A stretch of DNA of 64,000 nt, taken from a virus (taxonomy: Duplodnaviria > Heunggongvirae > Uroviricota > Caudoviricetes). The position numbers and the translations under genes were made by a program. Below are positions 1 through 64,000 of this stretch, one piece after another. Below the pieces are notes generated by a model. It had not been told where the DNA came from. It made no database searches and was given only the letters and a program-made list of their open reading frames with translations. Position 1 is the stretch's first letter. Every line of letters begins with the position of its first letter. The stretch covers positions 344 through 64,343 of the IMG/VR virus record IMGVR_UViG_3300031867_000033. One strand, written 5' to 3'.

Positions 1-685
1 TTTCTCCTATTGGATAGGAGTTATTGATTTCATTTCTATTAAAAGTCGCAATATACTCAAAGCCTTTAGAAGTTAATAGGTAATAGTTAATTTCCTTTCT
101 TTTATTATACTTATTATTATAATACTTAATTAGTATTTCATTTAAATACCATTTAAGTCCTATTTCTAGGGGTATTTTATAAAGTTCTAATTCTCTATAT
201 CTCTCCCAATATCCTTCTTGAAATTCTTTTAATACTTCTTTTAAATCTTCATCTGTAATTTCAAACTTATCTTCTTTTAATTCTTCTTCTACTTGATTGA
301 AATTATAGGCTTCTCGTATATCATGGTGAACTTTATCGTGACTTGTTATTGGAATTGACTTAGCCCCGTTATTTTCAATTTTATAATCGTCTCTATGCTT
401 TGTTGAAGAACTCCTATTATTTGAATTTTGACTTATTATATGAGCTTTTGGGGATTGATAGGGTTCTCTTGAACCATAGGGTTTATCATAATTGTTATCA
501 ATTGGTTCTATTTCATATTGAATTGGGTCAAGTTTATATGGGTGGAAATTATTTAGAGCTTCTAAGTATTTTATATAATCAATTTCTTTACTTAAGTTTT
601 GATTTTCTTTTTTAGATAAATAGGTATTTAAATTTTTTGACTAAGTTTCTAAGTATTTGAGAATTGCATTTAAACGATGATCCAT
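1..685 (-). CDS. hypothetical protein; start ATG at 683-685 after GGAGGT; contains 1 in-frame TAG; 3' end runs off window start
   Basis: RBS GGAGGTATGTCAA before ATG; >225 codons open to position 1 if TAG is read as sense; not in ORF track because split by TAG. Confidence 0.45.
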
Positions 686-828
686 TTGACATACCTCCTA
701 TTATTATAATTATTATTATAATTATATAGATAATTATATATAATTATTTTCCTATTTTATTTTCCGCTTTAAATCTAAACAAAATCTTTTTCAAATTTTG
801 CTCATTCAATATTATTAGCTTCTTTCAT

Positions 829-1158
829 CTACTCTGCGCCGCCCTCCCAAAATAAGTATCCATGATTACCTTTCTGCAAATCATATTCTTGTAAATACCC
901 CTTTGTAATTAATTCATTTACTGCATCGCTATAAGTATTTCGAGACATATTACAAAAGTCTTTTACATCTGCGTTACTTAATGCAAACTCATAATGATCT
1001 TTATTGCCGCAAATATATAACCATAATTTAAAAGCATTAGGACGTAGTTCATTCATTGCTTTTTTTATAGACTATTTATTAATCAGCATAAAAGAGGTCT
1101 TCTATTGAGGCTACCGACACACGTGAATAGCTTTCTATACTCCAAATAGTTTATACAT
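829..1158 (-). CDS. winged-helix DNA-binding protein (replisome-organizer / Rep-N-like HTH family); N-terminal 34 codons contain 4 TAG
   Basis: Track ORF 829..1056 extends upstream in frame to ATG at 1156-1158 preceded by GGAGGTGATGAA; HTH-like segment NAFKLWLYICGN...TYSDAVNELITKGYL shared with 22651..23130 and 57568..58413. Confidence 0.5.
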
Positions 1159-1168
1159 TTCATCACCT

Positions 1169-1909
1169 CCATTAAAGCTCCATTAATTGACCCTCACAAA
1201 AATTTAATTTATCAATCATTCTTTGAGATAATGCACCATTATTCTTTTCTGCTGATATATCACTTATATAATCCTCATTCTCAGGTAAATCATTAACTTT
1301 CTATAAATGATAAACAGTATAATTACCTAGTTGAGAATCATAAGCCGTATGATATTTAAGCTCAATAAAACCCCATGCCGCAAGTAATGCTAAATAAATT
1401 CTAATATTATCATACATTTCAGAAGTTGAATCACTATGACCTAATAGTATAATCATCTCTCTTTTTGTAAAACATCTATCTTCAGGATTTTCTGCTAACT
1501 TATCTATTCTTTTTAATATTAAATATGTTCTTAATAAATCTATATTTCCTTCTTTCTTTTTTCCAGAAGAATATTCTATAAGATTAGATAAAACATCTTT
1601 TTTAACGTCTATGGGTGTTCTGGAATATAAAATAAAATGCTCACCATCATCTCTAACTAAATGATGTTCATGTAATCTTTGAATAGCATTATAAAAAGTC
1701 TATGTGCTTTTTACCCCTAAAAACCTACAGCAAGCAGAAATATTAAAATCTTTTTTATATACATACCTATGGTCTTCTATTTTCTAAGCGTTAAATTTAG
1801 AAACAGAAAGAAGATAATAATAAATCTTCCAATGTTTTGAAGTTATTCCTTTATCCTTTTTAGGCGATTCCTTATCTGATGTCTAAACGTAAATTGAATC
1901 TTTTGGCAT
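1169..1909 (-). CDS. iteron-adjacent winged-helix (Rep-like) protein, 246 aa, 4 in-frame TAG
   Basis: RBS AAAGGAGGTGGCGAC-ATG at 1907-1909; 247 codons with no TAA/TGA; stop TAA 1169-1171 overlaps RBS of next gene; missing from track because of TAGs. Confidence 0.55.
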
Positions 1910-1961
1910 GTCGCCACCTCCTTTGTTATTTTCTATATTATAAGTAGAATGATAATAAAAA

Positions 1962-2096
1962 CTATCTAAAAAAAATCATAAATTAGTATCCCTATCTAAA
2001 AATTGATAAACCCTATCTAAAAATTGATAAGGAAATGTCTAAAAATTGATAAAGAACTATCTAAAATTGATAATAGACTATCTAAAAATTGATAAT
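1962..2096. repeat. iteron-like direct repeats, 5-6 x TATCTAAAAATTGATAA at 21-22 bp period
   Basis: Units at ~1963 (degenerate), 1993, 2014, 2037, 2058, 2080; immediately upstream of Rep-like gene start at 1909. Confidence 0.6.
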
Positions 2097-2102
2097 ATTT
2101 AT

Positions 2103-2400
2103 CTTACTCTTTTCCGAAAGAGTAAGCAGAAAAGGCTTCCGCAAAATGCGCGGAAGCGGGCATTAGGCGCTACGCGCCCATCAAGTCTATATAATCCCTA
2201 TACTAGCTCGGCCTCCGGCCTCGCAATCAAAAGGTCTTCACTAAGTAATCTTTTTCTTCCTACAATGCGCCGCCCTATCATAATTTACTCTTCCAAAAAC
2301 TAACCTCTATCCTCCTTGGACGCCGGCGCATCATAAGAAAAAAGGTTAGACCTTTTAGTCTAACCCTACCTTGCGCCGCCATATCATAGGTCTTCTTCTG
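2103..2400. repeat. GC-rich composite hairpin segment (multiple stems incl. GGCGCTACGCGCC) plus three GCGCCG-core palindromic elements
   Basis: Hairpins cttactcttt/aaagagtaag, gcttccgc/gcggaagc, ggcgc-tac-gcgcc, ggttagac/gtctaacc; shares motifs with 58690-58950. Confidence 0.5.
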
Positions 2401-2644
2401 GCGGCTTAATTTGTTCAATTTTAGATTTACTATGAGTTTTCTCTTCTACCTTATCTATTGCGTCGAAGAAACAAAGAATTAAAATTGTGATTAAAATACT
2501 TAAAATCCCTATTGGTACTCCCCAATAGATAAAACAAAAAGGAATTATAAAGATTGCTATAGAGAGATAGACAGATAGTAATATTAAGAAGATAAAGTAA
2601 AGAGTTTTAAGAAAATTTTTTAATGTTTCTTTAAGGATTTCCAT
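2384..2644 (-). CDS. small membrane protein (2 predicted TM helices)
   Basis: ORF track; RBS AAAGGAGGC before ATG; hydrophobic stretches. Confidence 0.55.
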   Translation of the reverse strand: MEILKETLKNFLKTLYFIFLILLSVYLSIAIFIIPFCFIYWGVPIGILSILITILILCFFDAIDKVEEKTHSKSKIEQIKPPEEDL

Positions 2645-2668
2645 TAAAGCCTCCTTTGATTTCTACTG

Positions 2669-2860
2669 TCAATTACTAAGCCTTATCTGGTTTCTACTGT
2701 CAATTTCTATTAGTTTTTCTTTACATTTATCGTTATAGACTTGAATGCAATAGTTGTCATTGAGTTTTATATGAGTATCTATAAGTGATTGTAATGCTCC
2801 GATTGATTTACAAGTACCTAAGAACTTATATCCATTATACATATCTATTAAGTAAAACAT
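2669..2860 (-). CDS. hypothetical small protein
   Basis: ORF track; weak RBS. Confidence 0.35.
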   Translation of the reverse strand: MFYLIDMYNGYKFLGTCKSIGALQSLIDTHIKLNDNYCIQVYNDKCKEKLIEIDSRNQIRLSN

Positions 2861-2898
2861 TTATATTTCCCCCCTATAATGCGCCAGCGTATCAAATT

Positions 2899-3108
2899 TT
2901 AATCCTTTTCAAAATAATTTTTAAGTTCCTTATAAAGTTGTTCTGCATCAACCCAAGTAGAATTATACCCACCTTCATTATAAGCAACTACACATAACTT
3001 TCCTTCATATGTACCCAATTCAACTTCCATTCCTTCACCATATTCCTTAACATTTAAAATAATCTTTACCAAATTAAATCTTCCTCCTATAATGCGCCGG
3101 CGCAGCAT
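2899..3108 (-). CDS. hypothetical small protein; true start probably internal (TTG/ATG after AGGAGG at ~3050-3065), N-terminus of track ORF reads through a GC palindrome
   Basis: ORF track; palindrome GCGCCGGCGCATTATAGGAGG directly abuts the RBS. Confidence 0.3.
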   Translation of the reverse strand: MLRRRIIGGRFNLVKIILNVKEYGEGMEVELGTYEGKLCVVAYNEGGYNSTWVDAEQLYKELKNYFEKD

Positions 3109-3177
3109 TAGTATTTGTTTATACCAAGCCAGCGGAATGTAATCATTTGATAGTTTTATTCCTTATACTTTCCTTTC

Positions 3178-4080
3178 TTATTCTACATTATAAGTTCCTA
3201 AGATAAATGCTCTTTTACAACGAATTTTTCCTTTTTGAACCGTAATTATATCTTCAAGTTTTATCTTTGCTATTAAGAACGTAGAAGATTCTATACGCTC
3301 ATAAGTGTTCCAATAGTTTGGATTACTAAAATGTAATCCACTTGCACAAGAAGCAGAAGAAGTATCATAATCAGTAACCTCTGCCCACTCACCAACTTTG
3401 TAAATAAAAGAATCATCATAAAAACTTGATAAATTCTTATTTACTTGTTTATAAGCAATAACTTCTCCATTAATAGGAAGCAAACCAACTTGTAATCTTA
3501 TACTTTCAGTTAAATTCTTTGAGAGGTCACTAATGCAACATCCATCTTGAATACAATGATCATCTTTTAATATCGCTTTACCCTTTATAAGAGCATTACC
3601 CCATACTATAGCATTATCACATATATGAGCATCACCGTATACCGCAGCATCTCCACTTATGTTAGCATTACCATATATCTTAGCATTACCGCTTATGCTA
3701 GCATTACCATATACATGAGCATTATCATATATGCAAGTATTGCCGCTTATACCAGCCTTACCATATACATGAGCATTACCATATATACGAGCATTATCAT
3801 ATATGCAAGTATTACCACTTACATAAGCATTATCATATACACAAGCATTATCATATACACGAGCATTATCATATATACGAGCATTACCGCTTACATAAGC
3901 ATTATCATATATCCAACAATTACCTTCTGTACTCAAATTCTTTTCCTTTTCTATAAATCCTCCTAAATCGCCTTCTTTTACATAAGAAAAACTTTTTATA
4001 GCTTTGATTCTAAATGCAGTTGCACCATTCGGAAGCGTAATACATTCATCTGTAATAATATATTTATCGTTCATAAACAA
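3178..4080 (-). CDS. hexapeptide-repeat (left-handed beta-helix type) protein with distinct C-terminal domain
   Basis: About 20 consecutive 6-residue repeats [IV]-[YS]-[GD]-N-[AT]-x (IYDNAR, VYGNAH, ISGNTC ...) seen directly in translation. Confidence 0.7.
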   Translation of the reverse strand: MFMNDKYIITDECITLPNGATAFRIKAIKSFSYVKEGDLGGFIEKEKNLSTEGNCWIYDNAYVSGNARIYDNARVYDNACVYDNAYVSGNTCIYDNARIYGNAHVYGKAGISGNTCIYDNAHVYGNASISGNAKIYGNANISGDAAVYGDAHICDNAIVWGNALIKGKAILKDDHCIQDGCCISDLSKNLTESIRLQVGLLPINGEVIAYKQVNKNLSSFYDDSFIYKVGEWAEVTDYDTSSASCASGLHFSNPNYWNTYERIESSTFLIAKIKLEDIITVQKGKIRCKRAFILGTYNVE

Positions 4081-4110
4081 TACCTCTCTTTTTGATTTTT
4101 ATTTTCTTTG

Positions 4111-4398
4111 TTACATCTCAGAGAATACTTCGTCTTTATATTCTTCACTAAGAGGATTTACTTCAACCCATTCAAAGTATAGAGAACTTATTAAATCTTC
4201 TAATACATTTTTATACTCTTCAGGGTCATCATAATCTTCTTCGTTAAGTTGTCCTTCTATGTCAAAGTAATAATCATCAAGCCTACCATAAAGATAATTT
4301 TCAATATCTTTAATACAGTAATTATCGGGAACAATAAAATAATCCTCTTCTCGAAAACCCGCCAGCTCACAATCATAAATTACTCTAATATATTTCAT
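4111..4398 (-). CDS. hypothetical acidic protein
   Basis: ORF track; conserved promoter-like element and RBS upstream. Confidence 0.5.
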   Translation of the reverse strand: MKYIRVIYDCELAGFREEDYFIVPDNYCIKDIENYLYGRLDDYYFDIEGQLNEEDYDDPEEYKNVLEDLISSLYFEWVEVNPLSEEYKDEVFSEM

Positions 4399-4400
4399 TA

Positions 4401-4465
4401 AATTTTACCTCTTTTCTTTTTTTTTCTATAATAATTATAACATAAATTTTTTAAAAATACAAATT
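4401..4465 (-). promoter_or_regulatory. conserved ~50 bp promoter-like element (coding-strand form AAAAATATTTGTATTTTTTAAAAATTTTTGATATAATTATTATAGAAAA)
   Basis: One of >=28 near-identical copies placed 20-40 nt before an RBS+ATG on the minus strand. Confidence 0.55.
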
Positions 4466-4469
4466 TTTT

Positions 4470-4680
4470 ACAATATAATTGTGCCGCCCTACCATAATTT
4501 TCCTTTCTCAAATCTAGCCTCTGTCTTCCTTGAACGCCGGCGCATTGTAGGCTTAAAAATAAAAGAAAGGTTAAGACTTAGCTTAACCTTTAATATAAAA
4601 CCTTATTATACTTACAACTTCTTTCCTACAATGCGCCGGCGCAATAAACCTTATTTTGCTTCTTCTTTCTCAATAATTTT
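4470..4680. repeat. composite GC-rich palindromic element (3 cores + GGTTAAGAC..TTAACC hairpin), homolog of 2271-2400
   Basis: Shared order of motifs with 2271-2400: GCGCCGCCCTAYCATAATTT ... ACGCCGGCGCAT ... AAAGGTTARGAC hairpin. Confidence 0.55.
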
Positions 4681-5010
4681 GAAAAAATCCCCCATATCAA
4701 ACCACTTATCTTCAATTACATTTCCAATTATTTTAATTTGTCCACCCCAGCCTTCAGTTTTAACTCGGCAGTACTTCCCTTTTAAATCCTCCCATTTTTC
4801 AACTCCCACCGTATCCATAATTTTCATCATGGCAACTAATCCTTTACCAGTAGCATTAAATTCCTTTGCACCAAGATAACCATGCCCTATGCAATAGCCA
4901 CCAAATCCACACTCCCAGTCAGCACCTGATAACCAAATCGTAAAGGTTAGACAACCATGATCTGCCATTGAAATAGATACGTTTTTAATTCTTGCATTTT
5001 CAATTGTCAT
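4651..5010 (-). CDS. hypothetical protein
   Basis: ORF track; ATG abuts TAA of upstream gene. Confidence 0.5.
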   Translation of the reverse strand: MTIENARIKNVSISMADHGCLTFTIWLSGADWECGFGGYCIGHGYLGAKEFNATGKGLVAMMKIMDTVGVEKWEDLKGKYCRVKTEGWGGQIKIIGNVIEDKWFDMGDFFKIIEKEEAK

Positions 5011-5271
5011 TTAGTCTTCCTCCTCAACCCATTTAAGGACCTTAACCTCTTTAAGTTTAACTTCTTTAAGAACTTGAGGCTCCCATTCATCACCACACAT
5101 ATAGTTATTCCAAACGTTTCCCATGTAGTGCTTGTCTCTAAAGTGAAAAATTACTTCTTGTAAATGCCAACCATGACGACCTACTTCTATTATCTCACCT
5201 TCTTCGTAGTCTCCTATGTCCATAAGACAATTATATATATCAGAAGTAATTTCTTCCTTATTTTCAATCAT
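5011..5271 (-). CDS. hypothetical protein
   Basis: ORF track; TAA stop verified at 5011-5013. Confidence 0.5.
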   Translation of the reverse strand: MIENKEEITSDIYNCLMDIGDYEEGEIIEVGRHGWHLQEVIFHFRDKHYMGNVWNNYMCGDEWEPQVLKEVKLKEVKVLKWVEEED

Positions 5272-5280
5272 TTCATGAAT

Positions 5281-6520
5281 AATATGTGTTATTAACTAAT
5301 TAACATTACTTAATTAGCAATTAACCATGTTATGGTTTTTAAAGAGTGCCACAAACACTCTTTGCAGCTATATTTATAGCTGCATTTATATCTCTATCTA
5401 TTTCAAATCCACAAGAACATTTAAATATTCTATCTTTAAGAGTTAATTCAATTCTGTTTCCACAACAACTACAAGTCTAAGAAGTATAAGCAGGATTTAC
5501 TTCATACAAGTCTGTTCCAAACTTTTTACACTTCCATTTTAAAGTGTCAGTAAATCTACTTAATGGACTTATTTGAATTAATCTTCGTCTGTTTTTATTA
5601 GACATTTTAATTTTAGCATTAGTCAAATTTTCTATTGCAACATTATTATATCTACACAACTTTGTAGTTGTTTGTTTAATAAAATCTTTCTTTAAATTCT
5701 TAAATCTTTCATAAGCTAATTTTACTTTTTCATTTAGTTTATTATAGTTATTTGAGTTTTTAATCTTTTTATCTCTTAAAGATTTCAATTTATTTATTCT
5801 ATAAAATTCTCTTATAATACTTTTAGGATAGTTAATAAACTTTCCTTCAGAGCTTGTCATAAAATTCTTTATACCCCAATCAAGACCTATAGTAGTTGAA
5901 CTATTCTACTTAATAGGTTCAGGAGCATCATAGCTACCCGTAATATACCATTTTCCCAATTCATATTTGAATCTTGGCTTTTTAATTTCTGATATATTAA
6001 ACTTAGTTATATATTTCCTATCAACTACTATTTGCGATTTACCTTTAACACTAAAACTCTAAGCAGCGGGTAATTTTACTTTAAAATTATTAAATTTTAA
6101 CGTTTGTGAAGGTAAATAGAATGATTGTTTATTTGGATTATATTTATGAAATTTAGGCTTTCTTCCAATCTTTTTATAAACTCTTTGAACAGTATTAGCA
6201 TAATTCAAAAGAACTCCTTTAACAATTCTATTATGTAATGGAATTTCTGTTTCTCCGAAATCATTAAGTAAGTCTTTTTCTTTATAACCAATAATTCCAA
6301 AAGAACTAACCTTTGGTAATTTTTCCTAAAATTTTTCAACAAGAAAATTTCGCATTATATGAGAGTACTTACAATAAATAAATAAAATTTCTTCTTGTTC
6401 TTTAGTTGGATAAATTCTAAATTTACAGCCTTTAGTTAACATGATTTCACCTCCTATAAATATAAATAGTAAATTTGTTTTTATATTTATATAATATCAT
6501 AAGTTTGATTTAAAATCAAA
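5281..6520 (-). mobile_element. IS200/IS605-family TnpB-only element, copy 1 (no TnpA seen)
   Basis: Conserved left end ...TATAAATATAARTAGTAAATTT...ATATCATAA and right end AACCATGYTATGGT...TGTTATTAA shared with copies at 56170-57460 and 60121-61345. Confidence 0.65.
5339..6442 (-). CDS. tnpB: TnpB (OrfB, RuvC-like + Zn-finger) ~367 aa, continuous only if 4 in-frame TAG are read as Gln
   Basis: Translation matches copy 2 along full length (MLTKGCKFRIYPTKEQE...CSCCGN...DRDINAAINIAAKSVCGTL); three of the four TAGs are aligned to Q in copy 2 or 3 (below), and a fourth such pair is a TAG in copy 3 opposite Q in copy 1. Confidence 0.8.
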
Positions 6521-6573
6521 TCTTTGATATTGAAGGCTAAAATCTATAATGCGCCGGCGCATCATAAGTTTTT

Positions 6574-6750
6574 AATTAATTCCTTCTTCACCATCTTCTA
6601 CATCAATTATATCAATCTCACAGTCTCCATCGTTTTCATTGTAAAATTTTTCTGCCGCATTTATAGCTTCTTTATAAGTTTTCACTTCTGCAATTAAATA
6701 AGAACCTCTAGAATAATCAACAACTCTATACATCGAAACCTCCAAAAATC
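6574..6750 (-). CDS. small acidic protein (58 aa), paralog of 45761..45913
   Basis: RBS GGAGGTTTCG-ATG; MYRVVDY...DGDCEIDIIDVEDG resembles MYKVYDYYEDEF...DGECDVRIFNCEEVEG. Confidence 0.4.
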
Positions 6751-6851
6751 AATTGATTTAATTTCCTCTGTATTAGTGCACTAAAGGTTAATAAAATTAA
6801 CGCCGCAGTATTACTACCACGGCGCATTATTTTATTCGCCGCTATTCAAGT

Positions 6852-7256
6852 TTAGTTAACTCGTCTATACTCCTTAGCAGCATTCTTCTTAGTCTCTACC
6901 TCCTCAATTCTCTCATCTGCAACCATCAGTCTCAGCATTGCGGATGCCTTCTGAGTGCTGATGTCAAAGGTCTCAGCTATTACCTTAGCAGTATAAATAG
7001 TTCCGACCTCCATTCCATCAAATATCGTATTCTTCAGAGCCTCATTCTCAGGATTGGTCTTAGCGGACTTTCTCTCTCTGCCCTTAGCAGCCTCATTCTT
7101 CTTGTTAATCTTCTCAATAGAAGTCTTAGCGAACTCTACCAGCTCATCAATCAGAACGCCATCAGCATAAGCAGGATAAGAAGTCTCAGTTTCCTTACCA
7201 GCATTCAGAACTACAGTACCAGTTACGATTGCATTAAAGAACTCACGGTTAGTCAT
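6852..7256 (-). CDS. hypothetical protein (locally higher GC)
   Basis: ORF track. Confidence 0.55.
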   Translation of the reverse strand: MTNREFFNAIVTGTVVLNAGKETETSYPAYADGVLIDELVEFAKTSIEKINKKNEAAKGRERKSAKTNPENEALKNTIFDGMEVGTIYTAKVIAETFDISTQKASAMLRLMVADERIEEVETKKNAAKEYRRVN

Positions 7257-7404
7257 AAATCATTTCTCCTTTTTATTTGACTTAAAAATTTATTGATAAC
7301 TAATTTCTTAGGTCTGATTTAAGGTTCAGACCTTTAGAAAAGAAACCTCTCTTTTTTTTTATTACTTTTTTAAGTAATTTTTTAAATTATGCTTTATTCA
7401 GTTT

Positions 7405-7465
7405 TATTTCTCATTTTCTATATATATTATACCAAAATTTTTTCATTTTGGCAAATATTTTTATG
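7405..7465 (-). promoter_or_regulatory. conserved promoter-like element copy
   Basis: TTTCTATATATATTATACCAAAATTTTTTCATTTTGGCAAATATTTTTAT on plus strand. Confidence 0.5.
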
Positions 7466-7511
7466 TTTAATTTTTCTTTAAATTAATTGCGCCACCGTCT
7501 CAATTTTATTT

Positions 7512-7970
7512 TTAAGACCATAAGTTTTTTTCCATTTCTTTTAACTCTTCTAATTCTTTCCTATTAAATCCCTCTCTTTCTAAAATATCATCTTCTAAGA
7601 GAATTAATTCAGAAATAGGAATAAAAGAACCTTGTATTTCAACCCAAACATAAAGCCCCGGATGTGGCACGAGTGAAGAGCAATCATAATCAGGCATATA
7701 TTCTGGAGCATAATGACAAATTGCATTAAAAGCATCCATATCAGGAATAAAAATTACTTCACTTTCCTCAATAGCAACTGCTACTGCATCGTCGTAATTA
7801 GCATCATCGTAATATTTAGGTTGTTTTCCCATGAGAGAAAATTCATTATTAAAATAAACATAGCTATAATATTTTATATTATTATAAAGGTTTTCATGAT
7901 ATTGTGCATCAATTTCTTTATCAAAGAGTTTTCCATCAGAAGTTTCATACATAACTTTCATCTTTATCAT
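7512..7970 (-). CDS. hypothetical protein
   Basis: ORF track. Confidence 0.55.
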   Translation of the reverse strand: MIKMKVMYETSDGKLFDKEIDAQYHENLYNNIKYYSYVYFNNEFSLMGKQPKYYDDANYDDAVAVAIEESEVIFIPDMDAFNAICHYAPEYMPDYDCSSLVPHPGLYVWVEIQGSFIPISELILLEDDILEREGFNRKELEELKEMEKNLWS

Positions 7971-8083
7971 AATATTAGCCCTTTCAAAATAATTATAGTT
8001 TCATATTTAATTTCTCTCTCATTTTCTATATATATTATACCAAAATTTTTTCATTTTGGCAAATATTTTTATTTTAAATTTTC

Positions 8084-8452
8084 TTAAAAAAGATTTGCTT
8101 CAGGAGGAGAGCAAAATACTTTACTATCTTTATCTCCCCAAAATTGGTGTATCCACCAGTCCCCTCTCTCTTCTCCATACCCCTCCATCTCAAACATATA
8201 ATCAGGAAAACTTTTTGCCAACTTCTTCATATGGTCTTCATAATCATACCACTTAAGGTCACCACTTCCATTATTAAAAATTTCAATTATTACATCGCTC
8301 AGCTCTTCAATTGTATCACAAGGATACTCATCATGCATAAAATTAGCGAGAGTCTTAATTATATTAAGAGTAGTTGAATTAGGATTTTCAAAATCTATCT
8401 GATTAAAGTCTTTATTATATACTCTTCCATCATAATAAGTATAGTAACCCAT
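8084..8452 (-). CDS. hypothetical protein
   Basis: ORF track. Confidence 0.5.
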   Translation of the reverse strand: MGYYTYYDGRVYNKDFNQIDFENPNSTTLNIIKTLANFMHDEYPCDTIEELSDVIIEIFNNGSGDLKWYDYEDHMKKLAKSFPDYMFEMEGYGEERGDWWIHQFWGDKDSKVFCSPPEANLF

Positions 8453-8469
8453 ATTTAATCTTCCTTTCT

Positions 8470-8739
8470 TTAAGCATCAACTTCAACTTCTGTAACTTCT
8501 ATATAATCATTGCCTTCGGCATCTAACCAGACTATACTAATAAGTTCTGGTTTATCATTATACGTATCAATTTCTATTTCATTAAGAAAATCTATTATTT
8601 TTTCTTTATTGTCTTTCCTACAGAAAATTTCAGTTCCAATATACTGTCGTATATATCCCTGTGCTTTTTCCATCGTAGAGAAAGCTTTAGATGTAATTCC
8701 CCAGTCTCTTACGTATTCATTAACAACATATATAGTCAT
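8470..8739 (-). CDS. hypothetical protein
   Basis: ORF track. Confidence 0.5.
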   Translation of the reverse strand: MTIYVVNEYVRDWGITSKAFSTMEKAQGYIRQYIGTEIFCRKDNKEKIIDFLNEIEIDTYNDKPELISIVWLDAEGNDYIEVTEVEVDA

Positions 8740-8925
8740 TACTTCTCCTCCTTAACAACTACATCAAAAGCATCATAGTATCTCATGAGCTGAAGTCTAG
8801 CCTCTTCTATATCATTCTTATCAGGAGTAAGAGTTCCAAAGACACTCATAAAGTCCTCTATCTTAACGTCCTCTTCTGCAATAAGTTCAGAATCAATATC
8901 AAAAACCTTAAAATTATAAGTCATA
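8739..8925 (-). CDS. hypothetical protein (start moved to MTYNFKVFD after AAAGAGGTAAAG RBS)
   Basis: ORF track 8739..9005; internal ATG with good RBS. Confidence 0.45.
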
Positions 8926-9291
8926 AACTTTACCTCTTTCTTTAAAATAAATTTCAGTTTATTTTGAAGAAGGTTCTTTCGCTGACAGTTAAACTCGCTA
9001 TTCATTCTGTTACTTCTTCAAAATATCCCTAACGGATTTCGCCGCCGCTTGATTTAGAACAACGCAGTAATGTTCGCGGGAATCTTTCTGAGTCAAGCTC
9101 GCTCCAACTCTCATCACTTTATTTTACATCTTTTTGATGATAAGATGTAGAAAATAAGATTGATTTTTAATTTCTTTCTCATTTTCTATATATATTATAC
9201 CAAAAATTTTTTCATTTTGGCAAATATTTTTATTTTATTGTTTTTCCTATAATGCGCCGCGGTATCATAAAAAGTTTGATGCGCCGGCGTA

Positions 9292-9858
9292 TCAAGATTT
9301 TAAGAGACCTATTTTATTTATCTCATTGTAGATTTCTTTCCAATTATAAACTCTTTTGAAGTCGTAAGTAAAGTTCTCGCCAATAAATCTATTCCAAGGG
9401 TAGTCAAGACAAAGACTAAAATAAGTTCTATCTCCAATTAAATTCTCTACATAATCATCAATTAAAATGTCAAGACGAACAAGTCTTTTATCTTTTATAT
9501 TTATCATATGATTCTTTACAAAATCATATGAAAAGTTTGTATGTCTTGAAATATACTTAATCTTTTTTCGTAGATTCTCTGGCTCAGTACTTGTGCAGAA
9601 ATAAATTGTATGCCCATCATCATATAATTTTTCTACTGTTTCAAACGCGTCTTTAATTGGTTTAACCTTCTGCCACATAGCTTTATTCAGAAAACTTTCT
9701 TTAACTATCCACTGATATTGCGGATTAAGTAGGTTTTCAATGTAATACTCCTTTATATCTTCAATGGTAAAATTAGTTCCTAAACGTTCATTTATATATT
9801 CAAGAACAGCAGCGCTTGTCGTAACAAGTGTATTATCTATATCAATTCCTATAATCAT
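9292..9858 (-). CDS. HAD-superfamily hydrolase, 5'(3')-deoxyribonucleotidase-like
   Basis: N-terminal MIIGIDIDNTLV (DxDxT HAD motif I). Confidence 0.55.
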   Translation of the reverse strand: MIIGIDIDNTLVTTSAAVLEYINERLGTNFTIEDIKEYYIENLLNPQYQWIVKESFLNKAMWQKVKPIKDAFETVEKLYDDGHTIYFCTSTEPENLRKKIKYISRHTNFSYDFVKNHMINIKDKRLVRLDILIDDYVENLIGDRTYFSLCLDYPWNRFIGENFTYDFKRVYNWKEIYNEINKIGLLKS

Positions 9859-9880
9859 TTAACCCCTCCTATTTTTCTCC

Positions 9881-10108
9881 TTAATTAAGATAGATTTTAT
9901 TTACCTCTACTTCAAATATTCCTATGTCAAACCAGTCTCCCTCAAACCAGCCAACAGACAGATAATTCTGTGCAAATTCATCATCAGGGAACTCTTCATT
10001 TTCTTTCTTATATATCATTTTAACAACTTCAAGAACCTTTTCAAGAGAATCAAAAGCCCCGACTATTTTTTGATTGTCATATCTATCTATGTATTTTACT
10101 ATATACAT
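9881..10108 (-). CDS. hypothetical protein
   Basis: ORF track. Confidence 0.45.
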   Translation of the reverse strand: MYIVKYIDRYDNQKIVGAFDSLEKVLEVVKMIYKKENEEFPDDEFAQNYLSVGWFEGDWFDIGIFEVEVNKIYLN

Positions 10109-10124
10109 ATTATTTTCTCCTTTA

Positions 10125-10574
10125 TTAAATACTCGCTATCTTATAAAGTTCTTCAATATCTATTAAATACTGCTTCTCAAAAAGCTCCTCGTTTCCTTCA
10201 AGAGGAAGGAAACAGTCATCGTTGAACTTATCAGTTGATACCATATAGTTGTAAAAGTACCAACCCCTTCGAGCGATGTGCTTATCAATATAATTAAAAA
10301 GATCAAGATTAAGACTCTTCTGTTTAATTATAATAAATGCATTATCATCATAAGCAAAAAATACATCACAAGCCATAATAGCAGACTGAATAGGATTGCC
10401 ATAGCAAAGTTCCGAATCTGTCCATGCATCTTTACAATCATAAAGATCGTTATGTCTAATACAATAAAAGTGACAATAATCTGCTACTTTTGCGAACTGC
10501 CCTGCATCACGAGGATTATCGCAAGGAAAATTGTTGAAGCCATCTACACAATACTTAATATTGATACCACTCAT
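10125..10574 (-). CDS. hypothetical Cys-rich protein
   Basis: ORF track. Confidence 0.5.
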   Translation of the reverse strand: MSGINIKYCVDGFNNFPCDNPRDAGQFAKVADYCHFYCIRHNDLYDCKDAWTDSELCYGNPIQSAIMACDVFFAYDDNAFIIIKQKSLNLDLFNYIDKHIARRGWYFYNYMVSTDKFNDDCFLPLEGNEELFEKQYLIDIEELYKIASI

Positions 10575-10787
10575 AGATATTACCTCTTTCTTTTTATTTA
10601 TTTCTTATTTTCTATATATATTATATCAAAAATTTTTAAAAATTGCAAATATTTTTTTGATTTTTCTTTCCTATAATGCGCCGCCCTACCATAATTTGGT
10701 AGGAATTATAAGTTTTAAGAGATAACAGAAGATAAGGGGAAGAAATAAAATAAAGCGCCGCAGGATGATACCGCGGCGCAAGGTAAA

Positions 10788-11222
10788 TTATAGATTATTT
10801 TCTGCTTTATGGAATTCCTCAAGAATGGTCGTATAAACCTTCATATTAGGCTTATAAAAACTATTTCCAAAAATCTGCATATCGCTTCCAGTAAAATACT
10901 TTAATATTGCCGCGGCACAGCCAGCGCTACGACTGATTCCTGCATTACAATGTACAATTATTGTATCAACATGAGATTGCCAGCGATTTACAAAATTAAC
11001 AATATCCCGAGCTTCGGAAACAGTAATTACTCCCTTCCCTTCTTCCACATCGTTAAAAAATACAGGCAATACTGCTGCAATATGATTACGGTATTTACAA
11101 TGAGGAATATCATTAGGCTCCATATTACAATCATTTATTGATATAACAATTGAAATCTCAGAATGAGGTGCATATGCATATTCACGCGCTTTAGGACGAT
11201 TCATTACTATGACATTCTTCAT
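10788..11222 (-). CDS. Cys-based phosphatase (dual-specificity / PTP-like, HCx5R P-loop)
   Basis: VHCNAGISRSAG motif; start set at MKNVIV after AAGGAGAACAAT. Confidence 0.6.
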   Translation of the reverse strand: MKNVIVMNRPKAREYAYAPHSEISIVISINDCNMEPNDIPHCKYRNHIAAVLPVFFNDVEEGKGVITVSEARDIVNFVNRWQSHVDTIIVHCNAGISRSAGCAAAILKYFTGSDMQIFGNSFYKPNMKVYTTILEEFHKAENNL

Positions 11223-11232
11223 ATTGTTCTCC

Positions 11233-11487
11233 TTAACTCCATATTCTATGCTTTTCATGAATAGTCTCAACTCCATCGTAATCGTCAATAAACCATTCAA
11301 TATCATCAGGAATTTCAACGACCTTTAAACGAGAAAAGTGTCCATTAGCTTCTTCTCCTAAACTTTCAACAACTTTAACAAGATTAGGGTCATTCCTTTC
11401 TATATCCCAAGGATATATTCCAAGAATATCCATCGCCTTATCAGAGAGATTAAAACCACCGTAACAAGTGTTAATAACAACCTTCAT
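11233..11487 (-). CDS. hypothetical protein
   Basis: ORF track; TAA stop checked. Confidence 0.5.
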   Translation of the reverse strand: MKVVINTCYGGFNLSDKAMDILGIYPWDIERNDPNLVKVVESLGEEANGHFSRLKVVEIPDDIEWFIDDYDGVETIHEKHRIWS

Positions 11488-11521
11488 TTAGTCTGTCTCC
11501 TTTTTATATTATACTAACATA

Positions 11522-11686
11522 TTAAAATATATCGAACAAATAGTCAGGCTCTACCCCGAGAATGTCCATCATTGGTTCAAGAGTTCCTTCTTCAAGCATT
11601 ATATCTCTTGTTTCATCAATAAGTTCTTTAGCCTCCTCTAAGGTCAAATCATCTCGCTCTATTAAAATCTTTTCAAGTTCAGTCAT
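11522..11686 (-). CDS. hypothetical small acidic protein (start at MTELEK; TAATG overlap with upstream gene)
   Basis: ORF track 11522..11731 trimmed to ATG with RBS. Confidence 0.45.
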   Translation of the reverse strand: MTELEKILIERDDLTLEEAKELIDETRDIMLEEGTLEPMMDILGVEPDYLFDIF

Positions 11687-11871
11687 TAGTCTTCCTTTCT
11701 TTTTAAAGAAACATAGTCTTCTGCAATCCAACAGTCATAAGGTGCCCAAGGACCTATTTTAAGTTGTATTAATCGTTTTTCCGCGTCTTCTAAATCCTCC
11801 CATATGGAGTCGATATAATATTCATTAGGGTGATCATAATCAATTGAATACTTTATAATATACACGTCCAT
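11686..11871 (-). CDS. hypothetical protein
   Basis: ORF track. Confidence 0.45.
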   Translation of the reverse strand: MDVYIIKYSIDYDHPNEYYIDSIWEDLEDAEKRLIQLKIGPWAPYDCWIAEDYVSLKRKED

Positions 11872-11892
11872 AATATAATACCTCTTTCTTGA

Positions 11893-12366
11893 TTAAAAAT
11901 TCTCCATATTAGTTTCGACTTCATAGTCGAATACGTCTAAAATTGTATTATAAAGAGTTGTTCTTTTGAAACTATTCAAATCCTGATTCGGCTCCTCTTC
12001 TATCTTATTAAAATCTACTACTTCAAGATATTTTGCATCAATATTATCTTCATAAATACAAGAGTCTATATCATTATAATACTCGCAACGATTATTCCAG
12101 TCATAATAGAATTTATTTTCATCAAGCTCTTTATAAGCAATCCTAAAAAGAATAATCTCTTCTTTATTCTCATTCACAATAGTCTTATAATCATTCATTG
12201 CCTTTGCATAAGCAATAGCATTATGAATATTAAAAGCAAGAAAAATCTTATCGTCACAGTCCATTTCCGTCCAATTATGCTTTGGAGGATTTATCAGCAA
12301 ACCCTTCTTTAAAATTGAATTGAGATTAGACTTATAAGTTGCATGATAAAGATATAACTCTTTCAT
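11893..12366 (-). CDS. hypothetical protein with N-terminal LYHAT motif (weak resemblance to Tpt1/KptA-type ADP-ribosyl/2'-phosphotransferase fold)
   Basis: ORF track trimmed to MKELYLYHAT after AAAGAGGTATTATA; motif resemblance only. Confidence 0.4.
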   Translation of the reverse strand: MKELYLYHATYKSNLNSILKKGLLINPPKHNWTEMDCDDKIFLAFNIHNAIAYAKAMNDYKTIVNENKEEIILFRIAYKELDENKFYYDWNNRCEYYNDIDSCIYEDNIDAKYLEVVDFNKIEEEPNQDLNSFKRTTLYNTILDVFDYEVETNMENF

Positions 12367-12623
12367 TATAATACCTCTTTCTTTATTTCTCATTTTCTAT
12401 ATATATTATATCAAAAATTTTTCAAAAATGCAAATATTTTTTTATTTTATAAGATACAATACTAAGATTACAATGCGCCGGCGAATTATAAGTAAATAAT
12501 TGATACTAATTTCTTTATTATAGACAATTTAATTAAAACTTCTACTTAATAATAAGGAAGAATTTTGATTTTCAAAAGGAAAATTAAAAACTAACCTAAT
12601 AACTTACAAGAGGTGAATTATGG

Positions 12624-13118
12624 ATGCCTATCAACGACCTTATTTACAACGCGGACTTAGTTAACTACCCGCACATATGCACTTGCGGAACTTCTACTGA
12701 CTCGTCTAATGGGGCTACAAAAGAAACCGAGAAAATCTATGTAATGATGCCTCCTCCTCCTTCTAAATTCCCGCTGTATCCAATTCCTTATCCTCCTTAT
12801 CCTGTGCCAGATTGTGATTGCGATGATAAGGATAATGCAGTAAAACAAAGCGAGGTAGAAAAGAAGATTTGCCGACTGAGTAAAAAAGCTGCTACTCTTA
12901 GAACTTTAATTGAAAATATTTCTGAAAAGAATAAACCAGTTATTGTAAAATCTGGAGCTACATCTTATTCACTAGGTGAATTCAAGACAGTAGATAGTAC
13001 AGATCCTGACATAATCAATGAGGACGAAAGTATTGAGTCAATTATTGAAATCCTCAAGGCTAAGTTAGCAGAGATTAAGGAAGAAATTAAAACTTTATCT
13101 GACGAGTTAACTGATTAA
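12624..13118 (+). CDS. plus-strand protein: Pro-rich N-terminus (PPPPSKFPLYPIPYPPYPVP, Cys cluster) and coiled-coil-like C-terminus
   Basis: ORF track; RBS AGAGGTGAATT; one of very few plus-strand genes. Confidence 0.55.
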   Translation: MPINDLIYNADLVNYPHICTCGTSTDSSNGATKETEKIYVMMPPPPSKFPLYPIPYPPYPVPDCDCDDKDNAVKQSEVEKKICRLSKKAATLRTLIENISEKNKPVIVKSGATSYSLGEFKTVDSTDPDIINEDESIESIIEILKAKLAEIKEEIKTLSDELTD

Positions 13119-13123
13119 TTAAT

Positions 13124-13149
13124 GGGCGGCAGAAGTCGCCCATTTCTTT
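13124..13149 (+). terminator. intrinsic terminator GGGCGGCAGAAGTCGCCC + T-tract
   Basis: Hairpin plus ATTTCTTT directly after TAA at 13116-13118. Confidence 0.6.
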
Positions 13150-13164
13150 AAAGAGGTGAAATGA

Positions 13165-13404
13165 ATGAATATGCAAATGAGTTATATCCTTGGTTTGCCA
13201 ACTAATAGAGTATTTGCTGCTACTACTTAGGCAGATATTGATCAAATTAAGTCTTATGAAAAACCAATTGAAGAAATTCACAAGTATCAGCCTGATACAA
13301 AATATTTTAAGTCAACCGCTGGAAATGAAGTATGGGATGTTTATTCTTATAACCGTCATGCAGAAATGTTTGGTCCTGGCGCAGCAAAAGAAATAACTAC
13401 TTAA
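13165..13404 (+). CDS. plus-strand small protein (79 aa, 1 in-frame TAG)
   Basis: RBS AAGAGGTGA; open to TAA 13402-13404 only if TAG is sense; followed by terminator. Confidence 0.4.
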
Positions 13405-13409
13405 GGTTA

Positions 13410-13445
13410 AAACGACCTAGGAGAAAATCCTAGGTCGTTTTTCTA
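13410..13445 (+). terminator. intrinsic terminator AAACGACCTAGG-loop-CCTAGGTCGTTTTTC
   Basis: 12-bp stem + T-tract. Confidence 0.65.
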
Positions 13446-13525
13446 TACTATGTCTGCGTATCAAAAACTCTTTTCTTACAATGCGCCGCGAGTCCAAAAA
13501 ATTGGACAGCCGGCAGTTCAAGGCT

Positions 13526-13565
13526 TTAAATAAAACAAAAGCACCGCAGTTGATACCGCGGCGCA
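13526..13565 (-). terminator. intrinsic terminator built from GC-palindrome core (RNA 5' GCGCCGCGG-UAUCAA-CUGCGGUGC UUUUGUUUUAUUU)
   Basis: 9-bp stem with two G.U pairs followed by U-tract, directly after stop of 13574..13762; same sub-element recurs at 28971-29005, 58941-58975, 10741-10775. Confidence 0.6.
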
Positions 13566-13573
13566 ATGTAGAC

Positions 13574-13762
13574 TTAATCTTTTCTCTTGTAAAATTCCCA
13601 TTCACTAACTTGAATAAAATTATGGCTATTTTTACATATAGGGCAATATAAATTCTTCAAATGCTTCCCTACACTCGTCATTCTTGAAGCTCTTTTATAA
13701 GCAATCATCTTATAATCACAATCTGGACAAACAAAAAATCTTGGAGATACAGTATGTTTCAT
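13574..13762 (-). CDS. small Zn-ribbon protein (CPDC...CPIC)
   Basis: ORF track (alt-start form 13574..13771) trimmed to ATG after AAGGAG. Confidence 0.5.
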   Translation of the reverse strand: MKHTVSPRFFVCPDCDYKMIAYKRASRMTSVGKHLKNLYCPICKNSHNFIQVSEWEFYKRKD

Positions 13763-13779
13763 TTCCTTCAACTCCTTTT

Positions 13780-14180
13780 TTACAACGCAAATCTATCTTC
13801 AATCGACATTTGACTTTCATACCCATTAATCTTGTCTTTATACTTCATAAGCATTATCTATGCTTCATGCTTTTCCCCTTTAACTGCTTTTTCAATCGCT
13901 CTATCTATTCCATTTGCTGGTAAAGCATTAGTTAAAAGAATTCCTTCAAGAAAGCTAAAATCATCAAATAAAAAACAATAGTTAATAAAGAATTGAATTT
14001 CTTTTTGAATGAATTCTCCTGCAATAGGTGTTGGATTATCTTTAAAAGCTTGAACTATTTGCTAAGTCTAATCATCTTTATATTCAAGAGGAATTCTGTC
14101 TAATGGAATCCCAACTCCATCTTCAAATAATATATAATAAAAGTAATAATCTCCACTTTTAGAATACTTCTTTTTAATCT
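13780..14180 (-). CDS. hypothetical protein (~130 aa, 3 TAG; start uncertain, possibly TTG after GGAGGTGA)
   Basis: Protein-like frame ...EFIQKEIQFFINYCFLFDDF...AIEKAVKGEKHEAQIMLMKYKDKINGYESQMSIEDRFAL with stop TAA at 13780-13782. Confidence 0.3.
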
Positions 14181-14293
14181 CCAAAAGACATTCACCTCCG
14201 CGTCTCGCCGCCCTATCATAAAGTCAATAAAACTTGATACCGCGGCGCATTGTAAATTTAAAATTTAAGGGGAGAAAAATCTCCCCTTTTCTT

Positions 14294-14719
14294 TTATTCC
14301 TCCCAGTCAGGGTCAATCTCTCGGAAGTCATAATCTACCTCTTCCGCAGGAACAATTGACTGCTTTGCAAGTTCCAACCACTTTTCCTCTCTCTTCTTCT
14401 TTCTAATTGTCGCAGGGTCAGATTCCCATTCATAAATAGCTCCAAGACAGGAATAAGCAGGAGTAAATTTACCATCTTTTCTAGGAACATCATAAAACTT
14501 AGGAATTTTAACTCCTACTATTGCTCCTACATCAACAGTAAATCCTTCAAGTGTTGTGGTCGCAATAGGAAAAGTCATTTCTGTGGCAGAAATCCTACGA
14601 ACACCTTCATAACGAGACTGGAGAAACTCCATTATATCCGCGAGTATTTGCGCCCTACAGGTACCCTCTATGTCAGTTTTATTTTGGACAGAAGTTAAAT
14701 CCAACATTATCTTTTCCAT
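14294..14719 (-). CDS. hypothetical protein (locally higher GC)
   Basis: ORF track. Confidence 0.55.
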   Translation of the reverse strand: MEKIMLDLTSVQNKTDIEGTCRAQILADIMEFLQSRYEGVRRISATEMTFPIATTTLEGFTVDVGAIVGVKIPKFYDVPRKDGKFTPAYSCLGAIYEWESDPATIRKKKREEKWLELAKQSIVPAEEVDYDFREIDPDWEE

Positions 14720-14788
14720 TTAAACCTCACTTTTCTGCGGACTTCCGCGTTATATTTTTTTAAACGATTAAAGATTGGTTTTGGTTGA

Positions 14789-15235
14789 TTAGAAATCAAC
14801 CAATCCCTTCTCAGCAGCTTCCTTTGCTGCAGCGCGTCTAGCTTCATCTACAGCTATCTTCTTTTCTTTATTCTTCTTAGCTGTGGCTGCCTTTTCCGCT
14901 TTCTCTTCCAGATATTCCTCATAAAGCTCACGCATTATATTAAATTCGTAAGCACTATATACCTTACCCTTATCTGACGTATGCTCACGATAATCCTTAG
15001 CAGATGCATTTACACAAACAACACAGGGATACTCTTCTCCTTCTGCATCAACTGTACCTATTCTTACGGCATATTCCTTTACCTTAGAATTACCGCTTCC
15101 GTTTCTTACATATCCACAGTTTTCCTCTCCGTACTTCGCTATTAGGCACTCGATAATGTAATCCATAACGTCCTCTTTCATAGCCGCCTTTACCTTCGTC
15201 AACGAGTTATTCTTAGTCTCAACATAATTTGCCAT
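14789..15235 (-). CDS. hypothetical protein, Ala/Lys-rich C-terminus
   Basis: ORF track. Confidence 0.55.
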   Translation of the reverse strand: MANYVETKNNSLTKVKAAMKEDVMDYIIECLIAKYGEENCGYVRNGSGNSKVKEYAVRIGTVDAEGEEYPCVVCVNASAKDYREHTSDKGKVYSAYEFNIMRELYEEYLEEKAEKAATAKKNKEKKIAVDEARRAAAKEAAEKGLVDF

Positions 15236-15277
15236 TTTACATTTCTCCTTTTATTTTAATTTAATTTTTAACTATTT

Positions 15278-15532
15278 TTATCTCTTAGCAATTGATGGCT
15301 CATCCATGCTTGAAGGAATTGCTCTTATCAATCTTCCATTAACTTTATCGCTAATCTCCTTTATAGAACTAACTCTTACTCTTGTTTTATTACATACTTT
15401 TAGCCCCTCTGGAGTTTCCATTCTAATTATATCGCCTACCTTTGGAATTTTCTCATTTGGTGCAAGCTCAAAATCATATTCCTTACCACCAAATTCACCA
15501 TTTCTTTTAAACTGAACAGAAATTATTGCCAT
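15278..15532 (-). CDS. hypothetical protein
   Basis: ORF track. Confidence 0.5.
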   Translation of the reverse strand: MAIISVQFKRNGEFGGKEYDFELAPNEKIPKVGDIIRMETPEGLKVCNKTRVRVSSIKEISDKVNGRLIRAIPSSMDEPSIAKR

Positions 15533-15616
15533 AATCTTACCTCTTTCTTTGATTTTTATTTATTTCTCATTTTCTATAAATATTATATCATAAATTTTTT
15601 AAAAAATCAAATATTT

Positions 15617-16450
15617 TTATGATTCTGAATCTTCAAAAGTAAGCCATTTGTTTATATAATTTCTATCTTCCTTGAACAGAGGAATTCGATCATCTACGAT
15701 CCAGCCCTTACCTCTATCCATTAAGCAACAGCTTCCTCTCTGGAATTTTAAAGGAATATTATGCCAAAGAATTCCTTTCTGCGTGGCAATCATTCTTTTA
15801 ATATCTTCACAATTTTTCCCTTCAAGCTGTCTCTGAGAAAAGAAAAGCTGACCTAATCCTTGAACTGAATTTCTTATCGCGTCTTGTTGTCTCCAAATAA
15901 GACAATTACACACTTCTTCTGGAGGAATATTAAATACGCGGGAATCAAATGTTGCTCCTTTTATTGAAGCTTTTGAATAGGCTTCAACTAAAGTTGCTCT
16001 CCTTTTTTCCTCTTCTGAAAAAGTTCGATTCGTTCCGCCCTCATCCCAATCTGGAAAACTTTCTCTTCCATATGAATATATATTAGCGGTAAATTTTTGG
16101 TTAAAGGCACATGTTGCAAGACTCGCTGATACGCTCGCTATTTTTTGAATGTTATTATTAAACCATGCCGTAGTATTAAGGGTTTTATAATCACAAAGAA
16201 CTAAAGTTATTTCATCAGATTGAGTATATCCAAAAACACAATTTTGAATATTTTCACAAAGATACTTCATTGTATCAGTCATAGTTTTGTTTAAAATTAA
16301 ATCATAGGGTTTGTCAAATTTCTTTGTAAAGGAATGGAAATGACAACCATCAACGCGGACAATAACTGGCGTCCTCCGAGTCAAATAATTTCGTGTTACA
16401 TTTTCATATGTTTTCATTCTATCTCCAAGAGAATCTCTTTTATTACTCAT
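15617..16450 (-). CDS. Thg1-like protein (tRNA-His guanylyltransferase family, 3'-5' nucleotidyltransferase)
   Basis: PVIVRVDGCHFHSFTKKFDKPYD...CVFGYTQSDEITLVL matches the Thg1/TLP signature (VRLDGRNFHKF...KPND...YGQSDE). Confidence 0.75.
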   Translation of the reverse strand: MSNKRDSLGDRMKTYENVTRNYLTRRTPVIVRVDGCHFHSFTKKFDKPYDLILNKTMTDTMKYLCENIQNCVFGYTQSDEITLVLCDYKTLNTTAWFNNNIQKIASVSASLATCAFNQKFTANIYSYGRESFPDWDEGGTNRTFSEEEKRRATLVEAYSKASIKGATFDSRVFNIPPEEVCNCLIWRQQDAIRNSVQGLGQLFFSQRQLEGKNCEDIKRMIATQKGILWHNIPLKFQRGSCCLMDRGKGWIVDDRIPLFKEDRNYINKWLTFEDSES

Positions 16451-16472
16451 ATTTTTCTCTCCTATCTTTTAA

Positions 16473-16799
16473 TTACAAAAAATCACTAATACGTTTATTA
16501 GTTATCTGATAACAATATAACTTATCTTGATAATTTAAATAATCTCCATATGAATTAAATATATATAAATAAGGTTCATTAGCCTGTTTAAAATTTGAAG
16601 GTGTATAAGCATACATTTCTTTAAAATTTCCAAAAGCTAAATGTTTTTTCTTTAAAACTTTAGGGAGAATTTTATTATACTGCTTGTAAAACCCCGAATT
16701 TAATATGATAAAGTTTTCTATTTTATTTTGTGGATTATTTATATCTTGACGCAAATAGAAATAACATTTTATAAAGTCTATTAAATATCTCATTACCAA
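16473..16799 (-). CDS. hypothetical protein
   Basis: ORF track. Confidence 0.45.
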   Translation of the reverse strand: MVMRYLIDFIKCYFYLRQDINNPQNKIENFIILNSGFYKQYNKILPKVLKKKHLAFGNFKEMYAYTPSNFKQANEPYLYIFNSYGDYLNYQDKLYCYQITNKRISDFL

Positions 16800-17110
16800 A
16801 CCTCAATAATATCTATCATATCTTTTGCTTCTTTAAAGAAATTATCAGTTAGTCGGTAAAATCTTGCAATTCCACCATTAGGAAGACTAATTGCAATACT
16901 TTCAACTAAATTATCCTTCATAAAACGAGTAAGGCAACCAGTAATTGTTCCATTGTGAACAAAATATCCTTGTTCCTTTATCTGCTTTGTAGATAACCAA
17001 CCACAATCTTTCTCTTTGTTCAATTCATCTTTACAACGCTTTGTAAAGAGTATATTAAGAACTTTCTTATGATTTTCAGTAAAAGGCTTAAAATTTGTAA
17101 TTTCTATCAT
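16793..17110 (-). CDS. hypothetical protein
   Basis: ORF track. Confidence 0.45.
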   Translation of the reverse strand: MIEITNFKPFTENHKKVLNILFTKRCKDELNKEKDCGWLSTKQIKEQGYFVHNGTITGCLTRFMKDNLVESIAISLPNGGIARFYRLTDNFFKEAKDMIDIIEVW

Positions 17111-17295
17111 GTTACTGTTTCCTCTATTTCTATAATCTTAAAATCTAATCCTCTGCTTTTTTCTAAATACTTTTTAATTTCATAAAGCACCGCGATATTA
17201 AACTCTTTACCTAAGATTACTCGAATATCTCTTTCATTGTATATAATATCTATGCTGCTATCGCGAGATATAGCTTTAAAAATCCAAGCTTTCAA
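17107..17295 (-). CDS. hypothetical protein
   Basis: ORF track. Confidence 0.4.
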   Translation of the reverse strand: MKAWIFKAISRDSSIDIIYNERDIRVILGKEFNIAVLYEIKKYLEKSRGLDFKIIEIEETVT

Positions 17296-17489
17296 TCTTT
17301 CTCACCGCCTAAATACTCCCAACTAAAAGTTCCAGAGTTATTATATTCATCAAGTAACCTATATCCAAGTTCGTCCAAGTCCTGCCAAGTGTAAGCGATA
17401 CTATCAAACTTTTCTGCAAGTTCTTCAGCAGTAAAGCAAACAGTATCAATCTCATCTCCATCTTCGTTATAAAGTGTAAATAATACCAT
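17292..17489 (-). CDS. hypothetical acidic protein
   Basis: ORF track. Confidence 0.4.
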   Translation of the reverse strand: MVLFTLYNEDGDEIDTVCFTAEELAEKFDSIAYTWQDLDELGYRLLDEYNNSGTFSWEYLGGEKD

Positions 17490-17517
17490 AAATTAACCTC
17501 TTTCTTTAATTTTTATA

Positions 17518-18414
17518 TTATGGAAGAATTTTTATTTTATAAGCATTACTCTCTAAATCTGCGATTTGTATTAATCCCTTGTCTTGTAACCTTTTTATTC
17601 TTTCTCGAATTTTTGCAATTGTTGTTCCAGAATGATAACAACCTGCTGAATTTACTTTATACATCCAAATAAAATCAATTCCAAAAAAATATATTTGAGA
17701 AAATTCTGCCATATGTTTTTTAATATACCAAAGCATCATGCAATCTTCTTTAGCAATTAATATTTCTTCGTTGGATAGATATTTAAAAATATCTGGAATA
17801 TAATTAAATTCTAGATATGGAGCAGCCTTATCATTAATATCTACCGGCGCAAGAAAATGCTTCTCCTTTAATATTGACTAATATTTTGTTATTGTATTAT
17901 ATTTTATATTATCAATATAATTATTTAAATGCTTAGCAGTAGCATTTTTCTTTAAAATTAAATACTTATTTTCCTATTTATTATAGGATGACATTAAATA
18001 ATTGAGACAATAAATGTAAAATAATTTATCATTAAATAGATATAAAATATCATTGATGGTTATTTCTTTTTCTGCCTCTTCTTGTCTTAATGCCTTCGCT
18101 TTATCTGCTTCAACTTTGACTTTTATTGATGCTCGTATCGTTTCATCGTTATTCCATCTTCTATTATATCCACTTGGAAAATAGCAATCGTAATATATGA
18201 TATAATAATCTTCCCAATAATCTAATTCTTCTTTTGCAACTTCTTTAAGTAATTCAAAGGTAAAATTTTCTTCTCCTTCTATCTAAATAGTCATATCAAT
18301 AAATTGGTTTGAATGACCATCGTAATGCTAATCTAATCGACCTCCACATTTTTTTGATTGACCTACATAAATTTTACCATTAAGCTTGTTTGTAATTTTA
18401 TATATACCTACCAT
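17518..18414 (-). CDS. GIY-YIG homing endonuclease (298 aa, 5 in-frame TAG)
   Basis: RBS GGAGGTGTCAAT-ATG; N-terminus MVGIYKITNKLNGKIYVGQS; continuous to TAA at 17518 only with TAG as sense; track shows only the C-terminal 73 aa. Confidence 0.7.
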
Positions 18415-18597
18415 ATTGACACCTCCAAAATATATAAAATTTTAAATAAAATTTTATATCTTATATAAATATTATACCATATTTTTATGAATTTTTCAAA
18501 TATTTGATTTTAATAAATAGTAAAATTTTATTAAAAATTTTGTAAATAAATTAAAATTTTTAACAAAATCATATATCTAATTAAAAATTCTTATAAG

Positions 18598-18828
18598 TTA
18601 AATTAAGCATCCCTTAATTTCAACCATTTCGGAAGGATTAAACTCTTCCCAAGAACTATTAGCATCATCATATTCACACACACTCTTCAATTCCACATTC
18701 ACAAAAACTCCAACAGTAGTTACATAGACATAACCACTTTTTGAAGTATTATCTATACAAACTAAAGTATAGCCATCAGGAGTTTCAAAAATATCACCTT
18801 TGGTTAAATTCATAATTTTCTTCTTCAT
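18598..18828 (-). CDS. hypothetical protein
   Basis: ORF track. Confidence 0.5.
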   Translation of the reverse strand: MKKKIMNLTKGDIFETPDGYTLVCIDNTSKSGYVYVTTVGVFVNVELKSVCEYDDANSSWEEFNPSEMVEIKGCLI

Positions 18829-18842
18829 AAATAATACCTCTT

Positions 18843-18900
18843 TTCTTTATTTTCTATATATATTATACTAAAAATTCTTTAAAAATACAAATATTTTTTT
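18843..18900 (-). promoter_or_regulatory. conserved promoter-like element copy
   Basis: TTTCTATATATATTATACTAAAAATTCTTTAAAAATACAAATATTTTT. Confidence 0.5.
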
Positions 18901-18920
18901 GTTAAAAGAAATTTTTAGTT

Positions 18921-19044
18921 TACAATGCGCCGCGGTACCATAAATCTTTACTTCGCCAATTGTCCAAAAAATTGGACTCGCGGCGCATTACAAGCGAAAG
19001 ATAAAATTAAAGCGCCACGATTGGGCCGCAGCGCATTATAATTT
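18921..19044. repeat. cluster of GC-palindromic elements incl. nested GTCCAAAAAATTGGAC hairpin
   Basis: TACAATGCGCCGCGGTACCATAAA ... GGACTCGCGGCGCATTACAAG ... AAAGCGCCACGATTGGGCCGCAGCGCATTATAA. Confidence 0.55.
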
Positions 19045-19830
19045 TTAACAAGCATAATAGCCTGATTTAGTAATTATTGAAGTAAGCTCTGGATGGGGAA
19101 GTCGAATAATTTCTTCTTTAAACTTATTTTTCTTTCTCAAATCTCTTATTTTCTTAAATGTATTATAATCACTCCATTCAACAGTGCGTATATATTTATC
19201 CAATTCAAAATAAGTAAAACCTAAATTGTCTTCATCACTTTTTCCACAAAGACCATCAGAAGGAGCTTTAAAAGCAAGGTCTTTCGAAATGCCAAGCCAC
19301 TTTGTAAAGTTCTTAACCTCAGTGCAAGTCAACTGAGCTATCGGCGCATAAGCTCCACAATCGTCGCCAAATAGCGTAGAATATCCAATAAATGCTTCAC
19401 TAAAATTCGCTGTGCAAATTACCTTACCACTTACTGTCTGAGCAACAGCAAATAAAGTTGCCATTCTAATTCTTGCTGGTAGGTTAATTTTTGCCTGAGA
19501 GCTCATGTCATCAATAAGATTTATTCCATTGGCAATAGATTCAACTGCTTCTTTTATATTTATTTCAAATGATGTAATTTCTAATTGTTTACAAACATTT
19601 CTGGCATCTTCAATATCACTTTGAATTCCGCTTGGCATTAAAACTCCAATAACATTTTCTTTTCCAAAAATTTTTGTTGCTAGCGCGGCGCAACAAGTTG
19701 AATCTTTACCTCCGGAAATTCCAATTATAAATTTAGAAGTATTTGTATCTATTGCCCATCTCGACCAGTCAAAACGAATAGCGTCGTAAATCTTTTCCCA
19801 AGGAAGCTCTCCAGTATATTTATTATCCAT
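19045..19830 (-). CDS. nadE: NH3-dependent NAD+ synthetase
   Basis: PP-loop SGGKDSTCCAALA and overall NadE-like sequence. Confidence 0.75.
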   Translation of the reverse strand: MDNKYTGELPWEKIYDAIRFDWSRWAIDTNTSKFIIGISGGKDSTCCAALATKIFGKENVIGVLMPSGIQSDIEDARNVCKQLEITSFEINIKEAVESIANGINLIDDMSSQAKINLPARIRMATLFAVAQTVSGKVICTANFSEAFIGYSTLFGDDCGAYAPIAQLTCTEVKNFTKWLGISKDLAFKAPSDGLCGKSDEDNLGFTYFELDKYIRTVEWSDYNTFKKIRDLRKKNKFKEEIIRLPHPELTSIITKSGYYAC

Positions 19831-21584
19831 TATATTCCCTCCATCTCCAAATTTTTATCAATTCTTGTTCTTATATCGTTAAATCTTGTGCGATAAAGAT
19901 TACCATTTTTAAAATAAGGATAAAAAGCACTAATTTTTTCAAAGTTCTTAAATTCTTCTTCATTTAGCTCGCTCTTAACTTTAAGTTCTCCATTTTCCCA
20001 ATAAGGAACACAAAGTCCTTTAAGCGATTTCTTACTACTAAAATTCTTAGGGTCTTTAAAAATTTGAAGTTCTTTTCCGTCAGAAGTCTTTCCATATGTT
20101 GCTTTAATTGCAATTGAAAAAGTATCACGAGTAAAAGGCTTAAGTTCCTTTTTTTCCTCTATTGCTTCCATAGAAAATGAACCAACGCCAAGACTTACAC
20201 AATTTGCTGCGAATCCTTTAAGAGCAAGATTTTCATAAATTTTCTTTGCTCTCTGAATTGTTATAGAGTCTCCATAAACAGCTTTAACTTTGGGATTTAA
20301 TTCTATATAGCCTTTAGAATTTTTATTTCCTCCAAAAAATTCATAAAGGGTTTCAACCATTCCTTTATCCTCATAAGTTGTGTCTCTAAGAAATTTAACT
20401 TCCCATTCCCAAGCAGTTTCATTTCTTCCATCTATATATGCCCTTTGATATATCTTATAAATACCATCAAAGTGCATATATTTAACTCTTATTTCAAAAT
20501 CATGCCCATAGGTATCAAGAATATATTTTACATGACTATCTGCCCAATCTAAAAGTTTTTCCTCAATTTCATTCATTGCGTGATCGTGATATATTTTAAT
20601 TATATCATTCATATCTATTACAGGAATTCCACAAAGTGCAGCAACTGGCTCTGCACTATCATGCCTTAGCCCAATAAAACCTTCATGCTCTTCAATTTCT
20701 TTCTTTAAACTAGGTAATACTTCCGTAGCGATACGCCAAAAATTATAGCTATCTGCAACAGCTGCAAAACTAGTCTTAGGATAAATTTCAGTTAAAAGTC
20801 TACGATAAGTTTCTCTTTCATCACCGCAGATTGCAAAATCAGAAGTCATAACAGAATGTTCAGTAGAAGTCAAACCTCCAATTATAACAGGTTCAACATC
20901 TTTATAAATTTCCTTAATTTCAAATCTTGCTCCAACAGTAGAAGAATTATAAAAAGTAGTAAGCCAACCAAGTGAAGAATTAACTGCGCTTTCATAACTC
21001 TCTTGACCACGCATTGAAAAATCACAGCATCCTCTCTTCCAAGTGTCTACATTATCAACTGTCATATTATAGTAATATTTAACAATCTTTCCATATTCAT
21101 ATCCAACAGTTGCACTTATAGAGGGATGCCATATCAGACATGAAAGCAAACTTTCAATGCTTTGTGCTACAAAACAAAAATCTTTATGTGTAGAGCGAAT
21201 TTCAATTGCAGGAACTTGCATAGGAACGAGAGTTCCCTCAGGGAGTGCATTAACTTCAATAGGAAGATAGCCAAGATCATGAAGTGCTAAAACTTTTTCT
21301 AAAGTTTTGTCTACTACTTCTTTAGTATATCCAAGGCCATTCATTAAAACATCATAATATTCTTGTTTAATTTGTTCCTTTGAAACATCAAAAAACGTTT
21401 CATTAAAATCTTTATATAAATATTTGTAACAAAAACTACTAAGTCCAAAAAACACCATTTTATCTATTTTTTTCAATCTAGATGAACGTGGAGTTAAATA
21501 AGAAGTAAAATGAACTAATTCTGGTCTATATTGATTTAGATGAGTAAGCTTATAAAAATCTGTCTTTAACATTGAATTATACAT
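19830..21584 (-). CDS. nadV: nicotinamide phosphoribosyltransferase (Nampt/NadV-like)
   Basis: 584-aa protein of the Nampt/NAPRTase family by overall sequence; RBS AAGGAG; start overlaps stop of upstream endonuclease gene. Confidence 0.65.
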   Translation of the reverse strand: MYNSMLKTDFYKLTHLNQYRPELVHFTSYLTPRSSRLKKIDKMVFFGLSSFCYKYLYKDFNETFFDVSKEQIKQEYYDVLMNGLGYTKEVVDKTLEKVLALHDLGYLPIEVNALPEGTLVPMQVPAIEIRSTHKDFCFVAQSIESLLSCLIWHPSISATVGYEYGKIVKYYYNMTVDNVDTWKRGCCDFSMRGQESYESAVNSSLGWLTTFYNSSTVGARFEIKEIYKDVEPVIIGGLTSTEHSVMTSDFAICGDERETYRRLLTEIYPKTSFAAVADSYNFWRIATEVLPSLKKEIEEHEGFIGLRHDSAEPVAALCGIPVIDMNDIIKIYHDHAMNEIEEKLLDWADSHVKYILDTYGHDFEIRVKYMHFDGIYKIYQRAYIDGRNETAWEWEVKFLRDTTYEDKGMVETLYEFFGGNKNSKGYIELNPKVKAVYGDSITIQRAKKIYENLALKGFAANCVSLGVGSFSMEAIEEKKELKPFTRDTFSIAIKATYGKTSDGKELQIFKDPKNFSSKKSLKGLCVPYWENGELKVKSELNEEEFKNFEKISAFYPYFKNGNLYRTRFNDIRTRIDKNLEMEGI

Positions 21585-22470
21585 ACATTCCTCGCTCCTT
21601 TAAATAATCTAAACTTATATTTTTTATATCATAATAAGGTATTGTAATTAATTTTATACCATTTATACTACAATAATCTTCTTTTTTTAAATCATAACGC
21701 TGCTATCTTTTTAAATAGTTTTCTCCTCCAAAGTATTCAATTGCCTAATAATGTTGAATACCATTAAATTCAATTAAATTAACAAGCTATCCCTATGAAT
21801 TATATATTCCAAAATCAAAACGTAAAGAGATTTTATCACCTTTTAAATCTGGAAAGGTTATTTGTGTCTTATAACTAATATTATTATTTTCAAAAATTTC
21901 TTTCAATTTTAATTCTCCCGCAGATGAAGAGCCACACCATTGACATCCATTGAAGTCTTGATTGATAATATGATCTCGTCTAACTGAATATAGGGTAGGA
22001 TTTCCACAGTTACACTAAATCCAATAATAAATTGAACTGCTTTTATTGAACTATGGATTTTCATTTCTTTTTATAACTTTATATCTTCCAATTTGCTATC
22101 CTGATAAATCCATAAATTTTCCACCTAAACAGCCACAACTTTTTACTTCTCCAGAAGTTAAATTACTTCCTTTAACAATTACAGGTTCAGGATTACCACA
22201 GTCACATAAACATTTCCAATAAATACAGCCATTCCTTCTTTCTTTTATCTCTTCTATAACTTTTAATTTATTGAATTTCTTTCCTGTAAGATCTATTTTT
22301 CTTCCTAAATGAGAATATTTTAAGTCTGGATATTTTTCAATAATTTTATTCCATATTTTATAGCTATATCTTTGGTATCCCATTTTAAGGAAAAAATCTT
22401 TTTTTGTCTAACTTTCATTTATTAGTTTTTGTAACTATTCTTTACTATAATTCTACCATTTGCTAGGCAT
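21578..22470 (-). CDS. HTH + Zn-ribbon-repeat + DUF559 (PD-(D/E)xK) endonuclease-like protein, family copy D (~297 aa, 14 in-frame TAG)
   Basis: RBS TTAGGAGGGG; repeats YWKCLCDCGNP...KSCGCL; C-terminal RFDFGIYNSQGQLVNLIEFNGIQHY; track has only fragment 22096..22383. Confidence 0.6.
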
Positions 22471-22650
22471 AATTATCCCCTCCTAATTCTTTTATTTATT
22501 TCGTAAAAGTTATTATAGAAATATCTTTTTTTCTTTATTTCTATAATAATTATAGCAAAAATTCTTTAAAAATACAAATCTTTTTTAAAAATTTTAACCT
22601 ATATTACGCCGCGGCGCACTGTAGAACAAATACTAATAGTATAAAATATA

Positions 22651-23130
22651 TTATAAAAAATCAAAATAATCTTTTTTGACCCTTCTTTTATTATATTCTT
22701 GTTTTAAATCTTTTACTAAACTTTTAGTTCTTTGTATCTTATCTTGTTTATCTTTTGAAACTTGTTTAATAAACTTTGCTTTATCTCTAAAAATAGCTTC
22801 TTCCTCTGGGGTTAATCCTAATTCTATCAATTTACTCATTAATTCATTTAATTGTACTTTTAATTCATCTAAGGTTAATGATCCATCTTTACAATTGGTA
22901 TAAAAATAAAAATGATTATCTGAATCATAAACAATATAACCTTTATCTATCAATTCAGTTTTCGCTCTCTTTGCAGTACTTTCACTTACGTCATAACTTT
23001 TCTAAAAGTCTTTTGGTGAATAAGCAAAGTCATAATTATCCTAATTTTGAGCAAAATATAAATATAATTTTAATGCACTTGGAGTTAAATTCTTTGCTGC
23101 TTCTTGAAGTTCTTCAATAGAAATCTGCAT
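22651..23130 (-). CDS. winged-helix DNA-binding protein (replisome-organizer / Rep-N-like), 2 in-frame TAG
   Basis: RBS CAGGAGGG-ATG at 23128-23130; ALKLYLYFAQNQDNYDFAYSPKDFQKSYDVSESTAKRAKTELIDKGYI. Confidence 0.55.
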
Positions 23131-23369
23131 AAATGGCTTCCCTCCTGTTTTATCAATACGTTTTTTAATCGTACCATTATGCTAATTTGCATACGTCATA
23201 TTAACAACTCCCATTTTTTATTTTATTTACTCCTCTTCAATAATGAATAATAATAAAGATAGGAGGAGGTGGGAGTAAACCTCCTTTTAAATAGAGTAGC
23301 TAATTCTATTTCCTATCATATATTATGTAATAATTATATCATAAGAATCTAAAAAAATCAATCATTTTT

Positions 23370-23606
23370 GACCTTTATTTTTGAACTATACGTATCAAAT
23401 TTAAGCTAATTTCAAATGTAGTATAGTTCAATAATGATACATAGTAATTCCAAATTTTAAATTAGGGCTGTATTAAAAATGAACCCGTTCAGAGGTCAGA
23501 AATAATACAGCCCTTATAACAAAATTTAAATAACAAATATATAATATATAATAAATAAATATTATAGATAAAATAGAATTGTGCCCTACGGGCATCCTTT
23601 TTTAAA
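23370..23606 (+). ncRNA. candidate plus-strand structured RNA ending in a strong intrinsic terminator
   Basis: Hairpins GAACTATAC/GTATAGTTC and GGGCTGTATTA/TAATACAGCCC, then TGCCCTACGGGCATCCTTTTTT at 23586-23606; no ORF. Confidence 0.25.
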
Positions 23607-23700
23607 TTTTTAACCTATATTGCGCCGCGATAGCAAACCCTTAGATATAGATATTAAAAATCTATATTAAAGTTTCATCAAGCCGCGGCGCAATGTAAAC

Positions 23701-23727
23701 TAAAAAAGGCTTGGTTTTATCCAAGCC
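23701..23727 (-). terminator. intrinsic terminator GGCTTGG-AUAAAA-CCAAGCC + U-tract
   Basis: Downstream of stop of 23765..24205. Confidence 0.55.
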
Positions 23728-23764
23728 TCCTAAATTTAATACTCTATTTATTATTTCTATACGC

Positions 23765-24205
23765 TTAATAGTCAATAATACTATTAACAAAATCATCGAC
23801 ATTATTTTCAAAGTTGTTTAAAGACTGTAAAGATTCCCAAAGTTTTTCTTTATAATAAGTCGATTGAACCCATTTACATTCCTTATCACTCCAAAAATTC
23901 AAACCCACTTCCATACAAGTGGTATTTATTTCCTCTTCTTCCCCAATCTTTTCTATTATACTAAGTACATCTTTGTTTGGAATAAAAACAATAGAATAAT
24001 CATAAATAGCTTTTCCAACTTCATCAACAGACTTAAATATAACCTTTTTCACATCATTGGATATGCCATTCTCACAATCAAAGCCTATATTATCGCCGCC
24101 CCAACATATTATAAAAGAAAAACTTTTATATCTATTTTCATATGCTAAGCACGCTTCCTTTGTTTCAAACCTTCTTCCATTATCACTTTCATAAACAACT
24201 TTCAT
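23765..24205 (-). CDS. hypothetical protein
   Basis: ORF track. Confidence 0.5.
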   Translation of the reverse strand: MKVVYESDNGRRFETKEACLAYENRYKSFSFIICWGGDNIGFDCENGISNDVKKVIFKSVDEVGKAIYDYSIVFIPNKDVLSIIEKIGEEEEINTTCMEVGLNFWSDKECKWVQSTYYKEKLWESLQSLNNFENNVDDFVNSIIDY

Positions 24206-24298
24206 AAATAAACCTCATTTCTTCTATTTTCATTTTCTATAATAATTATAATAAAATTTTTTTTAAAAATGCAAATATTTTTATGAATCTATAATACA

Positions 24299-24661
24299 TT
24301 ATAAGATAAAATTTTCTCTTCTTAATGTATTCATATAGCGTATACACATTAGTGTTATTTCATGATAATTATTATTTTCAGCGATAACAATAAGATCATC
24401 TAAAAATGCATCATAAGACCCTGATTTTAAAAGAACTTCAAAAAATTCATATGCTTTATAATAATATATGTATTCAAGCATCAAAAACCCTGTTTCATCT
24501 GGAAAAACATAAAACAAATGTCTAAACAAAGAATGTCTGTCTCTAGCCAATTCATGTGTCTCTGGTGCCCATGTAATAAAAGAACTTCTTCCTAGGTAGC
24601 TAGTAGTTCGAATGCCCCATTCAAATTCTTTAAATCTAAAGGTTATAACTTTATTTATCAT
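24299..24661 (-). CDS. hypothetical protein
   Basis: ORF track. Confidence 0.5.
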   Translation of the reverse strand: MINKVITFRFKEFEWGIRTTSYLGRSSFITWAPETHELARDRHSLFRHLFYVFPDETGFLMLEYIYYYKAYEFFEVLLKSGSYDAFLDDLIVIAENNNYHEITLMCIRYMNTLRRENFIL

Positions 24662-24710
24662 TACTTTCTCCTAATAATAAAAGGCTTAGATAAAATCTAA
24701 GCCTTGATTG

Positions 24711-25106
24711 TTAAGGTGCAATAAGTTCATCAATATCTGTCTGAACATCAGCAATTTTCTTGCTAATTGTTGTTCCAAAATCAAAACAGTCGGCATATTC
24801 TCTGTAAATAGCTTCCGTAATCTCATTGGTAAGAACTCTAAAAGCTTTAAATGCCGCCCTTACTGCCTTAGCTCTTGCAATAGCCTTCGCCGTCTCAATA
24901 TCGGAGTTATCTCCCTTTTTAAGCCTTGCAATGCCCTTGTATTCAACATTGATAGTATTCTTAGGCTTCTCACCTCTAAGACCTATATAAAGAGCAGTAT
25001 AGCGCTTAAGTTCATCATTCTCCATAGCAGGCTCAGCAAAGCAAATAACAGCGCCATCATTGATCACATAACGATAAGTAAACTTCATTCTAAATCTCTT
25101 AAACAT
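24711..25106 (-). CDS. hypothetical protein (locally higher GC)
   Basis: ORF track. Confidence 0.55.
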   Translation of the reverse strand: MFKRFRMKFTYRYVINDGAVICFAEPAMENDELKRYTALYIGLRGEKPKNTINVEYKGIARLKKGDNSDIETAKAIARAKAVRAAFKAFRVLTNEITEAIYREYADCFDFGTTISKKIADVQTDIDELIAP

Positions 25107-25125
25107 AATATTTTCTCCTTTTTAA

Positions 25126-25584
25126 TTAGTCCTTATTTTCATCAAAAACCATATTAAGAAAATCAACAAAACTTATATCAGTCTTGTTACTATAATTAGC
25201 ATTAGTCTTAGTCTTTTCATTTACACCTATCTCATTAATAAACTCATTAAGAATATTAACAAATTCATTATTTTCATTACTCTTATTCTTATTTTTATTC
25301 TCTACTGACTTTTCGCAAGTTTTGTTAGAAGATTCTCTAGGAATGGCTGTCTTCTTTCCGTGTTCAAAAAAATTAAAATTATAAGTAATATTTATGAGAT
25401 TGGAATACTTTTCATTAAAAGCATCAATTTCATATTCTACATCAGAAATTTTTTCTTTAATCATATCAAGGTCTTCATTCATATAATATTTCTGCTGCTC
25501 TTCCTCCTGATGACCACTCAAATGATCAATAAGTTCGGCAATATTATTAAAAACCTCTCCACAAATTGAACACTTATATTCCAT
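25126..25584 (-). CDS. hypothetical protein with N-terminal C2H2-like Zn-finger (CSICGEVF...HLSGH)
   Basis: ORF track. Confidence 0.5.
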   Translation of the reverse strand: MEYKCSICGEVFNNIAELIDHLSGHQEEEQQKYYMNEDLDMIKEKISDVEYEIDAFNEKYSNLINITYNFNFFEHGKKTAIPRESSNKTCEKSVENKNKNKSNENNEFVNILNEFINEIGVNEKTKTNANYSNKTDISFVDFLNMVFDENKD

Positions 25585-25586
25585 AA

Positions 25587-25981
25587 TTACTTATCCTCCT
25601 TATTAAATTTTGTCTTGGCATCAATAACAGCTTGATTACCAGGAACTCCATCAAATAAATACTCAAGATAACCTATGTATTCATCACTAACTAAATTAAC
25701 AGCGCCACATCTTTCGATGATTTTATTAGTTAATTTAGAACCATCTTCAAGTTCCTTTACTTTTTTCTTTTCAATAACATTCTCACAAATTAAAGAATTA
25801 GTTCCTTTAGCATAAGTCATCATGCCACCACAAATCTTACAACGACAAAACTTAATTCTCTGTGCTGAACGCTTTTGCTCGTCATAAGTCTTCGTCTTCT
25901 AAGTGCTACCTTTTATACCCAGCTTCTTATTGATTTCTTTAAACTCATCTACACCATAATACTTACGTCCATTACTCATAA
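25587..25981 (-). CDS. hypothetical Zn-ribbon protein (131 aa, 1 TAG joins track ORF to its N-terminus)
   Basis: ATG at 25979-25981; CRCKICGG motif. Confidence 0.45.
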
Positions 25982-26009
25982 TTATCTCTCCTTTAATTAA
26001 AGCTCTTCT

Positions 26010-26210
26010 TCAAAGCAATATTGAAGATATATCATCATTATAATCATATGAATCCTCATGATCTTGCTGACGTCTTCTTCTAAATTGTTGATGACGCTTC
26101 CTATCAGCCTTTCCATTAAAATCCTTCTTCTTTTTACGTCGTTCTTTATCTTTTTCTTTATTTTGACGACGTTCATCGTAAGAGCGCTCCACTCTTATCT
26201 CATTATTCAA
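26010..26210 (-). CDS. small highly basic Arg/Lys-rich protein
   Basis: ORF track. Confidence 0.4.
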   Translation of the reverse strand: MNNEIRVERSYDERRQNKEKDKERRKKKKDFNGKADRKRHQQFRRRRQQDHEDSYDYNDDISSILL

Positions 26211-26391
26211 TTGCTTCCTCCTCCATTATTTCAGCTATAAGATTATCATCAATATAATTCTCAAATATTGCATAATCTTCAACTTGTATAAAATCAAAGC
26301 TATCCATAAAATCTTTTCTCCTTTTAATTTTAATTTTCTTTCCGATTTTCTATAATAATTATATCAAAAATTTTTAAAAAAATCAAATATT

Positions 26392-26877
26392 TTATAGCTT
26401 ATATGCAAGGAATAACACGCATTCTTCTCTTTCTATTTGCTCTAATATTTGTTTTACTTCATTCCAGTCTCCTCCGCCGCGACAACAACCAATTTGAAAA
26501 GGAATAGCTATTGGTATCTGTGCATAGTTAGGGAGTAAATCAGATTCTCGAATTCTTCTTATCGCATTAATAAACCCATTCTTTAATGCTTCATAATTTG
26601 TATATTGGTGTCCATCATATCCATAGCCATATTGTCCAAAGATATTAATTACTTCACGAATATCATTTACTTGAACAATTAAAGAATGACCTAACATTTC
26701 TTTCCCCGGCAGTATGTCTTTATTTATTTCAATAAAATCTTGATACTTTTCAAAAACAATAGGATAAGTTTCTCGTATTTGCTTAGCAACTCCAGAATTC
26801 ATTTTACCCATACAATTTACTTGATGGGCAATATAAATACAAGAACTCTTTAACAAATCTCCATTTATTATCTCCAT
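26392..26877 (-). CDS. Macro domain protein (ADP-ribose binding / processing)
   Basis: IAHQVNCMGKMNSGVAKQI fits the macro-domain nucleotide-binding motif; start at MEIING. Confidence 0.6.
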   Translation of the reverse strand: MEIINGDLLKSSCIYIAHQVNCMGKMNSGVAKQIRETYPIVFEKYQDFIEINKDILPGKEMLGHSLIVQVNDIREVINIFGQYGYGYDGHQYTNYEALKNGFINAIRRIRESDLLPNYAQIPIAIPFQIGCCRGGGDWNEVKQILEQIEREECVLFLAYKL

Positions 26878-26878
26878 A

Positions 26879-27661
26879 TTACCTCCCAAGCATTAACTTA
26901 ACTTTTTCATTGACAAGCCAAGAGGGAAACTCATTGAGAAGATTAAAATAAGTAATTTTATCAATTCCTTCAACAATAAAGAAATCAGCATTGTCTACAT
27001 AGCGTCCTTCCATATCATCAAGTTTCTGAAGAAAATCAAAGTCATCATCAATTCCTAATCCAACAAACTGCCAGAAAATTGGAAGTCTGGATGCTTCCTT
27101 TATAGTTAATTCTGAATCATTATGATCAAAACAATCTCCATCAGTTAAAAACAAAACATAAGAAGGAAGTTTAGAATTAGAATAATTATCAATGACATTT
27201 TTCATAACGGGAGCATACTCTGTACCACCCATAGAATATCTTATAGTTTCCCTTTCTATATAATTGGTTATATTATTAAGCGTAACATCAGGCAATCTAT
27301 GATACCCATTTTCAAAAATCCAAACTTCCATAGTTCCATTATCATCAAATTCCATAGCCATTGGAAGAATCTTCTCTAGAACTTTCTGAACTGTTCCGTT
27401 GTTATATAGCGGACGCATAGAGCCAGAAAAGTCAAGAACAACTCCTACTTGAGCTTTAAGTCCATTAAGTACGGGCTTCATTAAACAAACTTTATGGACT
27501 TCATCTTTAGCAAGATTTATCTTCTTTGTTAAATCAATAGAAGGTTCAATTGAAATGTTCTGTTTTACATAAATATCAACATCATTTTGATTTTGAATTA
27601 CCTGTCCCGACGCATCATCAATCTTGTTATTCTTATTAAACATCTTATTAAAAAATCCCAT
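26879..27661 (-). CDS. von Willebrand factor A (vWA/MIDAS) domain protein
   Basis: DFSGSM ... T ... LTDGD MIDAS-type motifs. Confidence 0.65.
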   Translation of the reverse strand: MGFFNKMFNKNNKIDDASGQVIQNQNDVDIYVKQNISIEPSIDLTKKINLAKDEVHKVCLMKPVLNGLKAQVGVVLDFSGSMRPLYNNGTVQKVLEKILPMAMEFDDNGTMEVWIFENGYHRLPDVTLNNITNYIERETIRYSMGGTEYAPVMKNVIDNYSNSKLPSYVLFLTDGDCFDHNDSELTIKEASRLPIFWQFVGLGIDDDFDFLQKLDDMEGRYVDNADFFIVEGIDKITYFNLLNEFPSWLVNEKVKLMLGR

Positions 27662-27662
27662 A

Positions 27663-28157
27663 TTAATCTCCTTTTAAATTATTGTTAACAAAAGCTTCAA
27701 TGATTTCAATTATATTTTCAATTTTTTTTCTTTCTTCTCCAGTATACATATATTCAAATTCTTCCCAGTGCCAAAAGCACATATCATCATTACTCAAATG
27801 AATAAAAAAGTTGATTCCTTTCTTTAGCCCGTCAAACATGCGTTCATCTATAATTCTAGCCCATTTAGGGTTGAGAAAGCCAAAAAGAACTTCTGCGGCT
27901 TTATCTGTGTGACAATAAATAATAGAACACTTTATAAAATAATCAAGAATTTTTTCTATTTTATTTGTATGCCAAAAAGCTTCAATATCTATATCATTAA
28001 GCTTTATTTCATTAAATCCCTTATCTTCTATTCCTAAATCAACAAACCAAATATCATTAGATACTGAATTAAGAGCATTGCTATCATAAGTATAACCTTC
28101 TTGAATATTTTCAAACTTAGTTCCATCATAAGCAATATAAATTCTTTTATTATTCAT
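27663..28157 (-). CDS. hypothetical protein
   Basis: ORF track. Confidence 0.5.
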   Translation of the reverse strand: MNNKRIYIAYDGTKFENIQEGYTYDSNALNSVSNDIWFVDLGIEDKGFNEIKLNDIDIEAFWHTNKIEKILDYFIKCSIIYCHTDKAAEVLFGFLNPKWARIIDERMFDGLKKGINFFIHLSNDDMCFWHWEEFEYMYTGEERKKIENIIEIIEAFVNNNLKGD

Positions 28158-28158
28158 A

Positions 28159-28482
28159 TTAAAGCTCCCTTAAGTAATTATAATACTCATGAAAATTCTT
28201 AATAACAGTCCAATTATTGTTACAAGCAGCCATGTTATTATTATATTCGTCAAAATTATCATTACACTCATAGAAAAAATAGCATAGCTCTCCTTCAACA
28301 GCATTTACATTTTTAAATCCACAGGCAATTGCAGAAATAACAAGATTTAAATGAGAATGCTCAGCAAAAGATTCAAAAAAGCCACTACCCAAAACTTCAT
28401 CTACCTTATTATAAAAATCTTCATTTTCATGAAAAGCAACACGAAGTTGATGTATTATAGCAATAAAAGAAGCCTCAGTCAT
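28159..28482 (-). CDS. hypothetical protein
   Basis: ORF track. Confidence 0.5.
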   Translation of the reverse strand: MTEASFIAIIHQLRVAFHENEDFYNKVDEVLGSGFFESFAEHSHLNLVISAIACGFKNVNAVEGELCYFFYECNDNFDEYNNNMAACNNNWTVIKNFHEYYNYLREL

Positions 28483-28788
28483 TTAAACCCCTCCTATGTC
28501 ATAAGAATCATTAATCTCTTCTCCTAAGTAATCAAGTGTCCACTCTATTGCTCCATTACCATCTCTCATTCTATAAATCCATTCAATGCATTCTTTTCCA
28601 ATTTCTTTTTCTGTTATACGGTTTTCTTTAAAATCTTCTGCATAACCTTTAATAAAAGTATCAATGAAATAATCTTGCCAGTTTTCGATCAAATCTTCTT
28701 TTACCTCTTCAGGAGTTACTCCTTCAGCTTCATATTCTCTTTTATCAACAATATCATTGTTATAGTAAAATCTAAGTTCTAAAGCCAT
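28483..28788 (-). CDS. hypothetical protein
   Basis: ORF track. Confidence 0.5.
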   Translation of the reverse strand: MALELRFYYNNDIVDKREYEAEGVTPEEVKEDLIENWQDYFIDTFIKGYAEDFKENRITEKEIGKECIEWIYRMRDGNGAIEWTLDYLGEEINDSYDIGGV

Positions 28789-28870
28789 ATCTTAAAATAC
28801 CTCTTTTCTTATTTTCTATATATATATTATATCAAAAATTTTTAAAAAATACAAATATTTTTATGCTTTT

Positions 28871-29006
28871 ATTCTTACAATTCGCCGCAATATCAACTTT
28901 TTAGACAAGACTTTAAATTTTATCACATTAAGGATTTTCAAAGGGCGCCGGCGCAACGTAAATTTAGCAATAAAATAAAGCACCGCAGTTGATACCGCGG
29001 CGCATT
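28871..29006. repeat. cluster of GC-palindromic elements ending in terminator sub-element AAAGCACCGCAGTTGATACCGCGGCGCATTGTAGAT
   Basis: Directly after stop of 29013..29786. Confidence 0.55.
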
Positions 29007-29012
29007 GTAGAT

Positions 29013-29786
29013 TTAAACCTTTATGGATTCCTGTTTAATCCAAGACAATCTTAGTGTATTAGCTGTATAATAATTATCAATTCCATTTTCCTTTAAATTC
29101 TCATAAAATTCTCTTGCAGAAGGCATAGTATGAGTAATATAAAGGTCAACCTGAGCAGCACCCATCTCTCGTAATGCTTTTGCGGCGTATTTATAGGTTC
29201 CGCCACGAATTATCAAATCGTCACGAATGAGTATCTTCTTTCTTTCAATGTCTTCCCTATCTGCGATGATTTCATAGCTAATAATCTCACCAGTATCAAG
29301 ATTACGCTTCTTCATTCCGTAACGATACTTAACATTTGGATATATCTCAGAATATTTTGCTCGACTTCCTTCGTCTGGATAAAAATAAAGGTCATATCCG
29401 CTAGGTAAGGCTGGATACATGATTAAACATTTATTGATAGAACTTTCTACAACTCTGCTATGAGGGTCATAAATTATTACTGTATCAAAATTAGCATCGT
29501 TAATTAGCTGTGCAAAGTATTTAAAAGAAAAAACTTTATCACCTATAGGACGGTCCATTTGAGCATAACAACAAAAATGAATTTTTAATCTATTAGGTTT
29601 AGTATGATATACTAATTCATCATAATACTTCTTGTAAAGCAATAGATTAAAAATATCTTCATTATTTTCAAAAATTAAGGTAAAAGTATCTAGATGGTTA
29701 TGAAGAAAGGTATTAGCTTTATTATAATATTTTTCTCCATTAGGAAAGGTTCCGCCAATTATATTCTCATCATTAAATAAAACCAT
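29013..29786 (-). CDS. phosphoribosyltransferase-fold protein, Prs (ribose-phosphate pyrophosphokinase)-like
   Basis: PRPP-binding motif ILIRDDLIIRGGT; DPHS motif; NAD-salvage neighbourhood. Confidence 0.5.
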   Translation of the reverse strand: MVLFNDENIIGGTFPNGEKYYNKANTFLHNHLDTFTLIFENNEDIFNLLLYKKYYDELVYHTKPNRLKIHFCCYAQMDRPIGDKVFSFKYFAQLINDANFDTVIIYDPHSRVVESSINKCLIMYPALPSGYDLYFYPDEGSRAKYSEIYPNVKYRYGMKKRNLDTGEIISYEIIADREDIERKKILIRDDLIIRGGTYKYAAKALREMGAAQVDLYITHTMPSAREFYENLKENGIDNYYTANTLRLSWIKQESIKV

Positions 29787-29789
29787 AAG

Positions 29790-30350
29790 TTAAATCTCCT
29801 CTCCTATAATATTTATTTGCTGACATTTCATTACTAACATTGCTGCATCATGATCTTCTTTTGTTAATCCTGCACAGCAACTAGCATCGACAGTTATCGG
29901 AAGCCAAGGATAATGTGCCCTGAGCAGACAAGCGTTAGCAGCAATACATATACTCGAAACAAGTCCTATAATTTCAATTTCTTCTAAATAATTAAAATCT
30001 TCAAACTTCTTATTATAAGCTGCCTGTATTGCAAAAGGTAAATCTATATATCCAAAAGTATTCTTTTCAACGACCTGAATATTTGCACCTTCTGCAGCGG
30101 CATAAATTTCAGGATCTATATTCCAACCCTCAGTTCCTTTTATACAATGAGGAATAGGAAGATTCTTCCCTTCAAAAGTTTTAAGATAATTATCATCATG
30201 AGTATCTTTAGTAAAAATAATACAATAATCCTCATTTGCTTTTTGCTTAATTTTTTCAATCATTTTTGGCTTTCTTTTGATTGCCTCTTCATTTCTTAAA
30301 GCTAAATCAAAAAAATCTCTCTGCAAATCTATACAAAGTAATATCTTCAT
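29790..30350 (-). CDS. isochorismatase-family cysteine hydrolase, nicotinamidase (PncA)-like
   Basis: LLCIDLQRDFF N-terminal motif typical of PncA/isochorismatase fold. Confidence 0.6.
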   Translation of the reverse strand: MKILLCIDLQRDFFDLALRNEEAIKRKPKMIEKIKQKANEDYCIIFTKDTHDDNYLKTFEGKNLPIPHCIKGTEGWNIDPEIYAAAEGANIQVVEKNTFGYIDLPFAIQAAYNKKFEDFNYLEEIEIIGLVSSICIAANACLLRAHYPWLPITVDASCCAGLTKEDHDAAMLVMKCQQINIIGEEI

Positions 30351-30361
30351 TCTAATCCTCC

Positions 30362-30622
30362 TTAATCTACTTTAACGCTATATTTAGTTTTTGATGACTT
30401 TATAGTAGTTTTATATGTAAGTCCTGTCTCATTACTTAGTTCAATACACAAATCTACTGGCTTCCAAAGATGATAACCCGTCATATACTGAATGTTCTCT
30501 TCTGTAAGTATCTCATACTTTCCAGTATACTTACATTGAGAAAAATCTCCGACCTCTGCCCTTCCATGAGGTGAAAAAATATAAAGCTTCCCATCGACCA
30601 ATATAAGCCTTTTAATTTCCAT
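30362..30622 (-). CDS. hypothetical protein
   Basis: ORF track. Confidence 0.45.
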   Translation of the reverse strand: MEIKRLILVDGKLYIFSPHGRAEVGDFSQCKYTGKYEILTEENIQYMTGYHLWKPVDLCIELSNETGLTYKTTIKSSKTKYSVKVD

Positions 30623-31407
30623 TATGCAACCTCTCCTTCTTCAAAGAAACTATAAGTATCGTGACGACTGTATCCAGAATAATCAAAAAGTTTCCCATTA
30701 CCATTATAATCATAGCCATAATTCCAATCATGAATATCATTAATTTCATTAGAAATATCTTCAAATACCTTTATTGTATTTAAGAATCCAATTTTTAAAA
30801 TTATATTAAGAATAAAATCATCTGAAAAATCACAACTAATATCATTAATTCTATTTATTTCATTAGAAATAAAATTATTAACCCTACCCAAAATAAAAAG
30901 CTTATCTTTATCTTGTGCTACAGCTGAAATTGTTTTAACTCTTTCCTGAATATATATTGGAATATTATTATAAATTCCTACATAATTAATTTCAGACAAA
31001 ACTTCTTTTAAAGACTCACTTGCTTCTTCATATATACTAATTTCTTCATCACAAAGATTAGAAATTGCTTTGCCTACTCTTTTATAACCTAAAAAATTTT
31101 CACTATTATAGTCAGAAAAATCTTCTTCTTCATCTATCCATTTTTCAGCATATATATCTGTTATAGGAATTTTTATAACCCAATTAGTTTTTTTCTTGGG
31201 AACAATACAAATTTTAGTTAGTCCAGAAAGCACGTCATATTTTTCAGTGGGAATAATTTCAAAAGGAGTGTCAAGAGAAGAATAAAGAGCAGCATCATCG
31301 GCATCTATTTCTCTATTTATAACTTCTTCACTGATATATACTCCATTTGCATTATCACCTAACACCTCTTTTACAATTTCCATAATTTCATTCTTGTCAT
31401 AAATCAT
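30622..31407 (-). CDS. hypothetical protein
   Basis: ORF track. Confidence 0.5.
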   Translation of the reverse strand: MIYDKNEIMEIVKEVLGDNANGVYISEEVINREIDADDAALYSSLDTPFEIIPTEKYDVLSGLTKICIVPKKKTNWVIKIPITDIYAEKWIDEEEDFSDYNSENFLGYKRVGKAISNLCDEEISIYEEASESLKEVLSEINYVGIYNNIPIYIQERVKTISAVAQDKDKLFILGRVNNFISNEINRINDISCDFSDDFILNIILKIGFLNTIKVFEDISNEINDIHDWNYGYDYNGNGKLFDYSGYSRHDTYSFFEEGEVA

Positions 31408-31556
31408 ATAGAAATACCTCTTTTTCTTATTTTATATATATATTATAACAAAAATTTTTAAAAATTGCAAATATTTTTATGATTATGCATATATTATTAA
31501 AATTACAATACGCCGCCATACCATAGCTCTCTATGATACCGCGGCGCGTTGTAATT

Positions 31557-32402
31557 TTATTCAACCTTTCCTATATCAAACATGAAATTTCCATTTGATA
31601 CAACCTTAGGATATGTTCCATCCCAAGATTCTATTATCTTATACTGAATAACCTTTTCACTTAAAGAAGCTTCAATCTCCTTATTTGCCTGTGCTTGTGC
31701 ATCAGCAACGGCTAAAATTCTATTGGCTTCTGCTTCTGCTGCAATAGTTTTCTTTTCAGCCTCGGCTTTAGCCTTTACAATTTCTTGCTCCTGTTCTGTC
31801 TTTGTTCTGAGCAAATTCTGCTCTGCCGCGGTCTTCTGCTCGATTGCATCATTAAAGGTCGTAGAAAAGTCAAAATTTACAATATTAAATTTTTCAATAT
31901 AAACGCCATAACCGTTAAGCTTTCCATTGAGAAAGTCCTTAACACCTTCTCCAACTTCAGTACGACGAGTAATAAGCTCTTCTGCTGTATACTGACTTGA
32001 AATTGCCTTCATGCCCTCTTGTATTGCAGGAGCAATTAAAACATTTTCATAATCCATTCCAATGTTCTGGTAAACGCTTGCAGACGAAGTAGAATTTATT
32101 CTATAATTCACGGCTATTGTTGAACTTACAGCCTGCAAATCTCTTGATACAGCATCAGCATCAGACTCATATTTCTGTATCTTATTAGATACATCTACAA
32201 CATGAGTTATAAATGGAGTTTTTAAATGGAAACCCTCTGGAAAAGTATCATTTGATACTTTTCCAAGAACTACCTGAACTCCAGTATGGCCTGCTGGGAC
32301 TATTGTTGAACTAGCAATAAAAGTTGTAATTGCAAGACCACCGATAATTCCAGCAACAAATTTACCAGCAATATTATTCTTTTTCTTATTTTCTGCACTC
32401 AT
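31557..32402 (-). CDS. SPFH / band-7 (prohibitin-like) membrane protein
   Basis: N-terminal TM helix, SPFH core, Ala/Glu-rich coiled-coil tail. Confidence 0.7.
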   Translation of the reverse strand: MSAENKKKNNIAGKFVAGIIGGLAITTFIASSTIVPAGHTGVQVVLGKVSNDTFPEGFHLKTPFITHVVDVSNKIQKYESDADAVSRDLQAVSSTIAVNYRINSTSSASVYQNIGMDYENVLIAPAIQEGMKAISSQYTAEELITRRTEVGEGVKDFLNGKLNGYGVYIEKFNIVNFDFSTTFNDAIEQKTAAEQNLLRTKTEQEQEIVKAKAEAEKKTIAAEAEANRILAVADAQAQANKEIEASLSEKVIQYKIIESWDGTYPKVVSNGNFMFDIGKVE

Positions 32403-32479
32403 ATCTTTTTTTTCTCCTTTTATACAACTATATATTTTAATTTAATTATTCAATTATATATTACTACATAAAGAGTTGA

Positions 32480-32701
32480 TTATACTACCCACTTCTTTAC
32501 AAGCTCATATATATCTTCCTCACACTCAATATAGGTTTCGTTCCATTCAGCCGATGCTAAAATTGCAGCTAGCTGAGATTTAGCATTAACCTTAAATCTA
32601 TGAAATCTATCAACAAGATAAACATCCGCTGACACAGTATTAACTGCCGCAACAAAAGCCATAACATCCTTCATACCTACAAGCTCAATCCTATTCTTCA
32701 T
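32480..32701 (-). CDS. hypothetical protein
   Basis: ORF track. Confidence 0.45.
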   Translation of the reverse strand: MKNRIELVGMKDVMAFVAAVNTVSADVYLVDRFHRFKVNAKSQLAAILASAEWNETYIECEEDIYELVKKWVV

Positions 32702-32705
32702 TAAA

Positions 32706-33042
32706 ATTCCTCCTTTTATTTTTTCCCAAAAACATCAATATAACTTCCCCACCTAGTTATCTGTTCACCGCTCGCCAAATCCTCAACTGCAATTATTGCC
32801 GCCCAAATAATATCTCCTACTTCGTTTTCACATATATCTTCTTGTGAGCAAATTAAAACTTTATAATGTCTAGCGAAATTAAGTACAGTTTGTGCAAATA
32901 TGGAAAATCCAACTTCCTAATACTCATCATACTTTATATAATCCGCAACCTCTGGAAAAGAAGATTTAAGTATATCATCTCTCTATATAAAAGGTCCATG
33001 AATATAGAAAAAATCAATTAACTCATCAACAATTGTCCAGTC
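32706..33042 (-). CDS. hypothetical protein (~112 aa, 2 TAG)
   Basis: RBS AAAGGAGGTAATT-ATG at 33040-33042; open only with TAG sense; absent from track. Confidence 0.35.
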
Positions 33043-33181
33043 CATAATTACCTCCTTTCAATTATCTTTATAAATTAAATTTTAGACGCCTCGTAGTCTC
33101 TTTACTTTTTATTCTTAAAAAACCAATTAAAAAATATCTCCCATATAAATTTTGAAGTTAAATAAATTAAATAAATAAAAA

Positions 33182-33436
33182 TTATAATTTTAACCATTGC
33201 AATACCCTTTCTATTCGATGATTCGATTTATTTAAATCAAGATAAATATTACCAAGATACCACCAAGCTATTGCTCCTAATATAATAAAAATTCCTGCTA
33301 AAACTGCATTATGTGCAATTTCAATTATTCCAAGTCCAATTATTCCTATAGGAATAACTATTCCAATAATAAACATTAAAATTAAATCTATAATATAAAT
33401 AAAATTTACCAAAGCCTTTTTAAGAAGCCTCCTCAT
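33182..33436 (-). CDS. small membrane protein
   Basis: ORF track; hydrophobic. Confidence 0.45.
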   Translation of the reverse strand: MRRLLKKALVNFIYIIDLILMFIIGIVIPIGIIGLGIIEIAHNAVLAGIFIILGAIAWWYLGNIYLDLNKSNHRIERVLQWLKL

Positions 33437-33450
33437 TTAGTATAACCTCC

Positions 33451-34530
33451 TTATACTCCTATATTAAAAATCTTAACTAACTTCTTCGTAGGTAACGAAT
33501 CAATCCACTCCTTTGCAACACCATCATAAGCCTTAAACCAAAGAACAGGAGTCTTTGCTATCTCTCTTACAAATTCACTAAACTCTCTTCTTCCTCTTTC
33601 AGGGTTCTCTTTCTTCCACTGGTTAACTCTATCCTGAACAATTTCTGCTCTAGACTGAATCTCGTTCCATTCAGCTCTAATCTTATCAAAAAAATCACTT
33701 AACTCTCGAAAATAAGTAAGTAACTCTACATCTTCTCCACTTCTAATTAAATCAAGAGCATACTCAGTAGTTATATTATGATTGTTTATTGCTCTATGAA
33801 GCTCAAAATACTTTAGAGTCTTTAATTTAACTCTATGATTATACTTATCCTTAATAACAATTCCCTCGGTATTAGAATCAAAAGAATTAACTAAGTCTCT
33901 ATAATCCTGCTCATTTTCCAGTATATACTGCGCCGGCTTGGGTAATCCTATGTCTATATCTAACTCCTCTAAGGTATCATTATCACGAGTTAATATATGG
34001 AATAACTGAGGCTTGTCATATGAAACAACTATTTTATTAAATTTACTACATAATTCTAAACAAGTAGTATGCTTAGGATTTAATTTAGAATAATCGAAAC
34101 CAACCTGCGCCGCGACATCATCAAACAAATCCTTAAAAGAATTATAGCCAGGGTAAGACAAATCTGCCTCATCTGCGTCAAAAGTAGAACGAGTTCCCAC
34201 ATGCCACTCATCATCATAGTAGTAAATGAATATTAAAGTTCCATCCTCCTTGCGACTAGCCGTAGCAGTATTCCAGTCTATCTCATCACAGCCATACTCT
34301 CCTAAGTTAAAGAACCGATAGAAGCCATATCTGACTACTCTCCAAGTCCCCTTCTCCAGAATCAACCCTCTAGACTCACGAGTTATCTCCTTTAAAGTAT
34401 CAGACTCTATCTGATTATAGTTAAATAATATCAAATTCCCCTTCTTCTTTATCTTTAAAGAATAAGGAGGGGCAGTAAGTAAATCTTCCCAATTCTTATT
34501 AGCTTTTATAAACTCAACAATCTTTAACAT
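33451..34530 (-). CDS. ATP-dependent RNA ligase, Rnl1-like (T4 RnlA-type)
   Basis: Motif I KEDG (RKEDGTLIF), motif IV EGIVIKD, motif V HRVKLK; adjacent to polynucleotide kinase gene. Confidence 0.65.
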   Translation of the reverse strand: MLKIVEFIKANKNWEDLLTAPPYSLKIKKKGNLILFNYNQIESDTLKEITRESRGLILEKGTWRVVRYGFYRFFNLGEYGCDEIDWNTATASRKEDGTLIFIYYYDDEWHVGTRSTFDADEADLSYPGYNSFKDLFDDVAAQVGFDYSKLNPKHTTCLELCSKFNKIVVSYDKPQLFHILTRDNDTLEELDIDIGLPKPAQYILENEQDYRDLVNSFDSNTEGIVIKDKYNHRVKLKTLKYFELHRAINNHNITTEYALDLIRSGEDVELLTYFRELSDFFDKIRAEWNEIQSRAEIVQDRVNQWKKENPERGRREFSEFVREIAKTPVLWFKAYDGVAKEWIDSLPTKKLVKIFNIGV

Positions 34531-34556
34531 TAAAATTCTCCTTTAAAATAACCAAG

Positions 34557-34733
34557 AAACAATTCCATCTGTTGCAATATAAAGAATAATTCCACACAGA
34601 AGTACAAGACTAATATTTAAAATTCTTTCTGGAACGGTTTGCTTTTCAAAAAATTTCTTAGTTAGATAATTAAGAAAAATCAATACTACGGGAATTATAA
34701 TAACATTTAGAACTATCATTTTATTATCACCTC
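34557..34733 (-). CDS. small membrane protein (58 aa)
   Basis: RBS GAAGAGGTGATAATAAA-ATG; hydrophobic; below track length cutoff. Confidence 0.35.
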
Positions 34734-35041
34734 TTCATTTTCTATAAATATTATATCAAAAATTTTATAAAAATACAAATATTTTTATGATTTATAATCC
34801 TACAATGCGCCGCGGTACCATAAAATTTATGATACCGCGGCGCAACGTTAATTAAAATGTTCCTATTTAGCAAGAAAAATTTCCATAGCTTTTGCGCTTT
34901 CTTCTTTTAAAAACTCCGCAAAAGTTTCTTGATAAGACTCGAAGTCATCTCTCTGTTTACTAATCTCCCTTTCTACTTCTTGTGTAGCAGCAAGATTAAG
35001 TATATATTCAATCGTATCCTCCAAAAATTAACTTACCTCCT

Positions 35042-35929
35042 TTAATGACCAGCCTCATCTGCTTCATGAAGCATTTTTAATTTCTCAAAGAAATCATTTC
35101 CATAAAGATTTTTAATATTCCTAAGTCTATTCTCGCCTTCGTAAAAAGCCATGTGAAGCTGAATTAAATTAGCAGTTTCAATTGTTGAAAAATTAGCATC
35201 GACGCTTGTTATATAATCATAAGCGCTAACATTAGCATGAAAAAAATAGTGGGCTTCTTCCGTTTTTATTCCTTTCTTATTTGTAAAAACTTTAGTAACT
35301 TCTTTTCCGATGTCATGAAGATACGCCGCAGAGACTACTTCAATCGGGAATTTATTTTTCATTGCATAATCTCCCGCAGCTATCATATGGTCTCCTATAG
35401 ACAAACTATGATGGTGATTATCATGAGGTACGTTTCTAAGTACTTCTACTCTTTTAATTAAATCAACTTCGCTATTTTCATCATGAATAAAATGAATTTC
35501 CGACCAACCCTCACAATAGGCAGGCACCTGGAAGCTTCTATACATTCTATCCATCACATAAGAAGGGACAGTTCTTTCTCTATTTAAATTTCTTCTTACG
35601 CAAGTATCAAAAGGAATTGCAAAAACAAGTGCAATTGCATCAAATTCAACATGAGTTCTCTCTCGAAGCGCATTAAGAAATTTAATACGACGTTTCTGAT
35701 TTAAATTAGTCGCATCATAAAAAACATTTTTCTCTGCATTTAAACTAGCTACTGTTCTATTCATCATCTCATTAAAAATAATATCATTATGAGACTGATC
35801 ATTTACATCTCCAAACATCTCTTCTCTTAACTTATCAGATGAAATATAAACAGCATTAGATAATTCATTTCTCCAATAAGTGCTCTTACCTGCTCCAGGC
35901 AAGCCTATGGTCATCCATAACTTAGTCAT
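35042..35929 (-). CDS. polynucleotide 5'-kinase (P-loop) fused to C-terminal HD phosphohydrolase domain (RNA end-healing enzyme)
   Basis: Walker A GLPGAGKST at N-terminus; HD signature AAYLHDIGK and His cluster in C-terminal half. Confidence 0.65.
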   Translation of the reverse strand: MTKLWMTIGLPGAGKSTYWRNELSNAVYISSDKLREEMFGDVNDQSHNDIIFNEMMNRTVASLNAEKNVFYDATNLNQKRRIKFLNALRERTHVEFDAIALVFAIPFDTCVRRNLNRERTVPSYVMDRMYRSFQVPAYCEGWSEIHFIHDENSEVDLIKRVEVLRNVPHDNHHHSLSIGDHMIAAGDYAMKNKFPIEVVSAAYLHDIGKEVTKVFTNKKGIKTEEAHYFFHANVSAYDYITSVDANFSTIETANLIQLHMAFYEGENRLRNIKNLYGNDFFEKLKMLHEADEAGH

Positions 35930-36263
35930 TATTTTCTCCTTCCGAAATTAAATTTTCAAATTCACCTTGCGCCGCGGTATCAATTATTTCAGTCTTATCC
36001 TGCGCCGGCGCATCATCTTTTTCATTAAAATCTTGATAGGGCGGCATATCGTTTTCTAAAATCATAGGCTCATAGACCATATGCATATATGTTATAGGTA
36101 AAGTTAAATTTGCACCCGTTGACATCGGAATAACAATATTATGTTCTTTATTCTTTTCTTTGCCCCACTCTATTGCTTCCTCTTCTGTATCAAATTCATT
36201 TTTATAAATAACTCCCGATTGGGGATTACCCCAATCTACTACCCATTTATTATTATTCGGCAA
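35922..36263 (-). CDS. hypothetical acidic protein; coding sequence contains two GC-palindrome cores (35960-36015)
   Basis: ORF track. Confidence 0.5.
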   Translation of the reverse strand: MPNNNKWVVDWGNPQSGVIYKNEFDTEEEAIEWGKEKNKEHNIVIPMSTGANLTLPITYMHMVYEPMILENDMPPYQDFNEKDDAPAQDKTEIIDTAAQGEFENLISEGENND

Positions 36264-36264
36264 T

Positions 36265-36477
36265 TTATCTCCCCTCTTTTTTTACCCAAGCTACTCCAAA
36301 AACCCCATAATCATTAGAATCCTTTCTATAATTATACTTTAATTCAAGACACCAATCAATATACTGCTCAAAATATTCTGATTTCTCTTTTAAATATTCA
36401 AGCATTTCAGCATAAGCATCTTGCGATGTTTTTACTACACAAAAAATCTCTCCAAAATCATTATATAAACTCCACAT
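36265..36477 (-). CDS. hypothetical protein
   Basis: ORF track. Confidence 0.45.
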   Translation of the reverse strand: MWSLYNDFGEIFCVVKTSQDAYAEMLEYLKEKSEYFEQYIDWCLELKYNYRKDSNDYGVFGVAWVKKEGR

Positions 36478-36545
36478 TTGTATTCCTCCTCATTTCTTTC
36501 TAAAATAATTATAACAAAAATTTTAAAATTTTGCAAATCTTTTAT

Positions 36546-36577
36546 AATAAAAATAGCCCAAGAGTTAATCTTGGGCT
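36546..36577 (-). terminator. intrinsic terminator AGCCCAAGA-UUAAC-UCUUGGGCU + U-tract
   Basis: After stop of 36609..36932. Confidence 0.6.
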
Positions 36578-36608
36578 AAAATAAATTATTTTAAATTTCT
36601 TTTAAATA

Positions 36609-36932
36609 TTAAGCCAAACCACTCTTTATAAGAAACTTTTTAAACTCGTCATCAAGCACCTTACAAAATCTCTGACAATCAGTAATATCTTTAAACATAG
36701 GATAGCAATAACCATTTCTTCCACCCAAAGTTGCATTATATTTCTTCACGCAATAGAGTAGATAATCAGCATAAGAAAGTCCAAGAAGTCTTGCGCCGAG
36801 AATATGGTATGTACTTTCAAAACGATAGCCCTCTTGCTTAGAAAGTAATCCGTCGTCATCAAAAGCAGCAAGATAATAATTATTGCTCATAGACTGTTGA
36901 GCTGAAAAGAATCTTCTATACTTAAAATCCAT
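36609..36932 (-). CDS. hypothetical protein
   Basis: ORF track. Confidence 0.5.
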   Translation of the reverse strand: MDFKYRRFFSAQQSMSNNYYLAAFDDDGLLSKQEGYRFESTYHILGARLLGLSYADYLLYCVKKYNATLGGRNGYCYPMFKDITDCQRFCKVLDDEFKKFLIKSGLA

Positions 36933-36945
36933 ATTAAACTTCCTT

Positions 36946-37281
36946 TCATATAGTCACAAATTCTGCTTGTACTGCTTTCATTTCATTCCATTCTTCATCT
37001 GTAATCTTACAAAAATCACAGAATGCTTTTATTGGATTATCTGCCGCGCTTACTGCAAGAACAAAATCAAATGAACCTTTTGGCTCTATATTCTTACGTT
37101 CAAGAATTTCTTCAATACCTTCTGCTACAACCTCAGGAGGCTGCCAATTTTTTATAAGATAACGCGAAACACTTGAAGCTGAGATGCCAAGCTGCCGCGC
37201 CACCTGAGCCTTAACGCCACATTCATAGTAAAGTCTGTTAATTTGTTCTTTCTGTTCCTCTGTGATTCTTGAACCTGCCAT
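36946..37281 (-). CDS. HTH DNA-binding protein
   Basis: GVKAQVARQLGISASSVSRYL helix-turn-helix. Confidence 0.5.
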   Translation of the reverse strand: MAGSRITEEQKEQINRLYYECGVKAQVARQLGISASSVSRYLIKNWQPPEVVAEGIEEILERKNIEPKGSFDFVLAVSAADNPIKAFCDFCKITDEEWNEMKAVQAEFVTI

Positions 37282-37580
37282 TATACATTCTCCTTTCTAA
37301 CCTTATCCCAAACTGAATGAAGTTGTTCAATAGTACAGTTTAATTCAATTACTTTATCCTCATCTTTAAAAAGAATTGAGACATCACTTGGATTAATTTC
37401 ACTCCGACGATAATTCCAACCGCTCTTCCGAATTAAGTTAAACAAACCATCACTAACATTATGAAGAAGATAGTAACGATTTTTACCAGCTACCCGAATG
37501 ATCTGGTCTATAATATAAAATTTGTTCTCGTCAATTATTGACGGCTTAATAAATCTCTTAAAAAATTCCATTTTCCTCAC
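37281..37580 (-). CDS. hypothetical protein
   Basis: ORF track. Confidence 0.45.
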   Translation of the reverse strand: MRKMEFFKRFIKPSIIDENKFYIIDQIIRVAGKNRYYLLHNVSDGLFNLIRKSGWNYRRSEINPSDVSILFKDEDKVIELNCTIEQLHSVWDKVRKENV

Positions 37581-37696
37581 CTCTATATATATATTATATC
37601 AAAAATTTTTAAAAAATACAAATCTTTTTTTATATTTCTAAGCCTATAATACGCCGCGGTACCATAAAATCTACGATACCGCGGCGCATTATAGGC

Positions 37697-38023
37697 TTAA
37701 GTTTCAATTTTAGTTATATCACTTATTTCTTTATCAGAATTAATCTCATTAAACACATAGACTTCTCTTCCATCTTTTCTTATATAAAGTGTTCCAAGAG
37801 AAAAAATCTCAGGTTCTCCATTGCAAAACTCAATCTTACGTTCTACTTTATTATTATAGTCTTCTCTTAGACTTCTTTCAAAGTCAGAACCACGGCACCA
37901 ATTTGTCTTAGAATCAACAATCTTTAACTTAGTTTCCCCATCGACTTCAACCTTTTCAACTTCGTTAATCTTAAAACGAAACTTAGCCTTTGTAAATCTT
38001 AAATTGACATTCTTATTAAACAT
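37697..38023 (-). CDS. hypothetical protein
   Basis: ORF track. Confidence 0.45.
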   Translation of the reverse strand: MFNKNVNLRFTKAKFRFKINEVEKVEVDGETKLKIVDSKTNWCRGSDFERSLREDYNNKVERKIEFCNGEPEIFSLGTLYIRKDGREVYVFNEINSDKEISDITKIET

Positions 38024-38034
38024 AAATTACCTCC

Positions 38035-38460
38035 TCAATCCCATAATCCACTCCAGACTTCAACCAGATATTGTTTTGCTTTTTCCCAAAGTTCTTGCTC
38101 CTCCTTATTCATTTGATATAATTCTCTTGAATAGTAAAGATATAACCCTTCTACAATTGTATTAAGTTTTTCCTGATATTCGTTAGCAAGCTTATCCCTG
38201 TTCTTAATCTCTCCATTTTCGTTTAAATTATCAAGATTACAAGGAAAGCCAGTATGTTTCTCAGCAAAGAAAGCCATGCGAGGAAGAAGAAAGCCAGTAA
38301 GGGTTTGGTCAAGATCCCAAATATCAGAATACTCAAATCCATATTTATGCTTGAATTTCCTCATTTTCTTTCTTCGAGATTTGGATTGCCTTTTATCTTT
38401 AACTCCAGAATAGGGAGGATTTTCTTTTATATAATTTGCATAGAACTTCCAACTTTTCAA
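38035..38460 (-). CDS. hypothetical protein
   Basis: ORF track. Confidence 0.5.
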   Translation of the reverse strand: MKSWKFYANYIKENPPYSGVKDKRQSKSRRKKMRKFKHKYGFEYSDIWDLDQTLTGFLLPRMAFFAEKHTGFPCNLDNLNENGEIKNRDKLANEYQEKLNTIVEGLYLYYSRELYQMNKEEQELWEKAKQYLVEVWSGLWD

Positions 38461-38662
38461 ATTTAATCTCTCCTTTTCATTTTCTATTATAATTATAATA
38501 TAAAATTTTAAAAATTACAAATATTTCTTACATTGCGCCGCGATAACAACTTATTATACTCACCTTATTAAAATTCTACATTAAGAAATTTTTATAGCGC
38601 GCCGGCACATCAAAGTTTAAATCTAAACAAAAATGCCGTAGCTATTGCCACGGCATTTAATC

Positions 38663-40725
38663 TTACGCATCATTATTCATAATCTCTGCAAGGTCTCTCT
38701 TATTATTAAACTGCTCTATACTAGCCTTAATCTCCGCTATATCTTTCTTAAGTCCTTCCACATTCTCATTCCCGTCCTCTATGGGCGCCGGCGCATTGTA
38801 GGAATTAAAATTCTGAGCAAGCATCATCATAAGCATAGGATTAATTTCCTTATCTTCACTCATGAGCATAAAAGGAAGCATCTGATTTATATTGCTATTC
38901 CCATTTCCCATAAAAGAAAACATCATAAGATATTTAAACATATCACTATTGTCGCTATCATTATCCTTATTCATAAACATAAAGGGAAGCATATTACCAA
39001 AAGGATTAGCCTCATTTGCTGTATTGCCAATCATCGAAAAAGGCGAAATTACCTTTGTATAGTAATTAAAACCGAATATACTCTTCTCGGGGATAAGGAA
39101 CTGAATAGTACCACCGATAGGATCAATTGCTTCAAAAGTAGTAGGTGTACTTACCTTTACTATATAAAAACTACCCTTATGCCGAATTACATCTCCTCTT
39201 GTAAGGCTTTCCTTATTCACAGGGATAGTATAAAGAGGAATATCCATTACAAAATCAGATACATTTGTCGCTTCATTTGTATCAATATTATAAACACAAT
39301 AATCCCCATTCACATCTCTAAAAGCTATTCCATTAAAGGAATAAGCAATTTCCTTTGTCTTAAGCTCACCAAAGCTAAAGTTCTTAAAAATATTCTTCAT
39401 AGTTTTTCTCTCCTTCTTATTATTATTATCAATTTTTATACCAATCGTTTTAACTCTAGACAATCTATAATAGTCGTCTCCCTTTCTAATAACAGCCCCA
39501 TCAGAATAAGGCTTCATTGTACAAGGGTCTATATAGATAAACTGTTCTTTAAGTTCATTAGAAAATCCATCTTGATTACCAGGATGTACAATATAATCTG
39601 CACCTGCAATACATCTTTCCATTCTATCGAAAAAGACTTCATCTGAATTTTGTGATTCTTTTTCTTGTGATTTATCTATATCCTTTACATCTTCTACTAT
39701 AGGAATTTCTGTAGGCTTAAAACAATCAATTGCTATAGCCTCGTTATCCATTTCCTTTTGACAATCTCTTCTTGCCTTTATATAATTCTCTAATTCATTA
39801 AAATCATTAGCATGAAAAGCATAAATATTATCATGTTCTCGTATTTCAAAACCTTCACTACTGTTGTTCCAAAAAATAATTCCTAATTCTTCAGTTGTAA
39901 AGGATTCTTTTATAATATCTGCTCCATAAATAGTATAAATACGAACAGTATCAAAAGTTGAAATTTCAATTCTTTTATTCGCTTCATCTGGAGTTAAATC
40001 CATAATTTTCTCAACTCTTAACTGTTTTTTATCATAAGGATTGTCAACCATATAAGAATTGTCAATTATATAAGAATCCTTATAAAGTTTAGTAACGTTA
40101 ATTATTGTACCAAGATGAATTTTTGATTTTATATTCTCGCCAAGTTCATATAAATAACTCTTTTGCGAAGAAAAATTACCCCATCTATCAGCAAATTTTG
40201 CTAAAATATAGCTATGTTTCATTATATCTTCATTCTTCATCTCTACTGGTATATTATCTTTCTCATTAATTGCTTTCGCCCTTTCCGAATCAATAAAATC
40301 TGTAAATGCAGTATAATTAGGATAAATTTTACCCCACGGATCAGTATACTGAACATGACGATAATCTGATGTTAAGTCACAAGTATCAAGATAATTAGCT
40401 AAAATAACATTAGAATAACTTTCCCTTACTAAAAGGAAATGCTTAATTCCTTTCCAATTATTAAGTATATTGCAGTAATAGGAAAAAGACTCAAAATCTT
40501 CATCATCAAAACCTTTAACCATTTCAACACAAAATGGTCCGTGCGCTATGCTATCTTCTTCATACGGATAATAATTTTTTCCATAGTCATTCTTATGTCT
40601 ATTTACAAAAGAAACATCTCGAATATAATCTCCAATCTTTAACTTATGTTCAAAGATTTCAACTGGAGTTAAAATATCACAACTTAAATCTCTAATCCAT
40701 GCAACTCTTACCATTATTCTTTTCT
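38663..40725 (-). CDS. large hypothetical protein (~687 aa) with Met-rich C-terminal repeats (MLPFMFM / MLPFMLM / PMLMMML)
   Basis: ORF track trimmed to MVRVAW after AAAGGAGAAAAGAATA; contains an in-gene GC-palindrome core at 38781-38803. Confidence 0.65.
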
Positions 40726-40837
40726 CCTTTCGCTTAAAATTGTTGCGCCGCGATACCATAATTTCTTAATGCCGCGGCGCGTTGTAAGAAAGAGGTGTAA
40801 AGTTAAATTTGGCGGAATAAATTCTGATTATATATCT

Positions 40838-41724
40838 TTCCATTCTTCATCTGTATATTCTTTTATGTCTCTTTTTCTTCTTGGCAATTTATATCCATCA
40901 CACCATTTACGTACTGCATTATCTGACACCCCATATTGTTTACCAATAGAAACAAAAGAATTAGTCCGTATCATTTCCTTTAATTCCTCTCTTAATGGGC
41001 AGCGAGAACTTGACGATGGAGAGTATTCTGTTTTATAAGAAATTTTATTTATCTAATAAGATAAAAACTCTTCATCTGTTATTTCAGGAATAATTTCATT
41101 TTCTCTTTGCCTTCTCCAGTAATATCCACAAAATTTATGATTGTATGAAAGATCATTATAAAAATTATTTTTATTTTTATCTGTTAAATGGAAAAAAGAT
41201 AAAATCTCTTGAATATTTTTAAAACTTTTTAATGGATATTCCTCTTTTACATAAGCGACATAACTAGAATAATTTCCACCTTGTTCTTTAATTTTTTCTG
41301 GTTCTACATCAAAACGTTTTAAAACTCTAGTAATAGTTGAACCTGAGCAGTTAAAAATTTTTTCTAGCTATTCACATTTATATCCTTCTAACCATTTCTA
41401 ATATATAGCCTAATAATCATACTATGAAGCAGTAAAATTATTACCGCCAGAGCCATAATTATATCCTTTTTCTCTATTAGTAGAATCAAAATATTCAATC
41501 CAATAAACTTCTCTATCATTTAATTCTTCTTTGGAACATTTTTCAATAATTTCAAAAGAAAAATTTTCTACACCATATTTTCTCATTGCTCGATGAATAT
41601 AACATTCATCTTTATGAGTTTTTGTATCTGATATATGCTATCTCCATCTTTTTTCGATGTTAATAGACTATCCAACATAAATTTTCCCATTAATCTAATT
41701 AGTAATTTTATATATACCTATCAT
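40838..41724 (-). CDS. GIY-YIG homing endonuclease #2 (~295 aa, ~8 in-frame TAG) with C-terminal HTH
   Basis: RBS CAGGAGGTTTT-ATG; MIGIYKITN(Q)INGKIYVG(Q)S; C-terminus KQYGVSDNAVRKWC similar to GIY-YIG #3. Confidence 0.6.
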
Positions 41725-41832
41725 AAAACCTCCTGTTTCTCCTGAAAAAAATTTTATTGAAGAGAAGGTCAGGAGAAACCTTATCAAAGTAGACGCGACC
41801 TACTTCTATCTCTTCAATTTTAGCGAAGTGAG

Positions 41833-41923
41833 CGGGATTCGGACCCGCGCCAAAGAATTACCTGTGCTACACGATTAGCAATCGCGCCCCTTATAACCAC
41901 TTGGGTATCACTCCATTTAACAG
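41833..41923 (-). tRNA. tRNA-Ser (anticodon GCU), long variable arm
   Basis: Manual fold: acceptor GGAGTGA/TCACTTC, D-arm with GG, anticodon loop UUGCUAA, 21-nt variable arm, T-arm GCGGG-UCCGAAU-CCCGC. Confidence 0.65.
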
Positions 41924-41929
41924 GCTGTG

Positions 41930-42001
41930 AAAGACTCGAACTCTCATCTCGCAGACTTGGAATCTGGTATTCTACCATTGAACTAACAACCTAAAGCCAT
42001 T
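41930..42001 (-). tRNA. tRNA-Trp (anticodon CCA)
   Basis: Manual fold: acceptor AGGTTGT/ACAGCCT (one G.U), D-arm GTTC-AATGGTA-GAAT, anticodon loop UUCCAAG, T-loop TTCGAGT. Confidence 0.55.
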
Positions 42002-42371
42002 TGGTGCGTGCACTCACCCTTAACCACAGCAGGCTCACTGAGAAATTCCTTTTTCTCGATCTTAAAAGAAATTATAAACGCCGCTACCACACTAGCAGTA
42101 TATCTAGTTGACCATACTAGAACGGACTGAGTTTGTTATCGTAAAACTAGTAAAACGGGGTTATTCTTTAAAGAGGTTACTCGCTGCCCTCTGTTGCAAC
42201 TTATATTAAACTGTCTAGTTGCCAAAGACATTTGTTTATACTCCGAAGAGTCGCCACTTGCGTTTTGAGATTCGACTTACAGCGCAATTTTTTAATAACC
42301 AAAACCACTTAAATATGCTCCATGCAATTTACTTCTAATTTTATTCCCATATAGTTTACATATTTAAGATA

Positions 42372-42444
42372 AGCACCCTATCCGCTACGATCGGATAACT
42401 GTAGATTACAAATCTACTATTTTGCCAAATTAAACTAAGGGTGC
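42372..42444 (-). tRNA. candidate tRNA-Thr (anticodon UGU) with atypical T-loop
   Basis: Acceptor GCACCCT/AGGGTGC, anticodon arm GTAGA-TTTGTAA-TCTAC; T-loop reads ATCGTAG, hence lower confidence. Confidence 0.4.
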
Positions 42445-42564
42445 AAATTAACTACTGTAAAACAATAGTTAATTTTATAAGAAAGAGGTTTAAGGTAAAA
42501 TCTTTATTTATTTCTTATTTTCTATAATAATTATAGCATAAATTTCTTAAAAAATCAAATATTT

Positions 42565-42960
42565 TTATCTCTCTGGAAGCTCAATTGTTGGTTGCTCTGC
42601 TATTGCTCTTGAAGCGAACCAGTTAAACCAAGGGTTAGTATAATAATAATATTGAAGTTCTATCTCGGTATTATACTCACAGATAGCTTTGTAAGCCTCG
42701 ACACTTGGATACCAATGTTCTAGGTCTAACTCGGCTACAATTGCTTCTCTGCGTTGAGTATAAGTGATACGCCGCGCCTCTTCTTTAAAAGGCAATTTCA
42801 TAGCAAGAATTATAGCTATTTCACAAAGTAGACACACTACTGAAAAAGCAGATAAAATTGTCCCAAATATTTCAAAACCTTCAGCTTCAAGGTAAGAACT
42901 TATAAAAGTTATAATAAACCCAATTAAAATAAGTCCAATTGTTATTAGCGTAAGAATCAT
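42565..42960 (-). CDS. membrane protein (two N-terminal TM helices + soluble domain)
   Basis: ORF track. Confidence 0.5.
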   Translation of the reverse strand: MILTLITIGLILIGFIITFISSYLEAEGFEIFGTILSAFSVVCLLCEIAIILAMKLPFKEEARRITYTQRREAIVAELDLEHWYPSVEAYKAICEYNTEIELQYYYYTNPWFNWFASRAIAEQPTIELPER

Positions 42961-43041
42961 TTAAATTTTCCTTTCTAAAACAAATCTTCCAATACGAAGC
43001 ACTACTGTAACAACGATTAAAATTAAACTAATTTTTGCCAT
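42961..43041 (-). CDS. possible 26-aa hydrophobic leader peptide MAKISLILIVVTVVLRIGRFVLERKI
   Basis: RBS GAGGTGA; preceded by GC-rich nested hairpin GGACCCGGGGGCGGTGCCCGGCAAGTCC. Confidence 0.25.
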   Translation of the reverse strand: MAKISLILIVVTVVLRIGRFVLERKI

Positions 43042-43416
43042 AACTCACCTCATGACCGTTTATGGACTTGCCGGGCACCGCCCCCGGGTCCGCAAAAAAC
43101 TATTTCATATTATCTACACGTTTAGTTGCGTCATTTATCTATTCTTTACCCTGCACCGACGCAACAAGTTCAGAGTTATGTCAGCCTAAAATACTTTACC
43201 TACTCGGCAATAGAATAAAGAACTATTTCTAAAAATATAAATCAATAGTAGTTATAATGAAATAGTTAAAACGAAACCACTAATGATACCGCGGCACATC
43301 GTCCGCAAAAATTAAAAAATTAAGCAGCGTTTATTTTGCTTTATGCCGTAAAGTGGACATCTACTACGTGCAATATGCTTTCATTTCCACGTCGATTCTA
43401 AAAAAAAAACAAGCCC

Positions 43417-44287
43417 TTAAAATTTACTTAATAAATAATCTTTATCTAACTTATCAAAATCCCAATAAGGAATTTCAATTAATTTAATATTATTTTTATT
43501 ACAATATTTTCTTTTTTTATCATCATATATTTGCCTTTCTTTAAATTTTTCTTCGCCATTGGAAAAACGCATTGGAGTATAATGCTGTTCACCCTAATAT
43601 TCAATACAAGTATTGTAATCAGGCAAATAAAAATCAAAGGGTAAAGGCTTTGACTTTCCTATTAAATCTTCAAATTTTTTCTACTTATCATATTTTATAT
43701 TTAAATTTTGTAATATTTCTTCTATTTTATTTTCTCCTTTAGAAACTAAACAGCCGCAAGAAGAAGTATGCCCATTACAAACACTTATTTTAGATTTTAT
43801 ACATTTTTTCCCACAATCGCATTGGCATTCAAGGAGAGTTTTATTGTTTTCGTCTTTAAAAATTCTTAATATGGTCAACTATCCAAACTTTTTGCCCACT
43901 ATATTTTTATTAAGAGACTTACCACTAATTAAACAACCACAAGATTTTGTTTTTCCCGCCGTTAAATCTGTTCCTCTAATTGATTTTACTCCTCCACATT
44001 CACATTGGCATATCCAATATGTCTGCCCTGAACTTCCTATCCTAGTTTTATCCATCTCTATTACTTCTAATTTTCCATAGTGATTACCTCTTAAATCTTT
44101 AACCCTACCTCGTAAATGTTTAATTGATATATTATATTTTTCTGAAATTTCTTCAACTATTGATTTCGATGCTCCTTCTTTATATCCTATTTTTCTTAAT
44201 ACTTCTGTATAGGTTAAAGAATTATTAATAATTATTTCAAGGGATTCTTTAGACAAAGATTCATATAATTTCATTTTTATTCCTCCT
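43417..44287 (-). CDS. HTH + Zn-ribbon-repeat + DUF559 endonuclease-like protein, family copy A (~290 aa, >=3 TAG)
   Basis: RBS AACAGGAGGAATAAAA-ATG; WICQCECGG...KSCGCL; C-terminus PFDFYLPDYNTCIEYQGEQHY...IKLIEIPYWDF; track ORFs 43879..44466 + 43681..43878 are same frame joined by TAG. Confidence 0.65.
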
Positions 44288-44452
44288 GTTTTATTTTTCT
44301 GTAATAAAGTAAAAAAAATAGAAATAAAATCTAAGATTTCGACTTCTGTAAAGAAAAATCTATATAAGGAAAGAGGGCAGGGACTAAGTCCCTGCATATA
44401 ATCTGAATTTTGTCTACTCTTTTTAAACGAACGAGTTTGAGATTTCAGAAAC

Positions 44453-44593
44453 TCAATATCTAACAACCCAATATTTAATTATTCTATTGGTAGTATTATC
44501 CCAATCATATCTAGCATTAACAATTCCACCAACCGTTTTAGCAAAAGAAATCGCACGAGACTCGGTATTAAACTCTCTAACAAATCTTGCCAT
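44453..44593 (-). CDS. possible small protein (46 aa; TGA stop)
   Basis: RBS GGAGAAATATT-ATG. Confidence 0.25.
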   Translation of the reverse strand: MARFVREFNTESRAISFAKTVGGIVNARYDWDNTTNRIIKYWVVRY

Positions 44594-44609
44594 AATATTT
44601 CTCCTTTAA

Positions 44610-44981
44610 TTATATAGGTTTACAGTTATATGCTTTTAAAAATTCATTTTCATTATGATACCACTCATTATTCAATTCATCAATAGTTTTATTTTTAATC
44701 TTTGTTTCATCAACAGTATAAATTGTAAAATCCATATTCATTTCAATTATTTCTTTTGCTATTATTTCTTCATCTCGTTCATCACCAAGTTCAGTAATAG
44801 CATACTCAATTTCTGCGTCTATGGTTCTCTGAATATCTTCATAGCTTTCCATTACTCCTTCAGACATTTCCATAGCAATAGCAGTTGCTTCTTTTTCATT
44901 TTTTACTTCACAAACCAGCTTGTCATAAATGCCATGATAACCACCATATTCATTTTCACAAGCATAAATCGCAACAAGCAT
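44610..44981 (-). CDS. hypothetical acidic protein (start at MLVAIYACE)
   Basis: ORF track trimmed to ATG after GAAGGAGAGG. Confidence 0.5.
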   Translation of the reverse strand: MLVAIYACENEYGGYHGIYDKLVCEVKNEKEATAIAMEMSEGVMESYEDIQRTIDAEIEYAITELGDERDEEIIAKEIIEMNMDFTIYTVDETKIKNKTIDELNNEWYHNENEFLKAYNCKPI

Positions 44982-45127
44982 TAGACCTCTCCTTCCCAAT
45001 CTTCAATCTCTGATTTCTTCCAAGCCTCTTCTATTGCCTTATCTGCTTCACTTGCTGAATGGCACAGAGAATAAAATACTAAAACATCAATGAAAATACC
45101 TATAAATATTATAAGGAAAATCTTCAT
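44981..45127 (-). CDS. small membrane protein (48 aa)
   Basis: RBS AAGAAAGAGGTGGAAAGA-ATG; TAATG overlap with next gene. Confidence 0.35.
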   Translation of the reverse strand: MKIFLIIFIGIFIDVLVFYSLCHSASEADKAIEEAWKKSEIEDWEGEV

Positions 45128-45236
45128 TCTTTCCACCTCTTTCTTATTTTCTATAATAATTATATCAAAAATTTTTTAAAAAATCAAATATTTTTTACGC
45201 TCTGTACCGCTGCATCAAACTACGGCATATTATAAG

Positions 45237-45761
45237 TTAAAAAGAATAATAACACTCAACTTTTAAATTTTCAAAATCCCACTCTTCTTCATGACCAATT
45301 ATATACTTATTTATATATTCTTGTTCTTTTTCTGTTAAAGGTAAAGCATCTATTAACTCTTCAAAGCTAATTCTTTTTTCCATGAACATTATAAACATAG
45401 AAATACTATTTATAGCATACATAATTTGCTTTCCATAAACACCTATATCCCAGATAGTATCGTTAGTATACTCATCGGGATAATTCTCAAAGACTTCCTT
45501 ATAAGTCTTAGTAAGTTCTTTTCCTATATCATAAAGTATAGGATGTGCCGGCGAAGCATCATTACGAGAAGTATTTAATCTCCAAAGATAACCATCCCAA
45601 TCAGTAGCAAAATTATAATCATTCTCATACTTATAATAAAGTTCAAGAATATCTCTTGAAATAGAATAACACTTCCTAAAATAAATTATTTCAATAGAAT
45701 AAAAACTATTTTTATTTCTAGCTCTCGGAAGTTTAAAATTTACAGAAAAATCTAATCCCAT
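45237..45761 (-). CDS. hypothetical protein
   Basis: ORF track. Confidence 0.5.
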   Translation of the reverse strand: MGLDFSVNFKLPRARNKNSFYSIEIIYFRKCYSISRDILELYYKYENDYNFATDWDGYLWRLNTSRNDASPAHPILYDIGKELTKTYKEVFENYPDEYTNDTIWDIGVYGKQIMYAINSISMFIMFMEKRISFEELIDALPLTEKEQEYINKYIIGHEEEWDFENLKVECYYSF

Positions 45762-45913
45762 TAACCTTCTACCTCCTCACAGTTAAATATCCGAACGTCA
45801 CATTCTCCATCAGTATCCTCACAGAACTCATCTGCCAAATACATTGCCTCCTCATAAGTATCAGCGCTTCCTATGTAGAATTCATCTTCATAGTAATCAT
45901 ATACTTTATACAT
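45761..45913 (-). CDS. small acidic protein (50 aa), paralog of 6574..6750
   Basis: TAATG overlap with downstream gene; sequence similarity to 6574..6750. Confidence 0.4.
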   Translation of the reverse strand: MYKVYDYYEDEFYIGSADTYEEAMYLADEFCEDTDGECDVRIFNCEEVEG

Positions 45914-46077
45914 CTTTTTTTACCTCATTTCTTATTTTCTATAATAATTATATCAAAAATTTTTTAAAATTACAAATAGTTTTATATTTTAAAAACTATT
46001 AAAATTAACTTCTGCCGCGCTACCAAATGCTGGTAGAATTAGAAAATTATGGAAGCGCGGCGCATTGTAAACTTAAA

Positions 46078-46106
46078 GATAAAATAAAAACTCCTCTTTC
46101 GAGGAG
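46078..46106 (-). terminator. intrinsic terminator GCUCCUC-GAAA-GAGGAGU + U-tract
   Basis: Hairpin ctcctctttcgaggag with A-tract on plus strand. Confidence 0.5.
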
Positions 46107-46199
46107 CTTTAACAAGACCACTGAGTTAACTAATTGCGCGCTTTTTAGCTTAATCCTACTCTTCGGTATTAAACTATTTTATAATCTTCTATATATTAT

Positions 46200-46330
46200 A
46201 TTTGCTTAATTTGCTGTGCTGGTCTTTACGCATATAAAACCCGCATTAACGCAGCGGAACATCATTTTTAAAGTTAGACTTTTAACGGGAAATCACAAAT
46301 CATCTTTAAAGTTAGACTTTTAACGAGAAG
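46200..46330. repeat. tandem ~38-bp direct repeat (x2) ATCATYTTTAAAGTTAGACTTTTAACGRGAARYCACAA
   Basis: Two adjacent near-identical units seen directly. Confidence 0.5.
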
Positions 46331-46383
46331 CCACAAACCATCTTTAATAAAATAAAGATTTATTTCTAGGCTCTTATTTCTAA

Positions 46384-47448
46384 TTAAGAGTTTATTAAAC
46401 TAAGTAAATAGTCTTCATTAAGTTTATTATAATCCCAATAAGGAATTTCTATTAATTTTATGTTATGGGACTCACAATAGTCTCGTTTTAAAGAATCATA
46501 TTCTTGCTAAGTCTTTAATCTTTCTTCTCCACCAAAATGGTCAAAACTTTCATAATGCTATGAACCCTAATATTCAATTAATATATTCTAATCTGGTAGA
46601 TAAAAATCAAACTTAAGCTATTTACCTTTTCCAGTTAAATCTTCAAATGAATACTAATCTAAAAACTCTATCTAAAGAGAATTTAAAATATTTCTAACTT
46701 TTAATTCTCCTCTTGATTTAAGACATCCACAACTCTATACTGTGCCAGCTCTAAGATCAGGACCCGAAACTGATTTTAATTTAGGATTTCCACAATCACA
46801 TTTGCATAACCAATACGCTTTTGGACCTCTTGTATAGTCCCTATCTACTACTGTAAGCATACCAAAACGCTAATTATATAAATCTCCTACTATTGAACAT
46901 CCACAACTCTTTGTATGTCCATTTTTTAATGCATTTCCATCTACTTTTAAAATGGTCTACTAACTACAGTCACACTAACACTTCCAATATACTCTCGATA
47001 AATCACTCTTATCTCTTCCTAAAACTGTTAAATGTCCAAATTTCTATCCCGTTAAATCATTATAATGCTACTCATGTATTAAACAGCCACAACTCTTTGT
47101 ATTTCCTTGCGTTAAATGATGACTGCTACATATCTTTATATTATGTTCTGGACATGAACAAATACATTTCCAATATGTATAAGTAGATTTTTTAAGATTA
47201 CTATTTTGAATTTCTTCAGGTGTAGCTTTAGCAATAACTGTTAATCTTCCAAAAGTCTATCCTATTAGATTATGTTCCTTACTTAAATGAGAAATATCAA
47301 TATTATACTTTTCTGCTATTTTTTTAATAACTCGAGTATACGTCTATGAATATCCCAATCTTTTTAAACACTCTGGTATAGTTTTACTTGTTGTTAAAAT
47401 TTCTTCCAATTCATCCTTAGAAAAATTTTCATATATAGGTTTTTTCAT
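46384..47448 (-). CDS. HTH + Zn-ribbon-repeat + DUF559 endonuclease-like protein, family copy B (~354 aa, ~16 in-frame TAG)
   Basis: RBS AGGAGGACTAAT-ATG; three YWKCxCxCP...KSCGCL repeats; C-terminus LKFDFYLPD(Q)NILIEY(Q)GS(Q)HYE; entirely absent from track. Confidence 0.6.
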
Positions 47449-47577
47449 ATTAGTCCTCCTAGTCCTTTATAATATTAAAAATATGAGAGGGCGGCACAGG
47501 ACTAAATGCCTTCATAGGTTAATTACTCCTATTTATCCTCTCATATATTAAGTATATTTAATTAGTATTTTGTCTAA

Positions 47578-49095
47578 TTATTTCCAACAAAACTGGGGCT
47601 GAGTTAAAATTTCTACCATTGCTTCATAGCCGCTCTTATTAATTAACTTGTTAAGTTGACCAAACGGACCAGCACCATAACCTGATACATAGGCAACATT
47701 ATCACTCTCCGGCGCAAGAACTGTTCCATTACGTGCAGCGACATTCCAGCTTATGAGCTTGGGGGACTTAAGTCCTACCTCTACGTATTTCTTTGCCCAT
47801 TTTGAAGCAATAGAATCAAGTTGACCGCTACGAGCATAACTATCTATTTCTCCATCACTAACTACCACTAAAGCAGAAGGAGTCTCGCCACTTTCCTTTG
47901 CAACATTGAAAATAGCTTTGAAGCAAAGGTCAAGATTTGTATTATACTCAACAGCGCTACTCAATACATAAGAAAAGCACTTTTCAATATCCCAATCTTC
48001 TTCTAATTTAATAAAAGAAGGATTTCCTGCGAAGCTCATGTAGAGATTCTTATATCTTCCTGTGTTTCTCTGTGCAAAATAAGTAGCTAATCCTACACTC
48101 GCTGCGATAGGCTCATAATTAGGACTACTCATGCTTCCTGAGATATCCGAACATACGACTACATCATGTCCGCCTTCAACGTAATTAGGCAAAGAACTCC
48201 ACTGAGCCTTGTCGACTTCATCAAGAATTCCAACGACAGGCTTGGTATTAGAGCTTCCATACCAACCGCTGTTCCAAGCTCTATTTCCGCCATTGATTAT
48301 ATACTTCCTACAAATCTCGCTAGGAGTTATGACAGAAGCATTAACCTTAGCCTCTCCCTTAGAAAGCTTATTCTTATATTCTCCAAAAGCTTCAGGATTA
48401 TGAATACTAAAAGCCTTAGTATAACGACTCATAGCAAGAGAAGGAACTGCCTCATAATCAATCTCATTCCATTCTCCTGCACTCATCTTACGTTCTACAA
48501 CATCAAGATAAGCACGAAGCTTGGAAAGAGCCTTTCTATAAGTTCTAGGAGAAATTCCAGCTATCTTACAAAATTTATTAGCAAGTCTACGAGATTCCTT
48601 TGAAGAAGTATTTATACTACAAAGCCACTTACTAGCTAAAGAAATAGGCTTTTCCTCCTTCATACGAGTTATATCAAGAACAAATCTATTCTTAATAAAA
48701 TCCCACATTGCAGTTTCACAAGGTGTTCCTTCAAGTGAATAAAGATCATCCCATCTTCCAATATCCACAATGGTCTGAAGATTACGCTTAACCTTTTCAG
48801 GCTCTAACTTTGCAAGTTCCTTAAGTAAAAGTCTTCCAATTCGTCTTTCACCAAGGCCACCATTTCTTCCTGCATCTCTAGTATAAAGGATTAAATTCGC
48901 CGCCAGTTCAGAATTCTCATTATAGGCAGCCTTCCACTTGCTTATAATTTCGTTATCAGATTGATGACGCATTCCACCAATTAGAGCGAAAAGATCAAGT
49001 AATGCTCCTTCACCAGTATGCGAAAATACTATTCCACCATTTTCACTTAAAGTCTGATTAGCCATTCTTTCAAAATTCTTTACAAAATTACTCAT
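47578..49095 (-). CDS. possible Ro60-like protein (TROVE + vWA architecture; Rsr-like); TROVE assignment tentative
   Basis: C-terminal vWA/MIDAS VVCSDISGSMSS ... VVSDGEID; N-terminal ~300 aa helical region resembles a TROVE domain by architecture only. Confidence 0.45.
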   Translation of the reverse strand: MSNFVKNFERMANQTLSENGGIVFSHTGEGALLDLFALIGGMRHQSDNEIISKWKAAYNENSELAANLILYTRDAGRNGGLGERRIGRLLLKELAKLEPEKVKRNLQTIVDIGRWDDLYSLEGTPCETAMWDFIKNRFVLDITRMKEEKPISLASKWLCSINTSSKESRRLANKFCKIAGISPRTYRKALSKLRAYLDVVERKMSAGEWNEIDYEAVPSLAMSRYTKAFSIHNPEAFGEYKNKLSKGEAKVNASVITPSEICRKYIINGGNRAWNSGWYGSSNTKPVVGILDEVDKAQWSSLPNYVEGGHDVVVCSDISGSMSSPNYEPIAASVGLATYFAQRNTGRYKNLYMSFAGNPSFIKLEEDWDIEKCFSYVLSSAVEYNTNLDLCFKAIFNVAKESGETPSALVVVSDGEIDSYARSGQLDSIASKWAKKYVEVGLKSPKLISWNVAARNGTVLAPESDNVAYVSGYGAGPFGQLNKLINKSGYEAMVEILTQPQFCWK

Positions 49096-49235
49096 TATAA
49101 ATTCCTCCTTAAATTAAAGGACACGACGAAGGTAATTACAATTTAAAAGATTGCTCCTAAAATATTGCTGATATCGTCGTATTACTTTTTATTTTCTATA
49201 AACATTATACTAAAATTTTAAGAAAAATCAAATAT

Positions 49236-49404
49236 TTATTTTCTTTGTCTAAATTTTTCAACTAATTTCATACCTTCATTAATTCCATATTGAATACCAT
49301 AAGGAATTTTTTCTTTATCTTCTATATTCTTTAAAATTTGTCCCATTGAAAGAAAAATTGCTAAAGCTAAAAGATAGTCACCATACATATTATTTTCATT
49401 CATA
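49236..49404 (-). CDS. small membrane protein (start at MNENNMYG after TATAGGAG)
   Basis: ORF track trimmed; N-terminal part of track ORF is read-through of a GC palindrome. Confidence 0.4.
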
Positions 49405-49529
49405 TTTTTACTCCTATAATGCGCCGCGACATCATAAATCATCAAATCTAACCTTCGCCACGAGTCCAATTTTTTGGACAGTCGGCAGAGGTTAAGAAAA
49501 TAATTAAATCTATGATATGGCGGCGCAAC

Positions 49530-49650
49530 AAAAATAATAACCGCCTTCCGGAGGTGTCGGGCCCCACTACGTTCTTCACGAAGCCAACCGATTTCAAGTC
49601 GGTGCTCAGCGCCGGCTGAGTTCAGAAGGCAAAAAACAAGACCATTATAA
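49530..49650 (-). ncRNA. GC-rich multi-stem structured RNA candidate closed by a 7-bp terminal helix (GCCUUCU/GGAAGGC); not a canonical tRNA
   Basis: Stems CTCAGC/GCTGAG and ACCGA-CUUGAAA-UCGGU seen; lies ~450 bp from the Ro60-like gene. Confidence 0.3.
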
Positions 49651-49771
49651 TTTATTAATGCTCTACCAATTTGAGCTAATTTTCTAAAAGAAGAAAATAA
49701 AAGATTTGAACTTTCAACACTAAATAAATATTTAAAAATTTGCTGAAATGGTCTTTAATTAAATTTTTAAA

Positions 49772-50287
49772 TTACGGCCATTCACCAAGAGGTTTACCAA
49801 GCATTGTAGGATTATCTACATTAGTACTATAAAGAATACCCTCCTGCGGCGTAAAAATTTCTCTTGCTATATCCTCATAAAGGGTACTACGCATACCATA
49901 GTAATCTCCTAAATCATCTGTGTAGTACTGAACAACTTCCTTTCTAAAGACAATATAAGTAAGTGGATTACTAAATACGCCTTCAATGGTATTTATAGCA
50001 TCTACTGCCTGATTACCAGTAAAAGCAACTGAAAAAATACTCCTAGGAATGCTAAGAACCACTCCATTTGCAGGAACTACTGCTATACGAAGTGTTACAT
50101 TTCCGAAAGGAATTTCATCTGGAAGTATCGCATCAAGTGCTCCTGCTTTTTCTCCATTATTTACGAGAAGCTTAACAATTCTCTCATCATTATCATAAAT
50201 AACCTTAACTTCGGGATCTCTCTTAAAGAAAGCCTCGATTTTATTATAATGCTCAACCCAAGGTGTCGTCAAATTTAAACTTGCCAT
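49772..50287 (-). CDS. hypothetical protein (locally higher GC)
   Basis: ORF track. Confidence 0.55.
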   Translation of the reverse strand: MASLNLTTPWVEHYNKIEAFFKRDPEVKVIYDNDERIVKLLVNNGEKAGALDAILPDEIPFGNVTLRIAVVPANGVVLSIPRSIFSVAFTGNQAVDAINTIEGVFSNPLTYIVFRKEVVQYYTDDLGDYYGMRSTLYEDIAREIFTPQEGILYSTNVDNPTMLGKPLGEWP

Positions 50288-50829
50288 TTTATCATTCCTC
50301 CATTTAAAAATTAAAAGGTCTAAAATCTAAGCACCATGTCGGTTACGCTCCGACGTCTGCTGGGTGGAAGCCAACAGTTCTACTATTAAACTAATGGTGC
50401 AAACGATACTTCTTTTAATAGATTAAGACGTTTGGGAAAAGTATCAAGCCCTAATTGTCGCTCTGATTATACTCAAGAGTCAAGAGTTGGAGTCCATTTT
50501 GGTACAAAGACCCCTGCATGATTCGCACATGCGGTCCGGAGGTTGCAGCTCCGAGTCTTAACTACTTGACTAAGGGGTCAAAACAAGACACACTTATAAA
50601 CGGCGTGCTAGCGATTACACCATCTCCCCATAATATGGCGGAGAGAATAGGACTCCAACCTATACTACCGGCTCCAAACGCAAAAGAAAATAGTTGCTGA
50701 TGTGTCTTAAGGGAATTTGTGGTTACGCTCCACAGTCTTGAGTGCCACAAACTCACGAACTAACTATTGTTCTAAATTCCCAAATGGCATTGTTTATACT
50801 CAAATGCCAAGAGTTAAGGTAGATGCAAA

Positions 50830-50904
50830 TGACGCATGAAGAACTCGAATCTTCAACATCTACGTTCTAAGCGTAGCCTCTCTTGCCAGTTGGAGTAATG
50901 CGCC
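50830..50904 (-). tRNA. tRNA with anticodon UAG (Leu by anticodon) but short class-I variable arm
   Basis: Manual fold: acceptor GGCGCAT/ATGCGTC (one G.U), U8A9, anticodon stem CTACG/CGTAG with loop CUUAGAA, 5-nt variable region, T-arm GAAGA-UUCGAGU-UCUUC. Confidence 0.5.
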
Positions 50905-51579
50905 ATAACTAGATCGAAAACGTCAGAATCGGACTGCCCCTCCGCATCCCTGGTGCTAGCTAGTGGAATTGCACCACTTAATACTTTTAGCTAACAAATG
51001 CGGCGTGCTACCACTACACCACGTTCTCGTTAATTTTAGTCGGCGATACCAGACTTGAACTGGTACGAGTTTTACCTCGAGGGATTTTGGTCTTGATGGT
51101 TGGTGCTGCCCCAACAATTAACTCGACACTGTTCGACACCAAGTAAGTCCCTTGTGTCTGCCTATTCCACCAATCGCCGAAGTTACTAGACAGTTAAATT
51201 TAAAGGACTTGAACCTTCTCTAAAAATTATACGAAAAATTTTTATTTATCCAATTAAATTTTGCTGTAACTGTCTAAATGGTTTTACATTAAGCCGCGGC
51301 TATATGGGAACCGCTAAACCATATATCTTAATGTAAAGTCACCTATATCCGTAATGCTCGGATTTCTCCGCCTTGAGAGAGCGGTGTTCTACTTTTAAAC
51401 TAATAGGCGAAAGACTAGGCAGTTAACTTTGAAGGGCTTGAACCTTCTATAAAAATTATACAAAAATTTTTAATTAACCATTTTAAATTTGCTGTAACTG
51501 TCTAAATCACCCCAACCGGTTATGCTCCGATGTCTTGAGGTTGAAATCCTCATATTCTACTATTAAACTATGGGGCGAA

Positions 51580-51656
51580 TGGCTGGGTAGGTGGGACTTA
51601 AACCCACGACCTGCTGGTTAACAGCCAGCTGCTACTATCGACTGAGCTACTACCCA
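51580..51656 (-). tRNA. tRNA-Asn (anticodon GUU) with encoded CCA
   Basis: Manual fold: acceptor TGGGTAG/CTACCCA, anticodon arm GCTGG-CUGUUAA-CCAGC, T-arm GTGGG-UUUAAGU-CCCAC, 3' GCCA. Confidence 0.65.
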
Positions 51657-52102
51657 TCAAATCGGTACCAACCAAGTACTTTATGCTATAGCCGCTGTGA
51701 ATGGAGTTTAAAACCACCTTCGTAGAGGTTGATGGTTCCCATTACTGGTTCTCGCAAAAGATTGCTTTAGAACTAAAGCCGTCTCCTATAGCTTCCCAAT
51801 GGACCGTCAGGGCTTTGCTCCCTGCACCTCCAGCTTGCAAAGCTAGCGTTCTACTAAATGAACTAACAGCCCAAATCAAGACAGCTTTAATCAATCAGTT
51901 CCAAAAATAACAGATTCTTTAAAATTGCTGTCGCCGTCTTTAATCGCGGATACGAGATGTGCGCTCGTGTCTGAGGAGCATGAATCCCCTATGCTAACTT
52001 CTACACCAATCCGCAAAATTAGTCAAGACACTTTTAAAAAATTTTAATAGCCAAAAATTTTCAAATTAAATATTGCTGTATGTGTCTTTTAATTATTTAA
52101 AT

Positions 52103-53034
52103 CTATTCCCATTCTTCATCTGAATAAGAATTTATATCTTTCTTTTTTCTAGGTAATTTTTCAAAATCACACCATTTACGTATAGAATTATCTGAAACTC
52201 CATACATTTTACCTATTTCAGTAAAAGGTTTAGTCCGAATTAGCTGTTTTAATTCTTTGCGAGAAGGTCTAGTAACGGTTCTCTTTGTTAAAGACATTTC
52301 TAATTTTTCTCTATCTGTATAAACTTTAGTCTATATCATTCGATAAGATAAAAATTCTTCATCAGTTAATTCTTTTATTGGGATATTATTCTCATTTAAA
52401 ATTTCCCAATAATATCCTAAAAACCTATATCCTGCATAAAGTGAACTATAAAAACTATCTATCTATGATTTATTTAACTAAAAGAAACTCATTATTTCTC
52501 TTATATTAAACACTCTTAATGATATTTTATCTTCTGATAAGGCAACATACTTATTCTTCTAAGTTACACGAGAACGTGTCTAATCTTCATCTATTCCATA
52601 ATATCGTAGAGCATTGGTTATTACAGAATCAGCACATTTATATAAATCCTACAATTCTTTACAAGATTTTCCTTCCACCCATTTTTCATAGATTTCTTTA
52701 TAATTGTAAAGATTTCCACCTGATTTTCCACCAAGAAGAATATTATATCCTTTATTTCTATTTGTGGAATCATAATATGAAATCCAATAAATTTCTCTAT
52801 CATTTAATTCTTCAACCGAACAATATTCAATAACATCATATTTAAAATTTTCAATTCCATATTTCTTCATGGCTGAATACAAATGATTATCATCATGTCT
52901 CTTATTTTCTTTTGCTTTTGCCTTATGTACGCCCCATCTTTTCTTTAGTTGGACGCTCTATCCAATATAAACTTTTCCATTTATAAGATTCTCAATCTTA
53001 TAAATGCCACAATTCTACTATTCTACTCTTGTCT
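52103..53034 (-). CDS. GIY-YIG homing endonuclease #3 (~310 aa, ~8 in-frame TAG) with C-terminal HTH
   Basis: CGIYKIENLINGKVYIGQS; C-terminus KMYGVSDNSIRKWC; track shows fragments 52649..52882 and 52103..52297. Confidence 0.6.
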
Positions 53035-53226
53035 CCATTTTACATAACCTCACTTGATTATTTTATTTACGCTTTAAGCCGCGCATGAGCTAATTTAATG
53101 GTTTCAGGGGCCCAGTTCGGACGGGGCTTCGAGAGTTTTAGAGACTCACAGACTACCTTCATATCTTACCCTGAATAGCAAACGTCTGGTATCGAACCAA
53201 ACACTTCATATTTCTATGCGTGCCCA

Positions 53227-53496
53227 TTACACCACTTCACTAATAATTTCTTCAATATTCAACTTTTTAAAAACCCAGTTTCCCTTTTCATTTAAGTAAA
53301 TCCAACCATATTTTTTAAATTCTTCAAACAATTCCTCAATTTCATCTGCCCAATTTTTTGCTATATCTAAACTTTTTGGTTTATACCCATCTGGATAATA
53401 TCTTGGATAAGATAAAACAAAAATTATATGTGACCAAGCATCAGCTGTAGTTTTAAAATTATCTTTTGAATAAAGCAAACAATCTTTAGCTTTCAT
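53227..53496 (-). CDS. hypothetical protein
   Basis: ORF track. Confidence 0.45.
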   Translation of the reverse strand: MKAKDCLLYSKDNFKTTADAWSHIIFVLSYPRYYPDGYKPKSLDIAKNWADEIEELFEEFKKYGWIYLNEKGNWVFKKLNIEEIISEVV

Positions 53497-53955
53497 TTTA
53501 ATCTCCTTTTTAATTTTCTATAAATATTATATCAGAATTTTAAGAATTTTTCAAATATTTAAATCCAATTTTAAGTAGTAAGTAGTTTCAACCTTACGCA
53601 TCCTCTATGGATTTCACAAACTTGATAATGGAGTTGGACCTCCAAGTGTTCCATGAACGAGGCTCCTATTGTCTTAGTGCCTTTTAATTCTTGGCTATAC
53701 TTAAATTAGATTTAAAGTCCGCCTTCCGGGCGACGATCCCGGCACCCCCAGATTAATGGTGTTGAGTAGTGGAATCGAACCACTTATTATCCTTTACCCA
53801 ACAAGTCTGGTGCTCTAGCCAATCATGAGCTAAAGGCGGAAAATTACAAGACAGCTTTTAAAATTTTAATGCCAAAAATTTTAAATAAATTGCTGAACTG
53901 TCTTTAAGTTTCTATAAATATTATAACAAAATTTTATAGAATTTTCAAATATTTA

Positions 53956-54027
53956 TACGCTGTGAAAGAATCGAACTTTCATCAGATGCTTATCAGACAT
54001 CTATTCTAACCATTGAAATAACAGCGT
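53956..54027 (-). tRNA. tRNA-Ile (anticodon GAU)
   Basis: Manual fold: acceptor ACGCTGT/ACAGCGT, anticodon arm GATGT-CUGAUAA-GCATC, T-arm GAAAG-UUCGAUU-CUUUC. Confidence 0.55.
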
Positions 54028-54323
54028 ATTGGGTATAGCTTCGAGGCTATACCATTGTACAATTGTATGACCTCTATATTTATAGTCCAGTTGCCATACG
54101 GTGGACTGGAGCTTCCACATTTGGGCTTGAACCAAAACTGGCAGAGTCTGGTAGCTGATATTGGATTTGCACCAATCAAAGTTCGTATATTATCAACTAA
54201 AGTCTGCTGTGCTAACCTTATTACACCATGTGGAAATATAATAGAGAATCTAATTAAAATGTATTTATTTCTCTCAAACTCTCTATAAATATTATAGCAA
54301 AAATTTTTAAAAATTTCAAATAT

Positions 54324-54575
54324 TTATTCCATTTTTAACGTATTATAATCAATTTCATAATAACAAACTGAACCAATTTGAGCTATTCCAAAGCATTTAT
54401 CATTTTCTCTTAAATGCTCCTCTTTATTTCTTATTGCTTCATGTATCAAAAAATCTTGATCTTCTAATGGCGCTTTTATTTTTATTTGTTCTATTAAAAA
54501 ATTTAAAGCATCTTCTACATTTATAAAACATTTACTTAATAAGTCATGCTCTGGTTCATTAAAATATACCCACAT
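54324..54575 (-). CDS. hypothetical protein
   Basis: ORF track. Confidence 0.45.
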   Translation of the reverse strand: MWVYFNEPEHDLLSKCFINVEDALNFLIEQIKIKAPLEDQDFLIHEAIRNKEEHLRENDKCFGIAQIGSVCYYEIDYNTLKME

Positions 54576-54656
54576 TATTTTCCTTTCCCTCTCTCAACTC
54601 TCTATAAATATTATAACAAAAATTTTAAGAATTTTCAAATATTTTATTTTTTATTC

Positions 54657-55448
54657 TCAGTCTAAATTCATCTCTGCTAAATCCAGAAGATAAATTAAAC
54701 CCTTGTCTAAATAACTTCTTGCTTTCTTTTTCAAATCTTCGTCTACACCATAATAAGCCTCAGCAATACTTCCAGCTATCGCAGCAATAGTATCACTGTC
54801 TCCACCTATTGAAATTGCATTTCTTATACAATCCTCAAAGTTTTTTGATTCAAGAAAACATTCAATTGCTTGTGGCACTGAACCTTGACAGCTTTCCTTA
54901 AAAGTATAACTTGGACGTATATCATCTAAAGTAAAATTTATAATATAATAAGTATTTGCGTAATATCTTAAATACTCTTTGTCTTTACCTTCTTTAGCAA
55001 GAAAAATTAAAGAGCTAATTGCTTCTGCTCCCTTTATTCCTTCTGGATGGTTATGAGTAACTTTTGCAGTTAATCTTGCATTTTCTACCGCTTCTGCTAT
55101 AGTTCTTGCATATAAGCCACATGGACTTACTCTCATAGCAGACCCGTTACCCCAAGAATTATATGGTTGAGGATTGTCGGATTTAATCCACTGATAAAAT
55201 CTCTAACCATATCCTGCTCCATTATACTGTCTGCCTAATCTTTGCATCCAATACTGCGCCGCGGTATTAAGTCTAGTTCCACTCATTTTATTTTGAACCA
55301 TTGCCGCAGCTATAGCTATAGTCATAACAGTATCATCTGTATAACTACATCCACTATCAAATAAATCAAAATCTTTTGATTTGATATTATTAAATTCAAA
55401 ACGAGAACCAACTATGTCTCCAATTATTGCACCGTAAATTGTTTTCAC
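54657..55448 (-). CDS. ADP-ribosylglycohydrolase (DraG/ARH-like), 263 aa, one in-frame TAG joins two track ORFs
   Basis: IYGAIIGDIVGSRFEF...DDTVMTIA at N-terminus, GNGSAMRVSPCG in joined region, GGDSDTIAAIAGSIAEAYYG near C-terminus; ORFs 55203..55448 and 54657..55136 same frame, separated by TAG at 55203-55205. Confidence 0.7.
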
Positions 55449-55510
55449 CTCAACTTTCTATAATTATTATACTATGAATTTTATAAAAATTCAAATATTC
55501 TACTTTAAAA

Positions 55511-55966
55511 TTACTCACAAGGCATATGTATAACTTCTACCTCTTTATTTCTTTGTTCCTGTGTCATTGATGAAGTTAATTTATCCAAGTTATAGATATC
55601 TCTATAGCCAGGGGAAAAAGACAGTTCACTACTTATACCCCAATCTATTATTATATCATAAGTATTACAATTTACCCAGAGATCATCTGCTAACTTCCCA
55701 TAAATTTTATATCCTTTACTATAAAGAGACGGTGCTATTTCATGTATAAAAATATAATAATCATTAGATTTGTCTTCTAAATAAATATTTGTATATTCAT
55801 TTCCTGCTATTGAAGCTGTTCTTATATTATCATATATATGCTGTTTTAACTTATTAGCTGCCATCCAATAATCATTTTCTTTTAAAAATCTAACGTATTT
55901 CCTGACTTCTTCGGCTGTAGGAAAATGACTTTCCCACCTAGGTATTTCAAAACAAAAATTTTCCAT
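55511..55966 (-). CDS. hypothetical protein
   Basis: ORF track. Confidence 0.5.
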   Translation of the reverse strand: MENFCFEIPRWESHFPTAEEVRKYVRFLKENDYWMAANKLKQHIYDNIRTASIAGNEYTNIYLEDKSNDYYIFIHEIAPSLYSKGYKIYGKLADDLWVNCNTYDIIIDWGISSELSFSPGYRDIYNLDKLTSSMTQEQRNKEVEVIHMPCE

Positions 55967-55980
55967 TTAAGTCCTCCTTA

Positions 55981-56109
55981 TTTTAAACTCTTAAAAAAAT
56001 CTTCCAAAAGAAAACGAAAGCATTCATTACAATAAAAGCCTTCTTCATCTTCTGTTAAAAATTCCTTACCACAACGATAACAAATCCTATTATATAATTG
56101 CTTCATTTT
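55981..56109 (-). CDS. small Zn-ribbon protein (42 aa; CYRCG...CNEC)
   Basis: Manual read; below track cutoff. Confidence 0.3.
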
Positions 56110-56169
56110 TAACCTTCTATAAATATTATATCAAAATTTAAGTTTAAACTCAAATATTTACAAAGAAAA

Positions 56170-57460
56170 TAAGTAAAATCAAATAGTTCAAACTCTACTG
56201 TGTTATTAATCTATTAATATTATTCAATAGACAAACTAACCATGTTATGGTCTTAAAGAGTACCACAAACACTCTTTGCAGCAATGTTTATTGCTGCATT
56301 TATGTCTCTATCCATTATGTTTCCACAAGAACATTTAAACACTCTATCTTTAAGAGTTAATTTAATTTTATTTCCACAACAGCTACAGGTTTGACTAGTA
56401 TAAGCAGGATTTACTTCAAATAGGTCTGTACCAAACTTTTTGCATTTCCATTTTAAAGTTTCAGTAAATCTGCTTAATGGATTTATTTGAATTAGCCTTC
56501 GTCTATTCTTATTAGACATTCTAATCTTAGCATTAGTTAAATCTTCTATCGCAACATTATTATTTCTACACAATCTTGTAGTAGTTTGTTCAATAAAATC
56601 TTTCTTTAAATTTTCAAATCTTTCATAAGCTATTTTTACTTTATTATTTAGTTTATTCCAATTATTTGAATTTTTAACTTTCTTATCTCTTAAAGACTTT
56701 AATTTATTTATTCTGTAAAATTCTCTTAATACTGTTTTAGGATAGTTTATAAATTCACCTTTAGAATTTGTCATAAAATTCTTTATTCCCCAATCAAGCC
56801 CTATAGTAGTTGTTTCTTGTCTTTCTGGCTCTTCAATTTCATAAGAACCAGTTATGAACCATTTACCATTAATATAATGATATCTTGGCTCTTTAATTTC
56901 TTTAATATTGAATTTCTCAATATACTCATTATCTACTACTATTTTTGACATCCCCTTAACACTTAGCTCTCTTGAATGAGGTAAATTAATACCTTTTTTA
57001 TCAATTTTATAAGTTTTAGAGGTAATGTAGAATGATTGTCTATTTGGATTATATTTGTGAAATTTTGGTTTTCTTCCTAATTTCTTATAGCATCTATCAA
57101 CTGAATATTTATAATTCATAATAATACCTTTAACTAAATAAATTGGTAAAGATATCTCCTAAACTTCATAGTCAGTTAATAGATTTTTTTCATTATAACC
57201 TACTAAACCGAATATGTTAGTTTTAGGTAAATTATCTTGATATTTTGCTACTAAAAAATTTCTCATAATATGAGAATATTTACAGTAAATCAATAATATT
57301 TTCTCTTGTTCCTTTGTTGGATAAATTCTAAATTTACAGCCTTTTAACATGATTTCACCTCCTATAAATATAAGTAGTAAATTTATTTTATATTTATATA
57401 ATATCATAAATCTGATTTGAAAACAAATATTTCATTATACATTATAATATTAACCTGCGC
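56170..57460 (-). mobile_element. IS200/IS605-family TnpB-only element, copy 2
   Basis: Shared end sequences with copies 1 and 3. Confidence 0.65.
56253..57407 (-). CDS. tnpB: TnpB, 384 aa, two track ORFs in the same frame joined by one TAG (57159-57161)
   Basis: 57159..57407 (N-terminal HTH-like part) and 56253..57119 are in frame; the 13 intervening codons are open; C-terminal Zn-finger CSCCGN...CSCG and RuvC-like DRDINAAINIA. Confidence 0.8.
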
Positions 57461-57567
57461 CGCGCTACCAATTTTTGATAAAATTGGTAAACTTTAGAAG
57501 CGGTAAAAATCTAACATAAAAGTACTGTGAATAACATCGCAACGCTTTGTAGGTATCATTTCAATTA

Positions 57568-58413
57568 TAACTCATCGTCTTTAATCTAAGAAATTCTTTC
57601 TTCAATCTCTTGTCTTATACTCTAATCTATATATTCTTTTTCATCCTCTTCACAATCTATGTATTTACTATCAATATAAAAATTTACATTAGTTAAAATA
57701 TAATGTTTAATTTTCTTATGTTTACTATTTAATTCAATTTTTTCATAAAAATCAATTAATTTATATTTCTATAAAAGTAAAAGAGATTTATAAATTGAAA
57801 TATGATTTTTCTATTCTTTCTTCTTTCCTAAAAACGTTCTTAAATCCATCATTGAGAAATCAAAAGATTTATACATTCTTTCTATTCCAACTTCTCTATA
57901 GGTTAATAAAAACTGATAAAGCCTAAAATCCTATTCTGAGAATTTTAATTTTTCATTCATAATTTTTAAAGTTTCTTTTGGGATATTTCTGGACTTGTGC
58001 CCAGGTCTAGTTTCATAGTATTCGCAAGGTCGTTTTTTTCTAATCGTCCAAAGCTTTAACCAAATTTTATAATCTTCTTCTTTTGTTAATTCCCAAGAAG
58101 ATTTTTCTGGATAATCTTTTTTCATTATCTCTTTTCTTAACTTTTTTGCTTCTTCTGGTTCCTCTCCATTGTTTCCATAAATTATTTTTCCATTTCTTTC
58201 GAGTTCCCACCAGTATTTTTTAATTGAATTAACACTTAAATCAATGGTTCTTGATATTTCAGAAAGATTAATATTTTTATGCTGAAAAACTCTTTGCTAC
58301 ATATTAGGAGGATTGCCACCTAGACATACTAAATAATTAAATAATTTTTGAGAATTATGGCTTATATCATGCTAGTCTCCCATAGTCTTTAAGCCTTTTT
58401 CATAAATACTCAT
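57568..58413 (-). CDS. iteron-adjacent winged-helix (Rep-like) protein #2, 281 aa, 7 in-frame TAG
   Basis: RBS GAGGTGATAAA-ATG; KLFNYLVCLGGNPPNM(Q)(Q)RVFQHKNINLSEISRTIDLSVNSIKKYWWELERNGKI; stop TAA 57568-57570; track has only a 64-aa piece. Confidence 0.55.
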
Positions 58414-58469
58414 TTTATCACCTCATTTATTATTTCTATTATATAAGTAGCAAAATTAATAAATATGTC

Positions 58470-58680
58470 TAAAATTTTGATAATTTCTATAATCATTAAA
58501 AATATCAAAAATTTCTTTATCATAAAAATTTTATCAAAAAGTATCACCAATTTATCAAAAAGTAATACCGAATTTATCAAAAAGTAATATCAAATTTATC
58601 AAAAAGTATCACCAATTTTATCAAAAAGTATCACTATATGTAGATTACTTTTTCCTAGTCGGCAAAAAGTAATCAAAAAG
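58470..58680. repeat. iteron-like direct repeats, ~6 x TTATCAAAAAGTA(A/T)YACC at 21-22 bp period
   Basis: Units at ~58530, 58551, 58573, 58594, 58617 plus degenerate flanking copies; immediately upstream of Rep-like gene #2. Confidence 0.6.
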
Positions 58681-58689
58681 CGACGCGAC

Positions 58690-58950
58690 CGTTGGTCGCA
58701 CAAAAGATTTCTAAAACTAATTAATTTAATCTTAAGCCTATATTTACGACCGCCGGCGCTACGCGCCTCTGGTCTATTTTCAAAAGCTCTCAACTAAGGA
58801 AACTCTTCCATTTAATCCTCTGCCGCCCTTCCTTCAAAATCGATTGCACGCGCAACGCGCGGGCAAGGCTTTCGTTTTGCGCGAGGCCGCAGGCCGAGTA
58901 GCAAAACAAAGCCCAAGAAGCATCAAGGCTTTAATTTCTATTTTAAAACA
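58690..58950. repeat. GC-rich hairpin cluster sharing GGCGCTACGCGCC and GCGAGGCCGNAGGCCGAG motifs with 2130-2260
   Basis: Direct comparison of the two segments; 13-mer GGCGCTACGCGCC identical. Confidence 0.5.
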
Positions 58951-58982
58951 AAAGCACCGTGGATAATACCGCGGCGCAAAAT

Positions 58983-60120
58983 TTATTTTTTAATCCATTT
59001 AGTAAAATGAATAGCTAAATAATATAAACAAAATATAACTGGAAAAATTACTAAATAACTTCCACTTAAACTATGAACTAATGTTGTAATTTGATTTCCA
59101 ACAAGTCCAGCTATTGCCCAAGCAGATAATGCTGTTCCATGAATTTTACTTATATGTTTCATTCCATATAAGTCTGAAAGTAAAGGAGCAATACAACTAA
59201 AACCTGCTCCATAACAGGCAGAAATTAAAATTAAAGCAATAACTGAAAATTTAGAAAAACAAAAAGCAAATATTGCACAAACCATAGAAATTAAAAAGAT
59301 TATATAATAAATTGTTTTTCTTTCTTTTAGCTTATCTGAAGCTGCAGAAAATACTAATCTTCCTGCTCCATTAAAAATCCCCATTATAGAAACGACTAAA
59401 GCAACTGCTCCAACACTAAAGCCAAGTTCTCCAAGAATTAAACTTGCAGTAGGAATTAAAGCAAGACCACAAGCAATATTTAAAAAGAATAACAGCCAAA
59501 TAAAAATAAAATTCTTATCTTTTAATAATTCTTTAATTTTAAAATCTGTTTTTGTTTGCGGCTCGTTCCAGCCCTCTGGTTTCTTCAAAAGAAAATGTCC
59601 TATTAGCATTGGAATAAAATATATTCCAGCAAGGATTAAAAATACAATTGGCAATGCAAAATGTGCCATTAAAAAAGTAATAATAGGACTTGCAAGAGTT
59701 GACGCGAATCCAAAAGCACAAACTGAAATTCCAGTTGCTAGTCCCTTATTGTCTTTAAACCATAACATTAAGGTTTTAACAGGAGTTAAATAGCCAATTC
59801 CTAGTCCAATTCCCATTAAACATCCATAGCCCAAATAAAGAAGAACTAAAGATTTTAAACCGACTGCTAAACCAGCAAGACAAAGTCCTCCACAAAAACA
59901 AAATATACTAATTAAAGAAGAGCGATGAATATTTTTTTCAACAATTGAACCACCGAAAGCAGCACTCATTCCCAGAAAGAAAATTGCTAAACTAAAAGCG
60001 AATTGAACTAAACCAACTGATACTCCTAAAGCTAAAGCGATAGGTTGGACAAATAAAGACCAGGCATAAACAGAACCTATACAAATATGAAGTAAAATTG
60101 CGGGAAGTGCCGCATTTACT
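58983..60120 (-). pseudogene. MFS transporter, oxalate/formate antiporter (OFA) family, 5'-truncated by TnpB element copy 3
   Basis: Track ORF 58983..59969 extends in frame upstream (…AALPAILLHICIGSVYAWSLFVQPIALALGVSVG…, OFA-type GSVYAWS motif) to the IS right end at ~60121 with no start codon. Confidence 0.55.
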
Positions 60121-61345
60121 GTGTTATTAACTTAGTTCGTTAAACTAAGCAACTAACCATGCTATGGTTTTTAAAGAGTGCCACAAACACTCTTCGCAGC
60201 TATATTTATAGCCGCATTTATATCTCTATCCATTTCAAAACCACAAGAGCATTTAAATACTCTATCTTTAAGAGTTAATTTGATTCTATTTCCACAGAAA
60301 CTACAGGTTTGACTAGTATAGACAGGATTTACTTCATATAAATCCGTTCCAAACTTTTTACATTTCCACTTTAAAGTATCAGTAAATCTACTTAAAGGAT
60401 TAATTTGAATTAGTCTTCTTCTATTTTTATTAGACATTTTAATTTTAGCATTAGTTAAATCTTCTATTGCTATATTATTATATCTACACAGTCTAGTAGT
60501 TGTTTGTTCTATGAAATCTTTCTTTAAATTTTCAAATCTTTCATAAGCTAATTTTACTTTATTGTTTAACTTATTCCAATTGTTTGAATTTTTATTTTTC
60601 TTATCTCTTAAAGATTTTAGCTTATTTATTCTATAAAATTCTCTTGTAACACTTTTCGGATAATTTATAAATTCACCACTAGAACTTGTCATAAAGTTCT
60701 TTATACCCCAATCAAGCCCTATAGTAGTTAAACTGTTCTGCTTAACAGGTTCAGAAATATTATAGCTGCCGGTAATATACCATTTACCAGATTCATATTT
60801 AAACCTTGGTTCTTTTATCTCTAATATATTAAACTTAGTTATATATTTCTTATCAACAACTATTTTTGATTTACCTTTTACCGAAAAATTTCTAGCAGAC
60901 GGTAATTGAATTTTAAAATTTTTAATATTAAGATTCTATGAAGGTAAATAGAATGATTGTTTATTCGGGTTATACTTGTGGAATTTTGGTCTCTACCCTA
61001 TCTTTTTATAAACTCTATTTACGGAATTGGCATAATTATAAAGAACGCCTCTATATAATCGCTTAGGAAGTGATATTTCTGTATTAAAATCTTTTATAAG
61101 ATTTTCTTCATTATACTTAATAATTCCAAAAGAGCTTACATTAGGTAAATTATCCTAAAATTTCTCTACGAGAAAATTTCTCATAATATGAGAGTATTTA
61201 CAATAAATAAACAAAATTTCTTCTTGTTCTTTAGTTGGATAGATTCTAAATTTACAACCTTTTAACATTTGATTTTCACCTCCTATTGTAATATATTAAG
61301 TCTCTCACTTTAAATATATTATAACTTAAAACAGAGATAAAATCA
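60121..61345 (-). mobile_element. IS200/IS605-family TnpB-only element, copy 3, inserted into 5' end of MFS gene
   Basis: Right-end motif TGTTATTAACT...AACCATGCTATGGT and left-end motif shared with copies 1 and 2. Confidence 0.65.
60171..61268 (-). CDS. tnpB: TnpB, ~366 aa, 3 in-frame TAG
   Basis: ATG at 61266-61268 after GGAGGTGAAAATCAA; MLKGCKFRIYPTKEQEE...; TAGs at F(Q)D, G(Q)R, S(Q)N. Confidence 0.75.
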
Positions 61346-61795
61346 AATATTTGACATGGCTAATTCTCTATTTTTCAATAGAGCATAGGTCATATCATAA
61401 TCCTTAAACTAAGGATCCTCCCCATTTCAGATTCACTTGAATCCTACTCCATTTCTGGATGACCGTCGAACCTTCTCCTGTTCGGAGCTTGGCTGCTGAT
61501 TGTCGATTACATTAATATTTAGGTTTGCACCATATATTATCTAATTATTTCTTTCTACTTTCGTAACATTCACGCTTAGTTGTATTTCAAACTTACGTTG
61601 TAGTATAATTAGCTTTACGACTTCCCAGCAATTAAAGGAGTTATTCGACACTAATTACTTAGTGAAGTGGCAATTACTTACCATTTATTTCTTTTCATTT
61701 AATTCCTCCTTTTAATTTAAAGCCTTAATCTACAATGCGCCGCAACATCATAAAATCTATCAAACATGATAGGGCGGCGCAATGTAAGAATTAAT

Positions 61796-62329
61796 TCAAA
61801 TAAAATTTTCTTTAAAATATGTTTTTGAACAGTCAACAAAATAATCAGAAATTCGTTTCCAACAGCGTTGATTTGTACTACCTCGAAAATCTAGTATTCT
61901 TGTCTTTTTTTCTTTCTCATATCGTCCGTCTATTAAATAATCAATATTTCTTAATATTAAAGCAGTATACTCTTTTTCTATATCCTTTCTTGTTTGCAAT
62001 TCTTCAAAAGTATAACCAGTATAAAGTATAATATTCTAGTTATTTTCCTAAGTAATTGGTTTTATAGCTGTAAGAAGTAGTATTATTCCTTCTAAATTTT
62101 TTGGATGTAAAGGATCTCCACCTGAAATTACCAAATTCTTAATATGAGAATTTTCCAAGTTAGAACGAATTTCATCTATTTTTTTATCAAGTGGTATTCC
62201 ATAATTAAAGTCCCAAGCTATTTTATTATGACATTCAGGACATGCATGAGTACAACCTGATACAAATACTACTGTCGATAAACCCCTTGCATTACCTGAA
62301 TCAAAATTAATTATATTTGCTATATTCAT
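61796..62329 (-). CDS. nrdG: anaerobic ribonucleotide reductase activating protein (radical SAM), 177 aa, 2 in-frame TAG; TGA stop
   Basis: GLSTVVFVSGCTHACPECHN (Cx3Cx2C); track ORFs 62048..62329 and 61796..61999 joined by TAG at 62048-62050. Confidence 0.7.
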
Positions 62330-62417
62330 TTTTATTCCTCACTTTTTGATTATAATGCGCCGCGATATCATAAGTCCTATGACTTACAATAAACAGCGCA
62401 TTGTAAAATTTTTAGTT

Positions 62418-63307
62418 TAAATGCTTAACTCTTTATTTAAAATTTCTTCTAATTTTTCTATGGTATTATCTTTATATGTAATTTCATACAATCTAATACC
62501 ATATTTTTTACAATAATCTCGTTTCTTTTGGTCGTATTTTTGCTATTGTTTAAATTTATCAATACCACCAAAATACTCTACACTTCTATAATGCTATTCG
62601 CCCTAATATTCTAAAAGAAAATCATTAATTTTAAAATCAAAAAATAATTTTCCATTTTCTCCCTTTAAATCTTCAAAGCTATATTGAGGAATAAAATCAA
62701 TATTATGCTCTTTTAAATAATTACTAATTATCACTTCATTTTTAGAATGGCGTAAACAATTGCAATTAAAAGAGCGTCTTTCCTGAATAGTATCGCCTCG
62801 AATTACTCCTATTGTATTACATTTAAGGCATATAACATTCCAATATGCACTGTTTCCTTTACCAGATTTTTCTTCATTTAAGGATAAAACCTTTAAATCA
62901 TCAAAAACCTAATTAGTTAAATCTTTAATTCTACCTTTTGTTTTTAAACATCCACATGATTTTACTGCTCCTCTTTTTAAATCTGCCGCCCATACATCGT
63001 GAATATTTCCACAAGAACATCTACACGTCCAAAAAGTTTTTCCTCTTTCTTTGGTTAAGTCTTTATTTAAAAATAAAACTGTTAATTGCCCATAAATCTA
63101 ATTAGTTAAATCTTCTAATTCTCCTTTTTTTGGATAATGAGATATATCTATATTATATTTTTCTGCATATTTTCTAATTAATGGAGCATTGTTAGTTTTT
63201 TTATATCCAAATCTTTCTAACGCTTCTTTCGCGGTCTTTGATGAGGAAATAATTTCAATTATTTCCTCATCACTAAATTTTTCTATTTTACAAATTGCCA
63301 TACACAT
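62418..63307 (-). CDS. HTH + Zn-ribbon-repeat + DUF559 endonuclease-like protein, family copy C (~296 aa, ~6 TAG), between nrdD and nrdG
   Basis: N-terminal HTH (track ORF 63098..63307), WTCRCSCGN...KSCGCL, C-terminal FFDFKINDFLLEY(Q)GE(Q)HY; stop TAA 62418-62420. Confidence 0.6.
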
Positions 63308-63607
63308 TTCCTCAATTTAAATGTTTAACTCTATTAATTATATCAGATGACCTTGCTTTATTAGGAGTATAATTACTAATATCATTTACTACCCTCGGTT
63401 TCCCGATATTTTTTAAGGGATTGGACTATACCTTCATAATATTTATGTCGCTATTATAGTCTCTGAACGTCTCTCTCTAACAAGAGATTTCGCTGCGTTT
63501 GATTACCCAATCCTTAACGATTTTACCGTACCAGTTCCGTTACTAACTGCCGTATTAATATCACTATTAATATTTGGTTGTTAAGGCTCTAAGGGAGTCC
63601 CCGCAAT

Positions 63608-64000
63608 TTAAGCGATTTTAAGTGACCTATTAATAATTAAGCCACAAATTCTATATGATGTTCTTACTTTCTCAGGGTTAGTTTCTCCACAACGAGGGCA
63701 TTTCCATCTTACTGTTCCATCTTCTGCTGCAACCTTTTTAAAATCATATCCTTCAAATCCACAAGAACCACAACTAGAAACTTCCGAATTAATCTCTGCA
63801 TATAAACATTCATTGCCAATATGCTCTATTATTTCAAGCATAGCATCAAGATTATTACTCATACAAGGAACTTCAACATAACTAATACTTCCACTAGTAG
63901 TTTTATTACTAAATTGTGCTTCATTAGTTAACTTAGTAAAAGCATCAACTTCTTCGCTTACTAAATAATGATACGAATTAGTTATAAAATTTCTATCCGA
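63608..64000 (-). CDS. nrdD: anaerobic ribonucleoside-triphosphate reductase, C-terminal part (5' end beyond window)
   Basis: C-terminal Zn ribbon CGSCG...CPRCG followed by glycyl-radical-like RTSYRICGLI; reading frame stays open upstream to the window edge. Confidence 0.6.
   Translation of the reverse strand, partial: SDRNFITNSYHYLVSEEVDAFTKLTNEAQFSNKTTSGSISYVEVPCMSNNLDAMLEIIEHIGNECLYAEINSEVSSCGSCGFEGYDFKKVAAEDGTVRWKCPRCGETNPEKVRTSYRICGLIINRSLKIA

Follow-up and report, generated by a model that had tools for sequence, protein, structure and literature searches.

Tandem winged-helix genes beside phased 21-22 bp direct repeats in a TAG-recoded phage: putative iteron-type accessory origins

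Among described systems, the iteron plasmids F (RepE/ori2), pPS10 (RepA), R6K (pi) and RK2 (TrfA/oriV) come closest to the locus analysed here. They combine an initiator of ~230-300 aa, built from two winged helices, with 4-7 direct repeats at ~22-bp phasing beside the gene and an adjoining AT-rich element, and the initiator is autoregulated through a promoter-proximal site. Phage T4, with a genome of ~170 kb, has several dedicated origin regions, and at least one of them (oriE, with RepEA/RepEB) includes short iterons and an accessory protein of its own; its origins are mostly promoter/R-loop based and are not hypervariable protein-plus-repeat cassettes. The C proteins of restriction-modification systems are small HTH dimers that act on inverted repeats (C-boxes) in their own promoter region, and their genes lie directly upstream of, and are co-transcribed with, a nuclease gene. 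In phage ICP1, Odn (gp88), a nuclease of the GIY-YIG superfamily, uses a captured initiator iteron-binding domain to hit the origin of PLE (Barth et al. 2021, PMC8263062), and Odn is 42% identical to PLE RepA_N (PMC8263062).

The window, a 64-kb stretch of DNA from a TAG-recoded phage, contains two modules of comparable layout (Table 1). The size of their proteins (P1 in module 1, P3 in module 2), the predicted pair of winged helices, the number and phasing of the repeats beside the gene and the adjoining AT-rich element resemble iteron plasmids, as would autoregulation by a promoter-proximal site. In contrast to those plasmids, the modules encode no member of Rep_3 or another Rep family and lack DnaA boxes, they occur in several copies in a large, TAG-recoded phage genome, their AT-rich element is a conserved hairpin instead of 13-mer repeats, and their role in replication is putative. 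They show no homology to the T4 origins. An earlier note on this DNA had described module 1 as the classic layout of an iteron-controlled replication origin or partition site, or of an autoregulated operator array.

Table 1. Coordinates of the module features within the 64-kb window
Feature	Position	Strand	Description
P2, single wHTH protein (HTH_36)	802..1158	(-)	118 aa, 5 in-frame TAG
P1, putative iteron-binding Rep-like protein	1172..1909	(-)	245 aa, 4 in-frame TAG, from translation
Module 1 leader	1910..1956	(-)	SD AAGGAGG, -10-like TATAAT at 1942-1937; read from sequence
Module 1 iteron array	1957..2095	(-)	five good copies of TTATCAATTTTTAGATAG (gene strand) and one degenerate promoter-proximal copy
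Module 1 AT-rich element	2096..2125	(-)	hairpin B TTACTCTTT-cgga-AAAGAGTAA (2104-2125) and GATAAATA box (2096-2103)
Module 1 hairpin A, intrinsic-terminator-like	2126..2157	(-)	GCTTCCGCG...CGCGGAAGC (2135-2157), then CTTTTCTGC; terminator scan
GNA-triloop hairpin GGCGC-GTA-GCGCC	2166-2178	(-)	GNA on gene strand
GAGGCC-GGA-GGCC hairpin	2208-2225	(-)	
Genome-wide GC palindromic motif	2259..2390	(-)	three copies; not module-specific
Intrinsic terminator of upstream 86-aa gene	2342-2367	(-)	not module-specific
Isolated inverted iteron core	2415..2426	(+)	TCAATTTTAGAT, 12/12, inside upstream gene
P3, module 2 protein, distant paralogue of P1	57565..58413	(-)	282 aa, 7 in-frame TAG
Module 2 leader	58414..58526	(-)	TATAAT-like -10, one partial direct iteron copy, one inverted iteron half-copy TTATCAAAA; putative function
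Module 2 iteron array	58527..58635	(-)	five copies of GTGATACTTTTTGATAAA (gene strand), period 21-22 bp
Module 2 hairpin B	58645-58672	(-)	
Module 2 hairpin A, terminator-like	58683-58701	(-)	then CGCTTTTTGA
Module 2 GC-rich hairpin stack	58702..58980	(-)	

Standard-code ORF calling broke P1 into fragments, and recalling with TAG as sense restored an intact gene. The P1 frame is open only with its in-frame TAG codons as sense, which is consistent with the presence of a tRNA with anticodon CTA at 53099-53175. The previously given extent of the gene (1169..1909, 246 aa) was corrected to that in Table 1. The second wHTH gene, which had been placed downstream at 829..1158, is present but extends further, since the TAG at 829-831 is read through to a TAA at 802, in agreement with the public gene call. 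P2 starts 13 nt past the P1 stop and has its own SD, GGAGGTGA. Other neighbours of the two modules are an unannotated 249-aa gene, a TnpB and an MFS transporter. A nucleotide search of 25 kb of the window against GenBank phages gave 0 matches, and an exact-protein look-up of the genes flanking module 1 found, besides the source contig, a single short contig, which stops before the module.

The 5-6 direct repeats spaced 21-22 bp apart that had been noticed in module 1 are real and non-random. All copies have one orientation and each contains a central T-tract. The repeat finder located 6 copies at 1971-2116, with start-to-start distances of 21, 21, 22, 22 and 21, and TRF reported a period of 21 with 4.9 copies at 1992-2095. 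When 17-mers of the array were scanned through the window, exact and 1-mismatch matches were confined to the array itself, and besides it the window has just one 21-22 bp array, that of module 2 (58530-58634, 4.8 copies), whose iteron matched 5 times against 0.31 expected by chance. The distance of 50 bp previously given between gene start and array applies to the degenerate copy only (1957-1975, ~50 bp), while 83 bp separate the ATG from the closest complete repeat. The -35 position of the leader falls within that degenerate copy; the consensus scan gave no full-promoter score there, so the promoter of module 1 is a presumed one. No extra or distant iteron clusters (incC-like) were detected within ±1.5 kb of the modules or elsewhere in the window, and the isolated inverted core upstream of module 1 has no equivalent in the other modules.

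The fold of P1 was taken from the AF2 model of P0001, a homologue that is 96% identical (pLDDT 91.6). The model shows a tandem winged helix, with WH1 at about residues 24-103 and WH2 at about 117-205. Full-length matches in the PDB were obtained only for the RepE54-iteron complexes and the Rep-iteron-DUE complexes 8aan/8ac8; these Foldseek alignments to RepE54 and 8aan covered 238-245 columns and were weak (E 0.03-0.1, TM 0.33-0.39). The comparison with Rep families suggested by the earlier note thus yielded RepE-iteron complexes as the best, weakly matching structural analogues, but no Rep profile: Pfam and NCBIfam Rep families (Rep_3, RepA_N, RPA and similar) were absent from the matches of P1, P2 and P3 and from the commonest matches of 84 family members. 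The profile matches of the family were generic wHTH only (HTH_36, TrmB, Crp-like, MarR and similar); in many members they include HTH_36 and the N-terminal, DNA-binding portions of initiators of phage replication, and the BFVD matches include a protein annotated as "Replication protein O" (E=8e-5). P2 matched Pfam HTH_36 (E=2e-7); its PHROG matches (E=2e-7 to 1e-4) fall in the N-terminal, DNA-binding region of DnaD-like loaders and of initiators of phage replication. P1 has 63 homologues, all from metagenomes, and P3 has 14. Module 2 had been described as a near-duplicate of module 1 at 57568-58950; the architecture is the same (57565-58701), but P3 is a distant paralogue without BLAST similarity to P1 and the repeat sequences differ. 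Homology of the two proteins is evident at the profile level only (P3 against the family HMM, E=8e-38; hhalign of the P1 and P3 families, probability 92%, E=6e-7 over 207 columns).

We compared 16 modules, including those in related loci, which were available as stretches of up to about 13 kb of contigs of 150-180 kb. All 16 have the same order of elements, namely a GC hairpin with T-run, an AT-rich hairpin, repeats, a promoter region and the tandem winged-helix gene, and each has 4-6 same-orientation repeats with a period of 21-23 bp. The repeat sequence differs with each paralogue and co-varies with the protein in 16/16 modules. The repeats have a common design (variable/T-tract/variable), which suits two DNA-reading heads. 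The AT-rich hairpin B, with the consensus TTACTnTTT...AAAnAGTAA, is likewise found in 16/16 modules, adjoins the repeats on the gene-distal side and is kept even between the P1 and P3 subfamilies. In its stem, positions 1-5 never vary and positions 6, 8 and 9 do so solely by C-G to T-A double changes; the loop is 3-10 nt long. At the position of hairpin A, the other modules have a GC hairpin and T-run with a different stem sequence. At least five modules occur in one genome, where three follow each other in tandem, and at syntenic positions (L003, L010 and L012) repeats and proteins are hypervariable. Across the 16 modules a single DnaA box with 1 mismatch was found, fewer than in the window background. 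A DnaA-box-like 9-mer with 1 mismatch lies near 58961-58969, in the GC-rich stack of module 2.

Hairpins do exist within the GC-rich cluster that the earlier note had outlined at 2103-2260, yet the cluster is a mixture, much of it being terminators and a dispersed genome-wide motif; these parts could be set apart by the constant order of elements across the 16 modules. From its sequence, hairpin A looks like a terminator that would shut off transcription arriving from upstream. The GNA-triloop hairpin of module 1 recurs identically in module 2 (58755-58767) and has a counterpart at the matching position in 13/14 modules, and the GAGGCC hairpin has an inverted copy at 58882-58899 in the module 2 stack. 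GNA-triloop hairpins as a genome-wide feature were rejected: GNA is on the gene strand in 3/9 GC triloop hairpins of the window, and across loci the pattern is limited to the module hairpin. The box after hairpin B was also rejected as a T4-like late promoter (TATAAATA), with 6/23 matches intergenic where 24% is non-coding, and with the spacing to TTACT not kept.

A search with the P1 subfamily by tblastn gave 0 matches in 72,556 plasmids and 50,697 GenBank phages. Cultured records were reached from a distant Paraclostridium member only; these are gp35 of phiCD6356 (family HMM E=5e-19, P1-subfamily HMM E=5e-13) and a "HTH domain-containing protein" of pCDBI1 (family HMM E=1e-14, P1-subfamily HMM E=4e-9). 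Both are uncharacterised and are true distant family members whose genes adjoin 22-bp direct repeats and AT-rich repeat or inverted-repeat DNA. phiCD6356, which occurs as an extrachromosomal element (PMC6807378), has three DnaA-box-like 9-mers, 22-bp repeats and a perfect AT-rich inverted repeat after gp35, while in pCDBI1 6.3 perfect 22-bp repeats and AT-rich 10-mers adjoin the gene. On the Paraclostridium contig, a 23-bp repeat (3.7 copies) and AT-rich repeats come after the gene. Unlike the modules, phiCD6356 and pCDBI1 use the standard code, contain a single copy in the stretches examined and have no hairpin B; phiCD6356 further differs in that its repeats are downstream of the gene and accompanied by the DnaA-box-like 9-mers.

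In about 10% of the family members the WH protein forms a fusion with a GIY-YIG nuclease. Of the N-terminally extended members tested, 8/8 have PF01541, and seven GIY-YIG::WH fused ORFs are present in related loci. Fused and free WH domains are 42-52% identical and interleaved. In three loci (L015, L024 and L026) the iterons are followed by a WH gene and a GIY-YIG::WH gene in one operon, where the stop codon of one gene overlaps or almost touches the start codon of the next; in L015 the WH domain of the nuclease is 25% identical to the adjoining free protein. These related loci resemble ICP1 Odn in joining a GIY-YIG nuclease to a domain homologous to an iteron-binding protein, and the initiator domain and iterons co-vary as a module, as in Odn/PLE. 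In contrast to Odn, the domain order is reversed, with the nuclease at the N-terminus, the DNA-binding domain has a tandem-WH and not a RepA_N fold, and the nuclease genes adjoin iteron cassettes of different specificity inside phage genomes, where cleavage of the repeats is putative. The fused nuclease is absent from both modules of the window. P1, P2 and P3 have 4-7 in-frame TAG codons, as do homing endonucleases and TnpB; in related phages, in-frame TAG is absent from the genes for DnaE, ligase and RNase H.

Based on these observations, we propose, with an even chance of being right, that the module is a mobile, autoregulated, iteron-type accessory origin. P1 and P3 would bind each 21-22 bp repeat as a monomer, with one winged helix per half-site flanking the central T-tract, so that five proteins would form a head-to-tail row along a single face of the DNA, directly upstream of their own promoter. 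Since the promoter-proximal repeat overlaps the -35 region, the protein may repress its own synthesis. The complex would most likely distort or melt the conserved AT-rich hairpin and the GATAAATA box adjoining the array, and the melted site could serve, by analogy with the initiator and oriV of iteron plasmids, as an accessory, DnaA-independent origin. The GC hairpin terminator upstream would insulate the site against read-through transcription. The cassette belongs to the selfish gene class of these phages, which is TAG-rich, multi-copy and hypervariable; being TAG-rich, it would be translated only after the suppressor tRNA acts. It is a neighbour and probable target of GIY-YIG nucleases with the same DNA-binding domain.

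The iteron-origin layout claimed in the earlier note is partly supported, by the tandem-WH protein, the phased repeats, their co-variation with the protein, the AT-rich element, the weak RepE match and the relatives in origin-like contexts, but not by Rep Pfam matches or DnaA boxes. Simple autoregulation would need no AT-rich hairpin, which counts in favour of an origin, as does the Odn precedent of a nuclease with an initiator's iteron-binding domain. Against an origin count the absence of Rep family membership, of DnaA boxes and of P1-subfamily matches in plasmids and phages, as well as the multiple modules per genome, which are unusual for origins. The GC-skew check, one half of the refutation test set in the earlier note, went against an origin, with no inflection at module 1 or module 2: the cumulative skew drops monotonically through both and is negative all along the 64 kb, which counts against an origin too but is a weak test for a phage transcribed one way. 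The TAG codons in P1, P2 and P3, and their absence from the replication genes, argue against an early, core initiator.

As an extension of the accessory-origin proposal, tentative but possible, the origins and homing nucleases could be engaged in an arms race. The GIY-YIG nucleases would have repeatedly captured the tandem-WH domain of the initiator and would cut the rival iteron array in a co-infecting genome, and repair would copy the nuclease together with a differently specified cassette, with hairpins A and B serving as the upstream homology arm. Such an arms race would explain why protein-repeat pairs are hypervariable at syntenic sites, why the flank is conserved, why a genome has several cassettes and why the TAG-rich codon class is shared.

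In another reading, on the whole unlikely, the array is the operator of a selfish cassette and the WH protein is a transcriptional controller only, comparable to an R-M C protein or a toxin-antitoxin autorepressor, with no role in replication. The upstream terminator and the TAG codons would keep the cassette and the often co-transcribed GIY-YIG gene silent until late infection, and the two modules of the window would be orphans that have lost the nuclease. The iteron-WH-GIY-YIG::WH operons, in which the DNA-binding gene precedes the nuclease gene as in R-M systems, are in line with such a controller, as are the overlap of the last repeat with the presumed promoter, the TAG-rich class common to endonucleases and not to replication genes, the multi-copy state that homing endonucleases share, the profile matches to wHTH transcription regulators and the absent skew signal. 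However, five phased direct repeats over ~110 bp far exceed the known controller operators, which consist of one or two inverted repeats bound by a dimer, and a tandem-WH protein of 245-282 aa is unlike the C proteins. Repression alone leaves unexplained why the conserved hairpin B and AT box lie beside the array; moreover, most P1-type modules have no adjoining nuclease, and the DNA around the distant relatives is origin-like.

Quite improbably, the free WH protein could compete with a GIY-YIG::WH nuclease of the same specificity and so guard the resident repeats, or it could block the origin of a co-infecting phage or satellite as a dominant-negative initiator (incompatibility-type). The interleaved free and nuclease-fused domains would fit such a shield, the hypervariability at the syntenic positions is what an arms race predicts, and Odn/PLE provides a precedent. 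But in the three operons seen the nuclease domain is unlike the adjoining free protein, so that the neighbour cannot shield against its own partner, and neither the retention of repeats in each genome nor the conservation of hairpin B would be explained.

Still less probable is a structured small RNA made from the GC-rich stack between the terminators at 2367-2342 and 2157-2135, in which case RNA and not a DNA element would be the functional partner. The two successive terminators enclose ~185 nt, the gene strand folds with z-scores of -5.5 and -3.8, the hairpin stems co-vary between loci, and AAAGTGAGC can pair alternatively with the 5' arm of hairpin B in 7/14 modules. Yet the opposite strand folds nearly as well (z -4.9 and -4.0), no promoter was identified, and the Rfam 15 covariance models gave nothing at the gathering threshold in the hairpin region and chance-level matches at permissive E-values. 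Upstream of hairpin A, neither sequence nor length is kept between modules, and part of the stack is the genome-wide motif. The partition site named as an option in the earlier note, with the array as a centromere or condensin-like loading site and P1 as a ParR/TubR-like or ScpB/kite-like adaptor, is highly improbable: phased direct repeats upstream of the binding-protein gene do typify type II and type III centromeres, PHROG 3396 is labelled ScpB, weak profile matches include TubR and AspA, and phiCD6356 gp35 lies ~2 kb from ParA, but that ParA has its own downstream partner gene, at least five centromeres per genome would be implausible, and no partition NTPase or related gene (ParA, ParM, TubZ or SMC-like) was recognised next to the two modules of the window or in the related loci, whose neighbouring genes, as far as identifiable, are P2, TnpB, an MFS transporter and GIY-YIG genes.

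Should the modules fire as origins, no replication-initiation cassettes of TAG-recoded gut phages would have been described before them, and a large phage could carry several interchangeable origins with their own initiators, the translation of which is gated by a suppressor tRNA. The link with GIY-YIG nucleases widens the single experimentally known case, ICP1 Odn, to a whole family. In this family, binding proteins and nucleases form natural pairs, matched in their 22-bp specificities yet diversified, and thereby offer a testable system for the evolution of DNA-binding specificity under conflict and a source of programmable tandem-WH recognition modules. It also provides a hypothesis of function for proteins now labelled "ScpB" or "HTH domain protein", with phiCD6356 gp35 and the C. 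difficile pCDBI1-type phage-plasmids as cultured entry points.

An association of the modules with TnpB was considered and rejected, as TnpB lies beside module 2 only and has no homologue in the eight related loci compared. The window contains three GIY-YIG genes, all without a tandem-WH domain. The one at 17518-18414 was dismissed as a carrier of the WH domain (hhalign probability 4%, no HMM match); in the nuclease domain it shares 57-67% identity with the WH-fused nucleases.

The repeat array of module 1, the cassette of repeats, hairpins and gene P1, is real, and the arrangement around it is richer than the earlier sequence-only reading had described. The array repeats TTATCAATTTTTAGATAG (gene strand) every 21–22 bp, with five copies well preserved and a sixth degenerate; the repeat, searched with 0 or 1 mismatch across the whole 64 kb, had no match outside the array, and the sole other tandem array of this period in the window is that of module 2. 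The adjacent pair of winged-helix genes was also found, at coordinates that were revised by reading TAG as sense (P1, a tandem winged-helix (WH) and putative iteron-binding protein; P2, an HTH_36 protein downstream). An inverted match to the iteron core, perfect over 12 nt, lies ~320 bp from the array, inside an upstream gene for an 86-aa membrane protein; no counterpart was found in other modules.

Features of the two modules and other elements of the window
Feature	Position	Strand	Remark
P1 gene	1172-1909	-	245 aa, four in-frame TAGs
P2 gene	802-1158	-	118 aa, five TAGs; start 13 nt past P1
P3 gene (module 2)	57565-58413	-	282 aa, seven TAGs
P2 paralogue	22651-23214		TAG-rich
Module 1 iterons	1957-2095		
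Module 2 array	58527-58635		
Inverted iteron-core copy	2415-2426	+	
Hairpin B, module 1	2104-2125		
Terminator hairpin A, module 1	2135-2157		
GGCGC-GTA-GCGCC hairpin, module 1	2166-2178		
GGCC hairpin, module 1	2208-2225		
Terminator of gene upstream of module 1	2342-2367		
Dispersed motif (example sites)	843, 2274, 2322, 2380, 2888, 3096/3101, 4536, 4635/4640, 6553/6558, 9288, 10685, 12482, 28947, 36004/36009, 38787, 49519, 61773		
TnpB genes	5339-6442, 56253-57407, 60171-61268	-	
GIY-YIG gene	17518-18414	-	
Zn-ribbon paralogues	21577-22470, 43417-44466, 46384-47448, 62417-63307	-	
Suppressor tRNA, anticodon CTA	53099-53175	-	RNA gene calls
tmRNA gene	43060-43416	-	RNA gene calls
tRNA cluster	41823-54028		ARAGORN and Rfam
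tRNAs missed by ARAGORN	51339-51409, 51507-51577		detected with Rfam
Five auxiliary genes	15617-16450, 19830-21584, 26879-27661, 33451-34530, 35042-35929	-	
Short GC-rich islands	10904-10956, 24853-24899, 31509-31556, 37162-37238, 38752-38814, 42003-42051, 49535-49647, 50914-50983, 53707-53782, 61457-61512		

Homologues of P1 (n = 63) came exclusively from metagenomes, and an exhaustive profile search extended the family to ~404 clusters at 50% identity. An AlphaFold model, built from the family alignment with a homologue 96% identical to P1 as its first row, predicted with confidence (pLDDT 91.6) a pair of winged-helix units plus a helical tail. Foldseek against the PDB returned full-length matches only to RepE54-iteron complexes and the Rep-iteron-DUE complexes 8aan/8ac8, all weak (E 0.03–0.1, TM 0.33–0.39), while significant BFVD matches were uncharacterised gut-phage proteins, one annotated "Replication protein O" (E=8e-5). 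None of P1, P2 and P3 matched a Rep family in Pfam or NCBIfam, nor did one rank among the commonest matches of 84 family members; 43 of these members gave the commonest weak match, HTH_36, the family of P2. Against PHROG, P2 aligned with the DNA-binding N-terminus of replication initiators and DnaD-like loaders. P1 and its module 2 counterpart P3 showed no similarity by BLAST, and their families were homologous over their full length at the profile level only (probability 92%, E=6e-7). Module 2 is thus a distant paralogue, not the near-duplicate it had been taken for.

The comparison covered the window's two modules, a further twelve from related loci (L001–L019) and two of P3 type (L024 and L026), 16 in total, and the order of elements on the gene strand was identical in all of them. 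One or more GC hairpins, the last followed by a T-run (in each window module the terminator scan scored it as intrinsic), precede hairpin B, TTACTnTTT-loop-AAAnAGTAA, with 8–13 pairs and a loop of 3–10 nt; then come a short AT box, (A)AGATAAATAnTA in most modules, 4–6 repeats in one orientation with a period of 21–23 bp, a 50–110 bp spacer that holds a TATAAT resembling a -10 box together with repeat copies that are partial or inverted, and a Shine-Dalgarno sequence before the WH gene. The stem sequences of the GC hairpins vary between modules; hairpin B and the AT box are preserved even across the P1 and P3 subfamilies, stem positions 1–5 of hairpin B being invariant and positions 6, 8 and 9 changing solely through C-G to T-A double changes. 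Every paralogue has its own repeat sequence within a constant variable/T-tract/variable design, and no additional copies were found within ±1.5 kb of the modules. Protein and repeat co-vary as a pair, with the geometry of plasmid iterons, and a conserved AT-rich hairpin adjoins the repeats with a terminator upstream.

The GC-rich hairpin cluster had been treated as one element. Its hairpins were confirmed, with folding better than shuffled controls on both strands (z -5.5 and -4.9), but it is a mixture of two terminators, hairpin B, the GGCGC-GTA-GCGCC and GGCC hairpins and three copies of a dispersed motif; Rfam gave no family match for it. A GNA-triloop hairpin lies 5' of hairpin A, the terminator-like hairpin, in 13 of 14 modules. 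DNA mini-hairpins of the GCGAAGC type are unusually stable, and we note the likeness only as a lead. A conserved AAAGTGAGC 5' of the GC hairpins could base-pair with hairpin B's 5' arm, as a substitute for that hairpin, in 7 of 14 modules (L003 twice, L007 three times, L010 and L019; window module 1 lacks it), a possible RNA or DNA switch. The dispersed GC-rich palindromic motif, approximately TATAATGCGCCGGCGCATTATAGG with the variant GGGCGGCGCA..TAGG, has 23 mostly intergenic sites in the window, often immediately 5' of a Shine-Dalgarno sequence on the gene strand; it may be a promoter specific to the phage, a site where RNA is processed, or a REP-like element.

Many window ORFs stay open only when TAG is read as sense, so the source is a TAG-recoded phage. 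A homologue in L001, 74% identical, has CAA at the position of the first TAG of P1, and TAG is thus probably a glutamine codon. In-frame TAGs concentrate in P1, P2, P3 and a P2 paralogue, and in three TnpB, three GIY-YIG and four Zn-ribbon endonuclease-like genes; a few further ORFs have 1–3 apiece and most of the rest none. In loci L014, L015, L023, L024 and L026, WH and nuclease genes each carry 1–10 TAGs; no TAG occurs in the genes for DnaE, ligase and RNase H. The cassette thus groups with TAG-rich selfish or mobile genes, and recoding seems to gate the translation of selfish as well as late genes. Modules are also multiple: a single IMG/VR genome has at least five, three in tandem, and L003, L010 and L012 hold differing module alleles in a common neighbourhood.

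About 10% of listed family members have an N-terminal extension, which contained a GIY-YIG domain in 8 of 8 tested. Free and nuclease-fused WH domains interleave: L015's free protein shares 42% identity with nuclease P0204 over the latter's DNA-binding part, and the WH domain of the L026 nuclease 52% with the free protein P0057. Module proteins and GIY-YIG nucleases of related loci share a DNA-binding domain. In L015, L024 and L026 a nuclease gene directly follows the free WH gene, its WH domain being of another subtype than its neighbour's (25% identity in L015). In ICP1 Odn, the closest precedent, a nuclease of the GIY-YIG superfamily carries a fused copy of the iteron-binding domain of the PLE initiator, and its cleavage of the PLE origin requires the iterons (PMC8263062). 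One window GIY-YIG gene (17518-18414) has a nuclease domain 57–67% identical to those of the fusions; its C-terminal 190 aa were not recognisable as a WH domain. The three TnpB (OrfB_IS605 / Cas12f-like TNB) genes share nearly identical N-termini, and one lies directly downstream of module 2. The four Zn-ribbon paralogues, with repeated CxxC units, a C-terminal EYQGxQHY motif and 3–16 in-frame TAGs each, are probably an additional homing-endonuclease family; the single one scanned had no Pfam match.

Distant relatives occur in cultured, standard-code elements. On a Paraclostridium dentum contig, a 23-bp repeat (3.7 copies) and then AT-rich repeats come after the gene of a distant family member; relatives 47% identical to that member are encoded by 18 C. 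difficile plasmids (~37–49 kb, typed non-mobilizable) and phages phiCD6356 and AR1074-1. In pCDBI1 (L027, region 782-3543), a plasmid that PMC6807378 grouped with probable phages and megaplasmids, the WH gene faces a gene annotated for replication initiation, and between the two lie 22-bp repeats (6.3 perfect copies) and an array of AT-rich 10-mers. Two GIY-YIG genes lie directly downstream of the initiation gene, so the association of nuclease and origin recurs in cultured elements. In phiCD6356, identified among C. difficile extrachromosomal elements (PMC6807378), gp35 (family HMM E=5e-19, P1-subfamily HMM E=5e-13) precedes three 9-mers resembling DnaA boxes, repeats of 22 bp and an AT-rich inverted repeat that is perfect; a ParA-like gene lies ~2 kb from gp35, and gp41 is a separate lytic-type initiator with its own internal 23-bp repeats.

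The cassettes are a previously undescribed, multi-copy family of recoded Clostridia-type phages, apparently a variant of the iteron-initiator theme linked to Odn-like nuclease chimeras, with a putative role in replication. From the co-variation, predicted fold, hairpin, terminator, TAG class and sharing with nucleases, we infer that one protein molecule would bind each repeat, that the promoter-proximal copy would mediate autorepression, and that the protein-repeat complex would act on the adjoining AT-rich DNA as an accessory, DnaA-independent origin, a joint reading that we hold with about even confidence. Of the iteron-origin layout proposed earlier, the phased repeats beside a winged-helix gene stand, and a predicted tandem WH fold and an AT-rich hairpin join them; Rep-family membership and DnaA boxes were absent from the modules, and GC skew, uniformly negative, gave no inflection at which replication might initiate. 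These three absences, the TAG pattern and the module multiplicity would suit a protein that is a mere controller of a selfish, often nuclease-bearing cassette. Favouring an origin over this main rival, which we consider unlikely, are five repeats in fixed geometry, the conservation of hairpin B and the origin-like surroundings of the distant relatives. A shielding or interference element, a partition site or a small-RNA locus is less likely.

The window has a GC content of ~30%, and all recognisable genes are on the minus strand. Exact protein matches assign it to a metagenome contig of 98 kb. No close relative was found among GenBank phages with 25 kb of the window as nucleotide query; relatives are contigs of 150–180 kb from IMG/VR and contigs from MAGs binned as Clostridia, Bacillota or Melainabacteria, and strong GGAGG ribosome-binding sites are consistent with a Firmicutes host. 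A cluster of ~13 tRNAs accompanies the suppressor tRNA and tmRNA genes. Genes for a Thg1-like tRNA-His guanylyltransferase, a NAMPT-like enzyme, a TerF-type vWA protein, a T4-type RNA ligase and an AAA_33 kinase/HD protein together resemble the genes for tRNA repair and NAD salvage that large phages typically carry. Other short GC-rich islands in this AT-rich genome, mostly outside the ARAGORN/Rfam RNA calls, are candidate structured RNAs or motif clusters.

What the first reader, a model, noticed from the sequence alone, without database searches (positions are those of the whole stretch)
2271..62400. Family of GC-rich palindromic hairpin elements (~50 cores) in almost every intergenic region
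In a ~70% AT genome, nearly every minus-strand gene is followed by one to four copies of a GC-rich element. The core is GCGCCGCGG or GCGCCGGCGC, typically TACAATGCGCCGCGGTAYCATAA facing an inverted partner TTATGATACCGCGGCGCATTGTA across a 5-70 nt spacer. This gives 18-20 bp imperfect hairpins.

Notable variants:
- The sub-element AAAGCACCGCAGTTGATACCGCGGCGC, which as minus-strand RNA folds into a 9-bp stem with two G.U pairs plus a U-tract. This is a textbook intrinsic terminator.
- A nested GTCCAAAAAATTGGAC hairpin at 13486, 18961 and 49441.
- Two 130-190 bp composite versions at 2271-2400 and 4470-4680.

Many copies end as ...GCGCATTATAGG(AGG), butting against the next RBS or against a TATAAT-like hexamer. 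Two cores lie inside coding sequence at 35960-36015 and 38781-38803.

These could be terminators or RNA 3'-end stabilisers, an operator for a global regulator, or a REP/MITE-like mobile repeat. The sequence conservation goes beyond what a terminator needs.
Basis: seen in the sequence. Interest (0 to 1): 0.7.

Follow-up and report, generated by a model that had tools for sequence, protein, structure and literature searches.

The report
Phage terminator–promoter hairpin cassettes
The GC-rich palindromes are real; they are the hairpin half of repeated "stop here, restart here" transcription cassettes between the accessory genes of an uncultivated low-GC phage, closely resembling the PeSL cassettes already described in T4-like phages, so they are a tidy new example rather than a new kind of element.

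Summary
The repeat family is real. There are 54 half-elements against about 2 in shuffles, and exact cores occur 22 times against 0 expected. It is strongly non-coding, but it occupies only 21 of 67 intergenic gaps, not almost all.

The window is part of a 98-kb metagenomic phage contig. It carries tRNAs, a tmRNA, NAD-salvage and RNA-repair genes, homing endonucleases and TnpB.

In gene (minus-strand) orientation each hairpin starts 2-4 nt after a stop codon. At 10 or more junctions it ends about 44 nt before the extended -10 of a near-identical sigma-70-type promoter, which has about 25 copies.

One subclass is a textbook intrinsic terminator: 10 of 10 have a sense-strand T-tract. Others are 20-29-bp stems without a T-tract.

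The hairpins are kept at orthologous junctions in syntenic relatives. Terminator arms change by compensatory or G·U substitutions. A distant relative has a co-varied family consensus.

A 1-kb gene cassette is flanked by a 33-bp direct repeat of the hairpin arm. Eight of 24 synteny breakpoints lie at the modules.

Best reading: PeSL-like terminator/attenuator-promoter cassettes that also act as recombination linkers. No transposase, methyltransferase or RNase III gene was found. This is a new variant of a known kind, of moderate interest.

The parts
37645..37693 (-). Class II split hairpin (U'-loop-U) starting 4 nt after the stop of ORF 38023..37697. The stem extends to 37637-37700, 29 bp.
   Evidence: RNA fold -49.3 kcal/mol, z = -10.8.
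37593..37621 (-). Conserved sigma-70-type promoter (TTGTAT-17-TGATATAAT) of the same module, followed by an RBS and ORF 37580..37281.
34801..34849 (-). Class II hairpin. The module continues with the promoter at 34750-34778.
   Evidence: Fold -36.7 kcal/mol, z = -7.0.
31504..31553 (-). Class II hairpin 3 nt after the Band_7 gene stop, with the promoter at 31442-31470. The junction is conserved in L335 and L336.
28876..29009 (-). Composite element. It contains a class III intrinsic terminator (28980-29003 plus T-tract), an internal compact palindrome (28943-28954) and a 3' half U (28876-28898). The promoter follows at 28826-28854.
   Evidence: Orthologues are present in L335, L336 and L337.
18921..19040 (-). 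Composite after NadE. It contains a class III terminator (19012-19034), a hairpin with the apical GTCCAAAAAATTGGAC (18962-18977) and U (18921-18943), then a promoter at about 18872-18900.
   Evidence: Compensatory changes in the L335/L336/L337 orthologues.
13477..13570 (-). Composite element: a class III terminator (13541-13564) plus a hairpin with the apical GTCCAA..TTGGAC (13492-13507).
10672..10785 (-). Composite element: a class III terminator (10755-10779), a spacer and U (10672-10694). The promoter follows at 10620-10648.
   Evidence: The whole module is 75% identical to L308 8040-8273.
23616..23697 (-). Class II hairpin preceded by an ordinary terminator (23704-23731). It forms the left border of an inserted gene cassette.
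23597..23629 (-). Left copy of the 33-bp direct repeat CGCGGCGCAATATAGGTTAAAAATTTAAAAAAG, made of the hairpin 3' arm plus the AT-rich spacer.
   Evidence: Alignment A4 against the uninterrupted L337 9735-9925.
22580..22623 (-). Right copy of the direct repeat, inside a fused compact element (TACAGTGCGCCGCGGCGTAATATAGG...). The promoter follows at 22549-22577. The roughly 1-kb segment between the repeats carries the 159-aa HTH_36-like ORF 23130..22651.
9248..9297 (-). Compact palindrome plus U in tandem, with the promoter at 9194-9223.
12468..12491 (-). Class I compact palindrome (TTATAATTCGCCGGCGCATTGTA), with the promoter at 12405-12434.
4475..4649 (-). Composite element containing a compact palindrome (4627-4649), an ordinary terminator (4566-4591) and a split element (4475-4549). 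The promoter follows at 4434-4462.
2261..2389 (-). Composite element homologous to 4475-4600, with the ordinary terminator 2342-2367 inside it.
   Evidence: L316 2357-2442 is 90% identical.
6544..6567 (-). Class I compact palindrome TTATGATGCGCCGGCGCATTATAG, upstream of the promoter-like leader of TnpB copy 5339-6442.
3088..3110 (-). Class I palindrome abutting the RBS (GCGCATTATAGGAGG), with no promoter between them.
2875..2897 (-). Class I-like palindrome abutting the RBS GGGGGG and the ATG at 2860.
49415..49532 (-). Long composite hairpin with the apical GTCCAATTTTTTGGAC (49464-49479). U abuts the RBS GGAG of the 55-aa ORF 49403..49236.
58954..58983 (-). Class III terminator directly after the MFS gene stop: GCGCCGCGGTATTATCCACGGTGC followed by TTTTGTTTTA.
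6800..6831 (-). Class III terminator variant: GCGCCGTGG...CTGCGGCGT followed by TAATTTTATT.
40739..40786 (-). Class II hairpin immediately upstream of the 698-aa ORF.
61731..61786 (-). Class II hairpin with an internal loop. It is followed by an RBS and the ATG of the MFS gene that the TnpB element interrupts.
14206..14254 (-). U' plus a degenerate U, preceded by an ordinary hairpin at 14267-14288.
46047..46069 (-). Single U' half, 92 nt upstream of the promoter at 45947-45975.
62351..62373 (-). U half with a degenerate partner, upstream of the NrdG-like ORF.
38529..38615 (-). Two degenerate halves downstream of the ordinary terminator 38631-38658.
35963..36060 (-). Three element pieces read in frame (MPPYQD, DDAPAQDK, IDTAAQGE) in the C-terminal tail of ORF 36125/36263..35922.
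38781..38803 (-). Compact palindrome read in frame as YNAPAPIED at residue 652 of the 698-aa ORF. Homology to distant homologues stops at residue 650, just before it.
55250..55272 (-). Core TACCGCGGCGCA inside the N-terminus (NTAAQY) of the ADP-ribosylglycohydrolase ORF 55325..54657.

Best explanation
The GC-rich palindromes are the stem-loop component of composite terminator/attenuator-promoter cassettes. These cassettes punctuate the accessory (early-type, ORFan-rich) region of an uncultivated low-GC phage.

How it works at the RNA level:
- Read in the direction of the genes, the RNA folds into a hairpin that begins 2-4 nt after the stop codon of the upstream gene.
- Versions in which the conserved 5' arm GCGCCGCGG pairs with a short complement followed by a U-tract are ordinary intrinsic terminators.
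- The long versions (20-29 bp, no U-tract) most likely attenuate read-through. As perfect double-stranded RNA they are probably also cut by host RNase III, leaving a protective 3' hairpin on the upstream message.
- About 20 nt after the hairpin, a near-identical sigma-70/sigma-A-type promoter with an extended -10 restarts transcription for the next gene. Each small gene is therefore an insulated unit.

How it works at the DNA level:
- Hairpin plus promoter form one repeated module of about 110-130 bp, so the copies recombine with each other.
- This recombination inserts, deletes and swaps gene cassettes and homogenises the copies.
- That process, rather than the needs of termination, explains the strong sequence conservation.

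Shown:
- The position of the hairpins.
- The architecture of the hairpin-promoter module.
- The terminator anatomy.
- The orthologous conservation.
- The compensatory changes.
- One repeat-flanked cassette indel.

Inferred:
- Actual termination.
- Actual RNase III processing.
- The promoter's timing.
- The recombination mechanism.
For: Phage context:
- PHROG and Pfam hits.
- 13 tRNAs and a tmRNA.
- The window is identical to ENA contig ERZ27256863:k141_3536858.

Position:
- The U' half starts 2-4 nt after TAA at 37697, 31557, 29013, 19045, 10788 and 58983.

Module with promoter:
- About 25 minus-strand copies of AAAAATATTTGyAwTTTTTAAAAATTTT-TGnTATAAT-ATwTATAGAAAAT, against 2 TGnTAYAAT hits on the plus strand.
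- The hairpin's 3' end lies 42-56 nt before the extended -10 at nine junctions (37645/37601, 34801/34758, 31504/31450, 28876/28834, 22601/22557, 12469/12413, 10672/10628, 9248/9202, and an unmeasured one near 18921/18880). It lies 33 nt before it at 4475/4442. The same arrangement is seen in L330.

Terminators:
- The family members are the top terminator-like hits on the minus strand.
- 10 of 10 sense-orientation class III hairpins have 5 or more T in the next 8 nt, against 0 of 2 in antisense.

Structure selected:
- 3' arms of orthologous terminators differ by C/U changes that keep G·U pairs.
- GCGTCGCG/CGCGACGC (L335/L336) and GCGTCGTGG/CCACGGCGC (L337) are compensated.
- The distant relative L339 has the family consensus GCGCCGGCCTACCA...TGGTAGGCCGGCGC in place of GCGCCGCGGTATCA...TGATACCGCGGCGC. 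Four positions changed on both arms, at the same kind of junction and followed by the same kind of promoter.
- Sense-strand folds are more stable than antisense in 18 of 23 elements.

Inheritance:
- Hairpins are present at the same three junctions in syntenic relatives whose NAMPT is 74-91% identical.

Recombination:
- The 1-kb cassette 23596..22614 is flanked by a 33-bp direct repeat of the hairpin arm plus spacer. L337 has the uninterrupted site.
- L336 has a 3.7-kb insertion between the NadE terminator and U.
- 8 of 24 synteny breakpoints lie within 60 nt of a module, against 9.3% expected (p = 0.001).
- Modules are 75-85% identical between contigs that share almost no genes.

Precedent:
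- PeSLs have the same architecture: stop codon, stem-loop, AT-rich region, sigma-70 promoter, SD, start.
- A PeSL stem-loop terminated as well as rrnB T1, and PeSLs mediate cassette indels (PMC2839356, PMC4122927).
Against: - There are no transcript data of any kind.
- About half of the hairpins lack a U-tract, so termination by them is unproven.
- Several sit directly against an RBS with no promoter after them (3088, 2875, 49415). A full terminator there would silence the next gene.
- Among copies within the genomes there is no copy-specific covariation: 79.3% of cells paired against 80.5% in shuffles. The palindromy is a property of the consensus, which would also fit sequence-specific recognition of each half.
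- The sense/antisense stability difference is only modestly larger than the background strand bias (-5.6 against -2.4 kcal/mol).
- Only 13 of 21 hairpin-bearing gaps also hold a promoter -10, and 19 promoter-bearing gaps have no hairpin.
- 16 of 24 breakpoints are not at modules.
- The phage is not demonstrably T4-like.
Confidence: 0.6

Rival explanations
1. The long hairpins are primarily RNase III processing sites, like those between the early genes of phage T7. In this reading, polycistronic early RNA is cut in the 20-29-bp stems. This leaves stable 3' hairpins and frees the adjacent ribosome-binding sites. Termination is a property only of the T-tract subclass.
For: - Stems of 20-29 bp with recurrent internal mismatches at fixed positions (5, 14-15 and 21 of the half-element).
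- No U-tract in class I and class II elements.
- Several copies abut an RBS with no promoter in between.
- Established knowledge: bacterial RNase III cuts double-stranded RNA of about two helical turns with little sequence requirement.
Against: - No cleavage data exist.
- Most class II copies are followed by their own promoter, so downstream genes do not depend on processing.
- Compact class I stems (9-11 bp) are too short for RNase III.
- No phage RNase III gene appears among the Pfam hits.
Confidence: 0.15
2. Each 23-nt half is a double-stranded DNA binding site for a phage or host regulator (an operator, or a stoperator-like roadblock). The site would sit at about -58 to -80 of the early promoters and shut them off or activate them. 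In this reading the palindromy reflects paired sites rather than a hairpin.
For: - Sequence conservation without copy-specific covariation.
- The 5' arm is more conserved than the 3' arm in terminator orthologues.
- Fixed distance to the promoter.
- An HTH_36-like ORF lies inside the hairpin-flanked cassette.
Against: - Spacing between halves varies from 0 to 92 nt.
- Many copies have no promoter nearby.
- Arms co-vary between lineages, and orthologues carry G·U and compensatory changes.
- One half is routinely built into a T-tract terminator.
- No cognate protein or methyltransferase was identified.
Confidence: 0.12
3. The elements are selfish REP/MITE-like mobile palindromes, comparable to REP/BIME, Rickettsia palindromic elements or yeast mitochondrial GC clusters. 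They would be spread by a transposase or nuclease encoded elsewhere, with any regulatory role being secondary.
For: - GC-rich palindromes in an AT-rich genome, mostly extragenic.
- A GTAG at the foot of many copies.
- In-frame copies inside three ORFs.
- Three TnpB genes lie in the window, two of them next to an element.
- A family sharing the same outer core in contigs that share few genes.
Against: - No Y1 transposase/RAYT in about 70 kb.
- No target-site duplications.
- Copies are kept at orthologous junctions across relatives whose NAMPT is down to 74% identical.
- Tight register with stop codons and promoters.
- Only chance singletons in 185,579 bacterial species genomes.
- The in-CDS copies sit in C-terminal tails and are equally explained by stop-codon loss.
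- The sharply bounded TnpB element at 60119-61686 lies 16 nt inside the MFS gene, whose own upstream hairpin is merely nearby.
Confidence: 0.1

Closest known systems
PeSL (promoter-early stem-loop) cassettes of T4-like phages RB49/phi1, T4/PST and KVP40/nt-1 (Arbiol et al. 2010, PMC2839356; Comeau et al. 2014, PMC4122927)
   Same: - Same order of parts: stop codon, stem-loop, AT-rich stretch, near-consensus sigma-70 promoter, SD, start.
- Many near-identical copies between small ORFan genes.
- The stem consensus is specific to each phage lineage.
- Degraded or 'half' copies occur.
- Association with indels and replacements, and with repeat-flanked cassettes.
   Different: - The stem here is much longer (up to 29 bp) and is a 23-nt conserved half-site palindrome with a GC core, rather than short GGGG..CCCC or A3G3..C3T3 stems.
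- It always lies upstream of the -35, never within the promoter.
- It also occurs alone, as a T-tract terminator, and in frame inside ORFs.
- The promoter has a Gram-positive-style extended -10.
- The phage has no close cultured relative and is not shown to be T4-like.
- Mini-circles and terminator activity are untested.
Host-takeover module of Bacillus phage SPO1 (terminal redundancy; own knowledge, Stewart et al. 1998)
   Same: A dense series of small early genes in a Gram-positive-type phage. Each gene or small group has a strong, conserved sigma-A early promoter and a terminator.
   Different: To my knowledge no conserved long GC-rich palindrome family or cassette shuffling has been reported there.
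REP/BIME elements of enterobacteria and pseudomonads, with their RAYT transposases
   Same: - GC-rich imperfect palindromes placed just after stop codons.
- They occur singly or in inverted pairs.
- They can stabilise upstream mRNA and attenuate transcription.
- A GTAG-like motif lies at the foot.
   Different: - REPs are chromosomal, not phage-borne, and are associated with a Y1 transposase.
- No RAYT was found here.
- The elements here are absent from bacterial genomes and are coupled to a promoter.
RNase III sites between the early genes of phage T7
   Same: Related hairpins of about two helical turns with internal loops. They lie between consecutive early genes, leave 3' hairpins and sit next to ribosome-binding sites.
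   Different: - T7 has five sites in a single operon without internal promoters.
- Here most hairpins are followed by their own promoter.
- Cleavage is untested.
GC clusters of yeast mitochondrial DNA and Rickettsia palindromic elements
   Same: GC-rich palindromes scattered through a very AT-rich genome, occasionally read in frame inside proteins.
   Different: - Those elements are regarded as mobile insertions and show presence/absence polymorphism.
- The elements here are positionally conserved and in register with stop codons and promoters.

Membership tests
PeSL cassettes | Stem-loop plus near-consensus sigma-70 early promoter in one short intergenic module that ends with SD and start codon | tested here: met
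   At 10 or more junctions in the window and in L330, L335, L336, L337 and L339. It is not met by the roughly 8 hairpin-bearing gaps that lack a promoter.
PeSL cassettes | Many similar copies concentrated among small, non-conserved (ORFan) genes | tested here: met
   21 of 67 gaps carry a hairpin and 32 of 67 carry the promoter -10. Most flanking ORFs have no Pfam family.
PeSL cassettes | Association with insertions, deletions or replacements between related phages | tested here: met
   A repeat-flanked 1-kb cassette. 8 of 24 breakpoints lie at modules, p = 0.001. Modules are shared between contigs with otherwise unrelated genes.
PeSL cassettes | Stem-loop terminates or attenuates transcription; promoter is active early | not testable with these tools
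   Only the anatomy is available. The T-tract subclass is canonical.
PeSL cassettes | Host genome is a T4-like myovirus | tested here: inconclusive
   T4-style accessory genes are present (Rnl1, PNK, NrdD/G, GIY-YIG endonucleases, tRNA cluster). The best cultured-phage matches are 27-41% identical and are mostly phages of Gram-positive hosts. No structural genes were available.
Intrinsic (rho-independent) terminators | GC-rich stem of 5-12 bp, short loop, then a U-tract on the transcribed strand | tested here: met
   Met for class III only: 13541-13564, 28980-29003, 10755-10779, 19012-19034, 6800-6825 and 58954-58977. Not met by class I and class II, which lack a U-tract.
REP/BIME with RAYT | Cognate Y1 (RAYT/TnpA) transposase in the same genome | tested here: not met
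   No PF01797 among the Pfam hits of called genes over window 9.8-64 kb plus 6 kb beyond it. The ORFs in 1-9 kb have no hits. The remaining 28 kb of the contig was not seen.
REP/BIME with RAYT | High copy number in the bacterial chromosome | tested here: not met
   A 17-mer scan of 185,579 species genomes gave only single chance matches, none in a low-GC genome with family context.
MITE | Terminal inverted repeats flanked by target-site duplications; presence/absence at otherwise identical sites | tested here: not met
   No direct repeats flank single elements. Elements are conserved at orthologous junctions.
RNase III substrate | Double-stranded RNA stem of about 20 bp or more in a transcript, cleaved by RNase III | tested here: inconclusive
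   The stem length is met by class II (18-29 bp). Cleavage is not testable here.
Operator / stoperator | Fixed-geometry double-stranded DNA site bound by an identified regulator | tested here: not met
   Half-site spacing varies from 0 to 92 nt. No regulator was identified. The arms co-vary between lineages.
Any Rfam family | Match to a curated covariance model | tested here: not met
   Only tRNAs and the tmRNA reach gathering score in the window.

The most novel reading that the evidence does not exclude
The conserved 23-nt half-site is not just a by-product of concerted evolution. Instead it is recognised by a dedicated phage factor.

Two candidate kinds of factor:
- A structure- or sequence-specific nuclease or recombinase, which would make the hairpin-promoter modules an active cassette-exchange system, a phage analogue of integron attC sites or REP/RAYT.
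- An RNA-binding anti-terminator or terminator factor that switches the whole set of about 30 hairpins at once as a temporal control.

Observations that leave room for this:
- There is no copy-specific covariation.
- The 5' arm is more conserved than the 3' arm.
- The same mismatches recur at fixed positions.
- Copies occur in frame inside ORFs.
Probability: 0.15. Interest if true: 0.65.

Novelty: new variant of a known kind. Interest (0 to 1): 0.35.

Why it matters
- It extends the PeSL idea beyond cultured T4-like phages of Gram-negative hosts. PeSLs are portable terminator-promoter linkers that both insulate small accessory genes and let them be shuffled. Here they appear in an uncultivated, low-GC, partly TAG-recoded phage lineage from animal-associated metagenomes.
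- It does so with an unusually long and well-conserved hairpin, whose consensus has co-varied between lineages.
- For annotation, the module gives a ready marker of transcription-unit and recombination boundaries in these phages.
- It also explains why short-read assemblies of these phages break at these sites: the contigs of the second sample end at the modules.
- It does not open a new mechanism unless a dedicated recognition factor exists.

Tried and rejected
- A 14-mer scan of IMG/VR returned mostly chance singletons in high-GC contigs. Only L040 was a real relative.
- The 17-mer scan of bacterial genomes found no host-borne family.
- The same scan of JGI metagenomes was swamped by an unrelated repeat in roughly 40%-GC contigs. 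It still yielded L275, L308, L316 and L326.
- Megablast of 22 kb against INPHARED phages gave no match.
- The copy-versus-copy covariation test on 23 hairpins (A3) gave no signal above shuffles. Evidence for pairing had to come from orthologues and from the distant lineage instead.
- The sense/antisense folding asymmetry is largely explained by strand composition and is weak evidence on its own.
- The idea that TACAAT/TATAAT in the arms is a -10 box was rejected. There is no conserved -35 upstream (A2), and the real promoter lies downstream.
- The T7-like or N4-like phage-polymerase promoter idea (GCGCATTATAGGAG) was rejected. The element occurs in both orientations, its arms co-vary, and a sigma-70 promoter follows it.
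- The idea that the palindromes are ends of the IS605-family TnpB elements was rejected. The three copies share homology only from the promoter-like leader onward (A1). The sharply bounded element at 60119-61686 has unrelated ends.
- The search for a cognate methyltransferase, RAYT or RNase III among Pfam hits found nothing.
- The contig could not be walked beyond 6 kb past the window, because only window-encoded proteins can be looked up. One look-up failed because the ORF runs off the window, and another because the start had been called differently.

Full report
**What the window is**

The 64-kb window is 30% GC, with nearly all genes on the minus strand. It encodes the following:
- NAMPT, NAD synthase and a T4-type RNA ligase 1;
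- polynucleotide kinase, Thg1 and a Ro/TROVE-like protein;
- GIY-YIG endonucleases and three IS605-family TnpB genes;
- 13 tRNAs and a tmRNA.

It is identical to part of the ENA metagenome contig ERZ27256863:k141_3536858, which is 98,360 bp. It has no close cultured relative. There was no megablast hit. The best protein identities to INPHARED phages are 27-52%. It is therefore a large uncultivated phage, probably of a low-GC host with strong Shine-Dalgarno sites.

Treating TAG as sense raises minus-strand ORF coverage from 67% to 83%. A suppressor tRNA (anticodon CTA) is present.

Yes, with some overstatement.
- GCGCCGCGG occurs 16 times and GCGCCGGCGC 6 times, against none in shuffles.
- The 23-nt half-element TAYAATGCGCCGCGGTAYCATAA has 54 hits at 7 or fewer mismatches, against 1-5 in shuffles.
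One coordinate is off: 49464, not 49441.
- The family is strongly non-coding.
- However, only 21 of 67 intergenic gaps of 40 nt or more carry it. 'Almost every intergenic region' is too strong.

**Anatomy in gene orientation (minus strand)**

The unit is U' = TAYAATGCGCCGnnnTAYCATAA and its reverse complement U = TTATGRTAnnnCGGCGCATTRTA. Four arrangements occur:

| Class | Arrangement |
|---|---|
| I | Compact palindromes, TTATGATGCGCCGGCGCATTATAG |
| II | U'-loop-U with 0-92 nt between the halves; stems up to 29 bp, -37 to -49 kcal/mol, z down to -10.8 |
| III | The U' 5' arm GCGCCGCGG, a 6-8-nt loop, a short complement CYRYGGYGY and a T-tract |
| IV | Long hairpins capped by GTCCAAwwwwTTGGAC |

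Class III copies are the top terminator-like hits on the minus strand. Across the window and three relatives, 10 of 10 have 5 or more T in the 8 nt after the stem in sense orientation. In antisense the figure is 0 of 2.

U' begins 2-4 nt after the stop codon of the upstream gene.

At 10 or more junctions the hairpin is followed at fixed distance by a second, equally conserved repeat. The end of U lies 42-56 nt before the extended -10 at most of them and 33 nt at one. That repeat is AAAAATATTTGyAwTTTTTAAAAATTTT-TGnTATAAT-ATwTATAGAAAAT.

This is a sigma-70/sigma-A-type promoter with a -35-like TTGyAw, a 17-nt spacer and an extended -10. An RBS and start codon follow it (A2). There are about 25 copies on the minus strand, against two TGnTAYAAT matches on the plus strand.

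Hairpin and promoter therefore form one repeated module of about 110-130 bp. Whole modules are 75-85% identical to modules in other contigs.

**Relatives**

Exact-pattern scans found the same family only in a handful of roughly 30%-GC viral or metagenome contigs: L040, L275, L308, L316 and L326. No family members turned up in 185,579 bacterial species genomes. Those contigs share almost no genes with the window but do share the modules.

NAMPT homologues led to three syntenic relatives, L335, L336 and L337, with NAMPT 89, 91 and 74% identical. In them the hairpins sit at the same junctions:
- Band_7 | next gene;
- phosphoribosyltransferase | next gene;
- NadE | next gene.

The elements are therefore inherited in place, not scattered anew.

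**Is pairing selected?**

Among 23 hairpin copies there is no copy-specific covariation: 79.3% of cells are paired, against 80.5% in shuffles (A3). The palindromy belongs to the family consensus.

Orthologues, however, tell a clearer story.
- At the phosphoribosyltransferase junction the 3' arm reads CTGCGGTGC, CTGTGGCGT, CCGTGGCGC and CCGTGGCGT against an unchanged 5' arm. These are C/U changes that keep G-C or G·U pairs only in the sense RNA.
- At the NadE junction, GCGTCGCG/CGCGACGC (L335/L336) and GCGTCGTGG/CCACGGCGC (L337) carry compensated changes.
- A more distant relative (L339, NAMPT 57%) has hairpins at the same kind of junction, followed by the same kind of promoter. Its consensus is GCGCCGGCCTACCA...TGGTAGGCCGGCGC instead of GCGCCGCGGTATCA...TGATACCGCGGCGC. 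Four positions changed on both arms.

Sense folds are more stable than antisense in 18 of 23 elements. Much of that is strand composition: -5.6 against -2.4 kcal/mol in random windows.

**Recombination**

- Relative to L337, the window carries a roughly 1-kb insertion (23596..22614) holding a 159-aa HTH_36-like ORF. It lies exactly between the hairpin's 3' arm and its promoter.
- That insertion is flanked by a 33-bp direct repeat, CGCGGCG(C/T)AATATAGGTTAAAA(A/T)TTT(T)AAAAAAG, made of the arm plus the AT-rich spacer (A4).
- L336 has a 3.7-kb insertion between the NadE terminator and the U half.
- Gene content downstream of the NadE terminator differs between relatives, starting at the terminator.
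- Of 24 synteny breakpoints, 8 lie within 60 nt of a hairpin or promoter, against 9.3% expected (p = 0.001). The other 16 do not.

**In-frame copies**

- The C-terminal tail of ORF 36125/36263..35922 contains three element pieces, read as MPPYQD, DDAPAQDK and IDTAAQGE.
- The 698-aa ORF reads a compact palindrome as YNAPAPIED at residue 652. Homology to distant homologues ends at residue 650, just before it.
- A further core lies near the N-terminus of an ADP-ribosylglycohydrolase ORF.

Because the hairpins normally start just after stop codons, loss of a stop with read-through into the hairpin explains the two C-terminal cases at least as well as insertion does.

**Comparison with what is known**

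The architecture is that of PeSL cassettes of T4-like phages. It runs: stop codon, stem-loop, AT-rich stretch, near-consensus sigma-70 promoter, SD, start. The other PeSL features are:
- many copies among ORFans;
- a lineage-specific stem consensus;
- degraded halves;
- cassette indels.

A PeSL stem-loop terminated as well as rrnB T1, and recombination between PeSLs produces deletions and mini-circles (PMC2839356, PMC4122927).

The differences are as follows:
- The stem here is far longer and is a conserved 23-nt half-site palindrome.
- It always lies upstream of the -35.
- It also occurs alone, as a T-tract terminator and inside ORFs.
- The promoter has an extended -10.
- The phage is not shown to be T4-like.

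REP/RAYT, MITE and operator readings each fail at least one defining feature that could be tested (see the membership table). RNase III processing of the long stems is a reasonable sub-mechanism but is untestable here.

**Verdict**

This is a real, well-defined repeat family. It is best explained as the hairpin part of PeSL-like terminator/attenuator-promoter cassettes, which also serve as recombination linkers (confidence about 0.6). It is a new variant of a known kind, of moderate interest.

The unresolved point is why each half is so conserved in sequence. That leaves a minority possibility, about 0.15, of a dedicated recognition factor.

Noticed in passing
window 53099-53175 (tRNA, anticodon CTA). 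In-frame TAGs in 5339-6442, 56253-57407, 60171-61268, 17518-18414, ~40828-41724, 52097-53053, 21577-22470, 43417-44466, 46384-47448, 62417-63307, 1172-1909 and 57565-58413.: In-frame TAG codons (1-16 per ORF) are concentrated in selfish or mobile-type genes: three TnpB, three GIY-YIG endonucleases and four paralogous zinc-finger endonuclease-like ORFs, plus two other ORFs. The ordinary phage genes of 100 aa or more have none. A few short or uncertain ORFs have 1-5. TAG aligns with Q in the paralogues (EYxGxQHY), which suggests TAG = Gln read by the phage suppressor tRNA. Recoding confined to selfish genes is unusual.
   Followed up: partly
window 60119-61686; also L040 6947-8516, L316 11306-12884, L335 12972-14546 and L336 15185-16759.: This is a 1.57-kb TnpB element with sharp conserved ends (TTGRTAAGYAATTG ... 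AATAACACAG). It sits 12-16 nt inside the MFS transporter gene, whose ATG is near 61702 and whose body is 59969..58983. The same element interrupts a lysozyme-like ORF in L316 and a tail-fibre-like ORF in L335/L336. Insertion inside ORFs suggests an IStron-like, spliced element. However, Rfam found no group I intron at E of 1 or less.
   Followed up: partly
window 49540-49640: A GC-rich, apparently structured stretch that is not part of the hairpin family lies upstream of the Ro/TROVE-like ORF 47578-49095. It is a possible Y-RNA-like partner. No Rfam match reached gathering score.
   Followed up: no
window 63310-63607 and 62417-63307: About 300 nt of non-coding, structured-looking sequence and a TAG-containing endonuclease-like ORF lie between the end of NrdD (..RICGLIINRSLKIA*) and the NrdG-like ORF. 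This may be an intron or homing cassette in nrdD. There was no Rfam hit at E of 1 or less.
   Followed up: partly
window 15617-34530: Three gene sets sit together in this block. A NAD+ salvage set comprises NAMPT, NAD synthase, an isochorismatase/nicotinamidase-like gene and a phosphoribosyltransferase. An RNA-repair set comprises RNA ligase 1 and Thg1, with the kinase/HD protein just beyond it at 35042-35929. There are also Band_7 and vWA-TerF-like genes. The block is syntenic in L335-L337 and is a typical counter-defence load.
   Followed up: no
L336 10001-12736: The NAMPT gene of this relative is called as 911 aa, with about 1 kb inserted relative to the window (between window 20658 and 20654). 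This may be an intein or an intron with a homing gene.
   Followed up: no
L211-L329 (many JGI contigs, e.g. Ga0209781_*, Ga0209679_*, Ga0209364_*): An unrelated, highly repeated element in roughly 40%-GC metagenome contigs (AATGGATGGCCGCATAATGCGCCGCGGTATCATCAGCTCATGCCAAT) shares a 20-mer with the phage half-element. This is probably coincidence, since 17 nt were imposed by the search pattern.
   Followed up: no
L334 (SRR9036512_99543), L332 and L109: Contigs of the same phage from a second sample end at the hairpin-promoter modules; for example L334 spans about window 34765..31435. The repeats therefore break short-read assemblies.
   Followed up: no
window 3600-3920; L308 5760-7080: The 300-aa beta-solenoid ORF contains tandem hexapeptide-type DNA repeats (GATAATGCTCGT...). 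These give spurious weak hits to the half-element pattern. The gene is duplicated in tandem in L308.
   Followed up: no
L326 175, 5315, 11622 and 12059: In this relative a compact palindrome recurs inside a different conserved context: AAATCAATAAkATTTTTAAAAGAATTTGTAAAyAAA-[palindrome]-AATATkAAGTA.... This may be a second module type in which the hairpin lies after a -35-like box.
   Followed up: no

What the first reader, a model, noticed from the sequence alone, without database searches (positions are those of the whole stretch)
4401..56160. One long conserved promoter-like element reused before at least 28 genes
The plus-strand motif is TTTCTATA(A/T)TA(A/T)TTATA(T/C)CAAAAATTTTTAAAAAATRCAAATATTTTT. 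Its coding-strand form is AAAAATATTTGYATTTTTTAAAAATTTTTGRTATAATWATTATAGAAAA. It sits 20-40 nt before the RBS of minus-strand genes.

Copies occur at ~4401, 7405, 8013, 9175, 10593, 12386, 15553, 18843, 22515, 24225, 26335, 28805, 31425, 34733, 36495, 37583, 38473, 42505, 45135, 45925, 49185, 53505, 53915, 54275, 54595, 55455 and 56113. A displaced copy at ~23300 lies ~170 nt upstream of the 22651..23130 gene, with a hairpin-rich leader in between.

It contains TTTG...TATAAT-like hexamers. A subset carries the inverted repeat CCAAAATTTTTTCATTTTGG.

A ~50-bp promoter with this level of identity across a genome is unusual for host sigma-70. It suggests recognition by a phage-encoded sigma factor or RNA polymerase, or an additional activator site. 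Together with the hairpin elements it makes almost every gene its own transcription unit.
Basis: seen in the sequence. Interest (0 to 1): 0.65.

Follow-up and report, generated by a model that had tools for sequence, protein, structure and literature searches.

The report
Reused strong phage promoter cassette
A large uncultured gut or rumen phage reuses one near-identical, textbook-style bacterial promoter (often joined to a GC-rich hairpin) 28 times on one strand, a real but fairly ordinary way for big phages to drive early genes with the host's own RNA polymerase.

Summary
There are 28 strong copies of a ~54-nt element, all on the minus strand and all intergenic. A 20-nt core gives 36 matches where 0.8 are expected by chance. 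Most copies end 18-50 nt before a start codon with a Shine-Dalgarno site; some precede tRNAs.

The anatomy is a canonical housekeeping-sigma promoter of the Firmicutes type: A-tract, -35 TTG, 17-bp A/T spacer, TG-extended TATAAT, then an invariant TATAGAAAAT box at the predicted start. It does not fit the Bacteroidota -33/-7 type.

No sigma or RNA polymerase domain was found in ~70 kb of the source contig. None was found in the complete distant relative phAss-1 either. That TAG-recoded phage, predicted to infect Clostridia, carries the same promoter design ~26 times.

About half the window copies sit just downstream of a conserved GC-rich inverted repeat. One relative shows a module swap whose crossover lies in that hairpin/promoter unit.

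Best reading: host-RNAP-read expression cassettes, analogous to the PeSL promoter/stem-loop cassettes of T4-like phages and to SPO1 early promoters. A class-specific accessory factor is not excluded. This is a new member of a known kind, of modest interest.

The parts
56112..56165 (-). promoter element copy (-10 at 56125-56130)
   Evidence: PWM 37.7 bits. TTGAGT-17-TGATATAAT. Precedes a 42-aa ORF (55978-56106), then 55511-55966.
55453..55506 (-). promoter element copy (-10 at 55466-55471, no TG)
   Evidence: PWM 47.1 bits. Lies upstream of the ADP-ribosylglycohydrolase region 54657-55325.
54597..54650 (-). promoter element copy
   Evidence: PWM 54.4 bits. TTGAAA-17-TGTTATAAT. 34 nt from the -10 hexamer to the ATG of 54324-54575.
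54278..54331 (-). promoter element copy before non-coding stretch and tRNA-Ile
   Evidence: PWM 58.0 bits. No ORF within 400 nt. tRNA-Ile 53955-54028 lies downstream.
53907..53960 (-). promoter element copy before tRNA-like non-coding stretch
   Evidence: PWM 49.7 bits. Directly follows tRNA-Ile. No ORF downstream.
53513..53566 (-). promoter element copy
   Evidence: PWM 46.3 bits. 29 nt to the ATG of 53227-53496. Suppressor tRNA-CTA 53099-53175 lies further downstream.
49191..49244 (-). promoter element copy (16-bp spacer, no TG)
   Evidence: PWM 35.4 bits. A 108-nt structured leader follows, then the TROVE/DUF2828 gene 47578-49095.
45934..45987 (-). promoter element copy
Evidence: PWM 58.4 bits. 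Terminator 46087-46110 and GC hairpin arms lie upstream. Recombination junction with L011.
45146..45199 (-). promoter element copy
   Evidence: PWM 60.1 bits. 31 nt to the ATG of 44981-45127.
42517..42570 (-). promoter element copy before tRNA cluster
   Evidence: PWM 55.3 bits. tRNA-Thr 42372-42444, tRNA-Trp and tRNA-Ser lie downstream.
38479..38532 (-). promoter element copy (no TG)
   Evidence: PWM 43.1 bits. 31 nt to the start of 38035-38460. Right hairpin arm CGCGGCGCAATGTA lies 11 nt upstream.
37580..37633 (-). promoter element copy
   Evidence: PWM 52.1 bits. 21 nt to the ATG of 37281-37571. Hairpin with 28-nt arms (89% complementary) at 37639-37699 lies immediately upstream.
36495..36548 (-). 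promoter element copy abutting a terminator
   Evidence: PWM 46.0 bits. Terminator-like hairpin 36554-36578 with a T-run runs into the A-tract.
34737..34790 (-). promoter element copy
   Evidence: PWM 62.5 bits. Precedes 34543-34719 and RNA ligase 33451-34530. GC hairpin 34806-34844 lies upstream.
31429..31482 (-). promoter element copy
   Evidence: PWM 58.7 bits. 34 nt to the ATG of 30622-31407. GC hairpin 31498-31559 lies upstream.
28813..28866 (-). promoter element copy
   Evidence: PWM 55.3 bits. 37 nt to the ATG of 28483-28788. Terminator 28980-29003 and a right hairpin arm lie upstream.
26345..26398 (-). promoter element copy
   Evidence: PWM 59.0 bits. Exact core match.
24232..24285 (-). 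promoter element copy (no TG)
   Evidence: PWM 38.4 bits. 39 nt to the ATG of 23765-24205.
23320..23373 (-). degenerate ('displaced') copy
   Evidence: TTGATT-17-TGATATAAT, but the downstream box is TATTACATAAT. 5 mismatches to the core. About 120-nt leader with hairpin 23264-23285 before the HTH_36 ORF 22651-23214.
22536..22589 (-). promoter element copy
   Evidence: PWM 49.3 bits. The next ORF is the TAG-rich homing-endonuclease-like gene 21577-22470, then NAMPT.
18849..18902 (-). promoter element copy (no TG)
   Evidence: PWM 59.3 bits. 33 nt to the ATG of 18598-18828. Split GC hairpin 18911-19002 lies upstream.
   Evidence: PWM 33.2 bits. TTGAAA-17-TGGTATAAT, 11 of 12 consensus positions. 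Precedes GIY-YIG gene 17518-18414.
15569..15622 (-). promoter element copy
   Evidence: PWM 60.3 bits. 49 nt to the ATG of 15278-15532.
12392..12445 (-). promoter element copy
   Evidence: PWM 62.6 bits. 38 nt to the ATG of 11893-12366.
10607..10660 (-). promoter element copy
   Evidence: PWM 63.9 bits. 45 nt to the ATG of 10125-10574. Terminator 10755-10779 plus a right hairpin arm lie upstream.
9181..9234 (-). promoter element copy with spacer inverted repeat CCAAAATGAAAAAATTTTTGG
   Evidence: PWM 43.4 bits. 18-bp spacer. 269-nt leader.
8021..8074 (-). promoter element copy with spacer inverted repeat
   Evidence: PWM 53.6 bits. TTGCCA-17-TGGTATAAT.
7413..7466 (-). promoter element copy with spacer inverted repeat
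   Evidence: PWM 55.5 bits. 169-nt leader before 6852-7256.
4421..4474 (-). promoter element copy
   Evidence: PWM 50.9 bits. 35 nt to the ATG of 4111-4398. Inverted repeat 4535-4641 and terminator 4566-4591 lie upstream.
37639..37699 (.). conserved GC-rich inverted repeat (TAAGCCTATAATGCGCCGCGGTA...TACCGCGGCGTATTATAGGCTTA)
   Evidence: 28-nt arms, 89% complementary, 5-nt loop. RNA fold of the upstream 140 nt gives -54 kcal/mol.
34806..34844 (.). conserved GC-rich inverted repeat
   Evidence: 19-nt arms, 95% complementary. Lies 16 nt upstream of element 34737-34790.
31498..31559 (.). conserved GC-rich inverted repeat
   Evidence: 29-nt arms, 83% complementary. Lies upstream of element 31429-31482.
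18911..19002 (.). split GC-rich inverted repeat (arms 44 nt apart)
   Evidence: repeat I9. The right arm lies 33 nt upstream of element 18849-18902.
4535..4641 (.). split GC-rich inverted repeat CGCCGGCGCATTGTAGG / CCTACAATGCGCCGGCG
   Evidence: 17-nt arms, 100% complementary, 73 nt apart (repeat I15).
10755..10779 (-). intrinsic-terminator-like member of the GC hairpin family
   Evidence: GCGCCGCGGTATCATCCTGCGGCGC followed by TTTATTTTAT. Similar sites at 13541-13564, 28980-29003, 6800-6825 and 19012-19034.
51213..51266 (-). weak look-alike, probably not a promoter
   Evidence: PWM 25 bits. TG abuts TATAAT and there is no -35. Embedded in tRNA-like sequence. Its twin lies at 51442-51495.

Best explanation
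The element is the core of a reusable expression cassette of a large, TAG-recoded phage with a probable Firmicutes/Clostridia host. The host's housekeeping-sigma (sigma-A) RNA polymerase most likely reads it.

The parts, read on the coding (minus) strand:
- An A-tract (AAAAATAT) where alpha-subunit UP contacts lie.
- A -35 TTG(N3).
- A 17-bp spacer made only of A/T, with a T-run next to the TG.
- An extended -10, TGnTATAAT.
- An all-A/T discriminator.
- An invariant TATAG|AAAAT box. It places the start at A(+1)G(+2).
- A purine-only leader (AGAAAAUAAGAAA...) that runs into a strong Shine-Dalgarno site.

In about half the copies a conserved GC-rich inverted repeat or terminator lies 11-45 nt upstream. 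The full unit is then hairpin + promoter + leader + RBS.

The cassette fires many short co-directional transcripts, with a mean of ~2.5 ORFs each. The cargo is TAG-free ORFans, NAD-salvage and RNA-repair genes, tRNAs and the suppressor tRNA. These are most likely the early class. The repeated ~50-100 nt of identity also serves as a crossover point for module exchange.

Shown here: sequence anatomy, positions, strand bias, conservation across divergent phages, one recombination junction, and the absence of detectable sigma or RNAP domains.

Inferred: use by host sigma-A holoenzyme, the start site, early timing, and what the hairpins do (termination, RNA processing or RNA stabilisation).
For: Family size and placement:
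- 28 strong copies, all on the minus strand and all intergenic.
- The 20-nt core gives 36 matches against 0.82 expected.

Canonical geometry:
- A seed of TTGNNN-N13-15-TGNTATAAT alone finds 25 sites. 23 have a 17-bp spacer, and about 21 of the 25 carry the TATAGA-type box that was not part of the seed.
- 23 of 28 copies have TG at -15/-14 (listing).

Translation signals:
- The distance from the end of the -10 hexamer to the start codon is mostly 18-50 nt, with an SD site.
- 68 of 85 ORFs have an SD core, against 13% of random 17-mers. This argues for a Firmicutes-like host.
- Several copies drive tRNAs.

Conservation across phages:
- The same design recurs in 28 IMG/VR loci and 81 MAG-binned contigs from rumen or gut, at 30-44% GC. 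Some have up to 13 copies per 14.5 kb, always on one strand.
- The shared proteins of these phages are only 25-50% identical to the window's.
- The complete phage phAss-1 has ~26 copies of TTGACATAAAAAAATTTTTRTGNTATAAT-ATATATAGAAAATGAG. Its predicted host is Clostridia (PMC10607447).

No alternative polymerase found:
- No Sigma70 or RNAP Pfam domain among the called genes of ~70 kb of the contig. PHROGs and Pfam found none in 30 further ORFs.
- None in 81 phAss-1 minus-strand CDS, and none in its published annotation.

Composite with the hairpin:
- The GC arm 9-mers occur 34 times against 0.2 in shuffles. Twelve to thirteen of the 28 copies have the right arm ...GCGGCGCATTGTA within 45 nt upstream.

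Module exchange:
- In alignment A1, L011 follows window 46275-46085 up to the hairpin's left arm. From there it follows the ligase-module promoter of the same contig.
- A homing endonuclease is inserted at +3 of one promoter in L024 but not in its 95%-identical relatives L023 and L028.
Against: - There are no transcription data. Neither the start site nor the polymerase is demonstrated.
- The -35 hexamer in this genome is weak beyond TTG, at 3-5 of 6 matches to TTGACA.
- The strongest conservation lies partly outside known sigma contacts: the A/T-tract spacer and the TATAGAAAAT box.
- phAss-1 carries a second sigma-A-like class, TTGACAA-[GC-rich variable spacer]-TGTGGTACAAT, without those features. 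Sigma-A alone therefore does not explain why they are invariant in this class.
- Only ~70 of 98 kb of the contig could be inspected, and the genome is probably larger than the contig.
- Divergent phage sigmas or RNAPs can escape Pfam.
- The evidence for module exchange is one clean junction plus small intergenic indels.
Confidence: 0.7

Rival explanations
1. The core is read by host sigma-A RNA polymerase, but the class-specific features are the binding site of a phage-encoded accessory factor. Those features are the A(n)T(n) palindromic spacer and the quasi-palindromic -10/+1 block CTATAAT-T-ATTATAG ending in TATAGAAAAT. The factor could be an activator, a shut-off repressor or an RNAP-binding protein. 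It would define a temporal class distinct from a plain sigma-A class.
For: - phAss-1 has two sigma-A-like promoter classes in one genome. The A7T5 spacer and TATAGAAAAT box are essentially invariant in ~26 class-B copies and absent from ~20 class-A copies.
- The box keeps a fixed offset from the -10 hexamer across phages whose proteins are only 25-40% identical.
- The -10/+1 block reads almost the same on both strands.
- Three window copies carry a 7-bp inverted repeat between -35 and -10.
- phAss-1 encodes an 85-aa protein with a borderline CarD/TRCF RNAP-interaction (Tudor) domain, scoring 22 bits against a cut-off of 23.
Against: - No candidate factor was identified in the window, and the phAss-1 Tudor protein has no homolog there.
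- The register of the A/T tracts differs by 2 nt between phAss-1 and the window. That fits a structural or melting role better than base-specific protein contacts.
- A/T-only melting regions, an A+1/G+2 start and purine-rich initial transcripts are all expected features of very strong promoters. This last point rests on general knowledge of RNAP core-recognition and promoter-escape studies, not on a test made here.
Confidence: 0.18
2. The element is the promoter of a phage-encoded sigma factor or phage RNA polymerase.
For: - Unusually high information content, ~55 bits in a self-trained matrix.
- Uniformity across ~30 copies.
- 28 kb of the contig and the rest of the genome were not inspected.
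- Most ORFs have no family assignment.
Against: - The motif is bipartite, with exactly the housekeeping-sigma geometry and consensus letters. From general knowledge, it is unlike T7-type, N4, phiKZ/AR9 or SPO1 gp28/gp34 promoters.
- No Sigma70 or RNAP domains in ~70 kb here, nor in the complete phAss-1 genome that uses the same motif.
- The genes served are TAG-free, early-type cargo. These must be expressed before phage products accumulate.
Confidence: 0.07
3. The element is primarily a dispersed DNA repeat, such as a recombination, mobile-element or protein-binding site. On this view its promoter-like look is incidental to AT-rich sequence.
For: - Copies mark rearrangement junctions.
- They sit beside conserved GC inverted repeats.
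- Homing endonuclease genes dock next to them.
Against: - Strict single-strand orientation matching the genes.
- Fixed short distance to SD and start codons.
- The exact positions conserved are TTG, TG and TATAAT at canonical spacing.
- Zero copies on the other strand or inside genes.
Confidence: 0.03

Closest known systems
PeSLs (promoter-early stem-loop cassettes) of T4-like myoviruses RB49/phi1, PST and nt-1 (PMC2839356, PMC4122927)
   Same: - A repeated ~50-100-nt intergenic cassette made of a strong sigma-70-like promoter with an AT-rich upstream region, a stem-loop, then the SD and start codon.
- Concentrated in ORFan-rich plastic regions.
- Some stem-loops lie between -35 and -10.
- The cassettes coincide with insertion, deletion and replacement junctions.
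   Different: - A different phage lineage: TAG-recoded, with a Firmicutes-type host. The distant relative phAss-1 is siphovirus-like.
- A different hairpin: GCGCCGCGGTA...TACCGCGGCGC, usually upstream and often without a U-run, versus GGGG...CCCC.
- An extended -10 and a conserved +1 box.
- No experimental promoter, terminator or mini-circle data exist here.
- The relationship is analogy, not homology.
SPO1 host-takeover module and other Herelleviridae early promoters, read by host sigma-A (PMC6873191, PMC13401047)
   Same: A Gram-positive phage with many small early genes in short operons. Each operon has a promoter and RBS typical of highly expressed genes, and host sigma-A transcribes them.
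   Different: - SPO1 switches to its own sigma factors (gp28, gp33/34) for later classes. No phage sigma was found here.
- The SPO1 module is 12 kb in a terminal redundancy. Here the cassettes span more than 50 kb.
- The sequence-conserved GC hairpin and TATAGAAAAT box are not features I know from SPO1 (from memory).
T4 and T5 early promoters (general knowledge, not re-read here)
   Same: Dozens of sigma-70 promoters per genome, conserved well beyond the two hexamers. The extra conservation covers an upstream A-rich region, the spacer and the start region. These promoters outcompete host promoters.
   Different: - The host is Gram-negative.
- T4 uses a GTTTAC-type -35 and ADP-ribosylation of the alpha subunit.
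- Neither has an extended -10 as a rule.
phAss-1 / 'Caudoviricetes code 15 clade' (OQ749652.1; PMC10607447)
   Same: - TAG recoding with tRNA-Sup-CTA.
- A NrdDG + NAMPT + PRPP-synthetase + nicotinamidase set, large tRNA arrays and one-strand organisation.
- The same promoter design (class B, ~26 copies).
   Different: - Only 29-42% protein identity in the few shared genes.
- 44.5% GC.
- Its hairpins are ordinary terminators, not the conserved GC repeat.
- The paper does not mention promoters.

Membership tests
Housekeeping-sigma (sigma-70/sigma-A) bacterial promoter | -35 element TTGACA-like | tested here: met
   TTG is present in all 28 copies. The full hexamer matches 3-5 of 6 in the window and is TTGACT/TTGATT/TTGACA in related phages.
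Housekeeping-sigma (sigma-70/sigma-A) bacterial promoter | -10 element TATAAT at 17 +/- 1 bp from the -35 | tested here: met
   TATAAT is essentially invariant. 23 of 25 canonical matches have a 17-bp spacer, and the other two have 16 and 18 bp.
Housekeeping-sigma (sigma-70/sigma-A) bacterial promoter | Extended -10 TG (common in Firmicutes; the -16 region) | tested here: met
   TG at -15/-14 in 23 of 28 copies (listing). phAss-1 copies read TRTG.
Housekeeping-sigma (sigma-70/sigma-A) bacterial promoter | Placed upstream of and co-oriented with genes, outside coding sequence | tested here: met
   28 of 28 copies are intergenic and on the gene strand, mostly 18-50 nt from start codons.
Housekeeping-sigma (sigma-70/sigma-A) bacterial promoter | Transcription starts ~7 nt downstream of the -10 and depends on host holoenzyme | not testable with these tools
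   There are no transcriptome or biochemical data. The +1 at the A of TATAG is predicted from geometry only.
PeSL-type promoter/stem-loop cassette | Strong consensus early promoter plus adjacent conserved stem-loop | tested here: met
   Twelve to thirteen of the 28 copies have the conserved GC inverted-repeat arm within 45 nt upstream. Others abut ordinary terminators, for example 36554-36578.
PeSL-type promoter/stem-loop cassette | Enriched in plastic, ORFan-rich regions | tested here: met
   Most ORFs in the span have no Pfam or PHROG hit. Copies are sparse in the NrdD/ligase block at 57-69 kb and around the ligase gene in relatives.
PeSL-type promoter/stem-loop cassette | Cassettes are crossover points for module insertion, deletion or replacement | tested here: inconclusive
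   - One clean junction lies inside the hairpin/promoter unit (alignment A1).
- One homing-endonuclease insertion lies at +3 of a promoter.
- Other breakpoints are small intergenic indels that prove little.
PeSL-type promoter/stem-loop cassette | Mini-circle formation, and experimentally shown promoter and terminator activity | not testable with these tools
   Needs infected cells.
PeSL-type promoter/stem-loop cassette | Occurs in T4-like myoviruses (homologous family) | tested here: not met
   The nearest complete relative is phAss-1, which is siphovirus-like and belongs to the code 15 clade. The resemblance is therefore functional analogy.
Bacteroidota -33/-7 promoter | TTTG at -33 and TAnnTTTG at -7, with weak or absent SD usage | tested here: not met
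   - Only 2 of 47 TAnnTTTG sites lie within 100 nt upstream of starts.
- The full bipartite pattern occurs 3 times (minus strand) and once (plus strand).
- 80% of ORFs have an SD core.
Phage-specific RNA polymerase or sigma promoter | Phage encodes its own RNAP or sigma factor | tested here: inconclusive
   None was found in ~70 kb of the contig or in the complete phAss-1 genome. However, 28 kb of the contig went unseen, and divergent proteins may escape Pfam.
Phage-specific RNA polymerase or sigma promoter | Motif differs from the host housekeeping consensus | tested here: not met
   The motif equals the housekeeping consensus at all canonical positions.

The most novel reading that the evidence does not exclude
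The cassette may be more than a strong sigma-A promoter. It could be a clade-wide, class-specific regulatory module of TAG-recoded Clostridia phages.

On this reading an as yet unidentified phage factor reads the invariant A/T-tract spacer and the palindromic -10/+1 TATAGAAAAT block. Alternatively, the invariant 5' leader AGAAAAU(A/G)AGAAAGG is read at the RNA level. Either way the features would set timing alongside stop-codon recoding.

The linked GC hairpin would make the unit a portable recombination and docking site. That site would shuffle ORFans and capture homing endonucleases across phages.
Probability: 0.18. Interest if true: 0.55.

Novelty: new member of a known kind. Interest (0 to 1): 0.35.

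Why it matters
It gives a concrete, testable promoter model for a widespread but uncultured group of 120-190-kb gut and rumen phages that recode TAG. The only genome paper found for their described relative (phAss-1) does not mention promoters, sigma factors or RNA polymerases.

Uses of the motif:
- Marking transcription-unit starts and probable early regions in such contigs.
- Flagging phage contigs mis-binned into bacterial MAGs.
- Supporting a Firmicutes/Clostridia host assignment.
- Supplying very strong, compact promoter + leader + RBS parts for Clostridia engineering.

The motif also extends the PeSL idea beyond T4-like phages of Gram-negative hosts. In that idea, conserved promoter/hairpin cassettes act as module boundaries.

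The result does not by itself reveal a new transcription mechanism.

Tried and rejected
It is too strict, finding only 5 hits. I replaced it with a regex and a PWM.
- **Bacteroidota -33/-7 reading.** Rejected.
- **Close relatives among isolated phages.** No megablast hit for 25 kb of the window. NAMPT is at best 52% identical to an unannotated gut scaffold (MT835544) that lacks the motif.
- **Host promoter mimicry via genome contigs.** Hits were almost all 120-190-kb contigs binned into assorted MAGs, most likely phage contigs. They say little about host promoters.
- **Looking up window-edge proteins to walk along the contig.**
  - 63608-63862 and 38663-40759 were not on record.
  - I therefore reached only 6 kb beyond the window.
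- **Sigma or RNAP among window ORFs.** Pfam and PHROGs on 30 ORFs, plus precomputed Pfam for all called genes, found none.
- **Recalled CarD sequence as a phmmer probe.** Uninformative. Pfam then placed the borderline Tudor/CarD hit on phAss-1 108739-108996, which has no homolog in the window.
- **Weak PWM hits at 51.2 and 51.4 kb.** Rejected as promoters, because TG abuts TATAAT, there is no -35, and they lie inside tRNA-like sequence. Folding them gave nothing significant.
- **Similarity of copies versus distance along the genome.** Only a weak trend (Spearman -0.15, permutation p 0.008).
- **phAss-1 class-B promoters and upstream structure.** As a set they are not preceded by unusually stable structure (mean -13.3 versus -12.3 kcal/mol in controls).

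Full report
**Setting**

The window is ~30% G+C with uniformly negative GC skew. Nearly all ORFs lie on the minus strand.

It is part of a 98,360-bp metagenome contig, ENA ERZ27256863 k141_3536858. The window reaches to within ~320 bp of one contig end, and 34 kb more lie beyond position 64000.

Evidence that this is a TAG-recoded phage:
- A CTA-anticodon suppressor tRNA lies at 53099-53175.
- Reading TAG as sense raises ORF coverage on that strand from 36 to 47 kb.
- In-frame TAGs are confined to homing-endonuclease-like, GIY-YIG, TnpB-like and HTH ORFs. The 'cargo' genes are TAG-free.

The cargo includes NAMPT, NadE, PRPP synthetase, nicotinamidase, an Rnl1-type RNA ligase, a kinase/phosphatase, a Thg1-like enzyme, a TROVE/DUF2828 protein, 13-14 tRNAs, a tmRNA and many ORFans.

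SD cores precede 68 of 85 ORFs, against 13% of random 17-mers.

Yes.
- The 24-nt core finds 29 minus-strand sites and 1 plus-strand site at <=4 mismatches.
- A weight matrix finds 30 minus-strand and 0 plus-strand peaks. Of these, 28 are strong.
- A 20-nt core at <=2 mismatches gives 36 matches against 0.82 expected.

I add 18458-18511 and a copy just outside the window at ~68.8 kb.

The ~23.3-kb copy is degenerate. Two weak hits at 51.2 and 51.4 kb lie in tRNA-like sequence and are discounted.

All 28 strong copies are intergenic. Most end 18-50 nt before an SD-preceded start codon. Six have leaders of 63-269 nt, and several precede tRNAs or other non-coding stretches.

There are 0-5 ORFs between successive copies, about 2.5 on average. 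'Almost every gene its own unit' is therefore an overstatement.

**Anatomy**

On the coding strand the consensus is AAAAATATTTG-nat-TTTTnAAAAATTTTTG-n-TATAAT-atT-TATAGAAAAT, followed by aAGAAA...GGAG.

With TATAAT numbered -12 to -7, the other blocks fall as follows:
- TG at -15/-14, an extended -10.
- TTG at -35 to -33, after a 17-bp spacer.
- The A-tract at about -45 to -38, where UP-element contacts lie.
- The A of TATAG at +1, with G at +2.

A seed using only TTGNNN, the spacing and TGNTATAAT recovers 25 window sites. Of these, 23 have a 17-bp spacer, and about 21 carry the TATAGA-type box at the same offset although it was not part of the seed.

The block from -12 to +1 is entirely A/T and nearly palindromic (CTATAAT-T-ATTATAG). 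The leader is purine-only up to the SD.

The Bacteroidota -33/-7 model fails.

**Conservation elsewhere**

An exact-pattern scan of IMG/VR returned 28 loci from rumen- or gut-type samples.
- Three come from 154-170-kb contigs and carry 11-13 copies per ~14.5 kb, all on one strand.
- Their proteins are only 25-50% identical to the window's orthologues. The element is therefore under selection and is not merely recently duplicated.

A GTDB scan returned 81 loci. Most lie in 120-190-kb contigs binned into Ruminococcus, Oscillospiraceae, Clostridia, Bacilli and assorted other MAGs. Multi-copy clusters occur at 30-44% GC. These are probably mis-binned phage genomes.

The nearest complete, named relative is phage phAss-1 (OQ749652.1, 136 kb, human gut, 'Caudoviricetes code 15 clade').
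- It has the same NrdDG / NAMPT / PRPP-synthetase / nicotinamidase / tRNA-Sup-CTA layout.
- It shares only 29-42% protein identity with the window.
- Its paper predicts a Clostridia (Eubacteriales) host. It does not mention promoters, sigma factors or RNA polymerases.

In phAss-1 I find two sigma-A-like promoter classes:
- **Class A:** ~20 sites at 127.7-135.4 kb, reading TTGACAA-[variable, GC-rich spacer, often a GGGG..CCCC hairpin around the -35]-TGTGGTACAAT.
- **Class B:** ~26 sites from 55.9 to 125.8 kb plus two in front of minus-strand genes in the late region. They read TTGACATAAAAAAATTTTTRTGNTATAAT-ATATATAGAAAATGAG. This is the window's design.

**Who reads it?**

No Sigma70-family or RNAP Pfam domain is recorded for any called gene in ~70 kb of the contig. 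My Pfam and PHROGs scans of 30 ORFs found none either.

In phAss-1, 81 minus-strand CDS gave DnaE-type polymerase, topoisomerase II, helicase, NAD and nucleotide enzymes, a MarR/IclR-type HTH protein, and one 85-aa protein with a borderline CarD/TRCF Tudor domain. None gave a sigma or RNAP domain.

Three lines of evidence point the same way: the canonical geometry, the Firmicutes-style SD usage, and the TAG-free, early-type cargo. The phAss-1 paper, citing earlier work, notes that suppressed stops are found mainly in late genes. The parsimonious reader is therefore the host's housekeeping-sigma holoenzyme. This is an inference, not a demonstration.

**The hairpin partner**

Upstream of 12-13 of the 28 copies, 11-45 nt before the A-tract, lies the right arm of a sequence-conserved GC-rich inverted repeat. 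Its form is (T/A)CAATGCGCCGCGGTA ... TACCGCGGCGCATTGTA.
- Three are near-perfect long hairpins: 37639-37699 with 28-nt arms, 34806-34844 and 31498-31559.
- Others are split by 40-75 nt.
- Some left arms pair locally and are followed by a T-run. These are credible intrinsic terminators (10755-10779, 13541-13564, 28980-29003).
- The arm 9-mers occur 34 times against 0.2 in shuffles.
- Relatives show GGCGGCACAA directly upstream of their -35.

The full unit is therefore hairpin/terminator + promoter + leader + SD.

Whether the U-less long stems terminate transcription, are RNase III-type processing sites or stabilise 3' ends is unknown. From memory, conserved intercistronic processing hairpins are known from SP82/SPO1-type early mRNAs.

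**Module exchange**

In alignment A1, the relative L011 behaves as follows:
- It is ~90% identical to window 46275-46085, including the terminator at 46087-46110, up to the left arm of the GC repeat.
- From there on it is nearly identical to the promoter and gene that head the DNA-ligase module of the window's own contig (window-equivalent ~68.8 kb).
- It does not follow the window's 45934-45987 promoter and its genes.

The crossover therefore lies inside the shared hairpin/promoter unit.

Among three ~95%-identical relatives, one (L024) has a GIY-YIG gene inserted 3 nt after the predicted start of a promoter. In the other two that promoter drives a different sequence.

In the window, homing-endonuclease genes likewise sit directly behind the copies at 18458-18511 and 22536-22589.

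This is suggestive but thin evidence for cassette-mediated shuffling.

**Comparison with known systems**

The closest concept is the PeSL of T4-like phages. PeSLs are strong sigma-70-like early promoters with an AT-rich upstream region and a stem-loop. They are conserved over ~100 bp, concentrated in ORFan-rich plastic regions, and used as recombination points (PMC2839356, PMC4122927).

The SPO1 host-takeover module is the Gram-positive parallel. It holds small early genes in short operons with promoters and RBSs of highly expressed genes, read by host sigma-A (PMC6873191; PMC13401047).

The present case is analogous, not homologous. It differs in phage clade, hairpin, extended -10 and the conserved +1 box.

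**What remains unexplained**

It is unclear why the A/T-tract spacer and the TATAGAAAAT box are invariant within this class. phAss-1 also carries plain sigma-A-like promoters without them.

Possible causes:
- Promoter strength, melting, start-site choice or promoter escape.
- Homogenisation by recombination.
- A class-specific phage factor.

I give the accessory-factor version ~0.18 and a phage sigma or RNAP ~0.07.

**Verdict**

Its mechanistic inference is not supported.

It is a new member of a known kind: conserved host-RNAP promoter/hairpin cassettes of large phages. The phage group is one whose only genome paper found here does not mention promoters. Interest is modest (0.35).

Noticed in passing
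window 53099-53175 (-); TAG-containing ORFs e.g. 46384-47448, 52097-53038, 21577-22470, 40828-41724, 57565-58413: The phage recodes TAG. It has a CTA-anticodon suppressor tRNA, and reading TAG as sense adds ~11 kb of ORF. In this window in-frame TAGs occur only in homing-endonuclease-like, GIY-YIG, TnpB-like and HTH ORFs, never in the cargo genes.
   Followed up: partly
window 43060-43416 (-): A phage-encoded tmRNA. The Rfam RF00023 match scores 52.4 bits against a gathering score of 47 and covers the full model length.
   Followed up: no
window 5339-6442, 56253-57407, 60171-61268 (-): Three copies of a TnpB/Cas12f-like (OrfB_IS605 + Cas12f1-like TNB) gene. All contain in-frame TAGs. At least two are preceded by a weak, degenerate promoter-like site of their own.
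   Followed up: partly
window 47578-49095 (-), 49095-49200, 49660-49719; repeats near 51.2, 51.43 and 53.85 kb: A TROVE/DUF2828 (Ro-like) gene has a structured 108-nt leader (z = -2.6). A sub-threshold YrlA (Y RNA-like) match lies nearby (E 0.0066). Several tRNA-like repeats share GACAGTTnCAGCAA. Together these may be a phage Ro/Y-RNA module.
   Followed up: partly
window 17518-18414 and 21577-22470 (-); L024 ~14575-14741: Homing-endonuclease genes sit immediately downstream of promoter copies. In the window, one overlaps the NAMPT start by 8 nt. In relative L024 a GIY-YIG gene begins a few nt after the predicted +1, whereas its 95%-identical relatives have a different sequence there.
   Followed up: partly
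window 6800-6825, 10755-10779, 13541-13564, 19012-19034, 28980-29003, 58954-58977; 37639-37699, 34806-34844, 31498-31559: A family of GC-rich hairpins (GCGCCGCGGTA...CCGCGGCGC) in a 30% GC genome. Some have T-runs and look like terminators. Others are long near-perfect stems without a U-run, possibly RNA processing or stability sites.
   Followed up: partly
phAss-1 OQ749652.1 (L117-L119): 127.7-135.4 kb versus 55.9-125.8 kb: phAss-1 has two distinct sigma-A-like promoter classes. Class A has variable GC-rich spacers, a TACAAT -10 and often a GGGG..CCCC hairpin around the -35. Class B has an invariant A7T5 spacer and the TATAGAAAAT box. Class B also precedes the minus-strand lysis genes (3535 -> amidase 1779-2543).
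   Followed up: partly
phAss-1 108739-108996 (L119:8739-8996, -): An 85-aa protein, the authors' 'transcription factor', has a borderline CarD/TRCF RNAP-interaction (Tudor) domain. It scores 22 bits against a cut-off of 23. It is a possible RNAP-binding accessory protein, and no homolog is detectable in the window.
   Followed up: partly
window 58983-59969 (-): An MFS-transporter-like ORF (PF07690) with a poor RBS context lies between two TnpB-like copies. This is odd cargo for a phage and may be a captured fragment.
   Followed up: no
window 33451-34530, 35042-35929, 15617-16450; 19045-21584, 29013-30350 (-): The window carries an RNA-repair set (Rnl1-type ligase, AAA_33 kinase/phosphatase, Thg1-like) and a full NAD+ salvage set (NAMPT, NadE, PRPP synthetase, nicotinamidase). 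Together with the many tRNAs, this looks like a counter-defence or tRNA-repair and NAD-replenishment repertoire.
   Followed up: no
Genome-contig loci L032-L112: The promoter motif flags many 120-190-kb contigs that public MAGs assign to unrelated taxa, including Methanobrevibacter, Melainabacteria, Endomicrobiaceae, Ruminococcus and Bacilli. These are probably mis-binned phage genomes.
   Followed up: partly
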